Translations under genes and position numbers: made by a program
IMG/VR virus record: IMGVR_UViG_3300010362_000012
Coordinates: 1-64,000 of that record
DNA from: a virus
Taxonomy: Duplodnaviria; Caudoviricetes
Strand: one strand, 5' to 3'
DNA length: 64,000 nt
Notes under the pieces: generated by a model
Told to the model about the DNA's origin: nothing
Databases searched by the model: none
The model's input: the letters and a program-made list of their open reading frames with translations, nothing else
In this document: in pieces, positions 1 to 64,000 of the stretch
How the letters are laid out: every line of letters starts with the position of its first letter
How positions within the stretch are numbered: position 1 is the first letter of the stretch

Positions 1-45
1 CCGCCCGACTACTGCCACCCCTCCGATCACGGGATGGAGGGCTAA
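1..45 (+). CDS. 3' end of a gene truncated by the window start
   Basis: Frame 1 open (PPDYCHPSDHGMEG) to a TAA that overlaps the ATG at 45 (TAATG). Confidence 0.45.
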   Translation, partial: PPDYCHPSDHGMEG

Positions 46-662
46 TGGACACGCCAAAGAATGAGACGCCGGCCGAGGAATTCCGGCGCCGATTCCAGAC
101 GCCCGCGACGCCGATGAAGACGCCTGGTCGCCCTGCCCGGCCGAAGGAAACCGAGGAACAAGAAATGAACCGCCGCTGGGAACGGCTGGTCGAAGAGGAA
201 GAATCCGACGAGTTGCGGCGCGAGCGTCGGTATCAGCCCGACCGGGACGCGGTCCTGGCGCTCTGCACACGGTTCATTCAGGAGTGCCGACCGGTGGGGT
301 GGTCCGCGCATATCACGCCGTCCGAGACAGAGAAGCTGTCGCACGCGCAGATGGTCTGCATCCACTCGCCGCTGGGCCAGATGGCATGGGGACTATCGAT
401 GGAACGCGCCTCGTGGTTCAAGCACCTCAAACTGACGAAGTGCCGCTGGGACAAACACACCGCGAATGAGCGCACGGCGCGCCTCCGCAAACTGCTGACA
501 CTGTCAGCACTCGTCCCGGCCAACGTCTCCACGTGCAAGTGGGACAAGCACGACGCCGGCGATCGCACCGCGCGCGGACGCAAACTGCTCACGCAACCGA
601 CGATGATCCCGAAGACGGAACGAACTCCCTCGCGCCGACGCGCGCGCAGAAAGCGAGCCTGA
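45..662 (+). CDS. Hypothetical protein with duplicated C-x-W-D-K-H...R-T-A-R motif (WDGH-motif-like)
   Basis: GGAGG RBS; HSPLGQMAW...WDKHT pattern; 33-aa internal repeat. Confidence 0.7.
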   Translation: MDTPKNETPAEEFRRRFQTPATPMKTPGRPARPKETEEQEMNRRWERLVEEEESDELRRERRYQPDRDAVLALCTRFIQECRPVGWSAHITPSETEKLSHAQMVCIHSPLGQMAWGLSMERASWFKHLKLTKCRWDKHTANERTARLRKLLTLSALVPANVSTCKWDKHDAGDRTARGRKLLTQPTMIPKTERTPSRRRARRKRA

Positions 663-664
663 TC

Positions 665-982
665 ATGGGTGTCCACATTCTCTCCGACCACTATCAGAAA
701 CACGCCGTGCTGTTCTGCAGCACGACGGACTGGGCCTTCGGACCGGTCTTCGGCGACAGCGAGGACCATCTGCACGACGCCGAGGAGCGCGCCGAAGCGT
801 TCCTGCGCTGGCTCGACGCGACGGACACCTGGTGGACCTACGAGCGCCACTCGCTGCCGTCCGGTCGCCGCGACGTGCGGCAGTTGACCGACAGCGGGCT
901 CGAGCGCGCGTATTCCGACTGGCGCGCGCAGGAGGCCGAACAGTGGGCGCGCGAAGAGGCTGCCCAGTTCGCGGAGGACTGA
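665..982 (+). CDS. Hypothetical protein
   Basis: ATG 2 nt after upstream stop; TGATG coupling to the next gene. Confidence 0.7.
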   Translation: MGVHILSDHYQKHAVLFCSTTDWAFGPVFGDSEDHLHDAEERAEAFLRWLDATDTWWTYERHSLPSGRRDVRQLTDSGLERAYSDWRAQEAEQWAREEAAQFAED

Positions 983-1233
983 TGCCGACACCAACGATCG
1001 ACATCCTGAAAGAGATCGCCAAATCGCTCGACGACGTCTCGTCGGTCGAGCGGAAGGTCACGCTGTATTACGAGGTGCTGTCGCCGCACAAGATCACGCG
1101 CTGGCAGCGCGAGGCTGGTCCATTCAAGACCGTCGCTGACGCGCGGCAGCATCTCGCCACGCTGGACGGTGTCGTCGCATACAGCATCGTCGAGGACACG
1201 GTGATCACGCGCGTGATCGAGGAGCAACGATGA
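982..1233 (+). CDS. Hypothetical protein
   Basis: GGAGG RBS, TGATG and ATGA overlaps. Confidence 0.7.
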   Translation: MPTPTIDILKEIAKSLDDVSSVERKVTLYYEVLSPHKITRWQREAGPFKTVADARQHLATLDGVVAYSIVEDTVITRVIEEQR

Positions 1234-1439
1234 AGCGCGGCGACGTTCTGAAGGTCGATGAATTGCGAGACGCACTCGACCGATCCATCGGCAATCTCAA
1301 TACGGCGGTCACGCAGTTGAACACGACGCTGCGTGATGTCTTCGGGCAATTGGTGTTTGCCCTCGACACCGTCATCGACCAGCACAATGCACTCGAAACG
1401 ACATTTCACACGGAGACGCAGGCGATGGCGGCGCGGTAG
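1230..1439 (+). CDS. Coiled-coil hypothetical protein
   Basis: ATGA overlap; heptad pattern. Confidence 0.6.
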   Translation: MKRGDVLKVDELRDALDRSIGNLNTAVTQLNTTLRDVFGQLVFALDTVIDQHNALETTFHTETQAMAAR

Positions 1440-1492
1440 GCGGAATTGGAACGGCGCATCTTGTCGCTTGAACAGACCCGCGGAGAACACTA

Positions 1493-1729
1493 ATGCCTGA
1501 GACGACGAAGAAGAAGATCGCCTGCGATGACGATGTTATCGACTTGGCCGAGGCGTTCGTGGACAACTCGCCGCTCGGCGATATCGTCCAGATGAATCGC
1601 TTCGGCATGGAGCGCGGCGCTTATGTGACGGACTTGGCCGAGACGATCCAGAAGGCGATCGAGGACTGGTTTACCGATCACGAAGACGACGAGGCCGACG
1701 CACGACGCGCGGCTGAGCGGGGGGAATGA
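1493..1729 (+). CDS. Acidic hypothetical protein
   Basis: GGAGA RBS; ATGA overlap with next gene. Confidence 0.65.
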   Translation: MPETTKKKIACDDDVIDLAEAFVDNSPLGDIVQMNRFGMERGAYVTDLAETIQKAIEDWFTDHEDDEADARRAAERGE

Positions 1730-1977
1730 GCTTGAACAAACTACTTCTCGCCATCATCTGCGCGCTCGCGTTCACCGCCTGCGACCGTCCCAACGAAGAC
1801 CGGATCGCGAGTCTCGAAGGCAAAGTGCTGGCGCTCATCGGCGACAACGGGCGCATGACCGCCGAACTGGAAGATCAGACAGCCGAAATCGACACCCTGA
1901 AGGCGCAGATCAGGGATCTAGACGATCGGATTGAGGAAATCGAAGCCGACCTGTCCGAACCCAGGTGGAACCGCTAA
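1726..1977 (+). CDS. Putative lipoprotein with coiled coil
   Basis: MSLNK + hydrophobic stretch + lipobox-like AFTAC, then heptad repeats. Confidence 0.65.
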   Translation: MSLNKLLLAIICALAFTACDRPNEDRIASLEGKVLALIGDNGRMTAELEDQTAEIDTLKAQIRDLDDRIEEIEADLSEPRWNR

Positions 1978-2234
1978 TGGCCGAACCAACGACCGAACCG
2001 ACCCCGACGACGATCTGTCAGCAATGCGCGATGATGCCGGGCGGCACGCTCTGCGACGACTGTCTGCTGACGATCTGGCAGCATCGGGAGCAGCGCCAGC
2101 TCGACTCGTCACCAGGCCGGCGCCCTCCGGTCTATCGCGTGACGACCGAGACGCGCACGGCGCTGCGGCGCCTGTTCGCCGGGCAGATGACGGTCGGCGA
2201 CACCGAGGTCACGTACACGGCATTCTGGGAGTGA
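1977..2234 (+). CDS. Small Cys-cluster (CxxC...CxxC) protein
   Basis: CQQC...CDDC; TAATG overlap. Confidence 0.6.
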   Translation: MAEPTTEPTPTTICQQCAMMPGGTLCDDCLLTIWQHREQRQLDSSPGRRPPVYRVTTETRTALRRLFAGQMTVGDTEVTYTAFWE

Positions 2235-2250
2235 ACTGATAAGGCGGGAC

Positions 2251-2279
2251 GCGCGCGCGGCGGCAACCGCGGCGCGCGC
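2251..2279 (+). terminator. GC-rich hairpin (13-bp stem, 1 mismatch); possible terminator or processing site
   Basis: gcgcgcgcggcgg-caa-ccgcggcgcgcgc in intergenic DNA; no U-tract. Confidence 0.3.
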
Positions 2280-2295
2280 CCCTAATCCCACAGTC

Positions 2296-2313
2296 GCAGT
2301 GTAGGAGCACTGC
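2296..2313 (+). promoter_or_regulatory. Hairpin presenting the Shine-Dalgarno in its loop
   Basis: gcagtg-TAGGAG-cactgc, 4 nt before ATG 2318. Confidence 0.5.
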
Positions 2314-2317
2314 AAAC

Positions 2318-2770
2318 ATGAGACTGTTCAACAGCGTAATCTACCCACCCATGGACGCGCACCAGGTCATCCTTCCGACCCACCGCTGCTTCGACGATGC
2401 GCTCGAGCTCCTCGAGCGCCGCGTGCGGCACGAACCGATGATCGCCAAGAGCGACACGGTCGTCCTGGTGCATGGCGTCATCCACGGCGCCGCCGAGCAG
2501 GGCAACATCGGACGGATCGCGCACGCGTGGCTCGAGGAGCGCCGCCCCGACGGGGCGTGGATCGTCTGGGACCACGGCATCATCTGGAACGGGCAGCGGA
2601 TCTGCTTCAGCGTGGAGATCGCCGAGTACTACCGCGTCTCGCGCGTGGAGCGCGACTCGGTCGTGCGCTACACGCCGCGACAGGCGTGTGAGGAAAACGC
2701 ACGCACCGGGCACTACGGCCCATGGCACCCTGAGCTCGTGGCGCTCTGTCGCGATCCGCGACGGATCTGA
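2318..2770 (+). CDS. Hypothetical protein
   Basis: 150-aa ORF, AGGAG RBS, GC-ending codons. Confidence 0.75.
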   Translation: MRLFNSVIYPPMDAHQVILPTHRCFDDALELLERRVRHEPMIAKSDTVVLVHGVIHGAAEQGNIGRIAHAWLEERRPDGAWIVWDHGIIWNGQRICFSVEIAEYYRVSRVERDSVVRYTPRQACEENARTGHYGPWHPELVALCRDPRRI

Positions 2771-2771
2771 T

Positions 2772-4526
2772 TTACTCGCCGCCCTGATAGGGTTTCCACT
2801 CGCGCGTCTGTGAGAACGTCCCGCGCTTCCCCCGCGCGGGACTGCGCTTCGTTTTCGTCCCCTTCGTTCCCTTCATCTTTTTCGGGCTCTCGGTCAGACT
2901 CTCGCGCAATTTGTCCACCAGGGTTTCCGCCGGCGACGTCGCCGGCGGTTCGAACGACGTCCCGGTCGGCGCCGTCGCCGTCGCCGTCGTTTCTGCCGGC
3001 ATCAGCGACGGATCGGCGAGCGCGCTCTCGAGGCCTTCCCGCTGCAGGGTGGGCCAGATATCGCCTTTTCTCAGCCCTTTCGCCCGCTTGAGCACCTCCG
3101 CGACTTGCGCTTTGGTGAGGGCTGGCGGCTCAAAGGCGGCATTCGCCTCATCGACAAATGCCTGGCGCAGCTCCGGCGACAACGCTCCAGACGGTTCTGC
3201 TGCTGGCTGACTTTCTCGGAGCGCCCGCTGCATGTTTTGAATCGCGCGCGAGCGGAGGTTGTTCGTCAGCGTGGCGCGCGAAACGGGGACGTCACGCATC
3301 GCCATCGGCGGCTGAATCTCAAATCCCGGCGCACCCGTCGGCGCGGCGTTCATGTCGGCCGTCCCATGGTAGGTGAACGGCGACGGCTCGCCGACCTCAA
3401 ACCCTGGCGCCGCCGGACCCGGCGCAAACTCACCAGGACGCAGATTCGCCTGCCCTTCAAAGCTGAAATCGCGGACGTCTGGCAACGACGCCTCGAATGT
3501 CTGCGGGCCGAACGCCGGGCCTTGCCTTGCGGCGGCGCGCGCCGCTTGTTCTTCGCCGACCTTGAGAGCGCGCCATCTGTCGAGCAGGTCGGCTTCGGCG
3601 AGGCTGTTTGGTCCGGTGAAGACGCGTCCTGGTCCCAGCAAGCCCCGCGGTTCCTGGCCCGCCGTCAGCAAGCCCCGCGGCTGCGGTCCTGCCGGCAACG
3701 TGCGCTGCTGCAGGACGTCAACGGGCGAGGCCTCCGTGCCCTGCTGCGCCGCGGCGCTGAACCAGCGCGGTCCTGGCGGCTCGTAGGGGCCACCCATGGC
3801 GATGTCGCTCGCCGGCGCCGCCGGATCGAATCCGCTGATATTCGGGCTATAGGGATCGACCGTCGGCATCTCGCTGGGCAGGCGATACGGCACTTCCTTG
3901 CTGCCCAGATAGCGCGTGCGTGGCCCGGTCGGAATCTTGGCGACTGGTCGCTCGGCCGCCATCGGCTCCAAGGCCTTGCCCGCGCGTTGTAGCAGTTGAC
4001 CACCCTTTTCGATCGTCGGCGCCGCGACCGCTTTCGAGAGGCCTTTCAGCAAGCCCTGATTCGCGATGTCGCCGGCGGCCGACTCCACCAAGCCACCGGC
4101 ACGCGTCAGCGCGGGACCAACCTTGGGCACAACCGTCGGCACCGCTTTGCCGATGACCGCTTGTCCCAGTAACGATCCCAATTCCTCCGGGTGCATCGCG
4201 ACCGATGTCGCCGCGTCCGCCGCCACGCCTGGTAGTTCCTTGAGCAGCGAGGGATCGCGGAGCAGCGTGGGAATATCTTCGGTCCATCCCTTCACGACGG
4301 CGCCAGGGAGCTGCAGCAATCCCTTCAACGCATCGAGCGGACTGCGCGCGGCGCCCAGCAGTTCTCGACCGCCGTAGCGCAGCATCGCGTGCGCCGTCGA
4401 TTCGCCGGGCTGGAACGTGAAGCTGTCGTCAGGTGCCGCGGCCGGCGCCGCGACGGGTGACCTCGAGTCAGGCATGAAGCCCGCGGGCACGTCGGCGTCC
4501 GAAATAAACCCTTTCGGTAGGGGCAT
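2772..4526 (-). CDS. Putative internal virion (ejection) protein, Pro/Ala-rich
   Basis: Last gene of virion block; N-terminal LPKGF/VPAGF repeats as in podophage ejection proteins. Confidence 0.6.
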   Translation of the reverse strand: MPLPKGFISDADVPAGFMPDSRSPVAAPAAAPDDSFTFQPGESTAHAMLRYGGRELLGAARSPLDALKGLLQLPGAVVKGWTEDIPTLLRDPSLLKELPGVAADAATSVAMHPEELGSLLGQAVIGKAVPTVVPKVGPALTRAGGLVESAAGDIANQGLLKGLSKAVAAPTIEKGGQLLQRAGKALEPMAAERPVAKIPTGPRTRYLGSKEVPYRLPSEMPTVDPYSPNISGFDPAAPASDIAMGGPYEPPGPRWFSAAAQQGTEASPVDVLQQRTLPAGPQPRGLLTAGQEPRGLLGPGRVFTGPNSLAEADLLDRWRALKVGEEQAARAAARQGPAFGPQTFEASLPDVRDFSFEGQANLRPGEFAPGPAAPGFEVGEPSPFTYHGTADMNAAPTGAPGFEIQPPMAMRDVPVSRATLTNNLRSRAIQNMQRALRESQPAAEPSGALSPELRQAFVDEANAAFEPPALTKAQVAEVLKRAKGLRKGDIWPTLQREGLESALADPSLMPAETTATATAPTGTSFEPPATSPAETLVDKLRESLTESPKKMKGTKGTKTKRSPARGKRGTFSQTREWKPYQGGE

Positions 4527-4529
4527 GAC

Positions 4530-6008
4530 TTACTCCTTCTTCCAGCCGGCCGGCACTTCGGTACCCGCTGGCACCCATCCGCTTTCGCCGTTCGGCCCCT
4601 TGATATGGAAACTGCCCGCAGCAGGCCTCGCGCCACCTGGCGCGCCACCGGCGCCGACTTCGGCCAGGTCGCCGTTCCGGCCTTCCGCGTAGCCGCGCGT
4701 CCAATCCTGCATTTCGTAGAGCGCGCCGCGAATCGCGTCGGCCGTCATCTTCCGCTTGTTGAGCTGATTGCTCATTTCGTGGGCGATGCCGACGTTGGCG
4801 CCACCGCGGCCATGCAGCGAGGCAAAGCCAGAGCTCAGCGCGGTCATGTTCATCTGCAGGGCAGCGAGGATCCGATCGGTGTCCGGATCACCCGTCGATC
4901 CCACCTCGTGGGCGAGGAACTCCCCAATCGTGCGGCCCGCCAGTGGACCGAGCACGCCCTTCGCTTCGGCCTCATTCAGCAGATCGTTGGCGCGGGCGAA
5001 GTGCGGCAGGATCTCGCCGGCGCGCGCTTGCCGATCGCGCGTTTGCGGTGTGGTCGGATTCGTTTTGCCCGCCGATTCGAACGGCATCGCCACTTCTTCC
5101 GGCACACCGTTGATGAAGCGCACCGTGTGCGCCTTGCCCTGCGCGTCGAAATAGGTCTGTGGTTGCCCGGCCTTCTTGACGCCGGCGATCTGCTGTTCGA
5201 TCTCGGCGGCGGCCCGTCCTTCCGGCGAGACGCGCGCCGCGTACTTGCCGGTGTCGATGCCCTGCTGCTTGAGGAATTCGGCGAACGCGTTGCGTTTCGC
5301 GGCGGCATCCGCCGCCGCCGCCACTTCGGGACGCTGACTCAACATCGTTTTGTCGAGCGCGTCCTGCACGTCCCTGACGCGCTGCTGTTCGGCCGTGCCC
5401 GTAAACGGATCGGCGGCCATCTCGCCGCCGAGCTGCTCGAGGTTGCCACGCTGAAAGAACAGATCCATCAGCGCGCTCGCGTTGCTGCGCGTACGTCGGC
5501 CCGGCTCACCTTGCACGTAGCCTTCGGTGGGCAGGAAGGCCGCGGCTTCCGCTCGACGCACGCGATCCTCGAGCTCGCCGGCGCGCCCCTCACGCAGGGC
5601 ATTCAACGCGAGCGCGCCGCCGGGATCACCATAGGCCGCGGACGGGTCCGATGCGGGCGATTCGCTGTAGCGCGGATCGAACGCGCCGAACGCGCGCCGC
5701 AGCACGCCGATCGCGTCGCCAGGACTCAACCCGCTCGAGCCGGCGACGCGTTGCGGCGTGATGGCCGCGGCAATCTGCGCCTTTCGTTCGGCGCTTGGCG
5801 GGCCGACCGGACCTCGCGTCTCTGGCGACGGCCAGTTGACGACGTCCAGCGTGTCGGGCGTATCGGCGGTCCACCGATACGCGTCGCCAAACCGATCGGT
5901 AGGGCCAGTGGGATCTTTGGGCAGCACGATATCGGTCGTGCGCCGCTTCTTGATGAAGAGGCCGGTCGCGGGATCCCACGTTTCCTCCGTCCCGAATTCA
6001 TCAGCCAT
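4530..6008 (-). CDS. Putative internal virion (ejection) protein
   Basis: Start moved to ATG 6008 (GAGGG RBS); helical A/Q/G-rich; position in ejectosome cluster. Confidence 0.6.
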   Translation of the reverse strand: MADEFGTEETWDPATGLFIKKRRTTDIVLPKDPTGPTDRFGDAYRWTADTPDTLDVVNWPSPETRGPVGPPSAERKAQIAAAITPQRVAGSSGLSPGDAIGVLRRAFGAFDPRYSESPASDPSAAYGDPGGALALNALREGRAGELEDRVRRAEAAAFLPTEGYVQGEPGRRTRSNASALMDLFFQRGNLEQLGGEMAADPFTGTAEQQRVRDVQDALDKTMLSQRPEVAAAADAAAKRNAFAEFLKQQGIDTGKYAARVSPEGRAAAEIEQQIAGVKKAGQPQTYFDAQGKAHTVRFINGVPEEVAMPFESAGKTNPTTPQTRDRQARAGEILPHFARANDLLNEAEAKGVLGPLAGRTIGEFLAHEVGSTGDPDTDRILAALQMNMTALSSGFASLHGRGGANVGIAHEMSNQLNKRKMTADAIRGALYEMQDWTRGYAEGRNGDLAEVGAGGAPGGARPAAGSFHIKGPNGESGWVPAGTEVPAGWKKE

Positions 6009-6015
6009 CGTGCCC

Positions 6016-6555
6016 TCACATCCCGTAGTACGGGAGGGTGCCTCGTCGCAACGCGCCAATCGAGGCGCTTTGATCGAGCCGCTGCTGCGACGGCACCGCG
6101 GGGGTGTACGCCGCAACGTCTTGCGCCTTGAGCTGACCACGGTTCTTCGGTGGGGGCGGCGCGGCCGGCGCCTGCGGCCCTTGCGGCGCGGCCGGCTGTT
6201 GCTGTTGTGGCTGCTTCGGCGGCGGCACATACCACGGCATCGACCGTTCCACGCCGGCGAGCGCATCACCGGCGGTGAACGATCGATCGTCATCGAACTG
6301 GTAGCGTGGAACGACCTGCAGCGGTCCCTGTCCTTTTTGGCGCCGCAGGAGATTGGCGTACTCCGTCTGCTCGTTGAGCATGTCCGAGTAGCCGCGGCTG
6401 TCGTTCGGCAGCAGGCCGGTCAGTCCGGTCCCGCCGGGTGCGCGCCCCGGATACTGCTGCCACTCGTCTTCGATCTGTTGCAGACGGGCATCGTCCGCTG
6501 AGGGGCGCAAGGGCACGGTCTTCTGACGCAGCGTGCGGACGGATTGCATCGCCAT
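6016..6555 (-). CDS. Q/P-rich putative virion protein
   Basis: GAGGTG RBS; context. Confidence 0.55.
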   Translation of the reverse strand: MAMQSVRTLRQKTVPLRPSADDARLQQIEDEWQQYPGRAPGGTGLTGLLPNDSRGYSDMLNEQTEYANLLRRQKGQGPLQVVPRYQFDDDRSFTAGDALAGVERSMPWYVPPPKQPQQQQPAAPQGPQAPAAPPPPKNRGQLKAQDVAAYTPAVPSQQRLDQSASIGALRRGTLPYYGM

Positions 6556-6556
6556 C

Positions 6557-7240
6557 TCAGTCCCCACCTCTCGCGAACCGGGTCAACATCGGGTTGGTCT
6601 TCACGACGTTTTCGCGAATGTCTTGCACCCGCCGGCCGTAGAAGTTTTCGGGGAGCTCCGCCGGCGCGACGCCGCCATAGGCCGTGCTCGCGAACCGCGG
6701 GCGGCCGAGGCCGTTGTACGCCTGGATCTGCCGTTCCTCAGGACTGGTGCTCAACCGCTGCTGCAGCGACTTCAAATAGCCGAGCGCGTTCGTGAGATTG
6801 ACGTCGCGCGTGTGCGCCTCGAGCGCGGTGCGATAGTGCGGGGACGACGCCAGCGTGGACGCGATCGGATCGGTGGTCGGATCCACCATGGGATGCGGCG
6901 CCGACAGCGTCAGGGGATTGCTGGCCTGGGTGCGACCAAGGGTCGATTCCTGCAGCCCCATGGCGAGCGCGGTATGCGGATCGACGCCGGTGCGTCGCGC
7001 GACGGTGGCGACGTCCCGTGCGACAAGGCCGGGATAGCTGCCGCCGGTCAGGCGCCCGCCTTCACGCGGGTCGGTGATGGCAAACGTCGGATCGGCGACG
7101 TTCCCCACGGGGTCGCCAGGCCGCAAGGGTTGCGGCATCTGCGCGGATCGATCCGGACTCGCCGGCGCCGGCAGGTCGTCGAGCAGGCTCGCGCCTGGAA
7201 AGACCCGACGATACAGTGAGCTAATCGACCAATTCGGCAT
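6557..7240 (-). CDS. Virion-associated lytic transglycosylase (SLT/lysozyme-like fold)
   Basis: ARRTGVDPHTALAMGLQES (catalytic E-S), ALGYLKSL, AYNG, Y..RV motifs. Confidence 0.75.
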   Translation of the reverse strand: MPNWSISSLYRRVFPGASLLDDLPAPASPDRSAQMPQPLRPGDPVGNVADPTFAITDPREGGRLTGGSYPGLVARDVATVARRTGVDPHTALAMGLQESTLGRTQASNPLTLSAPHPMVDPTTDPIASTLASSPHYRTALEAHTRDVNLTNALGYLKSLQQRLSTSPEERQIQAYNGLGRPRFASTAYGGVAPAELPENFYGRRVQDIRENVVKTNPMLTRFARGGD

Positions 7241-7241
7241 G

Positions 7242-8033
7242 TCAGTACAGCCGGCCGAGCAGATTGCTGATCCCTTCGTAGCGCGTCCGGTTGGCGTTGG
7301 CCGCGCGATTGGCCGCGGCAATGCGTTCATCGATATCCTGGCCGCGGGCGGTGATGTTCTGGCCGCGCGCGGTAATGTCCTGGCCGCGCTGGTCAATCGC
7401 CCCCTTGTAGCCCATCTCCGCGAAGTCGGTCAGGCGCTTGGCCTCTTGAATCGCCTGCTCGCGCGTGGTGTCGCCCAATTGCCCCTGCCCGGCCGTCAGG
7501 ATGTTCTGGGCGCCACGAACTTCGGCGCCGCCTCCCAACATGCCCCGGCCGGCAAGCGCGCTCCTGAGCGACGCCAGGCTGCCGGCAGTTTCCAAGCCCA
7601 CTTGGTCCTTCGCCCTGGCGAAGATATTCGCTTGGGCGGCTGAGGTATCCGGCAGTTCGATCTTGCCGATTTCGGGTGGCACTGGACCGACGTCGCCGCC
7701 GCCCCCGCCGCCGGCCGCGTAGCCGGCGGTCGAGTAGGAGGTTTCGACCGGCCGGTCGAGCATGCCCATTAACCTGGTCCGGAGCTGATCCCGTGCGGCG
7801 CGATCCGCTTCCGTCCGTGAAAACGTGGTGGCGCGCGCCTGATCCTCGATCTGCTGCTGCCGGGCGCGCTGCGTGAGGACATCCGTCGCCGAGCCCGCAA
7901 TCGGAATGTACTTGCCCGTATTCGGGTCCGTGGTGTAGCCCGCCGGGATTTGACGCGGCACATTGCCGTACTGATCGCGCGGCCCGCTGCTGACGTTGAG
8001 GTAGCCCGCCCCGCCGATTCCTCCTCCTGGCAT
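7242..8033 (-). CDS. DNA-transfer/pilot-like internal virion protein
   Basis: RGQDITA-RGQNITA-RGQDI heptad repeats; context. Confidence 0.6.
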   Translation of the reverse strand: MPGGGIGGAGYLNVSSGPRDQYGNVPRQIPAGYTTDPNTGKYIPIAGSATDVLTQRARQQQIEDQARATTFSRTEADRAARDQLRTRLMGMLDRPVETSYSTAGYAAGGGGGGDVGPVPPEIGKIELPDTSAAQANIFARAKDQVGLETAGSLASLRSALAGRGMLGGGAEVRGAQNILTAGQGQLGDTTREQAIQEAKRLTDFAEMGYKGAIDQRGQDITARGQNITARGQDIDERIAAANRAANANRTRYEGISNLLGRLY

Positions 8034-8067
8034 CGTGCCCGTCCTTCCGTCGAAATCGTACCACCCG

Positions 8068-8283
8068 TTACAGACCGATCATCAGCGTGTAGAACGCTTC
8101 GGGCGCGCCTGGCGTCGGCCCCCCGCCCCCGCTCACCGGAAACAGCGAGCTCGCCGGCACGCCCTCGTACCAATAGAGCTCGGTGCCGGCGTCGGGCGGG
8201 CTCGAGGCTTTCCGCACGCCGTCGAACGCCACGCCGTCGAACCAGTAGATTTCGGTGCCGCCGTTGTCGGTGACCGCTGCCAT
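8068..8283 (-). CDS. Small tail-associated protein
   Basis: TGATG coupling to tailspike; duplicated GTE[IL]YW[FY][DE]GV motif. Confidence 0.55.
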   Translation of the reverse strand: MAAVTDNGGTEIYWFDGVAFDGVRKASSPPDAGTELYWYEGVPASSLFPVSGGGGPTPGAPEAFYTLMIGL

Positions 8284-10793
8284 CAGCTCACCGCCTCGTC
8301 GGTCACGTAGACGTTGCCCGCCGAGCCATCACAATCGACATACGCCTCGAGCACACCGTTGTCGGTGACGCTCGCCGACGTGCCGCTCAGTTGCTCCCAC
8401 GTGTTCGCCGCAGCCGCCGCCGTCGCCAGGACCGTATCGCTGGTGATGCCGAGCGCCGGATTCGCGCGGAGCACCAGCCGCGCCGCCGCGCCCGCATAGC
8501 TGCCGTCCTTCCGCACCCACGCACTGAAGGTGACCGTGTTGCCGTTGCCGACCTGGGCGCGCTTCGGTCCCGACTGCAGCTTCAAGCCCGTCGCCGTGGA
8601 CGGCGTCAGCTTCTGACTCGCCGTCGAGGTATGGACGGTGCTGGTGTCGACCGCCACGGTCCCGCGCTTCAGCAGTTGCTTCTGATGCGAGCCGGCGGTC
8701 TGATTCTTTTTTGTCTCGGCGAAATACGAGCCGTCTACGAGGTTCGTGGTGTTGGCGAAGCGCGTCGAGGACGCGATGTTGCAATTCCAAAACGAGAGAC
8801 GAACGAGTCGTTTGACGGAATTGAAGTCGAAGTCGCCCGTAGAATGCGCGACCTTGATCCCGCTCGCCACGCCGAAGGTGCAGGTTTCTAAGCGGATGTC
8901 GATCAGCACGCCCGTCGAGCACAACACGCCGGCCGGCTGGCCGAAGGACGAATCGCCCGCAAAGACCCCGCCTTTGATCAGCATGGCGATTTGATTGCTG
9001 AGCGACAAATAGATCCCCGCCGTGGCGTTCCCGAAGATCAGCGGATTGATCAATTGCAGACCCACGTAGTGGTTCGCGGAGACATTCAACGTAATGCCCG
9101 ACACGCCATTCCGCCAGGCCGTCAGACCCGTGAGCGATTGCCCCCCGTCAATGACGCTGTTCAGGTAAATGCCTTCGTTGTTGGAATGCGCTGTGTTGTT
9201 GTCGAAGGATCCGAGCACGATCGGCGACGTGGAGTCCGTCCAATCGAAGCCGCGCGTCGCAGCCCCCGCGACCGTGTTGCCGGTGATCGTGCCGCGCATA
9301 CTCGCCGACTGAAAGCCGGTGCTCGTGCCCAGGATGATGTTGTTCGTGAAGGACCAATTGGACGTGGTCTGCGCGTTGGCGATGCGAAAGCCAAACGTCG
9401 CCGTCCCGCCATACACGACGTTGTTCGTGATCGTGAAATTGTTCGACGTCGAAATCCCCGAATCCGAATCGAAGGCGGCGTAAATCGGATCCCGGATCGC
9501 ACATCGATTGACCGTCAGCGTGCCGGTCGTCGTGCCGATGGTGACGCTGCCCGTGCTCCGCGTCTGGACGTTGCCCCCACAGTAGCGAAACTCCACCCAC
9601 TCGAGGAGCGTGACCGCGGTTGCCGACGTCCAGAGATACGCCGCGAGACTGGTGGACGTGGATCGAATCTTCACGCTGCGCGTGAGCAGAATGATTTCCG
9701 CCTGGATGCCGTTCGTCGCGGAGCCGTCGTGCGCGTTGGTCAGGCCGCTCGAGATCGAGAGGCTCGAGGCGCCGGCATTGGCGTTGAGCGTCCGCAGCTC
9801 GTACTGCGAGGACGTCCGCTTCGTCGGCGCGATCCCAATCTCGTCGCCGTTGAGCCAGCCGGTGTCGGTCGCGATCGTGAGCGACGTCGCCGCCGCGGCG
9901 GCGTCGGCCGTCAGCAACGTCCGGTCGAAACTCTTGCCCGCGGTGCGCGCTGGATTCCCTTCGCTCGTCCACGTCGCGCCATTCAAGATGAGGATGCCCG
10001 AGTCGGCGCTCGAGGTCGGCGTGAATTCGATCACCGCCGTCGAATCGATCGGGCAGGGCGATCCGGAGCTGTACTGCTGCATGACGCCGCCCGAATGCAC
10101 CACCAGAAAGCCGGACATGCGCAACACGTAGTTCGTGGCCGACGACGTGGCCCAGGTGAGCGTGCCGCGCTTGCCGATCGAGAGCGTGGCGAGAAACGTG
10201 GAGGTACTGACCACGGCGCCGAACGTCGTCGTGGCCGTGTTGTTCATGGTGATGCTGATATTGGTGCCGGTCCCCGCGCCCGTGAACTCCCCGCCAATCA
10301 CCAGCTTGTCGCCAGCCGCCGGCGCCTGCGTCGTCGTCGTCCGCAGCAGCCGCGCCCAGTTCGTGCCGGCCGATACCCACAGACTGACCGCCGTCGTCGT
10401 CGCCGACATCGTGATGCGAATAACGTAGCTATCGGTGCCGTTCGGGGTGTGGGTCGCGCCGAGCTTGAAGAAATACCAGCCGCCGGCATGGTCGCTCGTC
10501 GTGCAGACATCGAGGTCGGCGACGTTGATCGTCACGGTCGCGATGTTGGTCGCCGTCGTGCTGTTGCGAAGGATCATCGAGATCGTGTTCGACGGGGTGC
10601 CCGAGGCGCGCGAGGCAATCTTGATCCCGACCGCGTCGATCGCCACGGCGGCCGGGATGAACGTGTTGGAATCCTGCGTGCCGGTGGACCCGGCCGCCGA
10701 GCTCGCTTCGGAATCGAGCGCGGATGTGGCATCGCAGAGCGCCCAGCTCCCCGCGGTCGTGAAGTTGCCACCGAGACTCGCGAGCGTTGCCAT
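8283..10793 (-). CDS. Tailspike-like receptor-binding protein (G8-like region, right-handed beta-helix, C-terminal CBM-like domain)
   Basis: Repeating ITNNVVYG/FTNNIILG/ITGNTVAG rungs; C-terminal TVTFSAWVRK jelly-roll pattern. Confidence 0.75.
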   Translation of the reverse strand: MATLASLGGNFTTAGSWALCDATSALDSEASSAAGSTGTQDSNTFIPAAVAIDAVGIKIASRASGTPSNTISMILRNSTTATNIATVTINVADLDVCTTSDHAGGWYFFKLGATHTPNGTDSYVIRITMSATTTAVSLWVSAGTNWARLLRTTTTQAPAAGDKLVIGGEFTGAGTGTNISITMNNTATTTFGAVVSTSTFLATLSIGKRGTLTWATSSATNYVLRMSGFLVVHSGGVMQQYSSGSPCPIDSTAVIEFTPTSSADSGILILNGATWTSEGNPARTAGKSFDRTLLTADAAAAATSLTIATDTGWLNGDEIGIAPTKRTSSQYELRTLNANAGASSLSISSGLTNAHDGSATNGIQAEIILLTRSVKIRSTSTSLAAYLWTSATAVTLLEWVEFRYCGGNVQTRSTGSVTIGTTTGTLTVNRCAIRDPIYAAFDSDSGISTSNNFTITNNVVYGGTATFGFRIANAQTTSNWSFTNNIILGTSTGFQSASMRGTITGNTVAGAATRGFDWTDSTSPIVLGSFDNNTAHSNNEGIYLNSVIDGGQSLTGLTAWRNGVSGITLNVSANHYVGLQLINPLIFGNATAGIYLSLSNQIAMLIKGGVFAGDSSFGQPAGVLCSTGVLIDIRLETCTFGVASGIKVAHSTGDFDFNSVKRLVRLSFWNCNIASSTRFANTTNLVDGSYFAETKKNQTAGSHQKQLLKRGTVAVDTSTVHTSTASQKLTPSTATGLKLQSGPKRAQVGNGNTVTFSAWVRKDGSYAGAAARLVLRANPALGITSDTVLATAAAAANTWEQLSGTSASVTDNGVLEAYVDCDGSAGNVYVTDEAVS

Positions 10794-10799
10794 AGTCCT

Positions 10800-12155
10800 C
10801 TACGCGACGAAATCCGCCCAGCCCGCCAGATACTTGCTGATCGACGCGAAGTACTGCATCCGCACCAGATGACTGTGCCCCGACGCGATCGGATAGGTCG
10901 GCGACACGCCGTTGCCCCAGACGACGGTGCCCGGCCAGGTGGGCGTGAACCCGCCGGCGCCACCCTTCAAGAGGATCCCGTAGGTGGCCCCATCTTTCGG
11001 ATTGCTCAACGTGACGGCCGCCGCGCCGGTCATCGTCGCTTCGTGGTTGTTGCTGTCGTTCCAGTTGAAGGTGACGGCCGTCGAGGTATTGCCATCGTCC
11101 TTCGTCGCGCTGTAGATCTGACCGTTTGCTTTGAGGACCGCGCTCGAGTCCGCGGCCGTGCCGAGGCCGACGCGTGCGAACTGCGGGGTGTCGCTGGTCC
11201 CGACGGCTTGCGCGGCGCCGCCATTCGCCGCCGGCAGCACGCCGGTCACGTCGGCCGTGAGGCTGACGGCACTCCATGTCGGATCCCCACTGGCGTTGCC
11301 ATGCAGCACGAGCACGCTGGTGCCGAGCGAGCTCAGCACTTGGATGTCATCCGCCCCGTTGCCGACGACGACCGCGTGATCGGTGAGCGCGCCGACCGTG
11401 TGCGTGACCGTGCCTGACGTCGCCCCGCTCCCTTGACCGACACTCTGAAACAGCACCGGCTGCCCACCAGACAGCGCGCTGCCATGCTCGAGATGCGTGA
11501 CGGGAATCTCGAAATAGGTCGTGTTGTCGATCGGCGCGCCGCTGACGGTGAAGGAGACGTATTGCGTGTGATCGTTTTTGTCCTGGACGTTGATGCGATC
11601 CCCGACCGCGAGCAGCCGCAGGGCATTGAAGACATCGACGCCGCCCGCCGTGACGATTCGCGCCCAGACTTTCGTCACGGCGGTGTACGGCGATCCCGCA
11701 TCGAATCGCAGTTGGTTCGCGCCAGGCGGCGTGCTGGTGGATGCCGAGAACTCGTAGCTGAAGATCGAGGATGGGACCGCCGCGACTTCGTCCTGGACGA
11801 ACGCCGTCGTCGCAATCTGCGTGGTGTCGGTGCCAGCCGCGGCCGTCGGCGCGGTCGGTGTGCCGGTCAGCGCCGGCGAGGCCTTCGGGGCCAGCGATCC
11901 GACGACCACCGTGCTGTCGGCGAGGAGCTTGCCCGTCGTGCCGTTGAAGATCACAATGGCCTGGTCCACCGCACCCGAGGGACCGACCACATCACCAGCG
12001 GCGGCCGCTGAGGAATAGCTCTCCCACGCGCTGCCATTGGACCGCGTGGTGACTTGCGTGTCCGTGGCGAAAAACAATGTGCCGGCCGGCACGGCCGTCG
12101 CCGCCGGTCGCGAGGCGATCACGTCGCGGAGAACGACATCCTGTAAACGACTCAT
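10800..12155 (-). CDS. Tail fibre protein
   Basis: Classic tail-fibre motif APKASPALTGTPTAPTAAAGTDTTQIATTAFV. Confidence 0.8.
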   Translation of the reverse strand: MSRLQDVVLRDVIASRPAATAVPAGTLFFATDTQVTTRSNGSAWESYSSAAAAGDVVGPSGAVDQAIVIFNGTTGKLLADSTVVVGSLAPKASPALTGTPTAPTAAAGTDTTQIATTAFVQDEVAAVPSSIFSYEFSASTSTPPGANQLRFDAGSPYTAVTKVWARIVTAGGVDVFNALRLLAVGDRINVQDKNDHTQYVSFTVSGAPIDNTTYFEIPVTHLEHGSALSGGQPVLFQSVGQGSGATSGTVTHTVGALTDHAVVVGNGADDIQVLSSLGTSVLVLHGNASGDPTWSAVSLTADVTGVLPAANGGAAQAVGTSDTPQFARVGLGTAADSSAVLKANGQIYSATKDDGNTSTAVTFNWNDSNNHEATMTGAAAVTLSNPKDGATYGILLKGGAGGFTPTWPGTVVWGNGVSPTYPIASGHSHLVRMQYFASISKYLAGWADFVA

Positions 12156-12158
12156 GGT

Positions 12159-12458
12159 CTAACTCGTCGTCGGCACGAACGTCATGATCACGTCCCCGTC
12201 GGCGAAGATCAGTTCCGTGCCGACGGGTTCGCCATCCGTCAGCACCGACCAATAGCCCGTCTCGGTTCCGCCGCCATCGCCGCCGCCGCCGCCACCGCCC
12301 GTGCCCGCGGCGAGCAGCGCCGCCACCCGGTTCGCTTCGATGAACAGTGTTTCGAACATCTCATCCGCATTGGCGAATTGCGTCCCGAGCGCGCGGTTGA
12401 CTTCCGGCTTGAGCGCCGTCTGCTGCAGGAAGTTGAGGCGATACTTCTGCGCGATCAT
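12159..12458 (-). CDS. Small tail protein with Gly linker
   Basis: ATGA overlap with nozzle gene; context. Confidence 0.55.
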   Translation of the reverse strand: MIAQKYRLNFLQQTALKPEVNRALGTQFANADEMFETLFIEANRVAALLAAGTGGGGGGGDGGGTETGYWSVLTDGEPVGTELIFADGDVIMTFVPTTS

Positions 12459-14080
12459 CGACGCCCCACTTCGTGCTGATCCGCGATCTCGATCCCAAGC
12501 ACTGACACCGGCTCATCGATCCCGTCGTGCTGCAGGTTCAACTGCGCGAGCGCACCCGTCCCCAGGCGGCGCAACCGCTCGCGGCCTTTCCGCAGGTTGT
12601 GCGCGATGGGCGTTTGCGGCGTCAGCGCGAGGCCGCCCTCCTGATCGAGATACCCCAGACTCGGCGTGATCATCAGCGTGCCGGCCTGCTGCGAGCGGCC
12701 GAGCACCGATAGTTCGCCCCAGTACTGCAGGCGATCCGGTGATGAGCCCGCAAACGCCGGCGTGTCCACGTCGTAGGCGATCCCGTACGCCTGTCCCGCG
12801 AGCGACACATCCGCCGCTCGAGCCGTTGGCGCATAGACGCCGCCATCGCTCGCGCCGACGGTCGGCACTTTGACGTTGCTAGCATTGAGCCGCGTGAACG
12901 CGCTCGTCGCCGTGAACGCGTCGATCCGATGCGGGCCATACCAGACCCTGTTGATCAAATCGAACTCGACGTAGTGCCGTACGCCGGCCGGATCCTTCAG
13001 AAACAACTGATAGACGTTGCGATTCGGATCGATCTGGGCGAACGCGACCGGAAAGGCGCTGCGATCGAAAAAGTCATCCGTCGTGAACCAGGACCGCACG
13101 CGTCCTTGGCCGCCGTGGCCGTCGGAGAGACACACGATGCCGTTGTCGCTCCATTCGTAGACGCCGTCGAACCAGAGGAAATAGACGACGTCGCGATAGA
13201 CGATGACCGACTCCTGGCCGAGGAAACCGGTTTCGTCGGACAGCTTGATCAGCCGCAGATCCGTTTGCCCGCTGGTGTTCTCCTCGCCCGTGCCGACGAT
13301 CTGGTTGAGGCGATTCAGGCGGCCGACGCCGAGCGCCTCACGGCGACTGATGAGGCCCGTGACGCCGAACGTGTCGGAGCCAACGCGCGGCACGACGATC
13401 GTGTTCAGCGGGGACCAGGCATACATGAGGCCCGTCTCGGTGTAGACGACGTTGTCGATGTCGATGTCGCCGACACCGAAGAGGCGATCGCGAAACTCCG
13501 CGATCAACGTCAGCCGCGGCGGCGTGCCGAGCGTCGGCCCGGCGGTTTCGCCGAGGCCCGCATCGGCCAGGTCGTCCTGCACCGTCGTCAGGACGTTGCC
13601 GTTGAGATCCACCCACTGGAAATAGACCGCGCCGTTGGTCGTCGTCCGGTAGCAGCGGCGGGCGTCAATCGGGTCTGGTGATATCTCGAGGTTCGACGCT
13701 TTCAGCATCTGCGAGCTGATCGTGACGGCATTGCCGATCGGGCTGTAGTCGCTTTCGCTGATGATGTTGCCGATGTCGTCGAGCATGACGAAGGTGTAGC
13801 GCACGCGGTACGTGCCACTGAGCGTCCCGCCGGCGACGCCGCTCAGCACAGCCGCGAGCCGCGGCGCGCGAGGCGTCACCGGCCGCACGGTGCCATGGCC
13901 GTCGATCGTGAGCGGGAAGCTCGGCGTGTTGACCAAAATGACGTAGCGCCCATAGACGGCCCAGCGCGGCGGCACGTCCGTCCGCAGCTCGATGCCGCTC
14001 GGCAGCGTCAGCGGCGTCAGCGTGCCGTCGGTCGAAACTAACTGCAGGGTATCGCCTGCTTGAATGACAGCGAATGCCAT
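12455..14080 (-). CDS. Tail nozzle / stabilisation protein (P22 gp10 / T7 gp12-like), lacking the usual N-terminal segment
   Basis: TYRVRYTFV...ESDYSP, RRCYRTT, IAEFRDRLFGVGD, beta-propeller blades. Confidence 0.7.
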   Translation of the reverse strand: MAFAVIQAGDTLQLVSTDGTLTPLTLPSGIELRTDVPPRWAVYGRYVILVNTPSFPLTIDGHGTVRPVTPRAPRLAAVLSGVAGGTLSGTYRVRYTFVMLDDIGNIISESDYSPIGNAVTISSQMLKASNLEISPDPIDARRCYRTTTNGAVYFQWVDLNGNVLTTVQDDLADAGLGETAGPTLGTPPRLTLIAEFRDRLFGVGDIDIDNVVYTETGLMYAWSPLNTIVVPRVGSDTFGVTGLISRREALGVGRLNRLNQIVGTGEENTSGQTDLRLIKLSDETGFLGQESVIVYRDVVYFLWFDGVYEWSDNGIVCLSDGHGGQGRVRSWFTTDDFFDRSAFPVAFAQIDPNRNVYQLFLKDPAGVRHYVEFDLINRVWYGPHRIDAFTATSAFTRLNASNVKVPTVGASDGGVYAPTARAADVSLAGQAYGIAYDVDTPAFAGSSPDRLQYWGELSVLGRSQQAGTLMITPSLGYLDQEGGLALTPQTPIAHNLRKGRERLRRLGTGALAQLNLQHDGIDEPVSVLGIEIADQHEVGRR

Positions 14081-14082
14081 AC

Positions 14083-16419
14083 TCAGAGCACCAGCGTGGC
14101 GACCGCCGGCAGCGCGGTCTTGTCCGTATCGGGCAATTCGATCGTCAGATCGTTCCACAATTCGCCGGCGCCGTCGGGCGTGAGCACACAACGGACAATC
14201 GCGGCGGTCAAATGCGCGCCCCCGCCGACCGCGAATAATTGGTCCTTATCGACGGTGAGCACGATGAAGGGGCGCAGCGTGCCGGCCGCACCACCGTAGC
14301 TGGTGCTCCATGCGGTGCCGTCCCTGGTGACGCGCACGCGCGCGATGGCCGGCGAATCGGCATTCCAGTAGCTCGCAAAGAGCGCGGGGCCGAACGGACT
14401 GAACGCCAGGAACCCGTTGTTCGCCGTGGCGGTGCCGCCGCTGCCGGTGTCCACGACGCTCCACGTCCCGTCCGTCGCACGCGCGCGAATCTGGGCGAAC
14501 GTACCAGCGGGCGCCGTCGTCCCCGCGTAGAGGATGCCGTGCCACGAACAGAGCGCGGCGACATTGAACCCCACGGCGAGTGTCGCGTCCTCCGTCCACG
14601 CGGGATCCGCGAGGTCCGGTCGGATGCGAAAGATTTTGCCGGCGACATCGGTCGCCTGCCGATGCGTACCGCACCAGAGCATCCCGTTGTGCCAGCACAA
14701 CGCATACGGGAGATGCCCGGTCGGGAATGTCGCGCCGATCTGGGTCAGCGTAGCGGTGTTGACGTCGAGCGCAAACACGCGCCCGATCCAATCGGCCGAG
14801 GAGCTGCCGGCGTCAAGCGTCGAGACGTACACCGTCCCATTCGCGACGAGCATCGACAGGACCGCCGTGGGGACCGCGCTCGTGGTCGTCGGCGGCAGCC
14901 GACACAGTTCCCGATCGAAACTGCCGTCGTAGATGCGAAGCGGCGGATAGCTCGTGCCGACGGTGTAATCACTCGCGGCGTACACCATCCGGTTGCGGTA
15001 GACGGTGGCGATCCCCGGCGAGCCACCGAGCATCGCGGTCGAGCCCGTCGCGAAGATCGCCACCTGCGCCCATGTCCGCGGATTCTTCGGACGGCTATCC
15101 ACGATGACCTCGACGGCCCCGCCATACTCCGCGGTGGACATCCACCAGCCATTCGGTCCTGGCACCAGCAGCGGCTCGCGCCGCCAGCGGCGCGGTGGTC
15201 GGCCCGGAATATCGTCTGGTGGTTCAGGACCATAGAACCACCCATAGGGAATGTCGAGGTCGTCCCACCAGCCGTCATAGCTATAGCCGTGCTCGAGCGT
15301 GCCGCGCTGGCCGTCGGGATTCGTGACGACGACGTCGTACACGCCCGCTACCGTTCCACCGGTCGTCGCGGTGATCGTGGTGTCGTCCACGACGATGACA
15401 TCGAAGGCATCCGCGAGGGCGACGAACGTGTTCGGCGGCGTCGGGGGTGTGGTCGTGTCGTCAGCGGGCGTCGTGACGGTGCCGGTCAGGAACACGCTGG
15501 CACCCGTCAGAAACCCGGTGCCAGTGATCGTGACGTCCGTCCCGCCGCCATCGGGACCGTGGTCCGGATCGATGGCCGTCACGGTCGGCGCATCGACATA
15601 GGTGTAGGCGCCGAGCAGTTCGACGGTCTGTCCATCAGGATTCGTGACGACGACATCCACAATACCGGCCGGGTGCAGGCCGGTAATGCCCGTGATCGTG
15701 TCGGAGCTGCAGCCGACCGACGTCAACGGCACGCCACCGAATTCGACATGCACCGTCCCGCCGCCCTCGCACGTCACGCAGGAGAAGCTGCCGGTGAGGA
15801 CGACGTGGGTGCCGCCGCGGGCGGCGCCGCTGGTCGGTGCGATGTCGGTCAGCGTCGGCGCCGGCAACTGATAGGTATAGGCCTCCTGCAGATAGAACGC
15901 GACGTTCGGTTCACTGGTGAGCACCTTGTTGCCGTCGAGGACGGTGACATCAGTCGGGCCGCACGTCTGCGGGTTGGTGACGCAGGTGAGTTCCGAGATG
16001 CTGACCCAGGTATATGGGAGGTTGCCGGGGCCGCCCGCGTGAATCAGATCCGGATCGGTGAGGTCATTGCCCAAGGACCGCAGCACGTTATCGACGTAGA
16101 CGTTGTAGAGATGCCCCGCCGGGAACCATTCGATGCCGGCGCCGCCATCGCTGATCGAGATCGTCAGCGTCGTGCCACCGTCGATCGGCCCTTCTTCTGG
16201 CGTGATCGACAGCGTCGTGTAGACGAACGTGTCGTCCAGCTCGCCACTGGTGCCATCGAGATTCGTGACCACGACATCGGCGAAGCCGTCCGGATGATCG
16301 GGCGGCACACAGGTGATGCGCGTCTGATCGTGGACGACGACAGCCGTCGCGGCGACGCCGTCGAAGGTGACGGTCGCGCCGTCGCCGAAGCCGCTGCCGG
16401 TGATGGTGATCGGATCCAT
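14083..16419 (-). CDS. Protein with four IPT/TIG (Ig-like) domains and a C-terminal beta-propeller
   Basis: Repeats such as P.v..i.P..G...GGT.vtitG.gF and DVVVTNPDG; WHNGMLWCGT/WHGILYAGT blades. Confidence 0.8.
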   Translation of the reverse strand: MDPITITGSGFGDGATVTFDGVAATAVVVHDQTRITCVPPDHPDGFADVVVTNLDGTSGELDDTFVYTTLSITPEEGPIDGGTTLTISISDGGAGIEWFPAGHLYNVYVDNVLRSLGNDLTDPDLIHAGGPGNLPYTWVSISELTCVTNPQTCGPTDVTVLDGNKVLTSEPNVAFYLQEAYTYQLPAPTLTDIAPTSGAARGGTHVVLTGSFSCVTCEGGGTVHVEFGGVPLTSVGCSSDTITGITGLHPAGIVDVVVTNPDGQTVELLGAYTYVDAPTVTAIDPDHGPDGGGTDVTITGTGFLTGASVFLTGTVTTPADDTTTPPTPPNTFVALADAFDVIVVDDTTITATTGGTVAGVYDVVVTNPDGQRGTLEHGYSYDGWWDDLDIPYGWFYGPEPPDDIPGRPPRRWRREPLLVPGPNGWWMSTAEYGGAVEVIVDSRPKNPRTWAQVAIFATGSTAMLGGSPGIATVYRNRMVYAASDYTVGTSYPPLRIYDGSFDRELCRLPPTTTSAVPTAVLSMLVANGTVYVSTLDAGSSSADWIGRVFALDVNTATLTQIGATFPTGHLPYALCWHNGMLWCGTHRQATDVAGKIFRIRPDLADPAWTEDATLAVGFNVAALCSWHGILYAGTTAPAGTFAQIRARATDGTWSVVDTGSGGTATANNGFLAFSPFGPALFASYWNADSPAIARVRVTRDGTAWSTSYGGAAGTLRPFIVLTVDKDQLFAVGGGAHLTAAIVRCVLTPDGAGELWNDLTIELPDTDKTALPAVATLVL

Positions 16420-18080
16420 CAGCCTGACCGTGGACTCACGCCGGTCACGGCGATCGTCGGAGGCTCGACATCGGAGATCCACGGCGGGCCTGGACACTCA
16501 GCCGCGTAGCGGTACCGATTCGAGTAGGGGTTGTAGCACCACATGCCAGGCAGGATGGCCGTGTAATCGATAATCAGCGCGATGTAGTCAATCCCGTAGC
16601 TGTCGCCGATGGTCGAGCCGAAGACGTCTTCGCCGCAGAAGAACGACAGCCCCCCATTCCCATGTCCACCGGCATCGTTATCGGTGAACAGTTCGGCCCG
16701 CTGCCATGGGGCATGGGTGACCGCGTTCTCGGTCAGGAGCAAGCCCGAGACGAGTGCATACGAGGAGGATTGTGGCGTGTGGGTATCGAACGCCGTCGTG
16801 CCGGAACCTGGCCCAGAATCGTTGGAAAAGAACCCCCCGGAGAGAAAGAGTTGCTTGATCGGGTGTCCATTCGTGCCCTTCACATTCGCGACGAACTGCA
16901 CCGAGTTGATGACGGCGTCGAGCGGAATCAGCCCGTCATCCTCGAAATACACCGCCATCCGCATGAACGATCCGAAGCCGGCCGAGGTGTAGGTCTTCGT
17001 GACATCCTTGCCATCGCTCAGGTCATGCAAACAGGTGCCGCCATCGGGTAGCGCCGGCAGCACGACGGTCGGGTCATTGTTCGATTGCGGGCCGCCGCCG
17101 TCGCTGTAGGAGCCGTAGGTACTGAGCGGCGTGCCTTGGAACGTCGGCGCCGTCGCGAAGGCTTTCGTCTTCAGCGCGTGCGTGGATGATCGTGGTGCGG
17201 ATCGCGGTTGCCGCACCGGCATCGCACGCGGCGCGCTGGCTGGCGGCGGTGGCGCCTTCAGGAGCTGCATGGACCGCCGTGGGATCGCACGCACCATCAT
17301 CGTGCCGGTTTCGCCACGACTCGAGCGCGGTTCAACGCCCGTGACGCTGATCGTCGGTGGCGCCACGCCGGAGATGAACGGCGGGCCAGGACACTCCGCG
17401 GCGAAGACGTAGTGGTTGGATGTCGGGTTGAAGCACCACTGCATCGGCACGCCGCCAGCGATAACTTCAAGCGCCGCATAATCGAACTCGACGCTGTTGT
17501 TGAAGTTGGTCGGCAGAATATACAAAATCCACGCGCCATTGCCGTGCTCATCGACATTGCCGTCGCTGAACAAATCCGCGCGGAGCCACGCTGTCCCCGT
17601 GGCCGGATTCACGGTGAGCGGATCTGTCTCGATGTAGGAATACGTCGAATCGATGGCACTCGCGGCCGAGGCCGCGACGTTCGTACCCCCAAGCGAGATG
17701 CTCCCATGTGAATAGAGCTGGAACGGTTGATGCGGACCCAAGAAGTCGAGATTGGCGCCAGCCAATGCCTTGACCCGCACACGCACCGTGACACTGCTGA
17801 TCACGGCGTCAATCGGAATGCTGCCATCGTCCTGCAGATAAAACGTGATGCTGGGGACGTAGCCACCAGGGTTCGAACCGGGCGTGACCGATTGCAGAAT
17901 TGTGGAGCCTTCACCGATCTGACGAAGCCCGACACCTCCATCAGGATTGCTGGCGACCAGGGTGGAAATCGAGCCGGTATCGGGATCGCTGTTATTGGGG
18001 GTATTCACGGCGGCGAGTGTCATCACGTAGAATCCGGGGGCACCCGCCCACGGCAACGACAAGAGCGTATACGTCGCCAT
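16419..18080 (-). CDS. Virion protein with a tandemly duplicated about 270-aa beta-sandwich-like domain
   Basis: Two copies of DDG.IP.DAVI.SV, HGNG, WC.NP.SN.Y..AAECPGPP.IS.V.PPTI.VTGV.PRS. Confidence 0.7.
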   Translation of the reverse strand: MATYTLLSLPWAGAPGFYVMTLAAVNTPNNSDPDTGSISTLVASNPDGGVGLRQIGEGSTILQSVTPGSNPGGYVPSITFYLQDDGSIPIDAVISSVTVRVRVKALAGANLDFLGPHQPFQLYSHGSISLGGTNVAASAASAIDSTYSYIETDPLTVNPATGTAWLRADLFSDGNVDEHGNGAWILYILPTNFNNSVEFDYAALEVIAGGVPMQWCFNPTSNHYVFAAECPGPPFISGVAPPTISVTGVEPRSSRGETGTMMVRAIPRRSMQLLKAPPPPASAPRAMPVRQPRSAPRSSTHALKTKAFATAPTFQGTPLSTYGSYSDGGGPQSNNDPTVVLPALPDGGTCLHDLSDGKDVTKTYTSAGFGSFMRMAVYFEDDGLIPLDAVINSVQFVANVKGTNGHPIKQLFLSGGFFSNDSGPGSGTTAFDTHTPQSSSYALVSGLLLTENAVTHAPWQRAELFTDNDAGGHGNGGLSFFCGEDVFGSTIGDSYGIDYIALIIDYTAILPGMWCYNPYSNRYRYAAECPGPPWISDVEPPTIAVTGVSPRSG

Positions 18081-18349
18081 CAGGACGTCGGCCCGCGGCC
18101 GATCCAGAAGAAGTGTGCGGTCCCGCTCGAGAGGTCCGCGAGCGGCACGCCGACGCCGCCGAGGATCGTCCCTGGGGCCGCGACCGTATTGACCGCCCCA
18201 TAACCAGGGCGATTGATCAAGCCTTCGCCGCTGATCTGATCGGTAATCGCGTTCTGCGCTTTCCGCAGCTCCCGATCATCGAGCGCGAATTCGTCGCTGT
18301 CGGTGTTGACGCCCAGACTGCCGAGGCCGTAGATCTTGCGCGGGGGCAC
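18080..18349 (-). CDS. Stand-alone peptide resembling the N-terminus of nozzle proteins
   Basis: GVNTDSDEFALDDRELRKAQNAI...GLINRPGY; directly after adaptor gene; GTG start. Confidence 0.55.
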   Translation of the reverse strand: MPPRKIYGLGSLGVNTDSDEFALDDRELRKAQNAITDQISGEGLINRPGYGAVNTVAAPGTILGGVGVPLADLSSGTAHFFWIGRGPTS

Positions 18350-18352
18350 GCG

Positions 18353-19126
18353 TTACCACCAGTCCCAATCGCCGCCCCATCCCGATAGGCCAGGACCGTA
18401 GGTGTCATCGAACACCCCGCGCACGATTGACGGCGAGGAAGCATCGCGCGGTTCGGCCACGACTTTGATGCTCTCTTTTTCGGTGCTGTAGACCTGCAGC
18501 CAGGTCGTGTCAGGCGCGAAGCTGCCGTCGTCCGCCTGCTTGCCGAGCGCGTACGCCGCCGTCCACGCCATGAGCGCGTGATCGGATTCCCCCGGAATCG
18601 GATTGAAGCTGTCGGCGGTCAGCACCGGCAGCGTCGGCACGTAGACGAGGCGACACGGAATGTTGCTGCCGACCCGCGGCGCGTTGTAGATCGCCGGCAT
18701 CATCACGGGCGACCCGGCGTTCACCAAGGCCACGTAGACGATGCCCCCCGTGCTGACATCGATCGACGCCCGCTCGAGCGCGCTGGTGAAATCGAGCGAC
18801 GTCAGACTGGCCCGCTGGAACCTGATCGGCCGGTTGTAGTCACTCGCGTCGCGCGGCGTGAGAAGCAGGATGCGGAACAGATCGGAGGGAACCCCTACGA
18901 ATGCATCGGCAGCAGCGGGCAGTACGACTGTCGTGTTGATGCTGACGAAGTGGTCCTGATGGAGATCGACGAGCGCGCGCCAGAAATCCTTGCAGCCCGC
19001 GATCGTATGGGCGAGCAGCTCCGCGTCGTCCCAGAATTGATCAGGAGAGATCGCGCCGGATTGGACGAGCGGCGCGAGAATCTGCGTCCGCGTTCGGGCG
19101 ACGATTGCTCCCAGTCGCGTGGGCAC
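18353..19126 (-). CDS. Head-tail adaptor (tail tubular protein A / P22 gp4-like)
   Basis: N-terminal FWDDAELL helix pattern, size and position upstream of nozzle. Confidence 0.6.
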   Translation of the reverse strand: MPTRLGAIVARTRTQILAPLVQSGAISPDQFWDDAELLAHTIAGCKDFWRALVDLHQDHFVSINTTVVLPAAADAFVGVPSDLFRILLLTPRDASDYNRPIRFQRASLTSLDFTSALERASIDVSTGGIVYVALVNAGSPVMMPAIYNAPRVGSNIPCRLVYVPTLPVLTADSFNPIPGESDHALMAWTAAYALGKQADDGSFAPDTTWLQVYSTEKESIKVVAEPRDASSPSIVRGVFDDTYGPGLSGWGGDWDWW

Positions 19127-19132
19127 AATGCA

Positions 19133-19489
19133 TTAGCTCCAGAACAGGCGCACGCCGAGAATCGCGGTGGTGATCTCGAGCACGAAGCTCGTCACCGAAG
19201 GGTCGAGCGCGATCGTCGTCGGATCAGTGTCGTGCAGCCGGAGGCCGGTGTCCCCCGGCAACGCTTTGAGGAGGATCGCGTTCGTGTTGCCGGCCGGTGG
19301 GACGATCGTGACGGCGACGGCCGTCGCCACGCCGGTTTCCGGTATGTCGATCGTGTTGGCGCCGACCTCGAGATTGATCAACTGGATCATGCCGGGACTG
19401 GCGAGGTTCTGCAGCGCCTCCACGGTCTGCGTGAGCGTGAGATCGCCGGTGTAGGTGAACGTCGTCGTGCGCGCACAGGTCGTGCTCAT
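19133..19489 (-). CDS. Small beta-rich virion protein
   Basis: ATGA overlap; context. Confidence 0.6.
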   Translation of the reverse strand: MSTTCARTTTFTYTGDLTLTQTVEALQNLASPGMIQLINLEVGANTIDIPETGVATAVAVTIVPPAGNTNAILLKALPGDTGLRLHDTDPTTIALDPSVTSFVLEITTAILGVRLFWS

Positions 19490-19803
19490 TGCTCGACCCC
19501 GAGAATGTGTAACTTCTCGGCATTCGTGCCGAGGACGTAGAGCGCGGACAGCCGGAGCTGCCCCTGACCGACGGCTTCGAAGATGTAGGGCGCGGGCGGC
19601 ACGCCACCCGACGCGGCGGGCAACCGCACGCCGTGCGACGAGGACGAGACGGTCGAGGCCGTGCCCACGTACACCGGATTGGCATTCGCCGCGTCCGGTT
19701 GGATATGCAACTGCTGCCACGGGATGTCATCGCGCGCGGCGTTCGACAGCACGGTCGAAAGCTGCTGAGCACTCCCGTTCAGCGTCAACGTGTAGTCTTT
19801 CAC
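19486..19803 (-). CDS. Small beta-rich virion protein
   Basis: GGAG RBS, GTG start; NANPVYVG jelly-roll-like pattern. Confidence 0.6.
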   Translation of the reverse strand: MKDYTLTLNGSAQQLSTVLSNAARDDIPWQQLHIQPDAANANPVYVGTASTVSSSSHGVRLPAASGGVPPAPYIFEAVGQGQLRLSALYVLGTNAEKLHILGVEQ

Positions 19804-19815
19804 GCGATGACTCCT

Positions 19816-21261
19816 TCAGGCGGCATCGCGCCACCGATAGCGTGTGCGGAGTTCGGCCGGTGTGCCACCTTGGCCTCCGGTGCCGAGGTTGTAGTGATTG
19901 GCGATCTGCGCCGGCGTCAGCGCGGCCTTGTAGACAGCCACTTCGGCGAGGTCACCGTTCAGCACAATCGTGCCCGCATAGCCGCCCAGTTCGGTCGCCG
20001 CCGTGGTGCCGATATTGACCCCCGCCGTGATAGCCGTCACCGGACCAATCGCCACGCCGTTGCTGTAGAGCGTGATCGTGTTCGCCGTGCGCGAGACCAC
20101 CGCGACAAGATGGCGCCAGCGGAGGTCGGTAAAGAGTGTTGGCACACCGACCGCACTGGCCCAAAGCGTCGTGCCATCTGACACCTGACCATACAGTCCT
20201 GGCGAGGTGTCCGTCACAATGCGGATGCCAGCGACCGATGATCCCGCCCCCTTCATGTCCACGACATCCTGATTCCCGCCGCCCAGATACCGCACCCAGC
20301 ATTCCAGCGTCACCGGCCCCGTCCCGAATGTTTGGTACGTCCCGGTCGCCACCGTCACACGTCCCGTCGATCCGTTGAAGCGATACGCGACTGAACCCGC
20401 ATACGGCCCCGGCACGTTGAGCGTGACGCCGCCGCTGATCGTGCCGTTCGCGCCGGCGATCGAATCCACGGCACTCGTCCCACTGGTTTCTTGCAGCCGC
20501 CAATAGGCACTCGCGCCGTCGGCGATCACTTGCTTGGTGTAGCCGATTGGAGGCCCAGCCGCCGCGTGGGCGGACACTTGCGTCGCCGTCAGTGCGACCG
20601 GATAAAACGCGACATCATCGACGCTCCCGATAAAATTATTCGGGGATGCGCCGCCAGCGGAGTACGATCCGATCGCGAGCGCCGTAGATGGCGTGCAATC
20701 CAAACCCGCCGTCCCGACATCGCTTTGATTGTCGAGGACGCCATCGACGAACACGCGCACGCGATCATGCACGCCGTCATAGAGACGTTCCATCACGCCG
20801 ATGACGTGCCGCCACGCGCCATTGTTCAGGGTGTTCACATTGCCCGTGATGCTGCCTGACGTGACGCCATTTGAGAGCCGGAACGTAATTCGATGGGTAG
20901 CGTCCAGAGACAACGCGAACCCCGCATTGGCGGATCCGGCGGTTTTGGTGTCAACGAAAAATTGCCCACCGCCAGCCGCTGAGTCCGTCGTTTTGATCCA
21001 ACACTCGATGGAGAACCCTATCGCCGCCGGGATCGGATAACTCAGCATCCCTGGCACGTTGACGTAATGCCCCGTGGCCCCGTCAAACGCCATCGCTTTA
21101 TTGCCATCCTCGATGGCACCGACTTGATTCAGCGTCACGCCGGCCGCAATCGTGCCGTTGCGACTGCCGATGCTGTCAGCCGCTGTCGTCCCAGACAGTT
21201 CCCCTAACCGCCAGTAAGCGACAGCTCCATCGGCCGCAACAAGATCGGAGTACCGGCCCAT
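19816..21261 (-). CDS. Tandem LamG/concanavalin-A-like lectin domain protein
   Basis: Two copies of AYWRL.E.SGT.A.DSI...NGTI.G.TLN, SIECWIK/TLECWVR, WRHV/WRHL, DDVAFY/AEVAVY. Confidence 0.85.
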   Translation of the reverse strand: MGRYSDLVAADGAVAYWRLGELSGTTAADSIGSRNGTIAAGVTLNQVGAIEDGNKAMAFDGATGHYVNVPGMLSYPIPAAIGFSIECWIKTTDSAAGGGQFFVDTKTAGSANAGFALSLDATHRITFRLSNGVTSGSITGNVNTLNNGAWRHVIGVMERLYDGVHDRVRVFVDGVLDNQSDVGTAGLDCTPSTALAIGSYSAGGASPNNFIGSVDDVAFYPVALTATQVSAHAAAGPPIGYTKQVIADGASAYWRLQETSGTSAVDSIAGANGTISGGVTLNVPGPYAGSVAYRFNGSTGRVTVATGTYQTFGTGPVTLECWVRYLGGGNQDVVDMKGAGSSVAGIRIVTDTSPGLYGQVSDGTTLWASAVGVPTLFTDLRWRHLVAVVSRTANTITLYSNGVAIGPVTAITAGVNIGTTAATELGGYAGTIVLNGDLAEVAVYKAALTPAQIANHYNLGTGGQGGTPAELRTRYRWRDAA

Positions 21262-21298
21262 CGTTTGCTATTCGCCTTGCATGTCCCGTACGCGGGCG

Positions 21299-21388
21299 AT
21301 GAAGAAACACCAGAGCTTGATCGTGATCGCGCTGATCTGTTTCGCCGTGGTGTTGCTCGTCCTGATCGTTTTTGTCCGACTCCAGTAA
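21299..21388 (+). CDS. 29-aa single-TM peptide antisense to the virion operon
   Basis: MKKHQSLIVIALICFAVVLLVLIVFVRLQ; fills the intergenic gap; weak RBS; not in ORF track. Confidence 0.45.
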   Translation: MKKHQSLIVIALICFAVVLLVLIVFVRLQ

Positions 21389-21395
21389 GTCTTCT

Positions 21396-21932
21396 TTAGC
21401 TCTCGAGCGCGTACGTTAGCGCGATGTCGATCGCCGTCGCCGTGGTGAAGCTGCTGCCCGTCTTCCCGATCGTGATCGCGGTGTTCGCATCGTTCTGCAC
21501 AAACGAGGCGCCGTCGGCGAGGACCGTGACGCCGGTTGAGCCAGGGCGCAGGACGGTTGACTGTGTCAGGTTCGCCTGCGCGAAGGTGACGAGCTTGACG
21601 CTCGCGCTGCTCTGCGTACCGAGAATATCGACGGTCGTGCCCGCCGCGGCGGCACCACCGACCGCGATGGCCTGCACGTCGATCAATCGATACTTGCGGC
21701 CGGCGACGGCCGGCAGCAGCGTCAGGCCGGCGTTGACGTCGGCGATCGCGACGCGCGTACGGAGACTCCGCACTTGCGTCGCGGGGCTGCCGCTCGAACC
21801 CGACGTGCCGGTGCCGACGACGAGCTCGTTGGTCAGGCCATCGACGTACACGCCGTTCGCGTTCGGCGTGTTCGCGAAATCCGGCGGCGCCCCACCCGTC
21901 GCCGGCCCGCGCTCAATCCAGTGTTGCGGCAT
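21396..21932 (-). CDS. Putative capsid decoration/minor virion protein
   Basis: GGAGG RBS; small beta-rich protein in head module. Confidence 0.6.
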   Translation of the reverse strand: MPQHWIERGPATGGAPPDFANTPNANGVYVDGLTNELVVGTGTSGSSGSPATQVRSLRTRVAIADVNAGLTLLPAVAGRKYRLIDVQAIAVGGAAAAGTTVDILGTQSSASVKLVTFAQANLTQSTVLRPGSTGVTVLADGASFVQNDANTAITIGKTGSSFTTATAIDIALTYALES

Positions 21933-21942
21933 GGAATCCTCC

Positions 21943-22524
21943 CTACGGCGCGGTGATCGCGAAGCCGTCGCCACCGTCCGCCGCCGCCGAAATCGTGAAC
22001 GTATCGGCGAGCGTGACGAGCGCGAACCGCAGACCGTTCGCGACGGCGAGGCCGTTCGGGTTCACGTACAAGCCCTCGTAGAGCGTGCCGGGGTTGCCGC
22101 TCGACACGGCGCCAAGCGGAATCACGAGACGGCTCGCGGCGGTCATGCCCGAGAGCGCGCCGTCCGTGCCGTCGTCGAAAAATTTCAAATAGCTGGCTGT
22201 CGAGGATCCGGCGACGTTCGTCTTGCGGATGTAGACACCATACAGCCGCGTCGCGATCAGGCCGTAGAGGCCGCCGGTGGACGCCGTGATCAGCCCGCTG
22301 GTCGAGTTGACGAGCGGCGTGAAGCGCGCCTGCGGCGCCTGGAGGTGCTGCGCCATCCATCGCCGCAAGCCATCGAAGGCCCGCTGCGCGCCGGGCGTCG
22401 CGCCGGCAAGCGCCATGTCCACGCGTTGCCAGATGGCGGACTCCGCTTCGATGGCGGCCGCCGCCGCCTGGTTCGCCCACAGATAGCCGTCGGGCGACTG
22501 CGTAAATTGCTTCGTCCAGTTCAT
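21943..22524 (-). CDS. Putative minor virion protein
   Basis: GGAGA RBS; context. Confidence 0.6.
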   Translation of the reverse strand: MNWTKQFTQSPDGYLWANQAAAAAIEAESAIWQRVDMALAGATPGAQRAFDGLRRWMAQHLQAPQARFTPLVNSTSGLITASTGGLYGLIATRLYGVYIRKTNVAGSSTASYLKFFDDGTDGALSGMTAASRLVIPLGAVSSGNPGTLYEGLYVNPNGLAVANGLRFALVTLADTFTISAAADGGDGFAITAP

Positions 22525-22802
22525 CGGCCGTCTCCTCGTGATTGAGTTTTCCGACGCAGCGCCGCGATCGATCCGTTCGGGGACGGCGGCAGCTCGATGT
22601 CTTCCCGCTTCCTTGGGAGCAGCGATTGCAATTTCAAGCCGACGCCGGCGAGCTTGTCGATCAGTCCCGGTTGCTGCGCGTACCAGTTCTGCAGCCAGTC
22701 CATCGTGGCCGCATCCTTGTCGGGCGGCGCCGGCGCCGGCATGCGCGACTCGCCCGACCAGAAGACATTGGGCGTAAACGGCCGGCGCGGGTCGTCGGGC
22801 AT
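22521..22802 (-). CDS. Hypothetical protein
   Basis: TGATG and ATGA coupling. Confidence 0.55.
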   Translation of the reverse strand: MPDDPRRPFTPNVFWSGESRMPAPAPPDKDAATMDWLQNWYAQQPGLIDKLAGVGLKLQSLLPRKREDIELPPSPNGSIAALRRKTQSRGDGR

Positions 22803-23131
22803 CAGTCCTTCTCGGTCACGGTGAACGTCGCCGCACCCCGGCGGCCATCGGTCGTCGTCACCACGAGCTCGCCGCTCGTCGCGCCGTACGGCACGAGCGT
22901 CTGGATCACCAGCGGCGTCCAGAGCACGACGGGTGCCGGCACTTCATTGAGAAACAGCGTGCCCGGTTGATCGCCGAAGTCGGTGCCGGTGATCACAATC
23001 GCCGTGTGCTCCGGTCCACTGCTGGGATCAAGCGTGAACGCAAGCGTGGTCGGGTCGGCGATGGACATCCGCATCGAGGTCGGCACCGCTACATCATTCG
23101 GTTCGTCGTCGTGCTCGACTCGTTTCGTCAT
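22802..23131 (-). CDS. Single IPT/TIG domain protein
   Basis: LDPSSGPEHTAIVITGTDFG...VPYGATSGELVVTT. Confidence 0.8.
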   Translation of the reverse strand: MTKRVEHDDEPNDVAVPTSMRMSIADPTTLAFTLDPSSGPEHTAIVITGTDFGDQPGTLFLNEVPAPVVLWTPLVIQTLVPYGATSGELVVTTTDGRRGAATFTVTEKD

Positions 23132-23700
23132 GCGCTTGGCTCCGTGGGGGGCGGCAGGTCGCTGGGTCTTCCGGCGTTGAGGACTCGCTCGCCTGTTCGG
23201 GCCTGAAGACTTCGCCACGCGTCACCTGTTGCGTGATAGACGTCGTCGCGCACCTCGCGATCGATTCCGCGGCGCTCGGCGGCATCGCGTTCATCCAGCA
23301 TCTCGCCGTATTTCGATCCGCCTTCGAACATCGCCTTCTTGACGCGATCCTCCGTGAGCGGCCCGCCTTCGACCGCCCAGGTATCCCGCGCCGCGAGCTC
23401 GCCGACGACGTAGGTGAGAAAGCCTTCGCTCCAGCCGTCGGTACTGGCGATCCACGTCACCGGCACCAGGTCATGCTTGACGAACATGGCCGTGTCGTTC
23501 TGGTCGTCGATGATCGCCTCACCCGTCAGGCCTTTGCTGTAGCGTTTCACCCGCGCCAACCACCAGACGGGTTTTTTGCGACCGGGCAGCATCCGCAAAT
23601 CCGCATCGAAGGCCCACAATCCCTGCTGCCACCAGAGCGGTGGCGGCTCGAGGTTGAAGGGATTCAGATCCCGCACGTAGATCGCGCCCAGCTCGATCAT
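23128..23700 (-). CDS. Hypothetical head-module protein
   Basis: Start at ATG 23700 (ATGA overlap). Confidence 0.65.
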   Translation of the reverse strand: MIELGAIYVRDLNPFNLEPPPLWWQQGLWAFDADLRMLPGRKKPVWWLARVKRYSKGLTGEAIIDDQNDTAMFVKHDLVPVTWIASTDGWSEGFLTYVVGELAARDTWAVEGGPLTEDRVKKAMFEGGSKYGEMLDERDAAERRGIDREVRDDVYHATGDAWRSLQARTGERVLNAGRPSDLPPPTEPSA

Positions 23701-24095
23701 CGGCGTTCGGCGTCGTCCTGCAGGTTGACCGTCTCCACGCCCTGGCGCGCATCGAAGTGCGTCGGGCCGCCCGCGTTCATGCCCTTCACCTTGCGGCCGA
23801 CGCCCAGTACCTTGGTGCGATCGATCCGTTCGCCGGCGTTGCTCTGCTCGAGCGGCGAGCAGTCGCCGAAGGGATCGCGCGCGCCTTTGATGCCGAACAG
23901 CGACGTGAAGAGATTCGGGTCGCCGAGCGGATCCTCTGAGCCGAGCAGCGGGTTCTGCTTGACTGCCGCAACGGCGATCGCGGTCGGCACGTTCGGCGTC
24001 TCGCCGGGTTCGAAGTGGTAGTGCGTGCCGTCCCACTGCGCCGACAGCATCTTCGTGGTGCGGTTGACGAGCAGGACGGTATCCCCGAATTGCAT
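23697..24095 (-). CDS. Hypothetical head-module protein
   Basis: GAGGG RBS; coupled to next gene. Confidence 0.7.
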   Translation of the reverse strand: MQFGDTVLLVNRTTKMLSAQWDGTHYHFEPGETPNVPTAIAVAAVKQNPLLGSEDPLGDPNLFTSLFGIKGARDPFGDCSPLEQSNAGERIDRTKVLGVGRKVKGMNAGGPTHFDARQGVETVNLQDDAERR

Positions 24096-24107
24096 GAGCA
24101 GTTCCCT

Positions 24108-24641
24108 CTATGAACAGGCGACGGTGGCGCCGGGCACAGCCCCATTCGTCGTCGCCGGCGTGAACGTACAGCCGACGCTCAGCACGCGTGTGCCTGGCGG
24201 TTGTTCCACGGTGATCGTCGCGCTGGTGAACGACAGGTCGGTGATGGCTTCCGTCCAATTGGGGTTGGCGCAATCGGGCGCGCCGGGAATGATCGCCACG
24301 GGCGCAATGGTCACCACATCGAATGGCGTCGTCCCGTTTTTGATCGCCTCCTCCGGAATCGCCTGACTGCCAGAGACGCTGATCGGCGCGGGGTTCTGCC
24401 CCGGTGCCGCATTGCCGCCCTGGTTGGTGCAGGTTGCCGTGACGTTGGCCGTGGCGGCCAGCGTGACGAGGACATCCCCGTTGCCTAACCCCGCGAGCGA
24501 TGCCGCGGCTTCCAAGGCCAGTCCGAGATCATTGAAGCTGGGTTGCGCGTTCGCGCCGCCTTTCAGATGCACGCTGTTCGCGAGCAGGGTCACGCCCAGC
24601 AGGATCAACGCGAGACTCAGTCCGATTCGTCGCATGGTCAT
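24108..24641 (-). CDS. Secreted/periplasmic protein with Sec signal peptide
   Basis: MRR + hydrophobic core + LLA-NS cleavage-like site; 3 Cys; GAGGAG RBS. Confidence 0.7.
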   Translation of the reverse strand: MTMRRIGLSLALILLGVTLLANSVHLKGGANAQPSFNDLGLALEAAASLAGLGNGDVLVTLAATANVTATCTNQGGNAAPGQNPAPISVSGSQAIPEEAIKNGTTPFDVVTIAPVAIIPGAPDCANPNWTEAITDLSFTSATITVEQPPGTRVLSVGCTFTPATTNGAVPGATVACS

Positions 24642-24673
24642 GCTCTCCTCGTCAGTCGTCGAATCTCGATTCG

Positions 24674-25999
24674 CTATTCACCACGCACGACAACGAACGT
24701 CATGCCAGTTAGGCCGTCGAGCCGCGCGCACTTGCCAGGATTGCGGCAAAACAGGTTGTAGCGCTTGTAATACCACGCCTCCCAACTGTGGCGCGCTGCC
24801 ACGCCGGTTCCATCTCGGACGAGGATCTCGCCGCTGGTGCCGCTCACCCACTTGCCTTTCTCGCTGGTGTACCTCACGAAGTCGCCGCCGGTCGTGTCCA
24901 CGAGGAACATGCTTCGCAGCGGCAGGGTGCGGATCGCTTTGTACGCGACGGACCCCATCGTCAGGTCTTCCTGCTGGAACGCGCGCGTGCCGCCGTCGGG
25001 ATTCATGCGGCTCGATTGATCGGCGTAGCGGCGATCGGCCTGGGTCAGCAGGATGTAGACGCGACGCACCGAGTGATGCGACCAGATCGCATTGACCTCG
25101 CCGTCGAGTCGCTGGTTGACGATGTCGCTCACGCGCTGCAGCAGATCGAACGACAACGCGCCGGTCGAGGCCGAGACGTAGGACGTGTAGTTCGGGTAGA
25201 GCGCGCGATCGACGCCGAAATAGTTCTGTCGGTAGGTCCCGTCATCGATGAGCGCGGTGATGCCCCAGGGCGCTTTCTCGTACGCGGTATCGAGCGCATC
25301 GGTGACGGACGTGTTCGCCGCCTGCACCACGTAGTCGCCCGTCGTCCAGCTCGGCGCGGCCGACACCGTCACGTCGGTGCCGTCGCTGTTGACTGCCGTG
25401 ACTTTCGGCGTATTCGTGCGGATGACACCGTTTGCGGGATTGATCGCAGCGAGCGTCATGCCGCGCTTGATGAAGCGATTGCCGAACGCGCTCGTGATCG
25501 CGACGCCGGTCGAGGAGACGTTGCCGGGGGAATTGAGCTCGAGCGTCGTGCCCGATGTGGTAGCATCGACAATCGCGAAGACGCCCCGCCCATCACTCCC
25601 CAGGTAAAATTCTTCTCGATAGGCGATGTCATCGATGAGACGCTCCATGTTCTCCGAGCGTGTCGATCGATACGCGCCCTCGCGTGACTGCGTGTCATCG
25701 AGTTGTTCCTGCGTGACACGCCACCGCGCCATGATCTTGCGCTGCGTGATGAACCCGGTGATGTACTTCTGATTGTCGGCGACCGGGATCGCGCTATCGG
25801 AGCCGACGGCCATCGGGGAGTTGTTTCTCTCGACGTGCGCGCTCCACTCTTTTCCGCGCCCGCCGTCCCAGGGGGAATCTTTGGGTTTGAATGCGTCGCG
25901 GAGCTGAAACTTTTTCAGCACGCCTTCGGCGATGACATCCTCGTAGGTCGTTTTGAGGAGGCCGTCCTCTGTCGCAGCATCTGATCCGGGTCCAGCCAT
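24674..25999 (-). CDS. Major capsid protein (HK97 fold)
   Basis: 441 aa after scaffold; LLKTTYED start, YLGSDGRG, GITALIDDGT, C-terminal RNPGKCARLDGL. Confidence 0.85.
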   Translation of the reverse strand: MAGPGSDAATEDGLLKTTYEDVIAEGVLKKFQLRDAFKPKDSPWDGGRGKEWSAHVERNNSPMAVGSDSAIPVADNQKYITGFITQRKIMARWRVTQEQLDDTQSREGAYRSTRSENMERLIDDIAYREEFYLGSDGRGVFAIVDATTSGTTLELNSPGNVSSTGVAITSAFGNRFIKRGMTLAAINPANGVIRTNTPKVTAVNSDGTDVTVSAAPSWTTGDYVVQAANTSVTDALDTAYEKAPWGITALIDDGTYRQNYFGVDRALYPNYTSYVSASTGALSFDLLQRVSDIVNQRLDGEVNAIWSHHSVRRVYILLTQADRRYADQSSRMNPDGGTRAFQQEDLTMGSVAYKAIRTLPLRSMFLVDTTGGDFVRYTSEKGKWVSGTSGEILVRDGTGVAARHSWEAWYYKRYNLFCRNPGKCARLDGLTGMTFVVVRGE

Positions 26000-26043
26000 G
26001 ATGCATCCTCACTCAGCCCATTGACGCGCGCGAGAACCGGGGA

Positions 26044-26928
26044 TCAGCGCCCGAGTGCTTCGGCTTCCTTCTCAGCGTGCTCGAGCATCTGCTGCACGGT
26101 CATGTTGCTGTAATCCGGTTTGCCTTTTTGCGTGACCACCGGCGCGGCCGGCCCGCTGCGCGGCACGGGGCGCCGCAGCATCGGGATGGTGGCCTGGCGC
26201 CGCGCGGGTTCGAGCATGTCGGTGACGTACTCCTTCACGAAGTCGTCGATCAGCGTCTCGTCGTTGGCCTCGTAGCGTCGCGCGAACGCCGCGTGTCCCT
26301 GCGGGTCCGTGCGCTCGTCGGGAATGAGGGCGCCGAACGCCGCGCGCAATTTGCCCTGTTGGCCGGGCGTCAACGCGTCCACACCGATCTCGGTGGCGAA
26401 GGCCTCGTCGAGACGGTCGAGGAACCGATCGGTGTGGGCATTCCAGACGTGATCGCGGGCCGCGGTGATCGAGCTTCCGTCCTGGACCAACGCCGCGACG
26501 CTCCGAATCAATTCCGGCGTGACGTAGCGCAAGTGCGCGAACTGCGGCAGGCTGTAGAACGCGTTGGCGATCTGCTCCGCTTCCGCCTGTTTCGGATCCG
26601 ACGGAGCCACGCCGGCGAGGGCGGCGATGCGGCGGTTCTGTTCGGCGATGTAGCCGCGCGCGCGCTCGAGCTCGCTCGCCGTGCGATTGACCGCCGCTTC
26701 CGCGCGCCGGTAGCGATCGGGATCGATCCAGGCCGAGCGATCTTCCTTGTAGGTGAACGTCTTCTCGCCGCCGGCCGCCGCCGCGCCGTCGGCCGCTACA
26801 GGAGCCTGGGCCGGGGCTGCCGCCCCATCACCGCCAGGGGGGCTGACAGTGCTCCCAGTGGCGCCACCGCCGGCGCCAGACTCCGCAGCAAAGTACACAG
26901 TCGGGCTGTCCCAATGAGTGAGTGTCAT
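26044..26928 (-). CDS. Capsid scaffolding protein
   Basis: Between portal and capsid; A/G-rich N-terminus, helical body. Confidence 0.65.
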   Translation of the reverse strand: MTLTHWDSPTVYFAAESGAGGGATGSTVSPPGGDGAAAPAQAPVAADGAAAAGGEKTFTYKEDRSAWIDPDRYRRAEAAVNRTASELERARGYIAEQNRRIAALAGVAPSDPKQAEAEQIANAFYSLPQFAHLRYVTPELIRSVAALVQDGSSITAARDHVWNAHTDRFLDRLDEAFATEIGVDALTPGQQGKLRAAFGALIPDERTDPQGHAAFARRYEANDETLIDDFVKEYVTDMLEPARRQATIPMLRRPVPRSGPAAPVVTQKGKPDYSNMTVQQMLEHAEKEAEALGR

Positions 26929-26950
26929 GACGCCGTGCCTTTCCCGAACA

Positions 26951-27071
26951 GGTGTTACGCGGGATTGCGTATTACACGATCGCGGTTTGGGTCGTACGCG
27001 TGAGGTCGGGTCTTACGCGAGTGTGCGACCGGAGGGAGGTCGCAGCGGTTTGTTACACGAGGTCGTACGCG
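26951..27071. repeat. Six copies of an 11-bp motif (consensus GGTNKTACRCG), putative operator array
   Basis: Copies at 26951, 26968, 26990, 27009, 27049, 27061; same motif twice at 33345-33367. Confidence 0.65.
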
Positions 27072-27075
27072 GTGG

Positions 27076-27105
27076 ACTATACACCCGAGTTTTGGGCCAT
27101 GCCAA
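27076..27105 (-). promoter_or_regulatory. Sigma70-like promoter for the scaffold/capsid operon
   Basis: TTGGCA-N18-TATAGT upstream of the motif array. Confidence 0.5.
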
Positions 27106-27111
27106 GCCTGC

Positions 27112-27348
27112 TCATCCGGTGCCGGTGGGGTTGATGGCCTCAAGGTACCGCTGGCGCTCTTCCTGGCCGGTGACCTGGAGCACCCGCGGCGGCAAACTGT
27201 TGAGTTGGGTCTGCCAGTACGCCTGATCGTCCGGCGTCGTGGCGGCATCCAGCTTCGCATGCAGCGCGTTGTAGGTCGCGCGCTCGGTCGGCGACAACGT
27301 CGGGCCTGATCGGGTCGCGCGCATCAACGCCGCGAGCGCATCCCGCAT
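27112..27348 (-). CDS. Hypothetical protein
   Basis: ATG immediately follows portal stop. Confidence 0.55.
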   Translation of the reverse strand: MRDALAALMRATRSGPTLSPTERATYNALHAKLDAATTPDDQAYWQTQLNSLPPRVLQVTGQEERQRYLEAINPTGTG

Positions 27349-29769
27349 CTACGTCCCCGGTCCCGCGCCGACGGCCGGCATGGCCGGCTGCGCCTGGTTG
27401 CCGATCGGCGCCGTATTCTGATTGCTGTTCGCCATCGCCAGGCCGGCGCCTTGCGGCGGGCCGCCCGGTTCGCCGGGCGCGGTGCGCGACGCCGGCGGCG
27501 GAATGTCCGCGGCGGCGAGGAAGGCCTGACGCACAGCCGGATCGGCGGCCATGTCCTCGCTGCCGAAGCTGTAGGAGATCTTCGGTTTCTCTGGCGGCGG
27601 CGTCGTGGCGTTGCCGATCTTCTGATCCATCTCGCCGAGATATTTCGCCACGAAGTACCGCGCCTTCGGAATCATCTTGAACAACTCGATGGCCTCGTCG
27701 CTGACCGCCCACTTGACGAGCTCGATGCGGTGGATGGGGACCTCGTACCACGGCTGCAAGACAAACGGGTAGGTCGGATCCGTGCTTGGATCCGGTGGCG
27801 GAGGCGGAATCCCTCCCTCCGCCCCCGCCGCCGGAGGTGCAGCCTGCGGAACGTACGTCAACGCAGCAGGCGTGCGAATCCAGTTCATGAACAGTTCCTG
27901 ATTCTGTAGCGCCGCCTGATGCTGATTGTCGGTCGCCGGAATCAGATCGGTCTGTCCGAGTTTCTGGTAGACCGCGTATTGCGTATCGGGATTGTTGATA
28001 TCGACGCCGCCGAGTTGTTTGAGATGCTCGATCGACGCGCGCTCGGCGAGCTGAGTTTTCGGCTTGGTGCTGCCGTCCGCCACTTCGAACGTGACCTCGC
28101 CGTCGAGATCCGCACGCTGGAAGGTCTGGAAGTTATACCCGCGGCCGGGCGTGATCACCGACTGCACGCGTTTCTCAGGACCGAATTCGCGTTCGATTTC
28201 AATCTGCGAGCGCGTCAGATCGCGGAACGCGAGCGCGCGCGATTTGAACGCCCCGGCGAAGCGCGCTTCGCCCGCCTCGACGAGCAACTGCATCGCGGAG
28301 AACGCTTCGACGTTCGGCGGTTTGCGTCCGCGCAGCACGTCGTTCGTGCCGAGCGCCGCGTCAATCTCCTCGCTGATCTGCAGCCGGAGCTGCACCCACG
28401 ACCGCGGCGGATCCTGGCCGGGCCACTGTTCCGGTTTGCCGCCGCCCGGCGCCGGCGCGTATTCGGCGATGAGGCCCGGCATGGCCGGCGAATCGCCGAG
28501 CCACTGGATGTCCTGGCCTTTGGGTTTCAAGATCTGCGGAATCGCCATCCGCGTCATCATCATCTCGACGATCGAGTCGAGGCGATTCAGCTGATCGAAC
28601 TTCCCCATCGCGGGATCGAGCGCGCCGGTGCCGAGCACGCGCCCGCCGACGTGTTCGTACGCTGCGTGGTGAAACGTCCAGAGCGGATTACCGTTCGCTT
28701 CGTGATACGGCAGTGGGCCGGGCAAGCCCTCCGTCTCCTCGAGATGGAGCACGACGGGCGTGCTGTCGCCGGCGACGCGCATCACGAACCCGTCGGGCCG
28801 CATCGGCGTCGGGCGTTCCCAGAGCTCGTATTCGGCGACGCCTTCTTCGTCGCCGCTGCCCGCGGCCGTGCCGAGCAGGTTCGGACTGAGCTCGGTCTGG
28901 AACGGCAGCGACTGGAAAATCTGCAGCGACCGCTCGGTCGAGGTTTTCGCGAACGTGATGCGCTTCACGTACGGCTCGAGCGCCGGCTGCGATTCATAGT
29001 AGGCCTTCGTGCGCCAGCGCATCCGGATCAGCCGATCGACGAGGCTCCAGCGTGGCCGCATGAAGGGGAACGCGACCTCGAGCGGCGAGAGCGCGGTGGT
29101 GACGGTGTGGCCGTTGGCGCGCACGTCCATCCGCGGCCGCCCGTCGGGACCGACCGCGCGCACAAACGGGCCGGGTTTGCCGCACATCGGACATTTCTGC
29201 CCGGCTTTCGCGATCACGTCGCTCGTCACTTCGTAGCCGCACGAGAGACAGCGTTCGAACGGCACTTGGAGGTACGTCCCGTCATCGTCGTAGCTGACGT
29301 GATAAATCACATTGCCCGTGACGATGAACCAGTAATCGCCTTCGTGCAGCACCTGGTCCATGTCGTTGGCGATATACAACACCGGCGCGAGTTTGTCGGC
29401 GGTCGTCGCCGTCGTCATCGACTGGACGTCGTTCTTCAACGGCCGCACGTCCACGCCCAACGTCGCCGCCGTGAACATCGCGCGGATTGCCTGCAGGCCT
29501 TCTTTCGGCTTGCTCGTCACCGGCCGCGGCACGCCCTTCGCGACGCGGCTGTCCATCCAACCGCCGTTGCGGTCGTAGACGCCGAGCCACTGGCGCATGT
29601 TGCAGTAGTGAATCGCGCGCGTCCACACGCGTTCATAGCGCCAGCGGTCGGCGAAACATTCGCGTTTGGCTTTGTCGAAGTGCTCGAGCAGCGGCCTGTC
29701 GGGATCCCCGGCGCCGCCGGGTGTCACGACGGCGGGAGCACGACCAAACGTCCCTGACGCGACCGCCAT
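27349..29769 (-). CDS. Portal protein (P22-like, long) with zinc-ribbon insertion
   Basis: 806 aa downstream of TerL; NMRQWL, RGRKPPNVEAFSAMQLL region, Pro-rich tail; CLSC...CPMC insert. Confidence 0.8.
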   Translation of the reverse strand: MAVASGTFGRAPAVVTPGGAGDPDRPLLEHFDKAKRECFADRWRYERVWTRAIHYCNMRQWLGVYDRNGGWMDSRVAKGVPRPVTSKPKEGLQAIRAMFTAATLGVDVRPLKNDVQSMTTATTADKLAPVLYIANDMDQVLHEGDYWFIVTGNVIYHVSYDDDGTYLQVPFERCLSCGYEVTSDVIAKAGQKCPMCGKPGPFVRAVGPDGRPRMDVRANGHTVTTALSPLEVAFPFMRPRWSLVDRLIRMRWRTKAYYESQPALEPYVKRITFAKTSTERSLQIFQSLPFQTELSPNLLGTAAGSGDEEGVAEYELWERPTPMRPDGFVMRVAGDSTPVVLHLEETEGLPGPLPYHEANGNPLWTFHHAAYEHVGGRVLGTGALDPAMGKFDQLNRLDSIVEMMMTRMAIPQILKPKGQDIQWLGDSPAMPGLIAEYAPAPGGGKPEQWPGQDPPRSWVQLRLQISEEIDAALGTNDVLRGRKPPNVEAFSAMQLLVEAGEARFAGAFKSRALAFRDLTRSQIEIEREFGPEKRVQSVITPGRGYNFQTFQRADLDGEVTFEVADGSTKPKTQLAERASIEHLKQLGGVDINNPDTQYAVYQKLGQTDLIPATDNQHQAALQNQELFMNWIRTPAALTYVPQAAPPAAGAEGGIPPPPPDPSTDPTYPFVLQPWYEVPIHRIELVKWAVSDEAIELFKMIPKARYFVAKYLGEMDQKIGNATTPPPEKPKISYSFGSEDMAADPAVRQAFLAAADIPPPASRTAPGEPGGPPQGAGLAMANSNQNTAPIGNQAQPAMPAVGAGPGT

Positions 29770-29770
29770 A

Positions 29771-30121
29771 TCACCTCGCCGGCGCCGGGAGTCGTCCGTA
29801 ATTCACCGTCCCATCCGGATGCCAGCCGGCGGGCGCGTGCGCGGGGTTGTCTTCGAAAATCCCCATCGCGGAGATCTGCTCGAGCAGATCGCTCGCGCTA
29901 CTCGCGGGCGTCGCGGCCGGCGTCACCTGGAGGGTCGGGACCGGGATGTCGATGTTCAGAATCTGCTTCAGCAGCAGCGCGCGTTCCGTCTCGAGCTGAT
30001 TGACGCGCGCGCAGAGGAAGGCGATGGTCGTTTGTTGCGTCTCGACGCGGCGGGTCAGTTCCTCACGGCGGGCGCGTTCAGCGGCGAGATCCTCGAGCAT
30101 CTTGAGGCGAGCGCCCCACAT
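29771..30121 (-). CDS. Coiled-coil hypothetical protein
   Basis: GAGGG RBS at ATG 30121 (alternative TTG 30148). Confidence 0.6.
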   Translation of the reverse strand: MWGARLKMLEDLAAERARREELTRRVETQQTTIAFLCARVNQLETERALLLKQILNIDIPVPTLQVTPAATPASSASDLLEQISAMGIFEDNPAHAPAGWHPDGTVNYGRLPAPAR

Positions 30122-30144
30122 GCCCTCGAATCGTACACCCGACG

Positions 30145-30618
30145 TCAATTCATCCGCTTGGACGGTTGAAACACCTGCTGCGCGAAGGCACTCACGCGCA
30201 TCAGTTCGCGCTGCTGATGGTCGCTCAGCGCGTCGAATTCCGCGCGAATCATCGTTCGCAGGCGCAGCAGGCCCGTCAGCGGATCGACGTCGAAGACCAT
30301 CGGCAATCCGCACGCGAGGCACCCGCAGACGTCGCCCGGTCCTGGGGTGCCGACCGATCCGTCGCTCGAGCCGATCGCGTCCGACTTGTGGCCGCAGCGC
30401 GGACAGTGGAAGACGGCTACACGCGTCACGTCGGGCTCGTCATCGACCCTGATCGCCACCTGCGGCCACGTCTCGCGTACGCGCTCGATGGCCGCGCGCG
30501 TCAGTGTCTCGCGATTCTCGCGCGTGTCGGCGTATCCTGCCGCATCAAGCATCTCCTCGATGACGAGATGCATCGCGCCGGCGTCGTCCTGGTAGACACC
30601 GTCGGTGATCTTCTTCAT
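30145..30618 (-). CDS. Zinc-finger protein
   Basis: CPRC...CGCLAC; ATGA overlap. Confidence 0.65.
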   Translation of the reverse strand: MKKITDGVYQDDAGAMHLVIEEMLDAAGYADTRENRETLTRAAIERVRETWPQVAIRVDDEPDVTRVAVFHCPRCGHKSDAIGSSDGSVGTPGPGDVCGCLACGLPMVFDVDPLTGLLRLRTMIRAEFDALSDHQQRELMRVSAFAQQVFQPSKRMN

Positions 30619-30992
30619 GGCTGCTGCTCGATCAGTTCGGCATGATCGGCCGTCGTCATGATCAGCAGCATCAGTTCTTCGATCGTGACCGTGTCGCCCT
30701 GGATCACGCGATGGAATTCCTCGACGTAGCCCGACTTGCCGATGTAGTCGAGGATCACCGTCCGCAGCGCGGCGAAGTGCTTCGGCTTGAACTCGCCCAA
30801 CATCTCGGCTGCCAGGATGAGCGGGGCAATCACGCGCGCACTGTCGTCGGTGAAGTGGACGCGCATGTCGTAGCCATCTTCGTCTGACACGCGCTCCAGT
30901 TGAATCGTGTCGCGCAACGTATCGAGCACGCGCCTAATGTGTGCCTCGAGCCGCCGCACGCGCATGTCGCGCATCGCTTCGATTTCGTTCAT
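30615..30992 (-). CDS. Hypothetical protein
   Basis: ATGA overlaps at both ends. Confidence 0.65.
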   Translation of the reverse strand: MNEIEAMRDMRVRRLEAHIRRVLDTLRDTIQLERVSDEDGYDMRVHFTDDSARVIAPLILAAEMLGEFKPKHFAALRTVILDYIGKSGYVEEFHRVIQGDTVTIEELMLLIMTTADHAELIEQQP

Positions 30993-32548
30993 GTGGTCCC
31001 CCAGAAGTCGCCGAGGCTGTAGGCTGCGACCTCCCGCGGCTCGTCGCGCTCGACGGAACGCAGGTATTCAATCTCCGCGCGCGTGCGCTCGTCGAGCTTC
31101 GACAGATCGCGTCCCTCCGGTTTCGGCGCGACGCCCGGCGGTTCCGGCCGCGACATCACGAGATAGCGCAGCGCCTTGGCCGCCTGCACCGGTCCGTCAT
31201 CGTCGAGATCTTCGGGATTCGCCGTCGCCTGCAGGAGCTGCGGCACGGTCCGGATGAGCGTCGAGCAGTCCGGACTCACAATCAGCGCCGGCTGCTCGCC
31301 GGCCGGCGTGATCATCGGCTGGAACCAGTGCTGGAGTCGTTGCCACCCGTTGATCGGATCGTGATCGGACCGGATCACCGGCACGCCGTGCAGGTAGAGC
31401 GTTTCGAACGTGTGCTCGCCGATTTCATCATCGGGAACGGTCTTCAGCGGGTTGCCCCACACCTGGCTCATCGTCAATTTCGATTGCGCGTTGATCAGGC
31501 TGATCGCTTTGGCGACATCGCTCGCGACCGTTTCGTTGAACGTGTGCTCGCGCTCGATGTAGAGCCGCCCGTCGGGCAGGACGACCGCCCAAAGCATGAT
31601 CCCCGGTCGGAAAAAGCCCCAGTGCAGGCCGCAGAGGCGCGGGACGTCGTGCGGCACATCGATGTGCTGCACGCGGTCGTGCCGGACGAAGGTTTTGAAA
31701 TATTGGCGCGGGAACACGTCGCGCCGGCCGAAGCGGAACATCGCGCGCCGCTCCGGTGAGAGCCCGGCCAGGTTTTGCACGTACCGCGGGTCCGCGTATG
31801 GGTTGTCCTCGAGTTTCGCGGCCACGAAGTGGTACTGCGACGGATCCCAGTCCGGAAATTTCGTGCGATCGAACGTTTTGTCGATGAACATCTCCTCGAC
31901 GAACGCCGAAAGCGGACCGCCAGGGTTTTCGCCGGCCAGGACGAGGCCGCGCCAGGTCGATCGCTTCCGCGTGCGGCCCGTCGAGGGCATGATCTCGACA
32001 AATTGGGTCTGTTCGAATTCCTCGAGCTGATCGAAGACGATCAAATCGACGTCGCCGCCGATGTAGGCCTTGTAGGCATCGGGTTCGAAGCAACTCCCCC
32101 ACGTCAGCTCGCTGTCGTTGTCCCAGACGACTGAGTTGGTCATGTACTTCGCGCCGATCTGCTTGGTTTCGCGGATCGCGTAGCGCATGTGATTCAGGCG
32201 CAGCTCCGGCATGGTGCGCCGCAGGAACAACACGCTGAAATTCTCGAATTTGCCGCAGTAGCGATACGCGACCATCCGTAACAGATGCGATTTCGCCGAA
32301 TTCCGATGCCCGCCGATGGCGATCGCCGCGTACTGCTGCGATTCGATCGCGTCGAGGAGCTCGACTTGCTTCGGCAGCGGCAGAAAAAACAGCCGCTTGT
32401 CGGTGGTGAGCTGTTTGTACGCGAGTTGGCGCTCGAAACACTCGTCGGTCGGGCACGCCCAGGCGGCGACGCGGTCCACCGTGCGCTGAATGAATTCGCT
32501 GTCGCAAAAACAGCAGCGAAATTCCGGCACCCAGCCGAGCGTCGTCAT
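30989..32548 (-). CDS. terL: Terminase large subunit with degenerate nuclease active site
   Basis: Walker A GGHRNSAKS, LRRTMPEL, Walker B LIVFDQLEEF, NPGG, LEDNPY, GWQRL, CSTLIR, ALRY; start set at ATG 32548 (ATGA overlap). Confidence 0.9.
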   Translation of the reverse strand: MTTLGWVPEFRCCFCDSEFIQRTVDRVAAWACPTDECFERQLAYKQLTTDKRLFFLPLPKQVELLDAIESQQYAAIAIGGHRNSAKSHLLRMVAYRYCGKFENFSVLFLRRTMPELRLNHMRYAIRETKQIGAKYMTNSVVWDNDSELTWGSCFEPDAYKAYIGGDVDLIVFDQLEEFEQTQFVEIMPSTGRTRKRSTWRGLVLAGENPGGPLSAFVEEMFIDKTFDRTKFPDWDPSQYHFVAAKLEDNPYADPRYVQNLAGLSPERRAMFRFGRRDVFPRQYFKTFVRHDRVQHIDVPHDVPRLCGLHWGFFRPGIMLWAVVLPDGRLYIEREHTFNETVASDVAKAISLINAQSKLTMSQVWGNPLKTVPDDEIGEHTFETLYLHGVPVIRSDHDPINGWQRLQHWFQPMITPAGEQPALIVSPDCSTLIRTVPQLLQATANPEDLDDDGPVQAAKALRYLVMSRPEPPGVAPKPEGRDLSKLDERTRAEIEYLRSVERDEPREVAAYSLGDFWGTT

Positions 32549-32664
32549 GATCGGCTCGTGATCCGCCTGGTGATCAAGACGAAACAGTGTACGCACCAGC
32601 CGTGATGCCACGTCCAACGGTTGCAACGTGGACAGAGAATCTCGTCGCGGTCATTGGCGCTCAT
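32545..32664 (-). CDS. 39-aa zinc-knuckle peptide coupled between nuclease and TerL
   Basis: MSANDRDEILCPRCNRWTWHHGWCVHCF...; ATGA overlaps on both sides. Confidence 0.55.
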   Translation of the reverse strand: MSANDRDEILCPRCNRWTWHHGWCVHCFVLITRRITSRS

Positions 32665-33173
32665 GTTTCGAGGATCGGCATCCCGTACTGCGCTTCGAAG
32701 TGGCGGCGCGATCGTCGATAGAGCTTCGTCTTCACGCCCTTCGTGTCTTCGGTCACGAACGCGACCTCGCCGGCGCGACGATACACGAAATCCGCGATCC
32801 ACTTGCCGACGACGTGCGTGCGGCCATCGACGATCGACACGACGGTGAGATCGTATTCGACCTGGCACTGCAGATCGCTGATCGCCTTCGCCTGCTCGAG
32901 CCGCTTGAGCTCGAGATAGCGCCGGCCTTCCTTCGTCGAGGCGAACCAGAGGCCGACGATCGCGCAGCGCGCGGCGCGTTCTTTCAGCGTGCCCGTGCCG
33001 ATGCGTTGCTGAGCGAATTCTGCGGTGGTGATGTCGGCCGCGGTGAATAGCGTGCCGTCAGGTGTGACGATGCAGGGCTCGGCGCGGTACTTCTGCCGTG
33101 CCTCAGCAGGCCTTTGTTTCGGCGCGGCGAGGCGGGCGAGATCGGTCGGCGTGACGCGTTCCCACCCGCGCAC
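32661..33173 (-). CDS. DUF1064-like PD-(D/E)XK nuclease
   Basis: KYR...FAS.KEGRRY.ELK.LE.A..ISDL, WIADFVY, EDTKGVKT.LY. Confidence 0.8.
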   Translation of the reverse strand: MRGWERVTPTDLARLAAPKQRPAEARQKYRAEPCIVTPDGTLFTAADITTAEFAQQRIGTGTLKERAARCAIVGLWFASTKEGRRYLELKRLEQAKAISDLQCQVEYDLTVVSIVDGRTHVVGKWIADFVYRRAGEVAFVTEDTKGVKTKLYRRSRRHFEAQYGMPILET

Positions 33174-33176
33174 GGA

Positions 33177-33371
33177 TCACGCTGCGCTCGCGCCTTCAGC
33201 CGGCGATGGCGTCTCTGGCGTCCGAGTCAACCGCTTCAGTTCGCGTAGCAACATCCGCCTAACCTGAGCTGTTCGCGAACGGTCGCCTTCGGCAGCCAAC
33301 GCATCGACCTTGTCGAGCAGTTCGGCTTCCAGTCGGAGGTAGAGGGTCTTACGCGAGGTGTTACGCGCCAT
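33177..33371 (-). CDS. Ribbon-helix-helix (CopG/Arc-like) transcriptional regulator
   Basis: KTLYLRLEAELLDKVDALAAEGDRSRTAQVRRML. Confidence 0.8.
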   Translation of the reverse strand: MARNTSRKTLYLRLEAELLDKVDALAAEGDRSRTAQVRRMLLRELKRLTRTPETPSPAEGASAA

Positions 33372-33520
33372 AGTGAGTCAGATTCTATAACACGAATTAA
33401 CAACAGTACCGGACAATCTGACATTGAGTCAGGATTGTGGTATTGTGCCCGCCAATGTCTTCGCCCCAAGGGGTTGTGTCAGCCGAAAAATAACTGGTAA
33501 ATAACCCAGTTTCTTTCCAT
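33372..33520. promoter_or_regulatory. AT-rich divergent control region
   Basis: + strand CTGACA-N17-TATTGT (33418-33446); - strand TAGAAT 10 nt before ATG 33371; repeated TGAGTCAG and imperfect inverted repeat acaatctgac/gtcaggattgt. Confidence 0.6.
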
Positions 33521-33715
33521 GAAACGGAGCGGTAACGTGTGCAACTCGCGAGTTTCGGCTAGGTGTTTACGGTCCCGGCTGGTCCCCTCCACTCGCCGCC
33601 GGACCCCCATCGCCGCCTCTCAGGCGGCATCTGCCGCGCACATGGCCCACAGGTGTGGCACGCCTGGCACTTTCCGTATCGGCGGACAGCCTTGTTCGCT
33701 GCACACCGGTCAAGC

Positions 33716-34426
33716 ATGACCGACACTGCTGACCCCCCGCGCCGCGAGCCGCAGTGGGGACGGACGTACCAGTGGGTGATCAAACAATGCCGCGGTAAAC
33801 CCCTCGCCGCCCACCTGTACAGTCATCTCGCGTCCACCTACGGCTATCGCCATCGCACCTTTCATCCCGATCGCCAGCGACTCGCCGCGGAACTGGGCTG
33901 CAAGTCCGTCCGCACGATCGCCCGCGCGCTCGATCATCTGCGCGACATCGACGCCATCCGCACGACCGAACGCCGGCGCGACGGGAAAAATGCCGCGCTC
34001 CTGATCGAGCTCGTCGGGATCGACTACTTTCGGGAGGCTCCCAAGCAGGAGGACTCTACAGTCCCTCTGGCCGAGCAGGGGGACTCTACGATCCCTCTGA
34101 AAGGGCGTTCAGAGGGACTTGAAGTGGGGTTTCAGGGGGACTCTAGAGTCCCCGCACGTAACAGATCGATCTGTACAGATCTAAATACTAAGAACCCCCC
34201 TACCCCCCTTAAAAGGGGGGACCCCCCCGAAACAACCCCCCGCATCACCAGAGACGACCGGAACCGAGCGGCCGAAGTGATGAAACTGCGCTTAGGACGC
34301 TGCCTGGGTCACGACCCGCCCTGCCGGTCACCGGCGGAGTGTCGGGCGAAGTTGGCCGCCGAGTACGCCGTGAATCGCGTCGAGCTCGAACGCGAGAGCT
34401 TGCACGCCGCGATGGGTGTGCGGTGA
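33716..34426 (+). CDS. HTH replication initiator (lambda O / replisome-organiser-like)
   Basis: LYSHLA...FHPDRQRLAAELGCKSVRTIARALDHL; iteron-rich middle region. Confidence 0.7.
   Translation: MTDTADPPRREPQWGRTYQWVIKQCRGKPLAAHLYSHLASTYGYRHRTFHPDRQRLAAELGCKSVRTIARALDHLRDIDAIRTTERRRDGKNAALLIELVGIDYFREAPKQEDSTVPLAEQGDSTIPLKGRSEGLEVGFQGDSRVPARNRSICTDLNTKNPPTPLKRGDPPETTPRITRDDRNRAAEVMKLRLGRCLGHDPPCRSPAECRAKLAAEYAVNRVELERESLHAAMGVR
34044..34195. repeat. Putative replication origin: three iterons plus AT-rich tract inside the initiator gene
   Basis: CAGGRGGACTCTANNNTCCC at 34046, 34076, 34133 (first two with 30-bp period; third contains 18-bp palindrome GGGGACTCTAGAGTCCCC), then AT-rich DNA. Confidence 0.7.
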
Positions 34427-34686
34427 CGACGCGCCAGTGGGTCCGGGCAACCCGCAATCGCTTCTGCGGCCGATGCCGCGCCAAGATCCGGCGCGGGGAC
34501 GCGATGGTCGAGATCCGGATGCACCAGGTCACGCGCGCGCTCGTGCGTTGTCCCGTCTGCGCGGACGCGGCGGTTCCGGATGATCTGCCGCCGCTCCCGG
34601 ATCCGATCGCGCCCTTCAGTCCAGCCCCTTTTCCGGTCGGGGCCGTCAGCGCCGGCCGGCGCGGCCGATACGGAGAAGACACATGA
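34423..34686 (+). CDS. Zinc-finger protein
   Basis: CGRC...CPVC; GTGA overlap. Confidence 0.6.
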   Translation: MTTRQWVRATRNRFCGRCRAKIRRGDAMVEIRMHQVTRALVRCPVCADAAVPDDLPPLPDPIAPFSPAPFPVGAVSAGRRGRYGEDT

Positions 34687-34832
34687 CCATCGCCCTCTGG
34701 ATGTTCAACAGCGCGATCGTGATCGGGCTCGTCGTCTGGTGGCGCGCGCGGCGGGGGAGTCGCGACTCGGAGCTCCGCGTGCTCATGACGCGCAAGCGTG
34801 TGGCGGAAATGTGCGACCGCGACGTGCATTGA
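34683..34832 (+). CDS. 49-aa single-TM membrane protein
   Basis: MTIALWMFNSAIVIGLVVWWRARR...; GGAGA RBS; ATGA overlap; not in ORF track. Confidence 0.55.
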   Translation: MTIALWMFNSAIVIGLVVWWRARRGSRDSELRVLMTRKRVAEMCDRDVH

Positions 34833-34862
34833 CAATGCGCGGTACGATCAGCCGGGGCGGTG

Positions 34863-35162
34863 ATGCAACTGTCCGAACGACCCGTCCGCGATGCGTGGCA
34901 AGTGCTGCACGAGACGGGCCTGCTGGGCATCCTCATCGCGATCCTGATCGGCGGCTGGAAAAAGTGGTGGATCTTCGGCTGGCAACATCGCGAAGTGATC
35001 GACATGCTGAACCAGCACCATGACGAGGAACTCACCCGCGTGTCGGCCGATCGCGATGACTGGAAGCGGATGGTGCTGGACGCGCCACGCCGCGACGTGT
35101 GGGACGACAACAAACGGCGCGCCGCGCAAGCGGCCCGCGAAGCCAGAGGAAGTGCCGCATGA
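34863..35162 (+). CDS. Putative holin-like membrane protein
   Basis: TM GLLGILIAILIGGW followed by charged helix ending DRDDWKRM. Confidence 0.5.
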   Translation: MQLSERPVRDAWQVLHETGLLGILIAILIGGWKKWWIFGWQHREVIDMLNQHHDEELTRVSADRDDWKRMVLDAPRRDVWDDNKRRAAQAAREARGSAA

Positions 35163-35506
35163 CGAAGCACGCCGCTCCGAAACCGACCGATGACGCGACC
35201 ACGGCAGCCGAGGCCGCGCCGCGCGCGATCGAGGCGGTCGCGAAAGACAAATGCGTCGAGCAGTTCGACGGCTACGTCACGGTGACGATCGACGATGATC
35301 CCACGATCAGGCGCGGCGACGGATCGCCGGCCGAAGTCGGCGACGTGCTCAGTGTGCAACCCGATGGCACGCTGCAAGCGCGCGAATCGGGCGCGAACGG
35401 CGCGTACGAGCTCGCGAAACCGAGCGGCAACTGGCTCGTCTACCGCCCGATCGTCGGCGGCAAGGCCTTTCTGATTCCGCTCGCCACCGACTGGCCGAAC
35501 GTATGA
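35159..35506 (+). CDS. Hypothetical protein with beta-rich C-terminal domain
   Basis: GAGGA RBS; ATGA overlap. Confidence 0.65.
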   Translation: MTKHAAPKPTDDATTAAEAAPRAIEAVAKDKCVEQFDGYVTVTIDDDPTIRRGDGSPAEVGDVLSVQPDGTLQARESGANGAYELAKPSGNWLVYRPIVGGKAFLIPLATDWPNV

Positions 35507-35763
35507 TCACGGCCCTTGCGACTGGCGACGATGGTAAACAGATCATCGTGCTCGGACTGTCGTACGAGAACCTGAAGCGGCTCCGCGACGGAAAACCGAT
35601 TCACGTGCGCTCAGATGTCCACGCGGGATTTCCGGAAAATCTCGCGATCATGATTTTCGCCGGCGCGACAGAACGCGCGATGGCCGAGCAACTGCAACCC
35701 TTGATTTCCGCCGCGACGAAGGTCATCGCCGTGCCGAGAGATCACGACAAGCCGAAAGGGTGA
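35503..35763 (+). CDS. Hypothetical phage protein
   Basis: LGLSYENLKRLRDGKPI motif; ATGA overlap. Confidence 0.65.
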   Translation: MITALATGDDGKQIIVLGLSYENLKRLRDGKPIHVRSDVHAGFPENLAIMIFAGATERAMAEQLQPLISAATKVIAVPRDHDKPKG

Positions 35764-35767
35764 AGCG

Positions 35768-36946
35768 ATGCGAACGCTCACGCGCGTAGAGACGGCCCTC
35801 GTGATCAACAGCGCGGCCATGACAGTCCCGCGGCCACCGCGCGACCGGCGCAATTTTCTGGCGAGCTACTGCAGTCATCGCGATGATGAAGACGAGGTCG
35901 TGTTCGATCCGATTTACTTCGGCGTGTGGTGGCAGAGCCGCGATTTCACGCGACTCGATCGCTGCCTCGAGGTTAAGCGATCACTCGGCGTGAATGCCAT
36001 CCAGCTCGCCGTGCAGGGCGGCTATCCCGGCTACATGGCGGGCGCGACCTACGATTTCCGCACCAATCTCGCCGACTACGGCGCACTCTGTGACTACATC
36101 GTCGCGGAGGGCTTCACGCCGATCATTCTCGTCGGCACCGCGGACGGAGGCACCCATCAGGAAATTTACAACGGGCAGATGGCGCGGACCCTCGACGCCG
36201 TCGCGCACCTGGCGAAGGATGCGTGGTACTGCGCCGGCTACGAGCAGAATCTCGATCGGGGCGGCGCGTACAACTGCAAGAACATGGACGACGCGCTGAA
36301 GCTGATGCGATCACACGTCGGCGACGACGGGCTGCTCGCGCTCTGGCTGCAGCCGACGCGCTGCACGCCGGCCGGCTACTGGGGCAGCTACAAACCGAAC
36401 AAGCCAACCACGCCCGACTGGAACCCGACCGAGCTCTATTGGAAGCAAAGCGATCAGAATCCCGACGAAGGCGCCTGGCTCGAGGTCGAGGATCCGTACG
36501 AAGGCGACGAACAGGGCGCGTACTACAAGAGCGCTGGCGTGGAGATCGACGGCTTGCTCTATCAGACCGATCACGGCAACAACGGCCCCGCCTACGTCAG
36601 TGGGGGACCGGGCCTCGACGCGCACGGCAAGCCGCGCTGGTGGGATCGCTGGATCGAGATCTGCGACCGCTTCCTGCCGCCCGGCACGCCGATGCCGCTC
36701 GCGCAGGGCTTCATCGATAGCAGCAACCTGACGCATCCGAACGCGACTGCGCCGTCGATCAGCGCACCGGACTGGTTCCACGACGCGAGTCGCCGCCGTG
36801 GCCGTCCGGTGCTCTGTCTCTGGGAAACGGTCCCGTACGAATACACGCGCGACGCCTGCAGCGACGAAGCCGTCCAACGCTGCAGTCAGGACTCGATCGG
36901 CCTGGGCGTTACCGTGCAAGGTTGCTGGCAACCATCGACATCGTGA
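35768..36946 (+). CDS. Glycoside hydrolase-like TIM-barrel protein (clan GH-A-like); candidate endolysin
   Basis: LGVNAIQL strand, GFTPIILV, GYEQN (acid/base-like), LCLWET (nucleophile-like). Confidence 0.5.
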   Translation: MRTLTRVETALVINSAAMTVPRPPRDRRNFLASYCSHRDDEDEVVFDPIYFGVWWQSRDFTRLDRCLEVKRSLGVNAIQLAVQGGYPGYMAGATYDFRTNLADYGALCDYIVAEGFTPIILVGTADGGTHQEIYNGQMARTLDAVAHLAKDAWYCAGYEQNLDRGGAYNCKNMDDALKLMRSHVGDDGLLALWLQPTRCTPAGYWGSYKPNKPTTPDWNPTELYWKQSDQNPDEGAWLEVEDPYEGDEQGAYYKSAGVEIDGLLYQTDHGNNGPAYVSGGPGLDAHGKPRWWDRWIEICDRFLPPGTPMPLAQGFIDSSNLTHPNATAPSISAPDWFHDASRRRGRPVLCLWETVPYEYTRDACSDEAVQRCSQDSIGLGVTVQGCWQPSTS

Positions 36947-36948
36947 GA

Positions 36949-37317
36949 CTACGGTGTGCAGGTGATGACGATCGAAGAGCACTGCGCCAGGACTGGCGTG
37001 CCCGCGCAGAACGTCAAGCCTGTATTCGCGACGATGAACGCGTCGCGGTGCTGCACACCAGCCGCAACCGTCATCGACTGCGACTGCTGACTGGGTCCGA
37101 GTGTGCTGACGAGAGAACCGTCCCACTGGACATTCAACGTCAGATTGGTGCCGTTGCGAAATGTGATCTCCGCGGTGTTATTCGCTTGGCACGCAGGAGT
37201 GGCTGGCACGGGGGGGGTTGTAGGTGCTGTCGGAGACGATCCGCCGCACGCACTGAGGACGAGTGCAGCCGCCAACGTGAAAGAAACGAAGACGCGAGTA
37301 TGCTTAGGGTCAGCCAT
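36949..37317 (-). CDS. Lipoprotein
   Basis: Lipobox LSAC, GGSSPTAPT linker; AGGAGG RBS. Confidence 0.8.
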   Translation of the reverse strand: MADPKHTRVFVSFTLAAALVLSACGGSSPTAPTTPPVPATPACQANNTAEITFRNGTNLTLNVQWDGSLVSTLGPSQQSQSMTVAAGVQHRDAFIVANTGLTFCAGTPVLAQCSSIVITCTP

Positions 37318-37321
37318 CTGT

Positions 37322-37385
37322 CGGCACCTCCTATGTGCCGGTTCGTGGTTAGAGGCGGCTGACGTCTCATCACGTCAGTTGCCTC
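37322..37385 (-). promoter_or_regulatory. Structured 5' leader: long hairpin plus SD-in-loop hairpin
   Basis: gaggc-aa-ctgacgt-N6-acgtcag-cc-gcctc and cggcac-ATAGGAG-gtgccg 4 nt before ATG. Confidence 0.5.
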
Positions 37386-37419
37386 GCTCTACTGTATCAC
37401 GTTCCTGCCGGAACACCCA

Positions 37420-37845
37420 TCAAGCTGCGGCGACATGGCGTACGCCCGTTCGACACGTCTTGCAAATGAACTCGACGTCGAACGGGTCGCTGTAATCACC
37501 AAGTTGGCGAACCTGCAGTTCGTCCATCGAGCCGCACGCGCACGGCCGGCGCTCGAGCTTCCCGCGAGCGAGATGAGAATTTGTCAGACGACGGCAATTC
37601 GCACGGCGCCGAGCTTCGGGATCCAACTCGGAGTGCTTCGGTCGCGTCGCGCGGGCATATTCGTTGTGGCAGGCGCGACAGTACCGCTGCCCAGGACGAT
37701 CGTTGTCCTCGCCGCACTTCGAACAGAGCGGAGAGATACCCGTCTTCACCCGTCGCGGCCTGCGCCGCTGAAATGTGGAACGTGAAACTGTTCCACGTGG
37801 ATAGAGGCCGAGAGCCGCCAATACCTCGACTGTGACTGAGTCCAT
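37420..37845 (-). CDS. Zinc-binding HNH-like protein with degenerate catalytic His residues
   Basis: CSKC...YCRAC and GKLERRPCACG...VRQLGDYSDPFDVEFICKTCR; AAGGAG RBS. Confidence 0.6.
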   Translation of the reverse strand: MDSVTVEVLAALGLYPRGTVSRSTFQRRRPRRVKTGISPLCSKCGEDNDRPGQRYCRACHNEYARATRPKHSELDPEARRRANCRRLTNSHLARGKLERRPCACGSMDELQVRQLGDYSDPFDVEFICKTCRTGVRHVAAA

Positions 37846-37930
37846 GTCGGACTCCTTCTGACGCGGGCGGTGGGCTGGGCAGCCACTGGAAAGCACCCGC
37901 AGAGGCGTAGTAGGGCAGATCCCGTAACAC

Positions 37931-37960
37931 TTGTCAACCGTGTAGACAGTTGTCTACACT
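37931..37960 (+). promoter_or_regulatory. Sigma70-like promoter overlapped by a palindromic operator
   Basis: TTGTCA-N18-TACACT; GTGTAGACA-gt-TGTCTACAC at 37940-37959; TTGACA on the - strand at 37932-37937. Confidence 0.7.
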
Positions 37961-37970
37961 AGTCAGCCTC

Positions 37971-38144
37971 ATGGCGAAATCTCGATCGACGGTGACGATT
38001 TCCGTGCGCGGCCCGCGCCGCTTGCGTGATGACCTGTTCCGACTGGCGCGCAAAGCGCAGCGCACGCCGTCGGATTATTTGCGGCTGCAGCTTGCCGACA
38101 TCGTGCGGCGGGCGCGTGATGACAAAGAAGGAGCGAATACATGA
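37971..38144 (+). CDS. Ribbon-helix-helix transcriptional regulator
   Basis: TVTISVRGPRRLRDDLFRLARKAQRTPSDYLRLQL; ATG 10 nt after -10 box. Confidence 0.7.
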   Translation: MAKSRSTVTISVRGPRRLRDDLFRLARKAQRTPSDYLRLQLADIVRRARDDKEGANT

Positions 38145-38395
38145 GTGAGGTGAACCCGTCGGTGGCGGCGCTCAATGCCGAGATTGAAGTGCGCCAGGAC
38201 GAGCTCGACAAGCTGCGAACCGCGCTCGGTATTCTGGAATCAGCCCGTGCGAGTGTCGCGCCGAACGGCCACGCCGCCGCGGCCAAGGTCGCCACGCCGA
38301 AGAAGCAGCGGCCCCGCCGCATGTCGGCCGCCGCGCGTAAGGCGATATCGAAACGGATGCGCGCCTACTGGAAAGCACAGCGCGCAGAGAGATGA
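38141..38395 (+). CDS. Coiled-coil plus basic C-terminal putative DNA-binding (nucleoid-like) protein
   Basis: RRMSAAARKAISKRMRAYWKAQRA; AAGGAG RBS. Confidence 0.7.
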   Translation: MSEVNPSVAALNAEIEVRQDELDKLRTALGILESARASVAPNGHAAAAKVATPKKQRPRRMSAAARKAISKRMRAYWKAQRAER

Positions 38396-38406
38396 GGTGA
38401 CCGACG

Positions 38407-38631
38407 ATGCCCGAATCGGCTGACCAACATGCGATGCGACAGACCTGGGTGGCGATGAGGAAGTTCGCCGCGGACGAACCGTTGACCGACGCCGACTGGG
38501 ACGCCCTGAGTTGGTTGACGATGCTTGACCGCACGCAACGCTGGTTCGGGCCGGGCAACGTGCGTTGGGCAACGTCCGCGGCCGAGCGTGCCGACAACCT
38601 GGCGTTCTATCAGTCGCTCGGCCGTCAATGA
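38407..38631 (+). CDS. Hypothetical protein
   Basis: GAGGTG RBS. Confidence 0.6.
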   Translation: MPESADQHAMRQTWVAMRKFAADEPLTDADWDALSWLTMLDRTQRWFGPGNVRWATSAAERADNLAFYQSLGRQ

Positions 38632-39083
38632 GCCGCTACGCGAGCACGACGACGGTCAACGTCGATAAGAGCAAACGCGAGATCGAAGGCCTGCTGCGGC
38701 AGCATGGTGCCGAGCAGTATCACACCGGGTGGGACTCGACGAGGGACATCATCGAATTCGGCTGGAAGGGCAAACAGATCCGATTCGTGCTGCCGCGGCC
38801 CGCTCGGAAAGATCACGCGCGCTCGCCGGCGGGCCGCACGCGGACGCCGCGGCAAATCGACGACGCGATCGACCAGGCGGAACGGCAGCGCTGGCGGGCG
38901 CTCTATCTCATCGTCCGTGCGAAGCTCGAGGCGGTCGAGGCCGGCATCTCGATCTTCGAAGAGGAATTCATGGCGTTCATCGTCGTGCCGGGGTCGAACC
39001 AGACGGTCGGCGAGATTTTGGTGCCCCGCATCCAGGCCGGCACGTTCGACGTGTCACGCCTCCTGCCGGCGGGGACACCGTAA
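38628..39083 (+). CDS. Conserved hypothetical phage protein
   Basis: RYAS.T.V...SK.EIE.LL..HGA...RQRWRAL.L.V.AKLEAVEAGI..FEEEF pattern. Confidence 0.75.
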   Translation: MSRYASTTTVNVDKSKREIEGLLRQHGAEQYHTGWDSTRDIIEFGWKGKQIRFVLPRPARKDHARSPAGRTRTPRQIDDAIDQAERQRWRALYLIVRAKLEAVEAGISIFEEEFMAFIVVPGSNQTVGEILVPRIQAGTFDVSRLLPAGTP

Positions 39084-39518
39084 ATGGCGAAGCCGCTGCT
39101 CATTCTCGACGAAGTCGTGGCGATGCTCAAGGTGACGAGCGCGCCGAATCGCGTGATTGAGGCCTTCCGGCAGCAGGCTGAAGCGGTCCTGGCGGCACGT
39201 AACATCCGCGAGGTCGAGGTCACGACAGATGAAGAACCCGAGGTGGATTCCATCACGGTGAGCTCGAGCTACGGGCAGAAGACGCAGAAGGGCTATGTGG
39301 AATTCACGCTGAACGAACAACGGTCGCAGATGCCGCCGGCGAAGGCGCGCGAGGTTGGACTGATGCTGCTCGAGGCCGCCGAGGCCGCGACATCGGACGA
39401 AATATTCGTGAAACTGCTGCGCGAGAAAGTCGGCATCGACGTCGAGCGCGCCGGCATGGTACTGATCGATCTGCGCGAGCTCCGTCAGGGGACGCGCGGC
39501 ATCTCGTGGCCGTCATGA
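39084..39518 (+). CDS. Hypothetical protein
   Basis: Abuts upstream stop; coding bias. Confidence 0.7.
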   Translation: MAKPLLILDEVVAMLKVTSAPNRVIEAFRQQAEAVLAARNIREVEVTTDEEPEVDSITVSSSYGQKTQKGYVEFTLNEQRSQMPPAKAREVGLMLLEAAEAATSDEIFVKLLREKVGIDVERAGMVLIDLRELRQGTRGISWPS

Positions 39519-39739
39519 ATCGCCCTGAACGGATGGCCCAGGCGGTGGACGAGATCGCCGCCGCGCTCGAATCTGATACGTTGCGACCAGAGGATCGCAA
39601 GGCGTTGATCGACATCATGCACACAACCGATCCCATGATGCTGAAGGTGTGCCTGCGCATGTACTACAGCGATCGTGATCGAGCGGATCGGACGCCACGC
39701 GAATTCCTATACGTGCATCTCGGAATGTTGCTCGGATGA
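39515..39739 (+). CDS. Hypothetical protein
   Basis: ATGA overlaps. Confidence 0.6.
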   Translation: MNRPERMAQAVDEIAAALESDTLRPEDRKALIDIMHTTDPMMLKVCLRMYYSDRDRADRTPREFLYVHLGMLLG

Positions 39740-40005
39740 AGAAGCGGCCGACAGACGTTCACGCGGGCAACTACTACGGTGTGCGCCACGGCGGCGGGCC
39801 GCTCGAGCCGGCGCCGCCAGGACGCCCGGATCACGTCGTCTGCCGGCGCGTGGCCGACTACGATATCTCGCTGCCGGCCGGCGCGGCGACCACGATCTGC
39901 AATCGCTGCGCGGCGCCGATCGCCTTCAACCCGAAGGGACCGCATCAGGACGTGCCGAAGATTTGTATGCAGTGTGCGCGGATCAAACCGCTGCCGATGA
40001 CGTGA
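39736..40005 (+). CDS. Zinc-ribbon protein
   Basis: CNRC...CMQC. Confidence 0.6.
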   Translation: MKKRPTDVHAGNYYGVRHGGGPLEPAPPGRPDHVVCRRVADYDISLPAGAATTICNRCAAPIAFNPKGPHQDVPKICMQCARIKPLPMT

Positions 40006-40285
40006 TGCGGTGATGGGCCTGCGAGACGTGCTCCGGCCAGTAGACCGACGTCCGCCAACCCGATTTGTCTTTCGCCCAGGCGGCAATTTGGGCCTGCGCC
40101 CACGCGACCGCTTCGACGCGCTGCCGCGCTGACCAGCGTCGAATCACCGCGACGTTGACATTCGCGCCGGCAACCGCGAGCAGTTGATGGACGCCATCAC
40201 AGACGAGGAGCGTCCGCAGCCGATGTTGGGATCGACGACGCTGTCTGTTGGAACGCTTACGGTCGCCAGCGCGCATTCGAGGCAT
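39983..40285 (-). CDS. Hypothetical basic protein
   Basis: End of - strand terminal operon; start uncertain. Confidence 0.4.
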   Translation of the reverse strand: MPRMRAGDRKRSNRQRRRSQHRLRTLLVCDGVHQLLAVAGANVNVAVIRRWSARQRVEAVAWAQAQIAAWAKDKSGWRTSVYWPEHVSQAHHRITSSAAV

Positions 40286-40451
40286 TTTTCCGACGATCCA
40301 TCCTTCCGCGGCGCCGTCCAATGGACGCGTCCCATCGACGATCGTGTCCATTCGAGCGGCGATCGGCTGGGCCGACGCGGCGCTCGACAGCGTCCCAGGG
40401 TGGCGGGGGTTCTTTGGCACCGACGACGAACCCCTTCAAGTCACTTGCCAT
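40257..40451 (-). CDS. Small protein with repeated (E/D)RR motifs
   Basis: ERRVGPADRRSNGHDRR...GRRRGRMDRRK. Confidence 0.55.
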   Translation of the reverse strand: MASDLKGFVVGAKEPPPPWDAVERRVGPADRRSNGHDRRWDASIGRRRGRMDRRKNASNARWRP

Positions 40452-40659
40452 GGATCCGCTTCTTCAGATTGCGGAGCGAATGCGCCGCTGCCGGTTTGCT
40501 CGAGCGCACATGTTCGGGTTTCCCGGCCATCGAACCGGAAGCGAAGTCCTCCAAGTCGCTGTCGGACATGCTCGCGCGTACTTGGCGCGCCATCGGGAAG
40601 TCAGCTCCCGCCTTGGCGGCCTGAAACAATCGCTGCGAGGCTTTTGATGGTGCTGGCAT
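40441..40659 (-). CDS. DUF3008-like small protein
   Basis: MPAPSKASQR...SMSDSDLEDFAS...GKPEHV pattern. Confidence 0.6.
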   Translation of the reverse strand: MPAPSKASQRLFQAAKAGADFPMARQVRASMSDSDLEDFASGSMAGKPEHVRSSKPAAAHSLRNLKKRIHGK

Positions 40660-40672
40660 TGCATTCTCGCTT

Positions 40673-41335
40673 TCACGTTCGAAGGGCCAAGACGCGCGCG
40701 TGACAGGCTTCGTCGTCGAGACAGGCGAGAAGCTGCCGGCCGAGGAATTCGGTATAGGCCGGCGGAATGGCTTCGTTCAGTTCCCGATCGGTCATCCAGT
40801 CGATGCCCATGGCGGCGCGCTTGATCGCGCGCGAGCCGTTGCCGCGCACGTTATCGCCGCCATGGCCGGCAACCGTCACGTAGTCGCCGGTTGTCACGCG
40901 CCCGCGGTGTTGCGGATGGCGCGGCTGAAGCAGCAGGACGTTACTTTCGAACATCCGATGTCGGAGCACACGCAACCCGAACATCGCGCCGCAGAGCAGC
41001 ACCTGTCGCGCGAGCGGCGCACCGATCACGTTCTCGATGATGAAGGGCCGCCCGGTGTGCTCGAGCGCCTGGCGTGTCGGCTCGATGAGGTCCGCGCGCT
41101 CGATCTCACGCCAGCGTCGAGCGGACCACGAGTAACGCTGACAGGGCGGGCTGGCATGAATCGCGTCGAACTCGTGCCCATGCCGCGCGACATATGCGAG
41201 CGCGTCATCCTGCACGAATTCGAAGGGGTAGCGTAGCTGCGACTGAATATCGACGCCGACGATGTCGTCGAAGCCGGCGCGATGATAGCCGACGGCAGCG
41301 CCGCCGGCGCCGCAGTAGAGATCAAGCAGTCTCAT
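40673..41335 (-). CDS. C5 cytosine DNA methyltransferase (short orphan type)
   Basis: Motif I LDLYCGAGG, IV ASPPCQ, VI IENV, VIII RHRMFE, X EAIPPAY. Confidence 0.9.
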   Translation of the reverse strand: MRLLDLYCGAGGAAVGYHRAGFDDIVGVDIQSQLRYPFEFVQDDALAYVARHGHEFDAIHASPPCQRYSWSARRWREIERADLIEPTRQALEHTGRPFIIENVIGAPLARQVLLCGAMFGLRVLRHRMFESNVLLLQPRHPQHRGRVTTGDYVTVAGHGGDNVRGNGSRAIKRAAMGIDWMTDRELNEAIPPAYTEFLGRQLLACLDDEACHARVLALRT

Positions 41336-41505
41336 AGTTTCCGTGGTACGAGCTTGGGCGTACACGTGCAATCGCGTCCGAGGTCACAGTCGATCGCGTG
41401 AACCCACATCCGCCGCGGACCGCGCCGGCGCCCCTCACGATGATTGGTCGAGGTCTTCCTGCCCCGTCCAGCATCAACGCCGGCGCGGTCGAGCTTTTTC
41501 TTCAC
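41332..41505 (-). CDS. Small basic Cys/His protein
   Basis: GTGA and ATGA overlaps; HAIDC...CTC. Confidence 0.5.
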   Translation of the reverse strand: MKKKLDRAGVDAGRGRKTSTNHREGRRRGPRRMWVHAIDCDLGRDCTCTPKLVPRKL

Positions 41506-41633
41506 ACGATTAGGGTGAGCGTGAGACACGCGAGCCCCGCTGCGATGAGATTGACCCTCGAGGGCACCGGCCACGCCGCGAGCAAGAACAAAACAAACGC
41601 GAGGACGTAGAGCACGAGATGCAGATTCCGCAT
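41502..41633 (-). CDS. 43-aa two-TM membrane protein
   Basis: MRNLHLVLYVLAFVLFLLAAWPVPSRVNLIAAGLACLTLTLIV; GAGG RBS; not in ORF track. Confidence 0.65.
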   Translation of the reverse strand: MRNLHLVLYVLAFVLFLLAAWPVPSRVNLIAAGLACLTLTLIV

Positions 41634-41645
41634 GTAAGCCTCACC

Positions 41646-41870
41646 TCAATGATGCAGGCCGGGTGTTTCGATCGCTGCCGTTGCCGCTTTCAAGTCGTGG
41701 TAGTGCTGTAACTCATCGGCAATCAGCTCGAGATACGCGTCGAGCGTCGCCGCCCACAAGAACAGGCCGTCCGCATCGATTGACAGCACGTCGTGCTGCG
41801 TGCGGGCCTGGCCGATAGCGCGATACATCTGATCGATAACGGCGCGAGCTTGCTGGTGCGGCGTCGGCAT
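41646..41870 (-). CDS. Hypothetical protein, first gene inward from the axis
   Basis: AAGGGG RBS; start ATG 41870. Confidence 0.65.
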   Translation of the reverse strand: MPTPHQQARAVIDQMYRAIGQARTQHDVLSIDADGLFLWAATLDAYLELIADELQHYHDLKAATAAIETPGLHH

Positions 41871-41945
41871 ACGCACCCCTTTTTCAAGAAAACACTTGAC
41901 AAACGATTTCGCTTGTACTCCAAAACGCGGACGAGGCATACTCTG

Positions 41946-42097
41946 AATTGGACCGGACCAATTGCGATTGGACTGCAATCCAAACCAGTCCAATGCGCTA
42001 GCAGAGACAAGAGTGACATGTCAAGCAGAAAACGCGAGCTCCACGGGCGCCAAGCGGCTAAGCGTGCGCGCTCGAGTGGTCGCCAAGCGGCTAAGCG
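41946..42097. repeat. Sub-terminal repeat cluster
   Basis: AATTGGACCGGACCAATT; ATTGGACTG-N10-CAGTCCAAT; 17-bp direct repeat CGCCAAGCGGCTAAGCG at 42048 and 42081. Confidence 0.7.
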
Positions 42098-42180
42098 GTT
42101 GCACGCCCTGGCACGCCGAGGGATCGCGAGAATCGGAGTGTGCAGCCCCGTGCGGTGGAGCGTCAGAGAGAGCAGGCTTG

Positions 42181-42244
42181 ACGAAGAAGCTGGGACCATG
42201 ATATTTTGGAGGCCTCCAAAATATCATGGTCCCAGCTTCTTCGT
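42181..42244. other. Palindrome axis; candidate hairpin telomere read through by sequencing
   Basis: Perfect palindrome with AT-rich core, in non-coding DNA, flanking genes point away from it, no adapter sequence recognisable at the axis. Confidence 0.5.
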
Positions 42245-42554
42245 CAAGCCTGCTCTCTCTGACGCTCCACCGCACGGGGCTGCACACTCCGATTCTCGCG
42301 ATCCCTCGGCGTGCCAGGGCGTGCAACCGCTTAGCCGCTTGGCGACCACTCGAGCGCGCACGCTTAGCCGCTTGGCGCCCGTGGAGCTCGCGTTTTCTGC
42401 TTGACATGTCACTCTTGTCTCTGCTAGCGCATTGGACTGGTTTGGATTGCAGTCCAATCGCAATTGGTCCGGTCCAATTCAGAGTATGCCTCGTCCGCGT
42501 TTTGGAGTACAAGCGAAATCGTTTGTCAAGTGTTTTCTTGAAAAAGGGGTGCGT

Positions 42555-42779
42555 ATGCCGACGCCGCACCAGCAAGCTCGCGCCGTTATCGATCAGATGT
42601 ATCGCGCTATCGGCCAGGCCCGCACGCAGCACGACGTGCTGTCAATCGATGCGGACGGCCTGTTCTTGTGGGCGGCGACGCTCGACGCGTATCTCGAGCT
42701 GATTGCCGATGAGTTACAGCACTACCACGACTTGAAAGCGGCAACGGCAGCGATCGAAACACCCGGCCTGCATCATTGA
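42555..42779 (+). CDS. Hypothetical protein (mirror copy)
   Basis: Mirror of 41646-41870. Confidence 0.65.
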   Translation: MPTPHQQARAVIDQMYRAIGQARTQHDVLSIDADGLFLWAATLDAYLELIADELQHYHDLKAATAAIETPGLHH

Positions 42780-42791
42780 GGTGAGGCTTAC

Positions 42792-42923
42792 ATGCGGAAT
42801 CTGCATCTCGTGCTCTACGTCCTCGCGTTTGTTTTGTTCTTGCTCGCGGCGTGGCCGGTGCCCTCGAGGGTCAATCTCATCGCAGCGGGGCTCGCGTGTC
42901 TCACGCTCACCCTAATCGTGTGA
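42792..42923 (+). CDS. Two-TM membrane protein (mirror copy)
   Basis: Mirror of 41502-41633. Confidence 0.65.
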   Translation: MRNLHLVLYVLAFVLFLLAAWPVPSRVNLIAAGLACLTLTLIV

Positions 42924-43093
42924 AGAAAAAGCTCGACCGCGCCGGCGTTGATGCTGGACGGGGCAGGAAGACCTCGACCAATCATCGTGAGGGGCGCCGG
43001 CGCGGTCCGCGGCGGATGTGGGTTCACGCGATCGACTGTGACCTCGGACGCGATTGCACGTGTACGCCCAAGCTCGTACCACGGAAACTATGA
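42920..43093 (+). CDS. Small basic Cys/His protein (mirror copy)
   Basis: Mirror of 41332-41505. Confidence 0.5.
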   Translation: MKKKLDRAGVDAGRGRKTSTNHREGRRRGPRRMWVHAIDCDLGRDCTCTPKLVPRKL

Positions 43094-43752
43094 GACTGCT
43101 TGATCTCTACTGCGGCGCCGGCGGCGCTGCCGTCGGCTATCATCGCGCCGGCTTCGACGACATCGTCGGCGTCGATATTCAGTCGCAGCTACGCTACCCC
43201 TTCGAATTCGTGCAGGATGACGCGCTCGCATATGTCGCGCGGCATGGGCACGAGTTCGACGCGATTCATGCCAGCCCGCCCTGTCAGCGTTACTCGTGGT
43301 CCGCTCGACGCTGGCGTGAGATCGAGCGCGCGGACCTCATCGAGCCGACACGCCAGGCGCTCGAGCACACCGGGCGGCCCTTCATCATCGAGAACGTGAT
43401 CGGTGCGCCGCTCGCGCGACAGGTGCTGCTCTGCGGCGCGATGTTCGGGTTGCGTGTGCTCCGACATCGGATGTTCGAAAGTAACGTCCTGCTGCTTCAG
43501 CCGCGCCATCCGCAACACCGCGGGCGCGTGACAACCGGCGACTACGTGACGGTTGCCGGCCATGGCGGCGATAACGTGCGCGGCAACGGCTCGCGCGCGA
43601 TCAAGCGCGCCGCCATGGGCATCGACTGGATGACCGATCGGGAACTGAACGAAGCCATTCCGCCGGCCTATACCGAATTCCTCGGCCGGCAGCTTCTCGC
43701 CTGTCTCGACGACGAAGCCTGTCACGCGCGCGTCTTGGCCCTTCGAACGTGA
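43090..43752 (+). CDS. C5 cytosine DNA methyltransferase (mirror copy)
   Basis: Mirror of 40673-41335. Confidence 0.9.
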   Translation: MRLLDLYCGAGGAAVGYHRAGFDDIVGVDIQSQLRYPFEFVQDDALAYVARHGHEFDAIHASPPCQRYSWSARRWREIERADLIEPTRQALEHTGRPFIIENVIGAPLARQVLLCGAMFGLRVLRHRMFESNVLLLQPRHPQHRGRVTTGDYVTVAGHGGDNVRGNGSRAIKRAAMGIDWMTDRELNEAIPPAYTEFLGRQLLACLDDEACHARVLALRT

Positions 43753-43765
43753 AAGCGAGAATGCA

Positions 43766-43984
43766 ATGCCAGCACCATCAAAAGCCTCGCAGCGATTGTT
43801 TCAGGCCGCCAAGGCGGGAGCTGACTTCCCGATGGCGCGCCAAGTACGCGCGAGCATGTCCGACAGCGACTTGGAGGACTTCGCTTCCGGTTCGATGGCC
43901 GGGAAACCCGAACATGTGCGCTCGAGCAAACCGGCAGCGGCGCATTCGCTCCGCAATCTGAAGAAGCGGATCCATGGCAAGTGA
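43766..43984 (+). CDS. DUF3008-like protein (mirror copy)
   Basis: Mirror of 40441-40659. Confidence 0.6.
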   Translation: MPAPSKASQRLFQAAKAGADFPMARQVRASMSDSDLEDFASGSMAGKPEHVRSSKPAAAHSLRNLKKRIHGK

Positions 43985-44168
43985 CTTGAAGGGGTTCGTC
44001 GTCGGTGCCAAAGAACCCCCGCCACCCTGGGACGCTGTCGAGCGCCGCGTCGGCCCAGCCGATCGCCGCTCGAATGGACACGATCGTCGATGGGACGCGT
44101 CCATTGGACGGCGCCGCGGAAGGATGGATCGTCGGAAAAATGCCTCGAATGCGCGCTGGCGACCGTAA
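43974..44168 (+). CDS. (E/D)RR-repeat protein (mirror copy)
   Basis: Mirror of 40257-40451. Confidence 0.55.
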   Translation: MASDLKGFVVGAKEPPPPWDAVERRVGPADRRSNGHDRRWDASIGRRRGRMDRRKNASNARWRP

Positions 44169-44442
44169 GCGTTCCAACAGACAGCGTCGTCGATCCCAAC
44201 ATCGGCTGCGGACGCTCCTCGTCTGTGATGGCGTCCATCAACTGCTCGCGGTTGCCGGCGCGAATGTCAACGTCGCGGTGATTCGACGCTGGTCAGCGCG
44301 GCAGCGCGTCGAAGCGGTCGCGTGGGCGCAGGCCCAAATTGCCGCCTGGGCGAAAGACAAATCGGGTTGGCGGACGTCGGTCTACTGGCCGGAGCACGTC
44401 TCGCAGGCCCATCACCGCATCACGTCATCGGCAGCGGTTTGA
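44140..44442 (+). CDS. Hypothetical basic protein (mirror copy)
   Basis: Mirror of 39983-40285. Confidence 0.4.
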   Translation: MPRMRAGDRKRSNRQRRRSQHRLRTLLVCDGVHQLLAVAGANVNVAVIRRWSARQRVEAVAWAQAQIAAWAKDKSGWRTSVYWPEHVSQAHHRITSSAAV

Positions 44443-44689
44443 TCCGCGCACACTGCATACAAATCTTCGGCACGTCCTGATGCGGTCCCTTCGGGTTGAA
44501 GGCGATCGGCGCCGCGCAGCGATTGCAGATCGTGGTCGCCGCGCCGGCCGGCAGCGAGATATCGTAGTCGGCCACGCGCCGGCAGACGACGTGATCCGGG
44601 CGTCCTGGCGGCGCCGGCTCGAGCGGCCCGCCGCCGTGGCGCACACCGTAGTAGTTGCCCGCGTGAACGTCTGTCGGCCGCTTCTTCAT
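44420..44689 (-). CDS. Zinc-ribbon protein (mirror copy)
   Basis: Mirror of 39736-40005. Confidence 0.6.
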   Translation of the reverse strand: MKKRPTDVHAGNYYGVRHGGGPLEPAPPGRPDHVVCRRVADYDISLPAGAATTICNRCAAPIAFNPKGPHQDVPKICMQCARIKPLPMT

Positions 44690-44910
44690 CCGAGCAACAT
44701 TCCGAGATGCACGTATAGGAATTCGCGTGGCGTCCGATCCGCTCGATCACGATCGCTGTAGTACATGCGCAGGCACACCTTCAGCATCATGGGATCGGTT
44801 GTGTGCATGATGTCGATCAACGCCTTGCGATCCTCTGGTCGCAACGTATCAGATTCGAGCGCGGCGGCGATCTCGTCCACCGCCTGGGCCATCCGTTCAG
44901 GGCGATTCAT
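44686..44910 (-). CDS. Hypothetical protein (mirror copy)
   Basis: Mirror of 39515-39739. Confidence 0.6.
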   Translation of the reverse strand: MNRPERMAQAVDEIAAALESDTLRPEDRKALIDIMHTTDPMMLKVCLRMYYSDRDRADRTPREFLYVHLGMLLG

Positions 44911-45341
44911 GACGGCCACGAGATGCCGCGCGTCCCCTGACGGAGCTCGCGCAGATCGATCAGTACCATGCCGGCGCGCTCGACGTCGATGCCGACTTTC
45001 TCGCGCAGCAGTTTCACGAATATTTCGTCCGATGTCGCGGCCTCGGCGGCCTCGAGCAGCATCAGTCCAACCTCGCGCGCCTTCGCCGGCGGCATCTGCG
45101 ACCGTTGTTCGTTCAGCGTGAATTCCACATAGCCCTTCTGCGTCTTCTGCCCGTAGCTCGAGCTCACCGTGATGGAATCCACCTCGGGTTCTTCATCTGT
45201 CGTGACCTCGACCTCGCGGATGTTACGTGCCGCCAGGACCGCTTCAGCCTGCTGCCGGAAGGCCTCAATCACGCGATTCGGCGCGCTCGTCACCTTGAGC
45301 ATCGCCACGACTTCGTCGAGAATGAGCAGCGGCTTCGCCAT
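44907..45341 (-). CDS. Hypothetical protein (mirror copy)
   Basis: Mirror of 39084-39518. Confidence 0.7.
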   Translation of the reverse strand: MAKPLLILDEVVAMLKVTSAPNRVIEAFRQQAEAVLAARNIREVEVTTDEEPEVDSITVSSSYGQKTQKGYVEFTLNEQRSQMPPAKAREVGLMLLEAAEAATSDEIFVKLLREKVGIDVERAGMVLIDLRELRQGTRGISWPS

Positions 45342-45797
45342 TTACGGTGTCCCCGCCGGCAGGAGGCGTGACACGTCGAACGTGCCGGCCTGGATGCGGG
45401 GCACCAAAATCTCGCCGACCGTCTGGTTCGACCCCGGCACGACGATGAACGCCATGAATTCCTCTTCGAAGATCGAGATGCCGGCCTCGACCGCCTCGAG
45501 CTTCGCACGGACGATGAGATAGAGCGCCCGCCAGCGCTGCCGTTCCGCCTGGTCGATCGCGTCGTCGATTTGCCGCGGCGTCCGCGTGCGGCCCGCCGGC
45601 GAGCGCGCGTGATCTTTCCGAGCGGGCCGCGGCAGCACGAATCGGATCTGTTTGCCCTTCCAGCCGAATTCGATGATGTCCCTCGTCGAGTCCCACCCGG
45701 TGTGATACTGCTCGGCACCATGCTGCCGCAGCAGGCCTTCGATCTCGCGTTTGCTCTTATCGACGTTGACCGTCGTCGTGCTCGCGTAGCGGCTCAT
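45342..45797 (-). CDS. Conserved hypothetical phage protein (mirror copy)
   Basis: Mirror of 38628-39083. Confidence 0.75.
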   Translation of the reverse strand: MSRYASTTTVNVDKSKREIEGLLRQHGAEQYHTGWDSTRDIIEFGWKGKQIRFVLPRPARKDHARSPAGRTRTPRQIDDAIDQAERQRWRALYLIVRAKLEAVEAGISIFEEEFMAFIVVPGSNQTVGEILVPRIQAGTFDVSRLLPAGTP

Positions 45798-46018
45798 TGA
45801 CGGCCGAGCGACTGATAGAACGCCAGGTTGTCGGCACGCTCGGCCGCGGACGTTGCCCAACGCACGTTGCCCGGCCCGAACCAGCGTTGCGTGCGGTCAA
45901 GCATCGTCAACCAACTCAGGGCGTCCCAGTCGGCGTCGGTCAACGGTTCGTCCGCGGCGAACTTCCTCATCGCCACCCAGGTCTGTCGCATCGCATGTTG
46001 GTCAGCCGATTCGGGCAT
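45794..46018 (-). CDS. Hypothetical protein (mirror copy)
   Basis: Mirror of 38407-38631. Confidence 0.6.
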   Translation of the reverse strand: MPESADQHAMRQTWVAMRKFAADEPLTDADWDALSWLTMLDRTQRWFGPGNVRWATSAAERADNLAFYQSLGRQ

Positions 46019-46029
46019 CGTCGGTCACC

Positions 46030-46284
46030 TCATCTCTCTGCGCGCTGTGCTTTCCAGTAGGCGCGCATCCGTTTCGATATCGCCTTACGCGCGGCGGCCG
46101 ACATGCGGCGGGGCCGCTGCTTCTTCGGCGTGGCGACCTTGGCCGCGGCGGCGTGGCCGTTCGGCGCGACACTCGCACGGGCTGATTCCAGAATACCGAG
46201 CGCGGTTCGCAGCTTGTCGAGCTCGTCCTGGCGCACTTCAATCTCGGCATTGAGCGCCGCCACCGACGGGTTCACCTCACTCAT
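46030..46284 (-). CDS. Nucleoid-like basic protein (mirror copy)
   Basis: Mirror of 38141-38395. Confidence 0.7.
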   Translation of the reverse strand: MSEVNPSVAALNAEIEVRQDELDKLRTALGILESARASVAPNGHAAAAKVATPKKQRPRRMSAAARKAISKRMRAYWKAQRAER

Positions 46285-46454
46285 GTATTCGCTCCTTCTT
46301 TGTCATCACGCGCCCGCCGCACGATGTCGGCAAGCTGCAGCCGCAAATAATCCGACGGCGTGCGCTGCGCTTTGCGCGCCAGTCGGAACAGGTCATCACG
46401 CAAGCGGCGCGGGCCGCGCACGGAAATCGTCACCGTCGATCGAGATTTCGCCAT
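46281..46454 (-). CDS. RHH regulator (mirror copy)
   Basis: Mirror of 37971-38144. Confidence 0.7.
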   Translation of the reverse strand: MAKSRSTVTISVRGPRRLRDDLFRLARKAQRTPSDYLRLQLADIVRRARDDKEGANT

Positions 46455-46579
46455 GAGGCTGACTAGTGTAGACAACTGTCTACACGGTTGACAAGTGTTA
46501 CGGGATCTGCCCTACTACGCCTCTGCGGGTGCTTTCCAGTGGCTGCCCAGCCCACCGCCCGCGTCAGAAGGAGTCCGAC

Positions 46580-47005
46580 ATGGACTCAGTCACAGTCGAG
46601 GTATTGGCGGCTCTCGGCCTCTATCCACGTGGAACAGTTTCACGTTCCACATTTCAGCGGCGCAGGCCGCGACGGGTGAAGACGGGTATCTCTCCGCTCT
46701 GTTCGAAGTGCGGCGAGGACAACGATCGTCCTGGGCAGCGGTACTGTCGCGCCTGCCACAACGAATATGCCCGCGCGACGCGACCGAAGCACTCCGAGTT
46801 GGATCCCGAAGCTCGGCGCCGTGCGAATTGCCGTCGTCTGACAAATTCTCATCTCGCTCGCGGGAAGCTCGAGCGCCGGCCGTGCGCGTGCGGCTCGATG
46901 GACGAACTGCAGGTTCGCCAACTTGGTGATTACAGCGACCCGTTCGACGTCGAGTTCATTTGCAAGACGTGTCGAACGGGCGTACGCCATGTCGCCGCAG
47001 CTTGA
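46580..47005 (+). CDS. Degenerate HNH-like protein (mirror copy)
   Basis: Mirror of 37420-37845. Confidence 0.6.
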   Translation: MDSVTVEVLAALGLYPRGTVSRSTFQRRRPRRVKTGISPLCSKCGEDNDRPGQRYCRACHNEYARATRPKHSELDPEARRRANCRRLTNSHLARGKLERRPCACGSMDELQVRQLGDYSDPFDVEFICKTCRTGVRHVAAA

Positions 47006-47107
47006 TGGGTGTTCCGGCAGGAACGTGATACAGTAGAGCGAGGCAACTGACGTGATGAGACGTCAGCCGCCTCTAACCACGAACCGGCACATAGGAGGTG
47101 CCGACAG

Positions 47108-47476
47108 ATGGCTGACCCTAAGCATACTCGCGTCTTCGTTTCTTTCACGTTGGCGGCTGCACTCGTCCTCAGTGCGTGCGGCGGATCGTCTCCGACAGCA
47201 CCTACAACCCCCCCCGTGCCAGCCACTCCTGCGTGCCAAGCGAATAACACCGCGGAGATCACATTTCGCAACGGCACCAATCTGACGTTGAATGTCCAGT
47301 GGGACGGTTCTCTCGTCAGCACACTCGGACCCAGTCAGCAGTCGCAGTCGATGACGGTTGCGGCTGGTGTGCAGCACCGCGACGCGTTCATCGTCGCGAA
47401 TACAGGCTTGACGTTCTGCGCGGGCACGCCAGTCCTGGCGCAGTGCTCTTCGATCGTCATCACCTGCACACCGTAG
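47108..47476 (+). CDS. Lipoprotein (mirror copy)
   Basis: Mirror of 36949-37317. Confidence 0.8.
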   Translation: MADPKHTRVFVSFTLAAALVLSACGGSSPTAPTTPPVPATPACQANNTAEITFRNGTNLTLNVQWDGSLVSTLGPSQQSQSMTVAAGVQHRDAFIVANTGLTFCAGTPVLAQCSSIVITCTP

Positions 47477-47478
47477 TC

Positions 47479-48657
47479 TCACGATGTCGATGGTTGCCAG
47501 CAACCTTGCACGGTAACGCCCAGGCCGATCGAGTCCTGACTGCAGCGTTGGACGGCTTCGTCGCTGCAGGCGTCGCGCGTGTATTCGTACGGGACCGTTT
47601 CCCAGAGACAGAGCACCGGACGGCCACGGCGGCGACTCGCGTCGTGGAACCAGTCCGGTGCGCTGATCGACGGCGCAGTCGCGTTCGGATGCGTCAGGTT
47701 GCTGCTATCGATGAAGCCCTGCGCGAGCGGCATCGGCGTGCCGGGCGGCAGGAAGCGGTCGCAGATCTCGATCCAGCGATCCCACCAGCGCGGCTTGCCG
47801 TGCGCGTCGAGGCCCGGTCCCCCACTGACGTAGGCGGGGCCGTTGTTGCCGTGATCGGTCTGATAGAGCAAGCCGTCGATCTCCACGCCAGCGCTCTTGT
47901 AGTACGCGCCCTGTTCGTCGCCTTCGTACGGATCCTCGACCTCGAGCCAGGCGCCTTCGTCGGGATTCTGATCGCTTTGCTTCCAATAGAGCTCGGTCGG
48001 GTTCCAGTCGGGCGTGGTTGGCTTGTTCGGTTTGTAGCTGCCCCAGTAGCCGGCCGGCGTGCAGCGCGTCGGCTGCAGCCAGAGCGCGAGCAGCCCGTCG
48101 TCGCCGACGTGTGATCGCATCAGCTTCAGCGCGTCGTCCATGTTCTTGCAGTTGTACGCGCCGCCCCGATCGAGATTCTGCTCGTAGCCGGCGCAGTACC
48201 ACGCATCCTTCGCCAGGTGCGCGACGGCGTCGAGGGTCCGCGCCATCTGCCCGTTGTAAATTTCCTGATGGGTGCCTCCGTCCGCGGTGCCGACGAGAAT
48301 GATCGGCGTGAAGCCCTCCGCGACGATGTAGTCACAGAGTGCGCCGTAGTCGGCGAGATTGGTGCGGAAATCGTAGGTCGCGCCCGCCATGTAGCCGGGA
48401 TAGCCGCCCTGCACGGCGAGCTGGATGGCATTCACGCCGAGTGATCGCTTAACCTCGAGGCAGCGATCGAGTCGCGTGAAATCGCGGCTCTGCCACCACA
48501 CGCCGAAGTAAATCGGATCGAACACGACCTCGTCTTCATCATCGCGATGACTGCAGTAGCTCGCCAGAAAATTGCGCCGGTCGCGCGGTGGCCGCGGGAC
48601 TGTCATGGCCGCGCTGTTGATCACGAGGGCCGTCTCTACGCGCGTGAGCGTTCGCAT
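47479..48657 (-). CDS. Glycoside hydrolase-like protein (mirror copy)
   Basis: Mirror of 35768-36946. Confidence 0.5.
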   Translation of the reverse strand: MRTLTRVETALVINSAAMTVPRPPRDRRNFLASYCSHRDDEDEVVFDPIYFGVWWQSRDFTRLDRCLEVKRSLGVNAIQLAVQGGYPGYMAGATYDFRTNLADYGALCDYIVAEGFTPIILVGTADGGTHQEIYNGQMARTLDAVAHLAKDAWYCAGYEQNLDRGGAYNCKNMDDALKLMRSHVGDDGLLALWLQPTRCTPAGYWGSYKPNKPTTPDWNPTELYWKQSDQNPDEGAWLEVEDPYEGDEQGAYYKSAGVEIDGLLYQTDHGNNGPAYVSGGPGLDAHGKPRWWDRWIEICDRFLPPGTPMPLAQGFIDSSNLTHPNATAPSISAPDWFHDASRRRGRPVLCLWETVPYEYTRDACSDEAVQRCSQDSIGLGVTVQGCWQPSTS

Positions 48658-48661
48658 CGCT

Positions 48662-48922
48662 TCACCCTTTCGGCTTGTCGTGATCTCTCGGCACGGCGAT
48701 GACCTTCGTCGCGGCGGAAATCAAGGGTTGCAGTTGCTCGGCCATCGCGCGTTCTGTCGCGCCGGCGAAAATCATGATCGCGAGATTTTCCGGAAATCCC
48801 GCGTGGACATCTGAGCGCACGTGAATCGGTTTTCCGTCGCGGAGCCGCTTCAGGTTCTCGTACGACAGTCCGAGCACGATGATCTGTTTACCATCGTCGC
48901 CAGTCGCAAGGGCCGTGATCAT
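48662..48922 (-). CDS. Hypothetical protein (mirror copy)
   Basis: Mirror of 35503-35763. Confidence 0.65.
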   Translation of the reverse strand: MITALATGDDGKQIIVLGLSYENLKRLRDGKPIHVRSDVHAGFPENLAIMIFAGATERAMAEQLQPLISAATKVIAVPRDHDKPKG

Positions 48923-49266
48923 ACGTTCGGCCAGTCGGTGGCGAGCGGAATCAGAAAGGCCTTGCCGCCGACGATCGGGCGGTAGACGAGCCAGTTGCCG
49001 CTCGGTTTCGCGAGCTCGTACGCGCCGTTCGCGCCCGATTCGCGCGCTTGCAGCGTGCCATCGGGTTGCACACTGAGCACGTCGCCGACTTCGGCCGGCG
49101 ATCCGTCGCCGCGCCTGATCGTGGGATCATCGTCGATCGTCACCGTGACGTAGCCGTCGAACTGCTCGACGCATTTGTCTTTCGCGACCGCCTCGATCGC
49201 GCGCGGCGCGGCCTCGGCTGCCGTGGTCGCGTCATCGGTCGGTTTCGGAGCGGCGTGCTTCGTCAT
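48919..49266 (-). CDS. Hypothetical protein (mirror copy)
   Basis: Mirror of 35159-35506. Confidence 0.65.
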   Translation of the reverse strand: MTKHAAPKPTDDATTAAEAAPRAIEAVAKDKCVEQFDGYVTVTIDDDPTIRRGDGSPAEVGDVLSVQPDGTLQARESGANGAYELAKPSGNWLVYRPIVGGKAFLIPLATDWPNV

Positions 49267-49562
49267 GCGGCACTTCCTCTGGCTTCGCGGGCCGCTTGCG
49301 CGGCGCGCCGTTTGTTGTCGTCCCACACGTCGCGGCGTGGCGCGTCCAGCACCATCCGCTTCCAGTCATCGCGATCGGCCGACACGCGGGTGAGTTCCTC
49401 GTCATGGTGCTGGTTCAGCATGTCGATCACTTCGCGATGTTGCCAGCCGAAGATCCACCACTTTTTCCAGCCGCCGATCAGGATCGCGATGAGGATGCCC
49501 AGCAGGCCCGTCTCGTGCAGCACTTGCCACGCATCGCGGACGGGTCGTTCGGACAGTTGCAT
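49263..49562 (-). CDS. Holin-like protein (mirror copy)
   Basis: Mirror of 34863-35162. Confidence 0.5.
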   Translation of the reverse strand: MQLSERPVRDAWQVLHETGLLGILIAILIGGWKKWWIFGWQHREVIDMLNQHHDEELTRVSADRDDWKRMVLDAPRRDVWDDNKRRAAQAAREARGSAA

Positions 49563-49592
49563 CACCGCCCCGGCTGATCGTACCGCGCATTG

Positions 49593-49742
49593 TCAATGCA
49601 CGTCGCGGTCGCACATTTCCGCCACACGCTTGCGCGTCATGAGCACGCGGAGCTCCGAGTCGCGACTCCCCCGCCGCGCGCGCCACCAGACGACGAGCCC
49701 GATCACGATCGCGCTGTTGAACATCCAGAGGGCGATGGTCAT
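49593..49742 (-). CDS. Single-TM protein (mirror copy)
   Basis: Mirror of 34683-34832. Confidence 0.55.
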   Translation of the reverse strand: MTIALWMFNSAIVIGLVVWWRARRGSRDSELRVLMTRKRVAEMCDRDVH

Positions 49743-50002
49743 GTGTCTTCTCCGTATCGGCCGCGCCGGCCGGCGCTGACGGCCCCGACCGGAAAAGGGG
49801 CTGGACTGAAGGGCGCGATCGGATCCGGGAGCGGCGGCAGATCATCCGGAACCGCCGCGTCCGCGCAGACGGGACAACGCACGAGCGCGCGCGTGACCTG
49901 GTGCATCCGGATCTCGACCATCGCGTCCCCGCGCCGGATCTTGGCGCGGCATCGGCCGCAGAAGCGATTGCGGGTTGCCCGGACCCACTGGCGCGTCGTC
50001 AC
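49739..50002 (-). CDS. Zinc-finger protein (mirror copy)
   Basis: Mirror of 34423-34686. Confidence 0.6.
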   Translation of the reverse strand: MTTRQWVRATRNRFCGRCRAKIRRGDAMVEIRMHQVTRALVRCPVCADAAVPDDLPPLPDPIAPFSPAPFPVGAVSAGRRGRYGEDT

Positions 50003-50709
50003 CGCACACCCATCGCGGCGTGCAAGCTCTCGCGTTCGAGCTCGACGCGATTCACGGCGTACTCGGCGGCCAACTTCGCCCGACACTCCGCCGGTGACCG
50101 GCAGGGCGGGTCGTGACCCAGGCAGCGTCCTAAGCGCAGTTTCATCACTTCGGCCGCTCGGTTCCGGTCGTCTCTGGTGATGCGGGGGGTTGTTTCGGGG
50201 GGGTCCCCCCTTTTAAGGGGGGTAGGGGGGTTCTTAGTATTTAGATCTGTACAGATCGATCTGTTACGTGCGGGGACTCTAGAGTCCCCCTGAAACCCCA
50301 CTTCAAGTCCCTCTGAACGCCCTTTCAGAGGGATCGTAGAGTCCCCCTGCTCGGCCAGAGGGACTGTAGAGTCCTCCTGCTTGGGAGCCTCCCGAAAGTA
50401 GTCGATCCCGACGAGCTCGATCAGGAGCGCGGCATTTTTCCCGTCGCGCCGGCGTTCGGTCGTGCGGATGGCGTCGATGTCGCGCAGATGATCGAGCGCG
50501 CGGGCGATCGTGCGGACGGACTTGCAGCCCAGTTCCGCGGCGAGTCGCTGGCGATCGGGATGAAAGGTGCGATGGCGATAGCCGTAGGTGGACGCGAGAT
50601 GACTGTACAGGTGGGCGGCGAGGGGTTTACCGCGGCATTGTTTGATCACCCACTGGTACGTCCGTCCCCACTGCGGCTCGCGGCGCGGGGGGTCAGCAGT
50701 GTCGGTCAT
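49999..50709 (-). CDS. HTH replication initiator (mirror copy)
   Basis: Mirror of 33716-34426. Confidence 0.7.
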   Translation of the reverse strand: MTDTADPPRREPQWGRTYQWVIKQCRGKPLAAHLYSHLASTYGYRHRTFHPDRQRLAAELGCKSVRTIARALDHLRDIDAIRTTERRRDGKNAALLIELVGIDYFREAPKQEDSTVPLAEQGDSTIPLKGRSEGLEVGFQGDSRVPARNRSICTDLNTKNPPTPLKRGDPPETTPRITRDDRNRAAEVMKLRLGRCLGHDPPCRSPAECRAKLAAEYAVNRVELERESLHAAMGVR

Positions 50710-51053
50710 GCTTGACCGGTGTGCAGCGAACAAGGCTGTCCGCCGATACGGAAAGTGCCAGGCGTGCCACACCTGTGGGCCATGTGCGCGGCAGATGCCG
50801 CCTGAGAGGCGGCGATGGGGGTCCGGCGGCGAGTGGAGGGGACCAGCCGGGACCGTAAACACCTAGCCGAAACTCGCGAGTTGCACACGTTACCGCTCCG
50901 TTTCATGGAAAGAAACTGGGTTATTTACCAGTTATTTTTCGGCTGACACAACCCCTTGGGGCGAAGACATTGGCGGGCACAATACCACAATCCTGACTCA
51001 ATGTCAGATTGTCCGGTACTGTTGTTAATTCGTGTTATAGAATCTGACTCACT

Positions 51054-51248
51054 ATGGCGCGTAACACCTCGCGTAAGACCCTCTACCTCCGACTGGAAGC
51101 CGAACTGCTCGACAAGGTCGATGCGTTGGCTGCCGAAGGCGACCGTTCGCGAACAGCTCAGGTTAGGCGGATGTTGCTACGCGAACTGAAGCGGTTGACT
51201 CGGACGCCAGAGACGCCATCGCCGGCTGAAGGCGCGAGCGCAGCGTGA
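51054..51248 (+). CDS. RHH regulator (mirror copy)
   Basis: Mirror of 33177-33371. Confidence 0.8.
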   Translation: MARNTSRKTLYLRLEAELLDKVDALAAEGDRSRTAQVRRMLLRELKRLTRTPETPSPAEGASAA

Positions 51249-51251
51249 TCC

Positions 51252-51764
51252 GTGCGCGGGTGGGAACGCGTCACGCCGACCGATCTCGCCCGCCTCGCCG
51301 CGCCGAAACAAAGGCCTGCTGAGGCACGGCAGAAGTACCGCGCCGAGCCCTGCATCGTCACACCTGACGGCACGCTATTCACCGCGGCCGACATCACCAC
51401 CGCAGAATTCGCTCAGCAACGCATCGGCACGGGCACGCTGAAAGAACGCGCCGCGCGCTGCGCGATCGTCGGCCTCTGGTTCGCCTCGACGAAGGAAGGC
51501 CGGCGCTATCTCGAGCTCAAGCGGCTCGAGCAGGCGAAGGCGATCAGCGATCTGCAGTGCCAGGTCGAATACGATCTCACCGTCGTGTCGATCGTCGATG
51601 GCCGCACGCACGTCGTCGGCAAGTGGATCGCGGATTTCGTGTATCGTCGCGCCGGCGAGGTCGCGTTCGTGACCGAAGACACGAAGGGCGTGAAGACGAA
51701 GCTCTATCGACGATCGCGCCGCCACTTCGAAGCGCAGTACGGGATGCCGATCCTCGAAACATGA
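51252..51764 (+). CDS. DUF1064-like nuclease (mirror copy)
   Basis: Mirror of 32661-33173. Confidence 0.8.
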   Translation: MRGWERVTPTDLARLAAPKQRPAEARQKYRAEPCIVTPDGTLFTAADITTAEFAQQRIGTGTLKERAARCAIVGLWFASTKEGRRYLELKRLEQAKAISDLQCQVEYDLTVVSIVDGRTHVVGKWIADFVYRRAGEVAFVTEDTKGVKTKLYRRSRRHFEAQYGMPILET

Positions 51765-51880
51765 GCGCCAATGACCGCGACGAGATTCTCTGTCCACGTT
51801 GCAACCGTTGGACGTGGCATCACGGCTGGTGCGTACACTGTTTCGTCTTGATCACCAGGCGGATCACGAGCCGATCATGA
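51761..51880 (+). CDS. Zinc-knuckle peptide (mirror copy)
   Basis: Mirror of 32545-32664. Confidence 0.55.
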   Translation: MSANDRDEILCPRCNRWTWHHGWCVHCFVLITRRITSRS

Positions 51881-53436
51881 CGACGCTCGGCTGGGTGCCG
51901 GAATTTCGCTGCTGTTTTTGCGACAGCGAATTCATTCAGCGCACGGTGGACCGCGTCGCCGCCTGGGCGTGCCCGACCGACGAGTGTTTCGAGCGCCAAC
52001 TCGCGTACAAACAGCTCACCACCGACAAGCGGCTGTTTTTTCTGCCGCTGCCGAAGCAAGTCGAGCTCCTCGACGCGATCGAATCGCAGCAGTACGCGGC
52101 GATCGCCATCGGCGGGCATCGGAATTCGGCGAAATCGCATCTGTTACGGATGGTCGCGTATCGCTACTGCGGCAAATTCGAGAATTTCAGCGTGTTGTTC
52201 CTGCGGCGCACCATGCCGGAGCTGCGCCTGAATCACATGCGCTACGCGATCCGCGAAACCAAGCAGATCGGCGCGAAGTACATGACCAACTCAGTCGTCT
52301 GGGACAACGACAGCGAGCTGACGTGGGGGAGTTGCTTCGAACCCGATGCCTACAAGGCCTACATCGGCGGCGACGTCGATTTGATCGTCTTCGATCAGCT
52401 CGAGGAATTCGAACAGACCCAATTTGTCGAGATCATGCCCTCGACGGGCCGCACGCGGAAGCGATCGACCTGGCGCGGCCTCGTCCTGGCCGGCGAAAAC
52501 CCTGGCGGTCCGCTTTCGGCGTTCGTCGAGGAGATGTTCATCGACAAAACGTTCGATCGCACGAAATTTCCGGACTGGGATCCGTCGCAGTACCACTTCG
52601 TGGCCGCGAAACTCGAGGACAACCCATACGCGGACCCGCGGTACGTGCAAAACCTGGCCGGGCTCTCACCGGAGCGGCGCGCGATGTTCCGCTTCGGCCG
52701 GCGCGACGTGTTCCCGCGCCAATATTTCAAAACCTTCGTCCGGCACGACCGCGTGCAGCACATCGATGTGCCGCACGACGTCCCGCGCCTCTGCGGCCTG
52801 CACTGGGGCTTTTTCCGACCGGGGATCATGCTTTGGGCGGTCGTCCTGCCCGACGGGCGGCTCTACATCGAGCGCGAGCACACGTTCAACGAAACGGTCG
52901 CGAGCGATGTCGCCAAAGCGATCAGCCTGATCAACGCGCAATCGAAATTGACGATGAGCCAGGTGTGGGGCAACCCGCTGAAGACCGTTCCCGATGATGA
53001 AATCGGCGAGCACACGTTCGAAACGCTCTACCTGCACGGCGTGCCGGTGATCCGGTCCGATCACGATCCGATCAACGGGTGGCAACGACTCCAGCACTGG
53101 TTCCAGCCGATGATCACGCCGGCCGGCGAGCAGCCGGCGCTGATTGTGAGTCCGGACTGCTCGACGCTCATCCGGACCGTGCCGCAGCTCCTGCAGGCGA
53201 CGGCGAATCCCGAAGATCTCGACGATGACGGACCGGTGCAGGCGGCCAAGGCGCTGCGCTATCTCGTGATGTCGCGGCCGGAACCGCCGGGCGTCGCGCC
53301 GAAACCGGAGGGACGCGATCTGTCGAAGCTCGACGAGCGCACGCGCGCGGAGATTGAATACCTGCGTTCCGTCGAGCGCGACGAGCCGCGGGAGGTCGCA
53401 GCCTACAGCCTCGGCGACTTCTGGGGGACCACATGA
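51877..53436 (+). CDS. terL: Terminase large subunit (mirror copy)
   Basis: Mirror of 30989-32548. Confidence 0.9.
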   Translation: MTTLGWVPEFRCCFCDSEFIQRTVDRVAAWACPTDECFERQLAYKQLTTDKRLFFLPLPKQVELLDAIESQQYAAIAIGGHRNSAKSHLLRMVAYRYCGKFENFSVLFLRRTMPELRLNHMRYAIRETKQIGAKYMTNSVVWDNDSELTWGSCFEPDAYKAYIGGDVDLIVFDQLEEFEQTQFVEIMPSTGRTRKRSTWRGLVLAGENPGGPLSAFVEEMFIDKTFDRTKFPDWDPSQYHFVAAKLEDNPYADPRYVQNLAGLSPERRAMFRFGRRDVFPRQYFKTFVRHDRVQHIDVPHDVPRLCGLHWGFFRPGIMLWAVVLPDGRLYIEREHTFNETVASDVAKAISLINAQSKLTMSQVWGNPLKTVPDDEIGEHTFETLYLHGVPVIRSDHDPINGWQRLQHWFQPMITPAGEQPALIVSPDCSTLIRTVPQLLQATANPEDLDDDGPVQAAKALRYLVMSRPEPPGVAPKPEGRDLSKLDERTRAEIEYLRSVERDEPREVAAYSLGDFWGTT

Positions 53437-53810
53437 ACGAAATCGAAGCGATGCGCGACATGCGCGTGCGGCGGCTCGAGGCACACATTAGGCGCGTGCT
53501 CGATACGTTGCGCGACACGATTCAACTGGAGCGCGTGTCAGACGAAGATGGCTACGACATGCGCGTCCACTTCACCGACGACAGTGCGCGCGTGATTGCC
53601 CCGCTCATCCTGGCAGCCGAGATGTTGGGCGAGTTCAAGCCGAAGCACTTCGCCGCGCTGCGGACGGTGATCCTCGACTACATCGGCAAGTCGGGCTACG
53701 TCGAGGAATTCCATCGCGTGATCCAGGGCGACACGGTCACGATCGAAGAACTGATGCTGCTGATCATGACGACGGCCGATCATGCCGAACTGATCGAGCA
53801 GCAGCCATGA
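53433..53810 (+). CDS. Hypothetical protein (mirror copy)
   Basis: Mirror of 30615-30992. Confidence 0.65.
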   Translation: MNEIEAMRDMRVRRLEAHIRRVLDTLRDTIQLERVSDEDGYDMRVHFTDDSARVIAPLILAAEMLGEFKPKHFAALRTVILDYIGKSGYVEEFHRVIQGDTVTIEELMLLIMTTADHAELIEQQP

Positions 53811-54280
53811 AGAAGATCACCGACGGTGTCTACCAGGACGACGCCGGCGCGATGCATCTCGTCATCGAGGAGATGCTTGATGCGGCAGGATACGCCGACA
53901 CGCGCGAGAATCGCGAGACACTGACGCGCGCGGCCATCGAGCGCGTACGCGAGACGTGGCCGCAGGTGGCGATCAGGGTCGATGACGAGCCCGACGTGAC
54001 GCGTGTAGCCGTCTTCCACTGTCCGCGCTGCGGCCACAAGTCGGACGCGATCGGCTCGAGCGACGGATCGGTCGGCACCCCAGGACCGGGCGACGTCTGC
54101 GGGTGCCTCGCGTGCGGATTGCCGATGGTCTTCGACGTCGATCCGCTGACGGGCCTGCTGCGCCTGCGAACGATGATTCGCGCGGAATTCGACGCGCTGA
54201 GCGACCATCAGCAGCGCGAACTGATGCGCGTGAGTGCCTTCGCGCAGCAGGTGTTTCAACCGTCCAAGCGGATGAATTGA
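53807..54280 (+). CDS. Zinc-finger protein (mirror copy)
   Basis: Mirror of 30145-30618. Confidence 0.65.
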   Translation: MKKITDGVYQDDAGAMHLVIEEMLDAAGYADTRENRETLTRAAIERVRETWPQVAIRVDDEPDVTRVAVFHCPRCGHKSDAIGSSDGSVGTPGPGDVCGCLACGLPMVFDVDPLTGLLRLRTMIRAEFDALSDHQQRELMRVSAFAQQVFQPSKRMN

Positions 54281-54303
54281 CGTCGGGTGTACGATTCGAG
54301 GGC

Positions 54304-54654
54304 ATGTGGGGCGCTCGCCTCAAGATGCTCGAGGATCTCGCCGCTGAACGCGCCCGCCGTGAGGAACTGACCCGCCGCGTCGAGACGCAACAAACGACCA
54401 TCGCCTTCCTCTGCGCGCGCGTCAATCAGCTCGAGACGGAACGCGCGCTGCTGCTGAAGCAGATTCTGAACATCGACATCCCGGTCCCGACCCTCCAGGT
54501 GACGCCGGCCGCGACGCCCGCGAGTAGCGCGAGCGATCTGCTCGAGCAGATCTCCGCGATGGGGATTTTCGAAGACAACCCCGCGCACGCGCCCGCCGGC
54601 TGGCATCCGGATGGGACGGTGAATTACGGACGACTCCCGGCGCCGGCGAGGTGA
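54304..54654 (+). CDS. Coiled-coil protein (mirror copy)
   Basis: Mirror of 29771-30121. Confidence 0.6.
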   Translation: MWGARLKMLEDLAAERARREELTRRVETQQTTIAFLCARVNQLETERALLLKQILNIDIPVPTLQVTPAATPASSASDLLEQISAMGIFEDNPAHAPAGWHPDGTVNYGRLPAPAR

Positions 54655-54655
54655 T

Positions 54656-57076
54656 ATGGCGGTCGCGTCAGGGACGTTTGGTCGTGCTCCCGCCGTCGTG
54701 ACACCCGGCGGCGCCGGGGATCCCGACAGGCCGCTGCTCGAGCACTTCGACAAAGCCAAACGCGAATGTTTCGCCGACCGCTGGCGCTATGAACGCGTGT
54801 GGACGCGCGCGATTCACTACTGCAACATGCGCCAGTGGCTCGGCGTCTACGACCGCAACGGCGGTTGGATGGACAGCCGCGTCGCGAAGGGCGTGCCGCG
54901 GCCGGTGACGAGCAAGCCGAAAGAAGGCCTGCAGGCAATCCGCGCGATGTTCACGGCGGCGACGTTGGGCGTGGACGTGCGGCCGTTGAAGAACGACGTC
55001 CAGTCGATGACGACGGCGACGACCGCCGACAAACTCGCGCCGGTGTTGTATATCGCCAACGACATGGACCAGGTGCTGCACGAAGGCGATTACTGGTTCA
55101 TCGTCACGGGCAATGTGATTTATCACGTCAGCTACGACGATGACGGGACGTACCTCCAAGTGCCGTTCGAACGCTGTCTCTCGTGCGGCTACGAAGTGAC
55201 GAGCGACGTGATCGCGAAAGCCGGGCAGAAATGTCCGATGTGCGGCAAACCCGGCCCGTTTGTGCGCGCGGTCGGTCCCGACGGGCGGCCGCGGATGGAC
55301 GTGCGCGCCAACGGCCACACCGTCACCACCGCGCTCTCGCCGCTCGAGGTCGCGTTCCCCTTCATGCGGCCACGCTGGAGCCTCGTCGATCGGCTGATCC
55401 GGATGCGCTGGCGCACGAAGGCCTACTATGAATCGCAGCCGGCGCTCGAGCCGTACGTGAAGCGCATCACGTTCGCGAAAACCTCGACCGAGCGGTCGCT
55501 GCAGATTTTCCAGTCGCTGCCGTTCCAGACCGAGCTCAGTCCGAACCTGCTCGGCACGGCCGCGGGCAGCGGCGACGAAGAAGGCGTCGCCGAATACGAG
55601 CTCTGGGAACGCCCGACGCCGATGCGGCCCGACGGGTTCGTGATGCGCGTCGCCGGCGACAGCACGCCCGTCGTGCTCCATCTCGAGGAGACGGAGGGCT
55701 TGCCCGGCCCACTGCCGTATCACGAAGCGAACGGTAATCCGCTCTGGACGTTTCACCACGCAGCGTACGAACACGTCGGCGGGCGCGTGCTCGGCACCGG
55801 CGCGCTCGATCCCGCGATGGGGAAGTTCGATCAGCTGAATCGCCTCGACTCGATCGTCGAGATGATGATGACGCGGATGGCGATTCCGCAGATCTTGAAA
55901 CCCAAAGGCCAGGACATCCAGTGGCTCGGCGATTCGCCGGCCATGCCGGGCCTCATCGCCGAATACGCGCCGGCGCCGGGCGGCGGCAAACCGGAACAGT
56001 GGCCCGGCCAGGATCCGCCGCGGTCGTGGGTGCAGCTCCGGCTGCAGATCAGCGAGGAGATTGACGCGGCGCTCGGCACGAACGACGTGCTGCGCGGACG
56101 CAAACCGCCGAACGTCGAAGCGTTCTCCGCGATGCAGTTGCTCGTCGAGGCGGGCGAAGCGCGCTTCGCCGGGGCGTTCAAATCGCGCGCGCTCGCGTTC
56201 CGCGATCTGACGCGCTCGCAGATTGAAATCGAACGCGAATTCGGTCCTGAGAAACGCGTGCAGTCGGTGATCACGCCCGGCCGCGGGTATAACTTCCAGA
56301 CCTTCCAGCGTGCGGATCTCGACGGCGAGGTCACGTTCGAAGTGGCGGACGGCAGCACCAAGCCGAAAACTCAGCTCGCCGAGCGCGCGTCGATCGAGCA
56401 TCTCAAACAACTCGGCGGCGTCGATATCAACAATCCCGATACGCAATACGCGGTCTACCAGAAACTCGGACAGACCGATCTGATTCCGGCGACCGACAAT
56501 CAGCATCAGGCGGCGCTACAGAATCAGGAACTGTTCATGAACTGGATTCGCACGCCTGCTGCGTTGACGTACGTTCCGCAGGCTGCACCTCCGGCGGCGG
56601 GGGCGGAGGGAGGGATTCCGCCTCCGCCACCGGATCCAAGCACGGATCCGACCTACCCGTTTGTCTTGCAGCCGTGGTACGAGGTCCCCATCCACCGCAT
56701 CGAGCTCGTCAAGTGGGCGGTCAGCGACGAGGCCATCGAGTTGTTCAAGATGATTCCGAAGGCGCGGTACTTCGTGGCGAAATATCTCGGCGAGATGGAT
56801 CAGAAGATCGGCAACGCCACGACGCCGCCGCCAGAGAAACCGAAGATCTCCTACAGCTTCGGCAGCGAGGACATGGCCGCCGATCCGGCTGTGCGTCAGG
56901 CCTTCCTCGCCGCCGCGGACATTCCGCCGCCGGCGTCGCGCACCGCGCCCGGCGAACCGGGCGGCCCGCCGCAAGGCGCCGGCCTGGCGATGGCGAACAG
57001 CAATCAGAATACGGCGCCGATCGGCAACCAGGCGCAGCCGGCCATGCCGGCCGTCGGCGCGGGACCGGGGACGTAG
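54656..57076 (+). CDS. Portal protein (mirror copy)
   Basis: Mirror of 27349-29769. Confidence 0.8.
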   Translation: MAVASGTFGRAPAVVTPGGAGDPDRPLLEHFDKAKRECFADRWRYERVWTRAIHYCNMRQWLGVYDRNGGWMDSRVAKGVPRPVTSKPKEGLQAIRAMFTAATLGVDVRPLKNDVQSMTTATTADKLAPVLYIANDMDQVLHEGDYWFIVTGNVIYHVSYDDDGTYLQVPFERCLSCGYEVTSDVIAKAGQKCPMCGKPGPFVRAVGPDGRPRMDVRANGHTVTTALSPLEVAFPFMRPRWSLVDRLIRMRWRTKAYYESQPALEPYVKRITFAKTSTERSLQIFQSLPFQTELSPNLLGTAAGSGDEEGVAEYELWERPTPMRPDGFVMRVAGDSTPVVLHLEETEGLPGPLPYHEANGNPLWTFHHAAYEHVGGRVLGTGALDPAMGKFDQLNRLDSIVEMMMTRMAIPQILKPKGQDIQWLGDSPAMPGLIAEYAPAPGGGKPEQWPGQDPPRSWVQLRLQISEEIDAALGTNDVLRGRKPPNVEAFSAMQLLVEAGEARFAGAFKSRALAFRDLTRSQIEIEREFGPEKRVQSVITPGRGYNFQTFQRADLDGEVTFEVADGSTKPKTQLAERASIEHLKQLGGVDINNPDTQYAVYQKLGQTDLIPATDNQHQAALQNQELFMNWIRTPAALTYVPQAAPPAAGAEGGIPPPPPDPSTDPTYPFVLQPWYEVPIHRIELVKWAVSDEAIELFKMIPKARYFVAKYLGEMDQKIGNATTPPPEKPKISYSFGSEDMAADPAVRQAFLAAADIPPPASRTAPGEPGGPPQGAGLAMANSNQNTAPIGNQAQPAMPAVGAGPGT

Positions 57077-57313
57077 ATGCGGGATGCGCTCGCGGCGTTG
57101 ATGCGCGCGACCCGATCAGGCCCGACGTTGTCGCCGACCGAGCGCGCGACCTACAACGCGCTGCATGCGAAGCTGGATGCCGCCACGACGCCGGACGATC
57201 AGGCGTACTGGCAGACCCAACTCAACAGTTTGCCGCCGCGGGTGCTCCAGGTCACCGGCCAGGAAGAGCGCCAGCGGTACCTTGAGGCCATCAACCCCAC
57301 CGGCACCGGATGA
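57077..57313 (+). CDS. Hypothetical protein (mirror copy)
   Basis: Mirror of 27112-27348. Confidence 0.55.
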   Translation: MRDALAALMRATRSGPTLSPTERATYNALHAKLDAATTPDDQAYWQTQLNSLPPRVLQVTGQEERQRYLEAINPTGTG

Positions 57314-57496
57314 GCAGGCTTGGCATGGCCCAAAACTCGGGTGTATAGTCCACCGCGTACGACCTCGTGTAACAAACCGCTGCGACCTCCCTCCGGTCGC
57401 ACACTCGCGTAAGACCCGACCTCACGCGTACGACCCAAACCGCGATCGTGTAATACGCAATCCCGCGTAACACCTGTTCGGGAAAGGCACGGCGTC

Positions 57497-58381
57497 ATGA
57501 CACTCACTCATTGGGACAGCCCGACTGTGTACTTTGCTGCGGAGTCTGGCGCCGGCGGTGGCGCCACTGGGAGCACTGTCAGCCCCCCTGGCGGTGATGG
57601 GGCGGCAGCCCCGGCCCAGGCTCCTGTAGCGGCCGACGGCGCGGCGGCGGCCGGCGGCGAGAAGACGTTCACCTACAAGGAAGATCGCTCGGCCTGGATC
57701 GATCCCGATCGCTACCGGCGCGCGGAAGCGGCGGTCAATCGCACGGCGAGCGAGCTCGAGCGCGCGCGCGGCTACATCGCCGAACAGAACCGCCGCATCG
57801 CCGCCCTCGCCGGCGTGGCTCCGTCGGATCCGAAACAGGCGGAAGCGGAGCAGATCGCCAACGCGTTCTACAGCCTGCCGCAGTTCGCGCACTTGCGCTA
57901 CGTCACGCCGGAATTGATTCGGAGCGTCGCGGCGTTGGTCCAGGACGGAAGCTCGATCACCGCGGCCCGCGATCACGTCTGGAATGCCCACACCGATCGG
58001 TTCCTCGACCGTCTCGACGAGGCCTTCGCCACCGAGATCGGTGTGGACGCGTTGACGCCCGGCCAACAGGGCAAATTGCGCGCGGCGTTCGGCGCCCTCA
58101 TTCCCGACGAGCGCACGGACCCGCAGGGACACGCGGCGTTCGCGCGACGCTACGAGGCCAACGACGAGACGCTGATCGACGACTTCGTGAAGGAGTACGT
58201 CACCGACATGCTCGAACCCGCGCGGCGCCAGGCCACCATCCCGATGCTGCGGCGCCCCGTGCCGCGCAGCGGGCCGGCCGCGCCGGTGGTCACGCAAAAA
58301 GGCAAACCGGATTACAGCAACATGACCGTGCAGCAGATGCTCGAGCACGCTGAGAAGGAAGCCGAAGCACTCGGGCGCTGA
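57497..58381 (+). CDS. Scaffolding protein (mirror copy)
   Basis: Mirror of 26044-26928. Confidence 0.65.
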   Translation: MTLTHWDSPTVYFAAESGAGGGATGSTVSPPGGDGAAAPAQAPVAADGAAAAGGEKTFTYKEDRSAWIDPDRYRRAEAAVNRTASELERARGYIAEQNRRIAALAGVAPSDPKQAEAEQIANAFYSLPQFAHLRYVTPELIRSVAALVQDGSSITAARDHVWNAHTDRFLDRLDEAFATEIGVDALTPGQQGKLRAAFGALIPDERTDPQGHAAFARRYEANDETLIDDFVKEYVTDMLEPARRQATIPMLRRPVPRSGPAAPVVTQKGKPDYSNMTVQQMLEHAEKEAEALGR

Positions 58382-58425
58382 TCCCCGGTTCTCGCGCGCG
58401 TCAATGGGCTGAGTGAGGATGCATC

Positions 58426-59751
58426 ATGGCTGGACCCGGATCAGATGCTGCGACAGAGGACGGCCTCCTCAAAACGACCTACGAGGATGTCATCGCCGAA
58501 GGCGTGCTGAAAAAGTTTCAGCTCCGCGACGCATTCAAACCCAAAGATTCCCCCTGGGACGGCGGGCGCGGAAAAGAGTGGAGCGCGCACGTCGAGAGAA
58601 ACAACTCCCCGATGGCCGTCGGCTCCGATAGCGCGATCCCGGTCGCCGACAATCAGAAGTACATCACCGGGTTCATCACGCAGCGCAAGATCATGGCGCG
58701 GTGGCGTGTCACGCAGGAACAACTCGATGACACGCAGTCACGCGAGGGCGCGTATCGATCGACACGCTCGGAGAACATGGAGCGTCTCATCGATGACATC
58801 GCCTATCGAGAAGAATTTTACCTGGGGAGTGATGGGCGGGGCGTCTTCGCGATTGTCGATGCTACCACATCGGGCACGACGCTCGAGCTCAATTCCCCCG
58901 GCAACGTCTCCTCGACCGGCGTCGCGATCACGAGCGCGTTCGGCAATCGCTTCATCAAGCGCGGCATGACGCTCGCTGCGATCAATCCCGCAAACGGTGT
59001 CATCCGCACGAATACGCCGAAAGTCACGGCAGTCAACAGCGACGGCACCGACGTGACGGTGTCGGCCGCGCCGAGCTGGACGACGGGCGACTACGTGGTG
59101 CAGGCGGCGAACACGTCCGTCACCGATGCGCTCGATACCGCGTACGAGAAAGCGCCCTGGGGCATCACCGCGCTCATCGATGACGGGACCTACCGACAGA
59201 ACTATTTCGGCGTCGATCGCGCGCTCTACCCGAACTACACGTCCTACGTCTCGGCCTCGACCGGCGCGTTGTCGTTCGATCTGCTGCAGCGCGTGAGCGA
59301 CATCGTCAACCAGCGACTCGACGGCGAGGTCAATGCGATCTGGTCGCATCACTCGGTGCGTCGCGTCTACATCCTGCTGACCCAGGCCGATCGCCGCTAC
59401 GCCGATCAATCGAGCCGCATGAATCCCGACGGCGGCACGCGCGCGTTCCAGCAGGAAGACCTGACGATGGGGTCCGTCGCGTACAAAGCGATCCGCACCC
59501 TGCCGCTGCGAAGCATGTTCCTCGTGGACACGACCGGCGGCGACTTCGTGAGGTACACCAGCGAGAAAGGCAAGTGGGTGAGCGGCACCAGCGGCGAGAT
59601 CCTCGTCCGAGATGGAACCGGCGTGGCAGCGCGCCACAGTTGGGAGGCGTGGTATTACAAGCGCTACAACCTGTTTTGCCGCAATCCTGGCAAGTGCGCG
59701 CGGCTCGACGGCCTAACTGGCATGACGTTCGTTGTCGTGCGTGGTGAATAG
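58426..59751 (+). CDS. Major capsid protein (mirror copy)
   Basis: Mirror of 24674-25999. Confidence 0.85.
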   Translation: MAGPGSDAATEDGLLKTTYEDVIAEGVLKKFQLRDAFKPKDSPWDGGRGKEWSAHVERNNSPMAVGSDSAIPVADNQKYITGFITQRKIMARWRVTQEQLDDTQSREGAYRSTRSENMERLIDDIAYREEFYLGSDGRGVFAIVDATTSGTTLELNSPGNVSSTGVAITSAFGNRFIKRGMTLAAINPANGVIRTNTPKVTAVNSDGTDVTVSAAPSWTTGDYVVQAANTSVTDALDTAYEKAPWGITALIDDGTYRQNYFGVDRALYPNYTSYVSASTGALSFDLLQRVSDIVNQRLDGEVNAIWSHHSVRRVYILLTQADRRYADQSSRMNPDGGTRAFQQEDLTMGSVAYKAIRTLPLRSMFLVDTTGGDFVRYTSEKGKWVSGTSGEILVRDGTGVAARHSWEAWYYKRYNLFCRNPGKCARLDGLTGMTFVVVRGE

Positions 59752-59783
59752 CGAATCGAGATTCGACGACTGACGAGGAGAGC

Positions 59784-60317
59784 ATGACCATGCGACGAAT
59801 CGGACTGAGTCTCGCGTTGATCCTGCTGGGCGTGACCCTGCTCGCGAACAGCGTGCATCTGAAAGGCGGCGCGAACGCGCAACCCAGCTTCAATGATCTC
59901 GGACTGGCCTTGGAAGCCGCGGCATCGCTCGCGGGGTTAGGCAACGGGGATGTCCTCGTCACGCTGGCCGCCACGGCCAACGTCACGGCAACCTGCACCA
60001 ACCAGGGCGGCAATGCGGCACCGGGGCAGAACCCCGCGCCGATCAGCGTCTCTGGCAGTCAGGCGATTCCGGAGGAGGCGATCAAAAACGGGACGACGCC
60101 ATTCGATGTGGTGACCATTGCGCCCGTGGCGATCATTCCCGGCGCGCCCGATTGCGCCAACCCCAATTGGACGGAAGCCATCACCGACCTGTCGTTCACC
60201 AGCGCGACGATCACCGTGGAACAACCGCCAGGCACACGCGTGCTGAGCGTCGGCTGTACGTTCACGCCGGCGACGACGAATGGGGCTGTGCCCGGCGCCA
60301 CCGTCGCCTGTTCATAG
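59784..60317 (+). CDS. Secreted protein (mirror copy)
   Basis: Mirror of 24108-24641. Confidence 0.7.
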   Translation: MTMRRIGLSLALILLGVTLLANSVHLKGGANAQPSFNDLGLALEAAASLAGLGNGDVLVTLAATANVTATCTNQGGNAAPGQNPAPISVSGSQAIPEEAIKNGTTPFDVVTIAPVAIIPGAPDCANPNWTEAITDLSFTSATITVEQPPGTRVLSVGCTFTPATTNGAVPGATVACS

Positions 60318-60329
60318 AGGGAACTGCTC

Positions 60330-60728
60330 ATGCAATTCGGGGATACCGTCCTGCTCGTCAACCGCACCACGAAGATGCTGTCGGCGCAGTGGGACGGCAC
60401 GCACTACCACTTCGAACCCGGCGAGACGCCGAACGTGCCGACCGCGATCGCCGTTGCGGCAGTCAAGCAGAACCCGCTGCTCGGCTCAGAGGATCCGCTC
60501 GGCGACCCGAATCTCTTCACGTCGCTGTTCGGCATCAAAGGCGCGCGCGATCCCTTCGGCGACTGCTCGCCGCTCGAGCAGAGCAACGCCGGCGAACGGA
60601 TCGATCGCACCAAGGTACTGGGCGTCGGCCGCAAGGTGAAGGGCATGAACGCGGGCGGCCCGACGCACTTCGATGCGCGCCAGGGCGTGGAGACGGTCAA
60701 CCTGCAGGACGACGCCGAACGCCGATGA
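60330..60728 (+). CDS. Hypothetical protein (mirror copy)
   Basis: Mirror of 23697-24095. Confidence 0.7.
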   Translation: MQFGDTVLLVNRTTKMLSAQWDGTHYHFEPGETPNVPTAIAVAAVKQNPLLGSEDPLGDPNLFTSLFGIKGARDPFGDCSPLEQSNAGERIDRTKVLGVGRKVKGMNAGGPTHFDARQGVETVNLQDDAERR

Positions 60729-61297
60729 TCGAGCTGGGCGCGATCTACGTGCGGGATCTGAATCCCTTCAACCTCGAGCCGCCACCGCTCTGGTGGCAGC
60801 AGGGATTGTGGGCCTTCGATGCGGATTTGCGGATGCTGCCCGGTCGCAAAAAACCCGTCTGGTGGTTGGCGCGGGTGAAACGCTACAGCAAAGGCCTGAC
60901 GGGTGAGGCGATCATCGACGACCAGAACGACACGGCCATGTTCGTCAAGCATGACCTGGTGCCGGTGACGTGGATCGCCAGTACCGACGGCTGGAGCGAA
61001 GGCTTTCTCACCTACGTCGTCGGCGAGCTCGCGGCGCGGGATACCTGGGCGGTCGAAGGCGGGCCGCTCACGGAGGATCGCGTCAAGAAGGCGATGTTCG
61101 AAGGCGGATCGAAATACGGCGAGATGCTGGATGAACGCGATGCCGCCGAGCGCCGCGGAATCGATCGCGAGGTGCGCGACGACGTCTATCACGCAACAGG
61201 TGACGCGTGGCGAAGTCTTCAGGCCCGAACAGGCGAGCGAGTCCTCAACGCCGGAAGACCCAGCGACCTGCCGCCCCCCACGGAGCCAAGCGCATGA
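60725..61297 (+). CDS. Hypothetical protein (mirror copy)
   Basis: Mirror of 23128-23700. Confidence 0.65.
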   Translation: MIELGAIYVRDLNPFNLEPPPLWWQQGLWAFDADLRMLPGRKKPVWWLARVKRYSKGLTGEAIIDDQNDTAMFVKHDLVPVTWIASTDGWSEGFLTYVVGELAARDTWAVEGGPLTEDRVKKAMFEGGSKYGEMLDERDAAERRGIDREVRDDVYHATGDAWRSLQARTGERVLNAGRPSDLPPPTEPSA

Positions 61298-61623
61298 CGA
61301 AACGAGTCGAGCACGACGACGAACCGAATGATGTAGCGGTGCCGACCTCGATGCGGATGTCCATCGCCGACCCGACCACGCTTGCGTTCACGCTTGATCC
61401 CAGCAGTGGACCGGAGCACACGGCGATTGTGATCACCGGCACCGACTTCGGCGATCAACCGGGCACGCTGTTTCTCAATGAAGTGCCGGCACCCGTCGTG
61501 CTCTGGACGCCGCTGGTGATCCAGACGCTCGTGCCGTACGGCGCGACGAGCGGCGAGCTCGTGGTGACGACGACCGATGGCCGCCGGGGTGCGGCGACGT
61601 TCACCGTGACCGAGAAGGACTGA
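61294..61623 (+). CDS. IPT/TIG domain protein (mirror copy)
   Basis: Mirror of 22802-23131. Confidence 0.8.
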   Translation: MTKRVEHDDEPNDVAVPTSMRMSIADPTTLAFTLDPSSGPEHTAIVITGTDFGDQPGTLFLNEVPAPVVLWTPLVIQTLVPYGATSGELVVTTTDGRRGAATFTVTEKD

Positions 61624-61904
61624 TGCCCGACGACCCGCGCCGGCCGTTTACGCCCAATGTCTTCTGGTCGGGCGAGTCGCGCATGCCGGCGCCGGCGCCG
61701 CCCGACAAGGATGCGGCCACGATGGACTGGCTGCAGAACTGGTACGCGCAGCAACCGGGACTGATCGACAAGCTCGCCGGCGTCGGCTTGAAATTGCAAT
61801 CGCTGCTCCCAAGGAAGCGGGAAGACATCGAGCTGCCGCCGTCCCCGAACGGATCGATCGCGGCGCTGCGTCGGAAAACTCAATCACGAGGAGACGGCCG
61901 ATGA
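61623..61904 (+). CDS. Hypothetical protein (mirror copy)
   Basis: Mirror of 22521-22802. Confidence 0.55.
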   Translation: MPDDPRRPFTPNVFWSGESRMPAPAPPDKDAATMDWLQNWYAQQPGLIDKLAGVGLKLQSLLPRKREDIELPPSPNGSIAALRRKTQSRGDGR

Positions 61905-62482
61905 ACTGGACGAAGCAATTTACGCAGTCGCCCGACGGCTATCTGTGGGCGAACCAGGCGGCGGCGGCCGCCATCGAAGCGGAGTCCGCCATCTGGCAAC
62001 GCGTGGACATGGCGCTTGCCGGCGCGACGCCCGGCGCGCAGCGGGCCTTCGATGGCTTGCGGCGATGGATGGCGCAGCACCTCCAGGCGCCGCAGGCGCG
62101 CTTCACGCCGCTCGTCAACTCGACCAGCGGGCTGATCACGGCGTCCACCGGCGGCCTCTACGGCCTGATCGCGACGCGGCTGTATGGTGTCTACATCCGC
62201 AAGACGAACGTCGCCGGATCCTCGACAGCCAGCTATTTGAAATTTTTCGACGACGGCACGGACGGCGCGCTCTCGGGCATGACCGCCGCGAGCCGTCTCG
62301 TGATTCCGCTTGGCGCCGTGTCGAGCGGCAACCCCGGCACGCTCTACGAGGGCTTGTACGTGAACCCGAACGGCCTCGCCGTCGCGAACGGTCTGCGGTT
62401 CGCGCTCGTCACGCTCGCCGATACGTTCACGATTTCGGCGGCGGCGGACGGTGGCGACGGCTTCGCGATCACCGCGCCGTAG
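61901..62482 (+). CDS. Putative minor virion protein (mirror copy)
   Basis: Mirror of 21943-22524. Confidence 0.6.
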   Translation: MNWTKQFTQSPDGYLWANQAAAAAIEAESAIWQRVDMALAGATPGAQRAFDGLRRWMAQHLQAPQARFTPLVNSTSGLITASTGGLYGLIATRLYGVYIRKTNVAGSSTASYLKFFDDGTDGALSGMTAASRLVIPLGAVSSGNPGTLYEGLYVNPNGLAVANGLRFALVTLADTFTISAAADGGDGFAITAP

Positions 62483-62492
62483 GGAGGATTCC

Positions 62493-63029
62493 ATGCCGCA
62501 ACACTGGATTGAGCGCGGGCCGGCGACGGGTGGGGCGCCGCCGGATTTCGCGAACACGCCGAACGCGAACGGCGTGTACGTCGATGGCCTGACCAACGAG
62601 CTCGTCGTCGGCACCGGCACGTCGGGTTCGAGCGGCAGCCCCGCGACGCAAGTGCGGAGTCTCCGTACGCGCGTCGCGATCGCCGACGTCAACGCCGGCC
62701 TGACGCTGCTGCCGGCCGTCGCCGGCCGCAAGTATCGATTGATCGACGTGCAGGCCATCGCGGTCGGTGGTGCCGCCGCGGCGGGCACGACCGTCGATAT
62801 TCTCGGTACGCAGAGCAGCGCGAGCGTCAAGCTCGTCACCTTCGCGCAGGCGAACCTGACACAGTCAACCGTCCTGCGCCCTGGCTCAACCGGCGTCACG
62901 GTCCTCGCCGACGGCGCCTCGTTTGTGCAGAACGATGCGAACACCGCGATCACGATCGGGAAGACGGGCAGCAGCTTCACCACGGCGACGGCGATCGACA
63001 TCGCGCTAACGTACGCGCTCGAGAGCTAA
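62493..63029 (+). CDS. Putative decoration protein (mirror copy)
   Basis: Mirror of 21396-21932. Confidence 0.6.
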   Translation: MPQHWIERGPATGGAPPDFANTPNANGVYVDGLTNELVVGTGTSGSSGSPATQVRSLRTRVAIADVNAGLTLLPAVAGRKYRLIDVQAIAVGGAAAAGTTVDILGTQSSASVKLVTFAQANLTQSTVLRPGSTGVTVLADGASFVQNDANTAITIGKTGSSFTTATAIDIALTYALES

Positions 63030-63036
63030 AGAAGAC

Positions 63037-63126
63037 TTACTGGAGTCGGACAAAAACGATCAGGACGAGCAACACCACGGCGAAACAGATCAGCGCGATC
63101 ACGATCAAGCTCTGGTGTTTCTTCAT
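63037..63126 (-). CDS. Antisense single-TM peptide (mirror copy)
   Basis: Mirror of 21299-21388. Confidence 0.45.
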   Translation of the reverse strand: MKKHQSLIVIALICFAVVLLVLIVFVRLQ

Positions 63127-63163
63127 CGCCCGCGTACGGGACATGCAAGGCGAATAGCAAACG

Positions 63164-64000
63164 ATGGGCCGGTACTCCGATCTTGTTGCGGCCGATGGAG
63201 CTGTCGCTTACTGGCGGTTAGGGGAACTGTCTGGGACGACAGCGGCTGACAGCATCGGCAGTCGCAACGGCACGATTGCGGCCGGCGTGACGCTGAATCA
63301 AGTCGGTGCCATCGAGGATGGCAATAAAGCGATGGCGTTTGACGGGGCCACGGGGCATTACGTCAACGTGCCAGGGATGCTGAGTTATCCGATCCCGGCG
63401 GCGATAGGGTTCTCCATCGAGTGTTGGATCAAAACGACGGACTCAGCGGCTGGCGGTGGGCAATTTTTCGTTGACACCAAAACCGCCGGATCCGCCAATG
63501 CGGGGTTCGCGTTGTCTCTGGACGCTACCCATCGAATTACGTTCCGGCTCTCAAATGGCGTCACGTCAGGCAGCATCACGGGCAATGTGAACACCCTGAA
63601 CAATGGCGCGTGGCGGCACGTCATCGGCGTGATGGAACGTCTCTATGACGGCGTGCATGATCGCGTGCGCGTGTTCGTCGATGGCGTCCTCGACAATCAA
63701 AGCGATGTCGGGACGGCGGGTTTGGATTGCACGCCATCTACGGCGCTCGCGATCGGATCGTACTCCGCTGGCGGCGCATCCCCGAATAATTTTATCGGGA
63801 GCGTCGATGATGTCGCGTTTTATCCGGTCGCACTGACGGCGACGCAAGTGTCCGCCCACGCGGCGGCTGGGCCTCCAATCGGCTACACCAAGCAAGTGAT
63901 CGCCGACGGCGCGAGTGCCTATTGGCGGCTGCAAGAAACCAGTGGGACGAGTGCCGTGGATTCGATCGCCGGCGCGAACGGCACGATCAGCGGCGGCGTC
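63164..64000 (+). CDS. LamG protein (mirror copy, truncated by window end)
   Basis: Mirror of the 5' part of 19816-21261. Confidence 0.85.
   Translation, partial: MGRYSDLVAADGAVAYWRLGELSGTTAADSIGSRNGTIAAGVTLNQVGAIEDGNKAMAFDGATGHYVNVPGMLSYPIPAAIGFSIECWIKTTDSAAGGGQFFVDTKTAGSANAGFALSLDATHRITFRLSNGVTSGSITGNVNTLNNGAWRHVIGVMERLYDGVHDRVRVFVDGVLDNQSDVGTAGLDCTPSTALAIGSYSAGGASPNNFIGSVDDVAFYPVALTATQVSAHAAAGPPIGYTKQVIADGASAYWRLQETSGTSAVDSIAGANGTISGGV

Follow-up and report, generated by a model that had tools for sequence, protein, structure and literature searches.

Substituted nuclease residues in the large terminase of a soil phage from a clade whose conserved genome tips may be closed hairpins

Introduction

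The phages N15, PY54 and phiKO2 have linear double-stranded DNA in which the origin is internal and of plasmid type and the telomere junctions are palindromic; they encode a protelomerase together with partition genes, carry hairpins in the prophage only and rely on an active terminase to cut their cos ends (PMC7969092). Poxviruses and the rudivirus SIRV2 likewise have closed-end linear double-stranded DNA and form head-to-head intermediates, which are processed by a structure-specific nuclease and not by a protelomerase; their ITRs are of kilobase scale, and they have no comparable terminase-portal packaging (PMC5062984, PMC3157427, PMC6962361). In phi29-type phages, the packaging ATPase (gp16; gp11 of phi28, PDB 7jqp) translocates unit-length linear DNA without a working nuclease, and these phages possess a protein-primed family-B polymerase, a terminal protein and pRNA.

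The window analysed here is a stretch of 64,000 nt, positions 1 to 64,000 of the IMG/VR record IMGVR_UViG_3300010362_000012. The clade to which it belongs shares linear double-stranded DNA, a putative internal plasmid-type origin and palindromic junctions with the N15 group, but the TerL nuclease site is lost, the clade was not found among 185,579 species genomes, with no lysogens, and when five genomes (G000, G001, G003, G004 and G006) were searched in six frames, no match to ResT/TelK (PF16684) or Phage_integrase (PF00589) was obtained at E<=1. The earlier statement that no protelomerase or tyrosine recombinase is recognisable thus holds at Pfam/PHROG sensitivity for these genomes, of which the unit studied here is truncated at the left. 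As in poxviruses and rudiviruses, a stand-alone nuclease gene is present; here it encodes a DUF1064 PD-(D/E)XK protein, which is not clade-wide and is a putative resolvase, and in place of long ITRs there is only a short box, situated about 30 nt inside the tip. Unlike the phi29 motor, the packaging protein is a full-length classical TerL (D6E/Sf6/T4-like) that keeps its nuclease domain with the catalytic residues substituted, and DNA_pol_B_2 (PF03175) gave no match at E<=1 in the five genomes.

Results and Discussion

Structure of the record

Comparison of the whole 84,424-bp record with its own reverse complement gave 0 mismatches, and the record equals 2 x 42,212 bp. The spacer-less palindrome axis that had been described from the sequence-only reading is real and larger than supposed, as it is the centre of the entire record; the two arms in the window (Table 1) are 100% complementary and directly adjoin each other (0-nt spacer). 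The axis is set in a non-coding stretch of about 0.6-0.8 kb, and the junction centre of the unit, AGG followed by CCT, is itself palindromic.

The 84-kb palindrome is an assembly doubling of a soil phage genome of about 42 kb. SPAdes and MEGAHIT output whole palindromic unitigs at inverted loops, as described by Rahman and Medvedev 2022 (PMC9528984), which accounts both for a perfectly self-complementary record of exactly twice the unit and for other assemblies halting exactly at the axis. A real palindrome-containing read is needed, because inverted loops in de Bruijn graph assemblers require one; in contrast to a random dead end, the loop here lies at a conserved genome tip. In relatives, homologues of the gene at 45-662 are located 4.4-8.9 kb inward of the left tips, and by this comparison the 42-kb unit is short by roughly 4-9 kb on the left, with the left tip missing. 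The full genome probably measures 46-50 kb, and the assumption of a complete 42-kb genome is unsupported.

Support at the axis was judged on Logan k=31 contigs of the probable source run (X1). This independent assembly contains a 228-nt palindromic contig spanning 42099-42326 at a depth of 2.2, and over the last 114 nt before the axis the depth drops about four-fold, from 8.7 to 2.2. Such a drop would be expected of ends unable to take adapters. Any read that crosses a perfect palindrome adds two counts to each canonical k-mer, so the depth of 2.2 may represent a single read. The tip was not covered in a second run, and none of the listed contigs of the source run led from the axis into non-mirrored DNA. 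The best explanation is that the assembler reached the right tip and returned on the other strand, with at least one read turning exactly at the tip.

Table 1. Positions of the features discussed, numbered from the first letter of the window
Feature	Position	Strand	Evidence
Unique unit, including true right tip and truncated left contig end	1..42212	+	Record length 2 x 42,212 bp; self-reverse-complementary
Major capsid protein	24674..25999	-	phrog_14242 E 6e-13; 64-91% identity in relatives
Portal protein	27349..29769	-	phrog_156 E 2e-4; weak P22_portal match; conserved in all relatives
157-aa 4-Cys zinc-ribbon protein	30145..30618	-	CPRC...CLAC; no family match
Large terminase (TerL)	30989..32626	-	phrog_979 E 5e-18, ATPase part only; alignments; D6E profile; Foldseek
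DUF1064 PD-(D/E)XK nuclease	32661..33173	-	PF06356 46.9 bits; phrog_190
Putative replication initiator (HTH); iterons inside the gene at 34041-34152	33563..34426	+	Weak family matches; repeats
C5 cytosine DNA methyltransferase, last clear gene before the tip	40673..41371	-	phrog_363 E 4e-39; PF00145
Pair of 20-nt direct repeats (GGGCGCCAAGCGGCTAAGCG), terminal non-coding region	42045..42097	+	Repeat search
GTCAA box, 31-35 nt inside the tip	42178..42182	-	Invariant in six-tip alignment
Tip-proximal motif AAATATCATGG, common to G001	42196..42206	-	Comparison with G001
Fold-back axis and physical right tip of the genome	42212..42213	.	G001 contig start; Logan palindromic contig
Mirror copy of 20425-42212, no independent information	42213..64000	-	100% complementary, 0-nt spacer

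Conserved genome tip

The contig G001, assembled from another sample, begins within 1 nt of the point homologous to the axis. In an alignment of six tips, namely the right ends of the unit and G001 and the left ends of G003, G004, G006 and G007, the GTCAA box is invariant; it starts 30-32 nt from the tip in five of the six and at nt 20 in the sixth, whose contig stops short. Three further contigs have it starting 8, 11 and 53 nt from their ends, and the contigs G023, G027 and G004 end 10-22 nt before the same tip point. The boxes of right and left ends are in inverted orientation. Exact ITRs were found in no relative, and the only terminal element in common is the short GTCAA box, at about 30 nt from the tips. 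In eight long contigs, TerL is placed at a distance of 7-13 kb from the same contig end. Judged from these alignments, the tip is a fixed and conserved physical end of the genome.

GTCAA was never seen at both ends of one genome, and the right tip of G006 is without the box; the two tips of one genome are thus not always alike. An arbitrary dead end without counterpart was also considered for the axis and was rejected, as the axis corresponds to the conserved tip of relatives.

Short fold-backs were detected at the tips of some relatives. In G003, a mirrored extension of 5 nt runs beyond the end of G007. L120 opens with a stem of 8 nt and a 2-nt loop whose centre coincides with the start of the sister contig G006, and G011 starts with a 10-nt stem and an 18-nt loop, with GTCAAG about 33 nt from the loop centre. 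Of 19 ends belonging to long clade contigs, two carry a stem of at least 8 nt at contig position 1; none of 138 fragment ends does, and internally such stems occur at 0.29% of positions. At 5-10 nt, the mirrored extensions of relatives are short and do not follow a simple (k-1)/2 rule in length. Most contigs of relatives just terminate at the tip or short of it, as they would also do with open ends.

The IMG/VR end classes DTR or provirus were assigned to none of the nine long clade contigs, in contrast to 8 of the 13 canonical relatives with an intact nuclease (Fisher p about 0.004, hand calculation). DTRs considered separately were present in 5 of the 13 and again in none of the nine. Relatives with the substituted nuclease therefore gave no DTR or circular assemblies in this set (0/9); several end at the same tip, three of them with short terminal fold-backs.

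Large terminase

The window protein was aligned with 175 homologues. Its N-terminus is a 4-Cys zinc ribbon, and the true start is likely near 32548 (M27). The Walker A motif reads GGHRNSAKS, and K112 is present in every sequence covering that column. In the Walker B motif VFDQLEEF, D199 is followed by Q200 where canonical relatives have Glu, and E202 is invariant in the clade, which makes it a DQxE type. This type probably works, because L067 and L073 combine DQxE with an intact nuclease.

The nuclease-site residues of the window TerL are H335 (31622-31624), N392 (31451-31453) and K484 (31175-31177); in the same columns, canonical relatives have D, D/S/P and D/E, respectively. In addition, V480-Q481 takes the place of D-H in the canonical D-H..D motif. 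The best solved relative is the large terminase of D6E (PDB 5oe8, PMC5727402; profile E 2e-11, fold E 6e-14), which has the same order of ATPase and RNase H-like domains and to which all three nuclease motifs align. D6E has the D of CDYG, the D of VDPS and the D-H..D of NDHQLDADRY, whereas the window protein has H, N and V-Q..K, and its N-terminal zinc ribbon is an extra element. The loss of the expected nuclease carboxylates, reported earlier from the sequence of this one protein, was hence confirmed against the 175 homologues, together with Q200. H/N/K at these sites is shared by about 60 protein clusters of a large uncultured group, which also have the DQxE Walker B and in which the remaining domain is conserved and the fold kept.

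Foldseek searches with the TerL model gave full-length matches to the D6E, HK97, T4 and Sf6 TerLs and a further match to phi28 gp11 (PDB 7jqp). For the nuclease domain, the target-normalised TM-scores were 0.67 for P22 (4dkw), 0.62 for SPP1 (2wc9) and 0.60 for G20c (5m1f). According to the model, the C-terminal RNase H-like nuclease fold is retained. The substitutions suggest that the TerL of this clade would be unable to cut DNA, and the record contains one TerL gene only.

The DUF1064 gene is located directly upstream of TerL, a slot that is usually occupied by TerS. Its motif D128...E-D-x-K145 is intact, and D128 and K145 are invariant in the alignment. DUF1064 has been classified as a PD-(D/E)XK nuclease (PMC1189080); the model of the window protein (pLDDT 84.5) gave weak Foldseek matches (E>=0.013), nearly all of them to PD-(D/E)XK nucleases, including Hjc, RecU and TnsA. 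The intact motif was found in 8 of the 13 clade genomes checked; the gene is lacking in G011 and in the lineages L140 and G006/L141, and some canonical relatives also have it. DUF1064 is therefore not a universal resolvase.

Genome ends and packaging

The sequence-only reading had proposed hairpin ends and a TerL that only translocates. This proposal is supported in part: checks for non-mirrored DNA beyond the axis, for a second TerL and for DTR or circular relatives all came out in its favour, and against it stand the doubling of the palindrome by assembly, an axis depth of about 2 and a misread HNH protein (see below). Closed hairpin ends with packaging without cutting remain the best reading, to which we give an even chance. 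Most economically, the genomes of the clade would end in covalently closed hairpins, or would be present within infected cells as dimers of such molecules, replicated head to head, and the virions would hold the hairpin form. Replication would begin at the internal iteron origin and proceed round the hairpins, giving palindromic junctions. These may be resolved without a protelomerase, in a pox- or rudivirus-like manner, by a nuclease acting on extruded junctions and a host ligase; the PD-(D/E)XK nuclease encoded upstream of TerL would be the most likely enzyme. Unit-length molecules would then be packaged by a TerL that still translocates and no longer cuts. To our knowledge, packaging of hairpin-ended DNA is not known from any tailed phage.

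The main rival, which has an appreciable but minority probability, assumes fixed open ends that are blunt, protein-blocked or short and cohesive, possibly with a self-complementary overhang. A separate nuclease (DUF1064, an unrecognised or a host enzyme) would cut concatemers at a site of two-fold symmetry with inverted GTCAA boxes on both sides, leaving translocation as the only task of TerL. The fold-backs would then have arisen where identical tips were joined end to end, or as library or assembly artefacts at a dead end. The fixed tips with GTCAA inverted between right and left ends, the palindromic junction centre, the intact nuclease in the TerS position, the loss of the TerL nuclease residues and the axis depth of just about 2 all agree with open ends, and the IMG/VR 'linear' classes fit cos-type ends too. 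However, joined identical ends give only perfect palindromes, and the centres of L120 and G011 are asymmetric (2 and 18 nt). No junction of one tip to the other was found in nine long contigs or in the listed Logan contigs, full read depth to the last base would be normal for open ends instead of the four-fold drop, and DUF1064 is not clade-wide.

A pure artefact is unlikely; here the contig would have been folded by a chance chimeric read where coverage came to a dead end, TerL would cut with other residues or a helper, and the genomes would be circularly permuted or terminally redundant. The low axis depth would suit this explanation, and single inverted loops do yield whole-contig palindromes in SPAdes and MEGAHIT (PMC9528984). 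Against it, the axis falls within 1 nt of an independent contig end from another sample, at the conserved 30-32 nt from GTCAA, DTRs are missing from the nine long clade contigs but present in 5 of 13 canonical relatives, and the distance of TerL from the same end is kept in eight contigs.

An N15-like phage-plasmid, with hairpins confined to an intracellular linear-plasmid prophage, a protelomerase too divergent to be found and differently permuted, terminase-cut virion DNA, is very improbable: the internal iteron-type initiator, the palindromic junction or hairpin signal and the many early genes without family would agree with it, but the six-frame searches of five genomes gave no protelomerase or tyrosine-recombinase match, the family hits include no partition genes, relatives share no conserved large early gene, TerL lacks the residues required for cos cutting, the clade is missing from the species genomes, and the breaks of the long contigs all lie at the tips, with no second permutation of cos type among them.

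Other genes

Many early genes are without a detectable family, and no large early gene is conserved across the relatives. The zinc-ribbon gene at 30145..30618 probably encodes the protein that was earlier called a 'His-less HNH'; that label does not hold, as the product has a 4-Cys zinc ribbon only, with no beta-beta-alpha-metal motif, no Pfam match at E<=1 and no PHROG match, HNH families included. The assignment to podophages is likewise unsupported. The description of a lambda-type initiator with iterons stands as far as the repeats are concerned, and the family matches of the initiator are weak (HTH_36 with 23.1 bits, under the cut-off; phrog_270 with E 3e-7). Within this gene, three 20-nt direct repeats are accompanied by inverted copies.

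Palindromic contig and its assembly origin

The inverted repeat described in the sequence-only reading is real and larger than had been claimed, as positions 20425-42212 and 42213-64000 of the window are 100% complementary, with a spacer of 0. The whole-record comparison showed that the 84,424-bp IMG/VR virus contig consists of 2 x 42,212 bp and matches its own reverse complement exactly; therefore, the right half of the window carries no independent information, and the unique unit is 1-42212. Within this unit, neither a DTR nor an ITR was found. An inverted loop in the assembly graph makes SPAdes and MEGAHIT output whole palindromic unitigs, while other assemblers halve them exactly (PMC9528984), and the 84-kb molecule itself is a product of assembly. 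IMG/VR lists the doubled contig under the end class 'inverted terminal repeats'. CheckV completeness was only 39-56% for the near-complete 45-50-kb records of related phages (G001, G003, G004, G006 and G007) and 73% for the doubled record; the expected genome length of the clade may be distorted by doubled palindromic contigs, so that catalogues may mis-size the clade.

The sequence is present in two public soil runs, in both as Logan contigs only. In the probable source run, a 2,473-nt contig with a depth of 8.7 ends at 42109, and a separate 228-nt contig with a depth of 2.2 is a perfect palindrome (42099-42212 plus its mirror). The junction is thus present in reads and is not the invention of one assembler, although one read might suffice for the depth at the axis, because a perfect-palindrome read is counted twice per canonical k-mer. 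None of the contigs listed for this run leaves the axis into other DNA. The depth drops four-fold across the last 114 nt before the axis, which is compatible with ends unable to accept adapters and also with a tagmentation library. In the run of the second study, 76% of the words were present, no contig extended past 41986 and the tip was uncovered.

Features of the unique unit and its tip
Feature	Position	Strand	Remarks
First gene of the unit	45-662		
TerL	30989-32626	-	545-aa ORF, probable start M27
DUF1064 protein	32661-33173	-	directly upstream of TerL; 46.9 bits; intact D...E-D-x-K motif
Putative initiator ORF	33563-34426		
Repeats in initiator ORF	34041-34152		three 20-nt direct repeats and inverted copies
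Early-operon protein	35768-36946	+	392 aa
Repeats in terminal non-coding DNA	41940-42000		
Promoter-like pattern	42178-42207	+	GTCAA box read outward
Palindrome axis	42212/42213		

Terminase large subunit

In the terminases of T4, SPP1, P22 and G20c, three acidic residues bind the catalytic metals. The only TerL gene of the record matched a terminase PHROG across the ATPase only and no Pfam model, and had 95 homologues at E<=0.001. Alignment with 175 homologues resolved two clean classes. The canonical class carries a [DE]E Walker B and the nuclease motifs DWGY, xDP and DH..DALRY. The clade of the window TerL (~60 clusters) has Walker B of the form [DE]Q-x-E, H at position 335 (rarely R, Q or F), N at 392 (rarely Q, S or T), variable residues at 480-481 and K at 484 (or N, R, Q or H). 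The family profile aligns the three nuclease motifs to CDYG, VDPS and NDHQLDADRY of the D6E large terminase, the structure of which is solved (PMC5727402). In the AlphaFold model of TerL (pLDDT 74), H335 lies at the end of the first strand of the C-terminal domain, N392 at the end of a later strand and K484 in the last long helix of the domain; a structure search with this model matched both full-length TerLs and isolated nuclease domains.

Two IMG/VR contigs (L067 and L073) pair a DQxE Walker B with an intact D/D/DH..D nuclease site, so the Walker B variant probably still works as an ATPase, its glutamate being shifted; these proteins are a possible evolutionary intermediate between the two classes. 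The remaining nuclease domain is strongly conserved inside the clade, and such conservation points to a domain that is kept for a function other than metal-dependent cutting.

None of the nine long clade contigs (G000, which is the present record, G001, G003, G004, G006, G007, G010, G011 and G025; G010 has an interrupted TerL and was typed by Walker B only) is classed as DTR or provirus in IMG/VR, in contrast to the 13 canonical relatives, which include five DTR genomes and three proviruses (Fisher p ~0.004, hand calculation). A TerL of the clade was absent from all 185,579 species genomes scanned, which left no host or prophage lead. In G010 (IMGVR_UViG_3300046535_000845), the TerL matches in three pieces at 17700-19711, which may reflect an intein, an insertion or a frameshift.

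Fixed genome tips

The axis is a real genome tip. The G001 contig (49,793 bp) comes from a different sample, and its TerL is 75-76% identical. It is non-palindromic, runs collinear with the unit and starts at most 1 nt from the point homologous to the axis, its opening bases AGCCTGTAAATATCATGG matching CCTCCAAAATATCATGG at the tip of the unit. The GTCAA box is invariant across six aligned contig ends. With nucleotides numbered from the tip inward, its first position is nt 31 and 32 at the right ends of the unit and G001, and nt 30, 30 and 31 at the left ends of G003 (after the mirrored 5 nt), G007 and G006, respectively; at the left end of G004, a contig ~10 nt short, it starts at nt 20. G023 and G027 end 20-22 nt before the same tip point is reached, and L105 ends ~200 nt before it. 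In L110, the box lies 53 nt from the contig end with no clear mirror. For L009, L140 and L142, neither the box nor a fold-back was found at the contig ends, which may not be tips. Searching IMG/VR with the terminal motifs found no contigs beyond those already known.

In eight long clade contigs, TerL is located 7-13 kb from the same contig end, and therefore the clade contigs are not permuted at random. On its left side, the unit does not reach a tip, because the relatives have the homologues of its first gene 4.4-8.9 kb inward of their left tips; with this stretch missing, the full genome is probably 46-50 kb long.

Fold-backs were also found at the tips of relatives. The left end of G003 reads TGAAG followed by CTTCACC, whereas G007 starts directly with CTTCACC, so G003 extends 5 nt beyond the tip as a mirror. 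The contig Ga0268265_10000384 (L120/L141, 47,346 bp) starts with CGGACTAA-GT-TTAGTCCG, an 8-nt stem with a 2-nt loop; the centre of this hairpin is the point at which the sister contig G006 starts. The start of G011 (43,653 bp, CheckV 100%) forms a 10-nt stem with an 18-nt loop; GTCAAG lies ~33 nt from the loop centre, and the 9-mer GGGTWATCC occurs ~8-11 nt from each of the two tips. Stems of at least 8 nt at contig position 1 were present at 2 of the 19 ends of long clade contigs, at 0 of 138 fragment-contig ends and at 0.29% of internal positions. The fold-backs are short, but with their asymmetric centres they cannot give rise to an inverted loop in an assembly graph.

Gene content

At E<=1, six-frame searches of the unit, G001, G003, G004 and G006 revealed no ResT/TelK catalytic domain, tyrosine recombinase or protein-primed polymerase. 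The Pfam and PHROG analysis of nearly all ORFs >100 aa found no TerS, partition system, transposase or HNH nuclease, and the protein previously taken for an HNH nuclease lacking its histidines is a zinc-ribbon protein (157 aa, 4 Cys) that matches no family. tRNA genes are absent, and no large non-structural gene is conserved across the relatives, whose left arms contain only small ORFs, the largest encoding a 386-aa DUF3560 protein in G001. The putative initiator ORF has weak HTH_36 and phrog_270 matches and, with its internal repeats, fits a possible lambda-O-like arrangement. The 392-aa early-operon protein was considered as a hidden protelomerase and rejected, having no family match and no homologue in five relatives.

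The DUF1064 protein is a candidate for a nuclease acting in trans. Within the PD-(D/E)XK superfamily, to which DUF1064 has been assigned, its place is close to TnsA and T7 endonuclease I (PMC1189080). Foldseek matches to the model of the window protein (pLDDT 84.5) were weak and nearly all to PD-(D/E)XK nucleases, among them Hjc (an archaeal resolvase), RecU and TnsA; a PDB sequence search with the protein found nothing. The gene is present in the unit, G001, G003, G004, G007, G023, G024 and G026, as well as in a few canonical relatives, and absent from G011 and the G006/L141 and L140 lineages. The L140 and L141 lineages (TerL 47-48%) instead carry a HerA/DUF87-type ATPase in the early arm; L140 also has a DNA polymerase III beta clamp gene.

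Genome ends and packaging

To our knowledge, every characterised terminase-using phage cuts its DNA by the TerL nuclease, sometimes with HNH help, and we know of nuclease-free packaging motors only in protein-primed phi29-like phages. The large, conserved TerL clade, with its replaced triad, its fixed tips and its lack of circular assemblies, suggests that unit-length genomes are made and loaded differently here. Closed hairpin ends with cut-free packaging are the simplest joint account of the fixed tip, the symmetric tip architecture, the fold-back reads, the asymmetric terminal hairpins in relatives, the lost nuclease site of TerL and the absence of circular assemblies, and we give this account an even chance. 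The fuller proposal, a lifelong linear duplex with closed hairpin ends, protelomerase-free resolution and unit-length packaging by the His/Asn/Lys TerL, is plausible but falls somewhat short of even. Junctions would be resolved by a non-protelomerase nuclease, as in poxviruses and rudiviruses (PMC5062984, PMC3157427, PMC6962361).

In the main rival reading, tentatively held and less probable, a separate nuclease makes fixed, open ends at a site of two-fold symmetry, and the fold-backs are artefactual. This reading shares the fixed tips, but the asymmetric hairpin centres, short as their stems are, cannot come from the joining of two identical open ends. Pure artefact with ordinary biology is improbable and fits less well. 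An N15-like life style with an unrecognised protelomerase also fits less well and is the most doubtful.

In the literature searched, no terminase-using phage was described as having hairpin ends on its virion DNA. If true, hairpin ends would be a new end type for tailed phages and imply protelomerase-independent telomere resolution in bacteria; the genome-end and packaging type would lie outside those recognised for terminase-using phages, in a widespread, uncultured soil clade.

Repeats and promoter-like sequences of the terminal regions

Five direct repeats of 92-109 bp are dispersed over the left arm of G001 at 47017-49482 (L007 7017-9482); they are 94-100% identical, with spacings of 500-800 bp. 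This region is missing from the window unit, and the repeats may be repeated early promoters or regulatory sites. The end of G025 (L169, last 200 nt) is a tandem array with a ~30-nt unit (CGTCGCCGGCCCTGGGGCAGCTCCCGGCCG...), probably the point where the assembly broke.

Read outward, the GTCAA box gives TTGACG and, 16 nt later, GATATT, a sigma-70-like promoter pattern that is directed off the tip and places the transcription start near the final base; the pattern recurs in G001. If two replicated arms were joined head to head, transcription from such a promoter would run into the other arm. The pattern may be a coincidence, or the box may be a protein-binding site. The nearby terminal non-coding DNA contains an inverted repeat, ATTGGACTG...CAGTCCAAT, and repeated GGTCCAAT words, which are kept in L105 (a relative with 85% TerL identity) and may be an operator or a protein-binding array.
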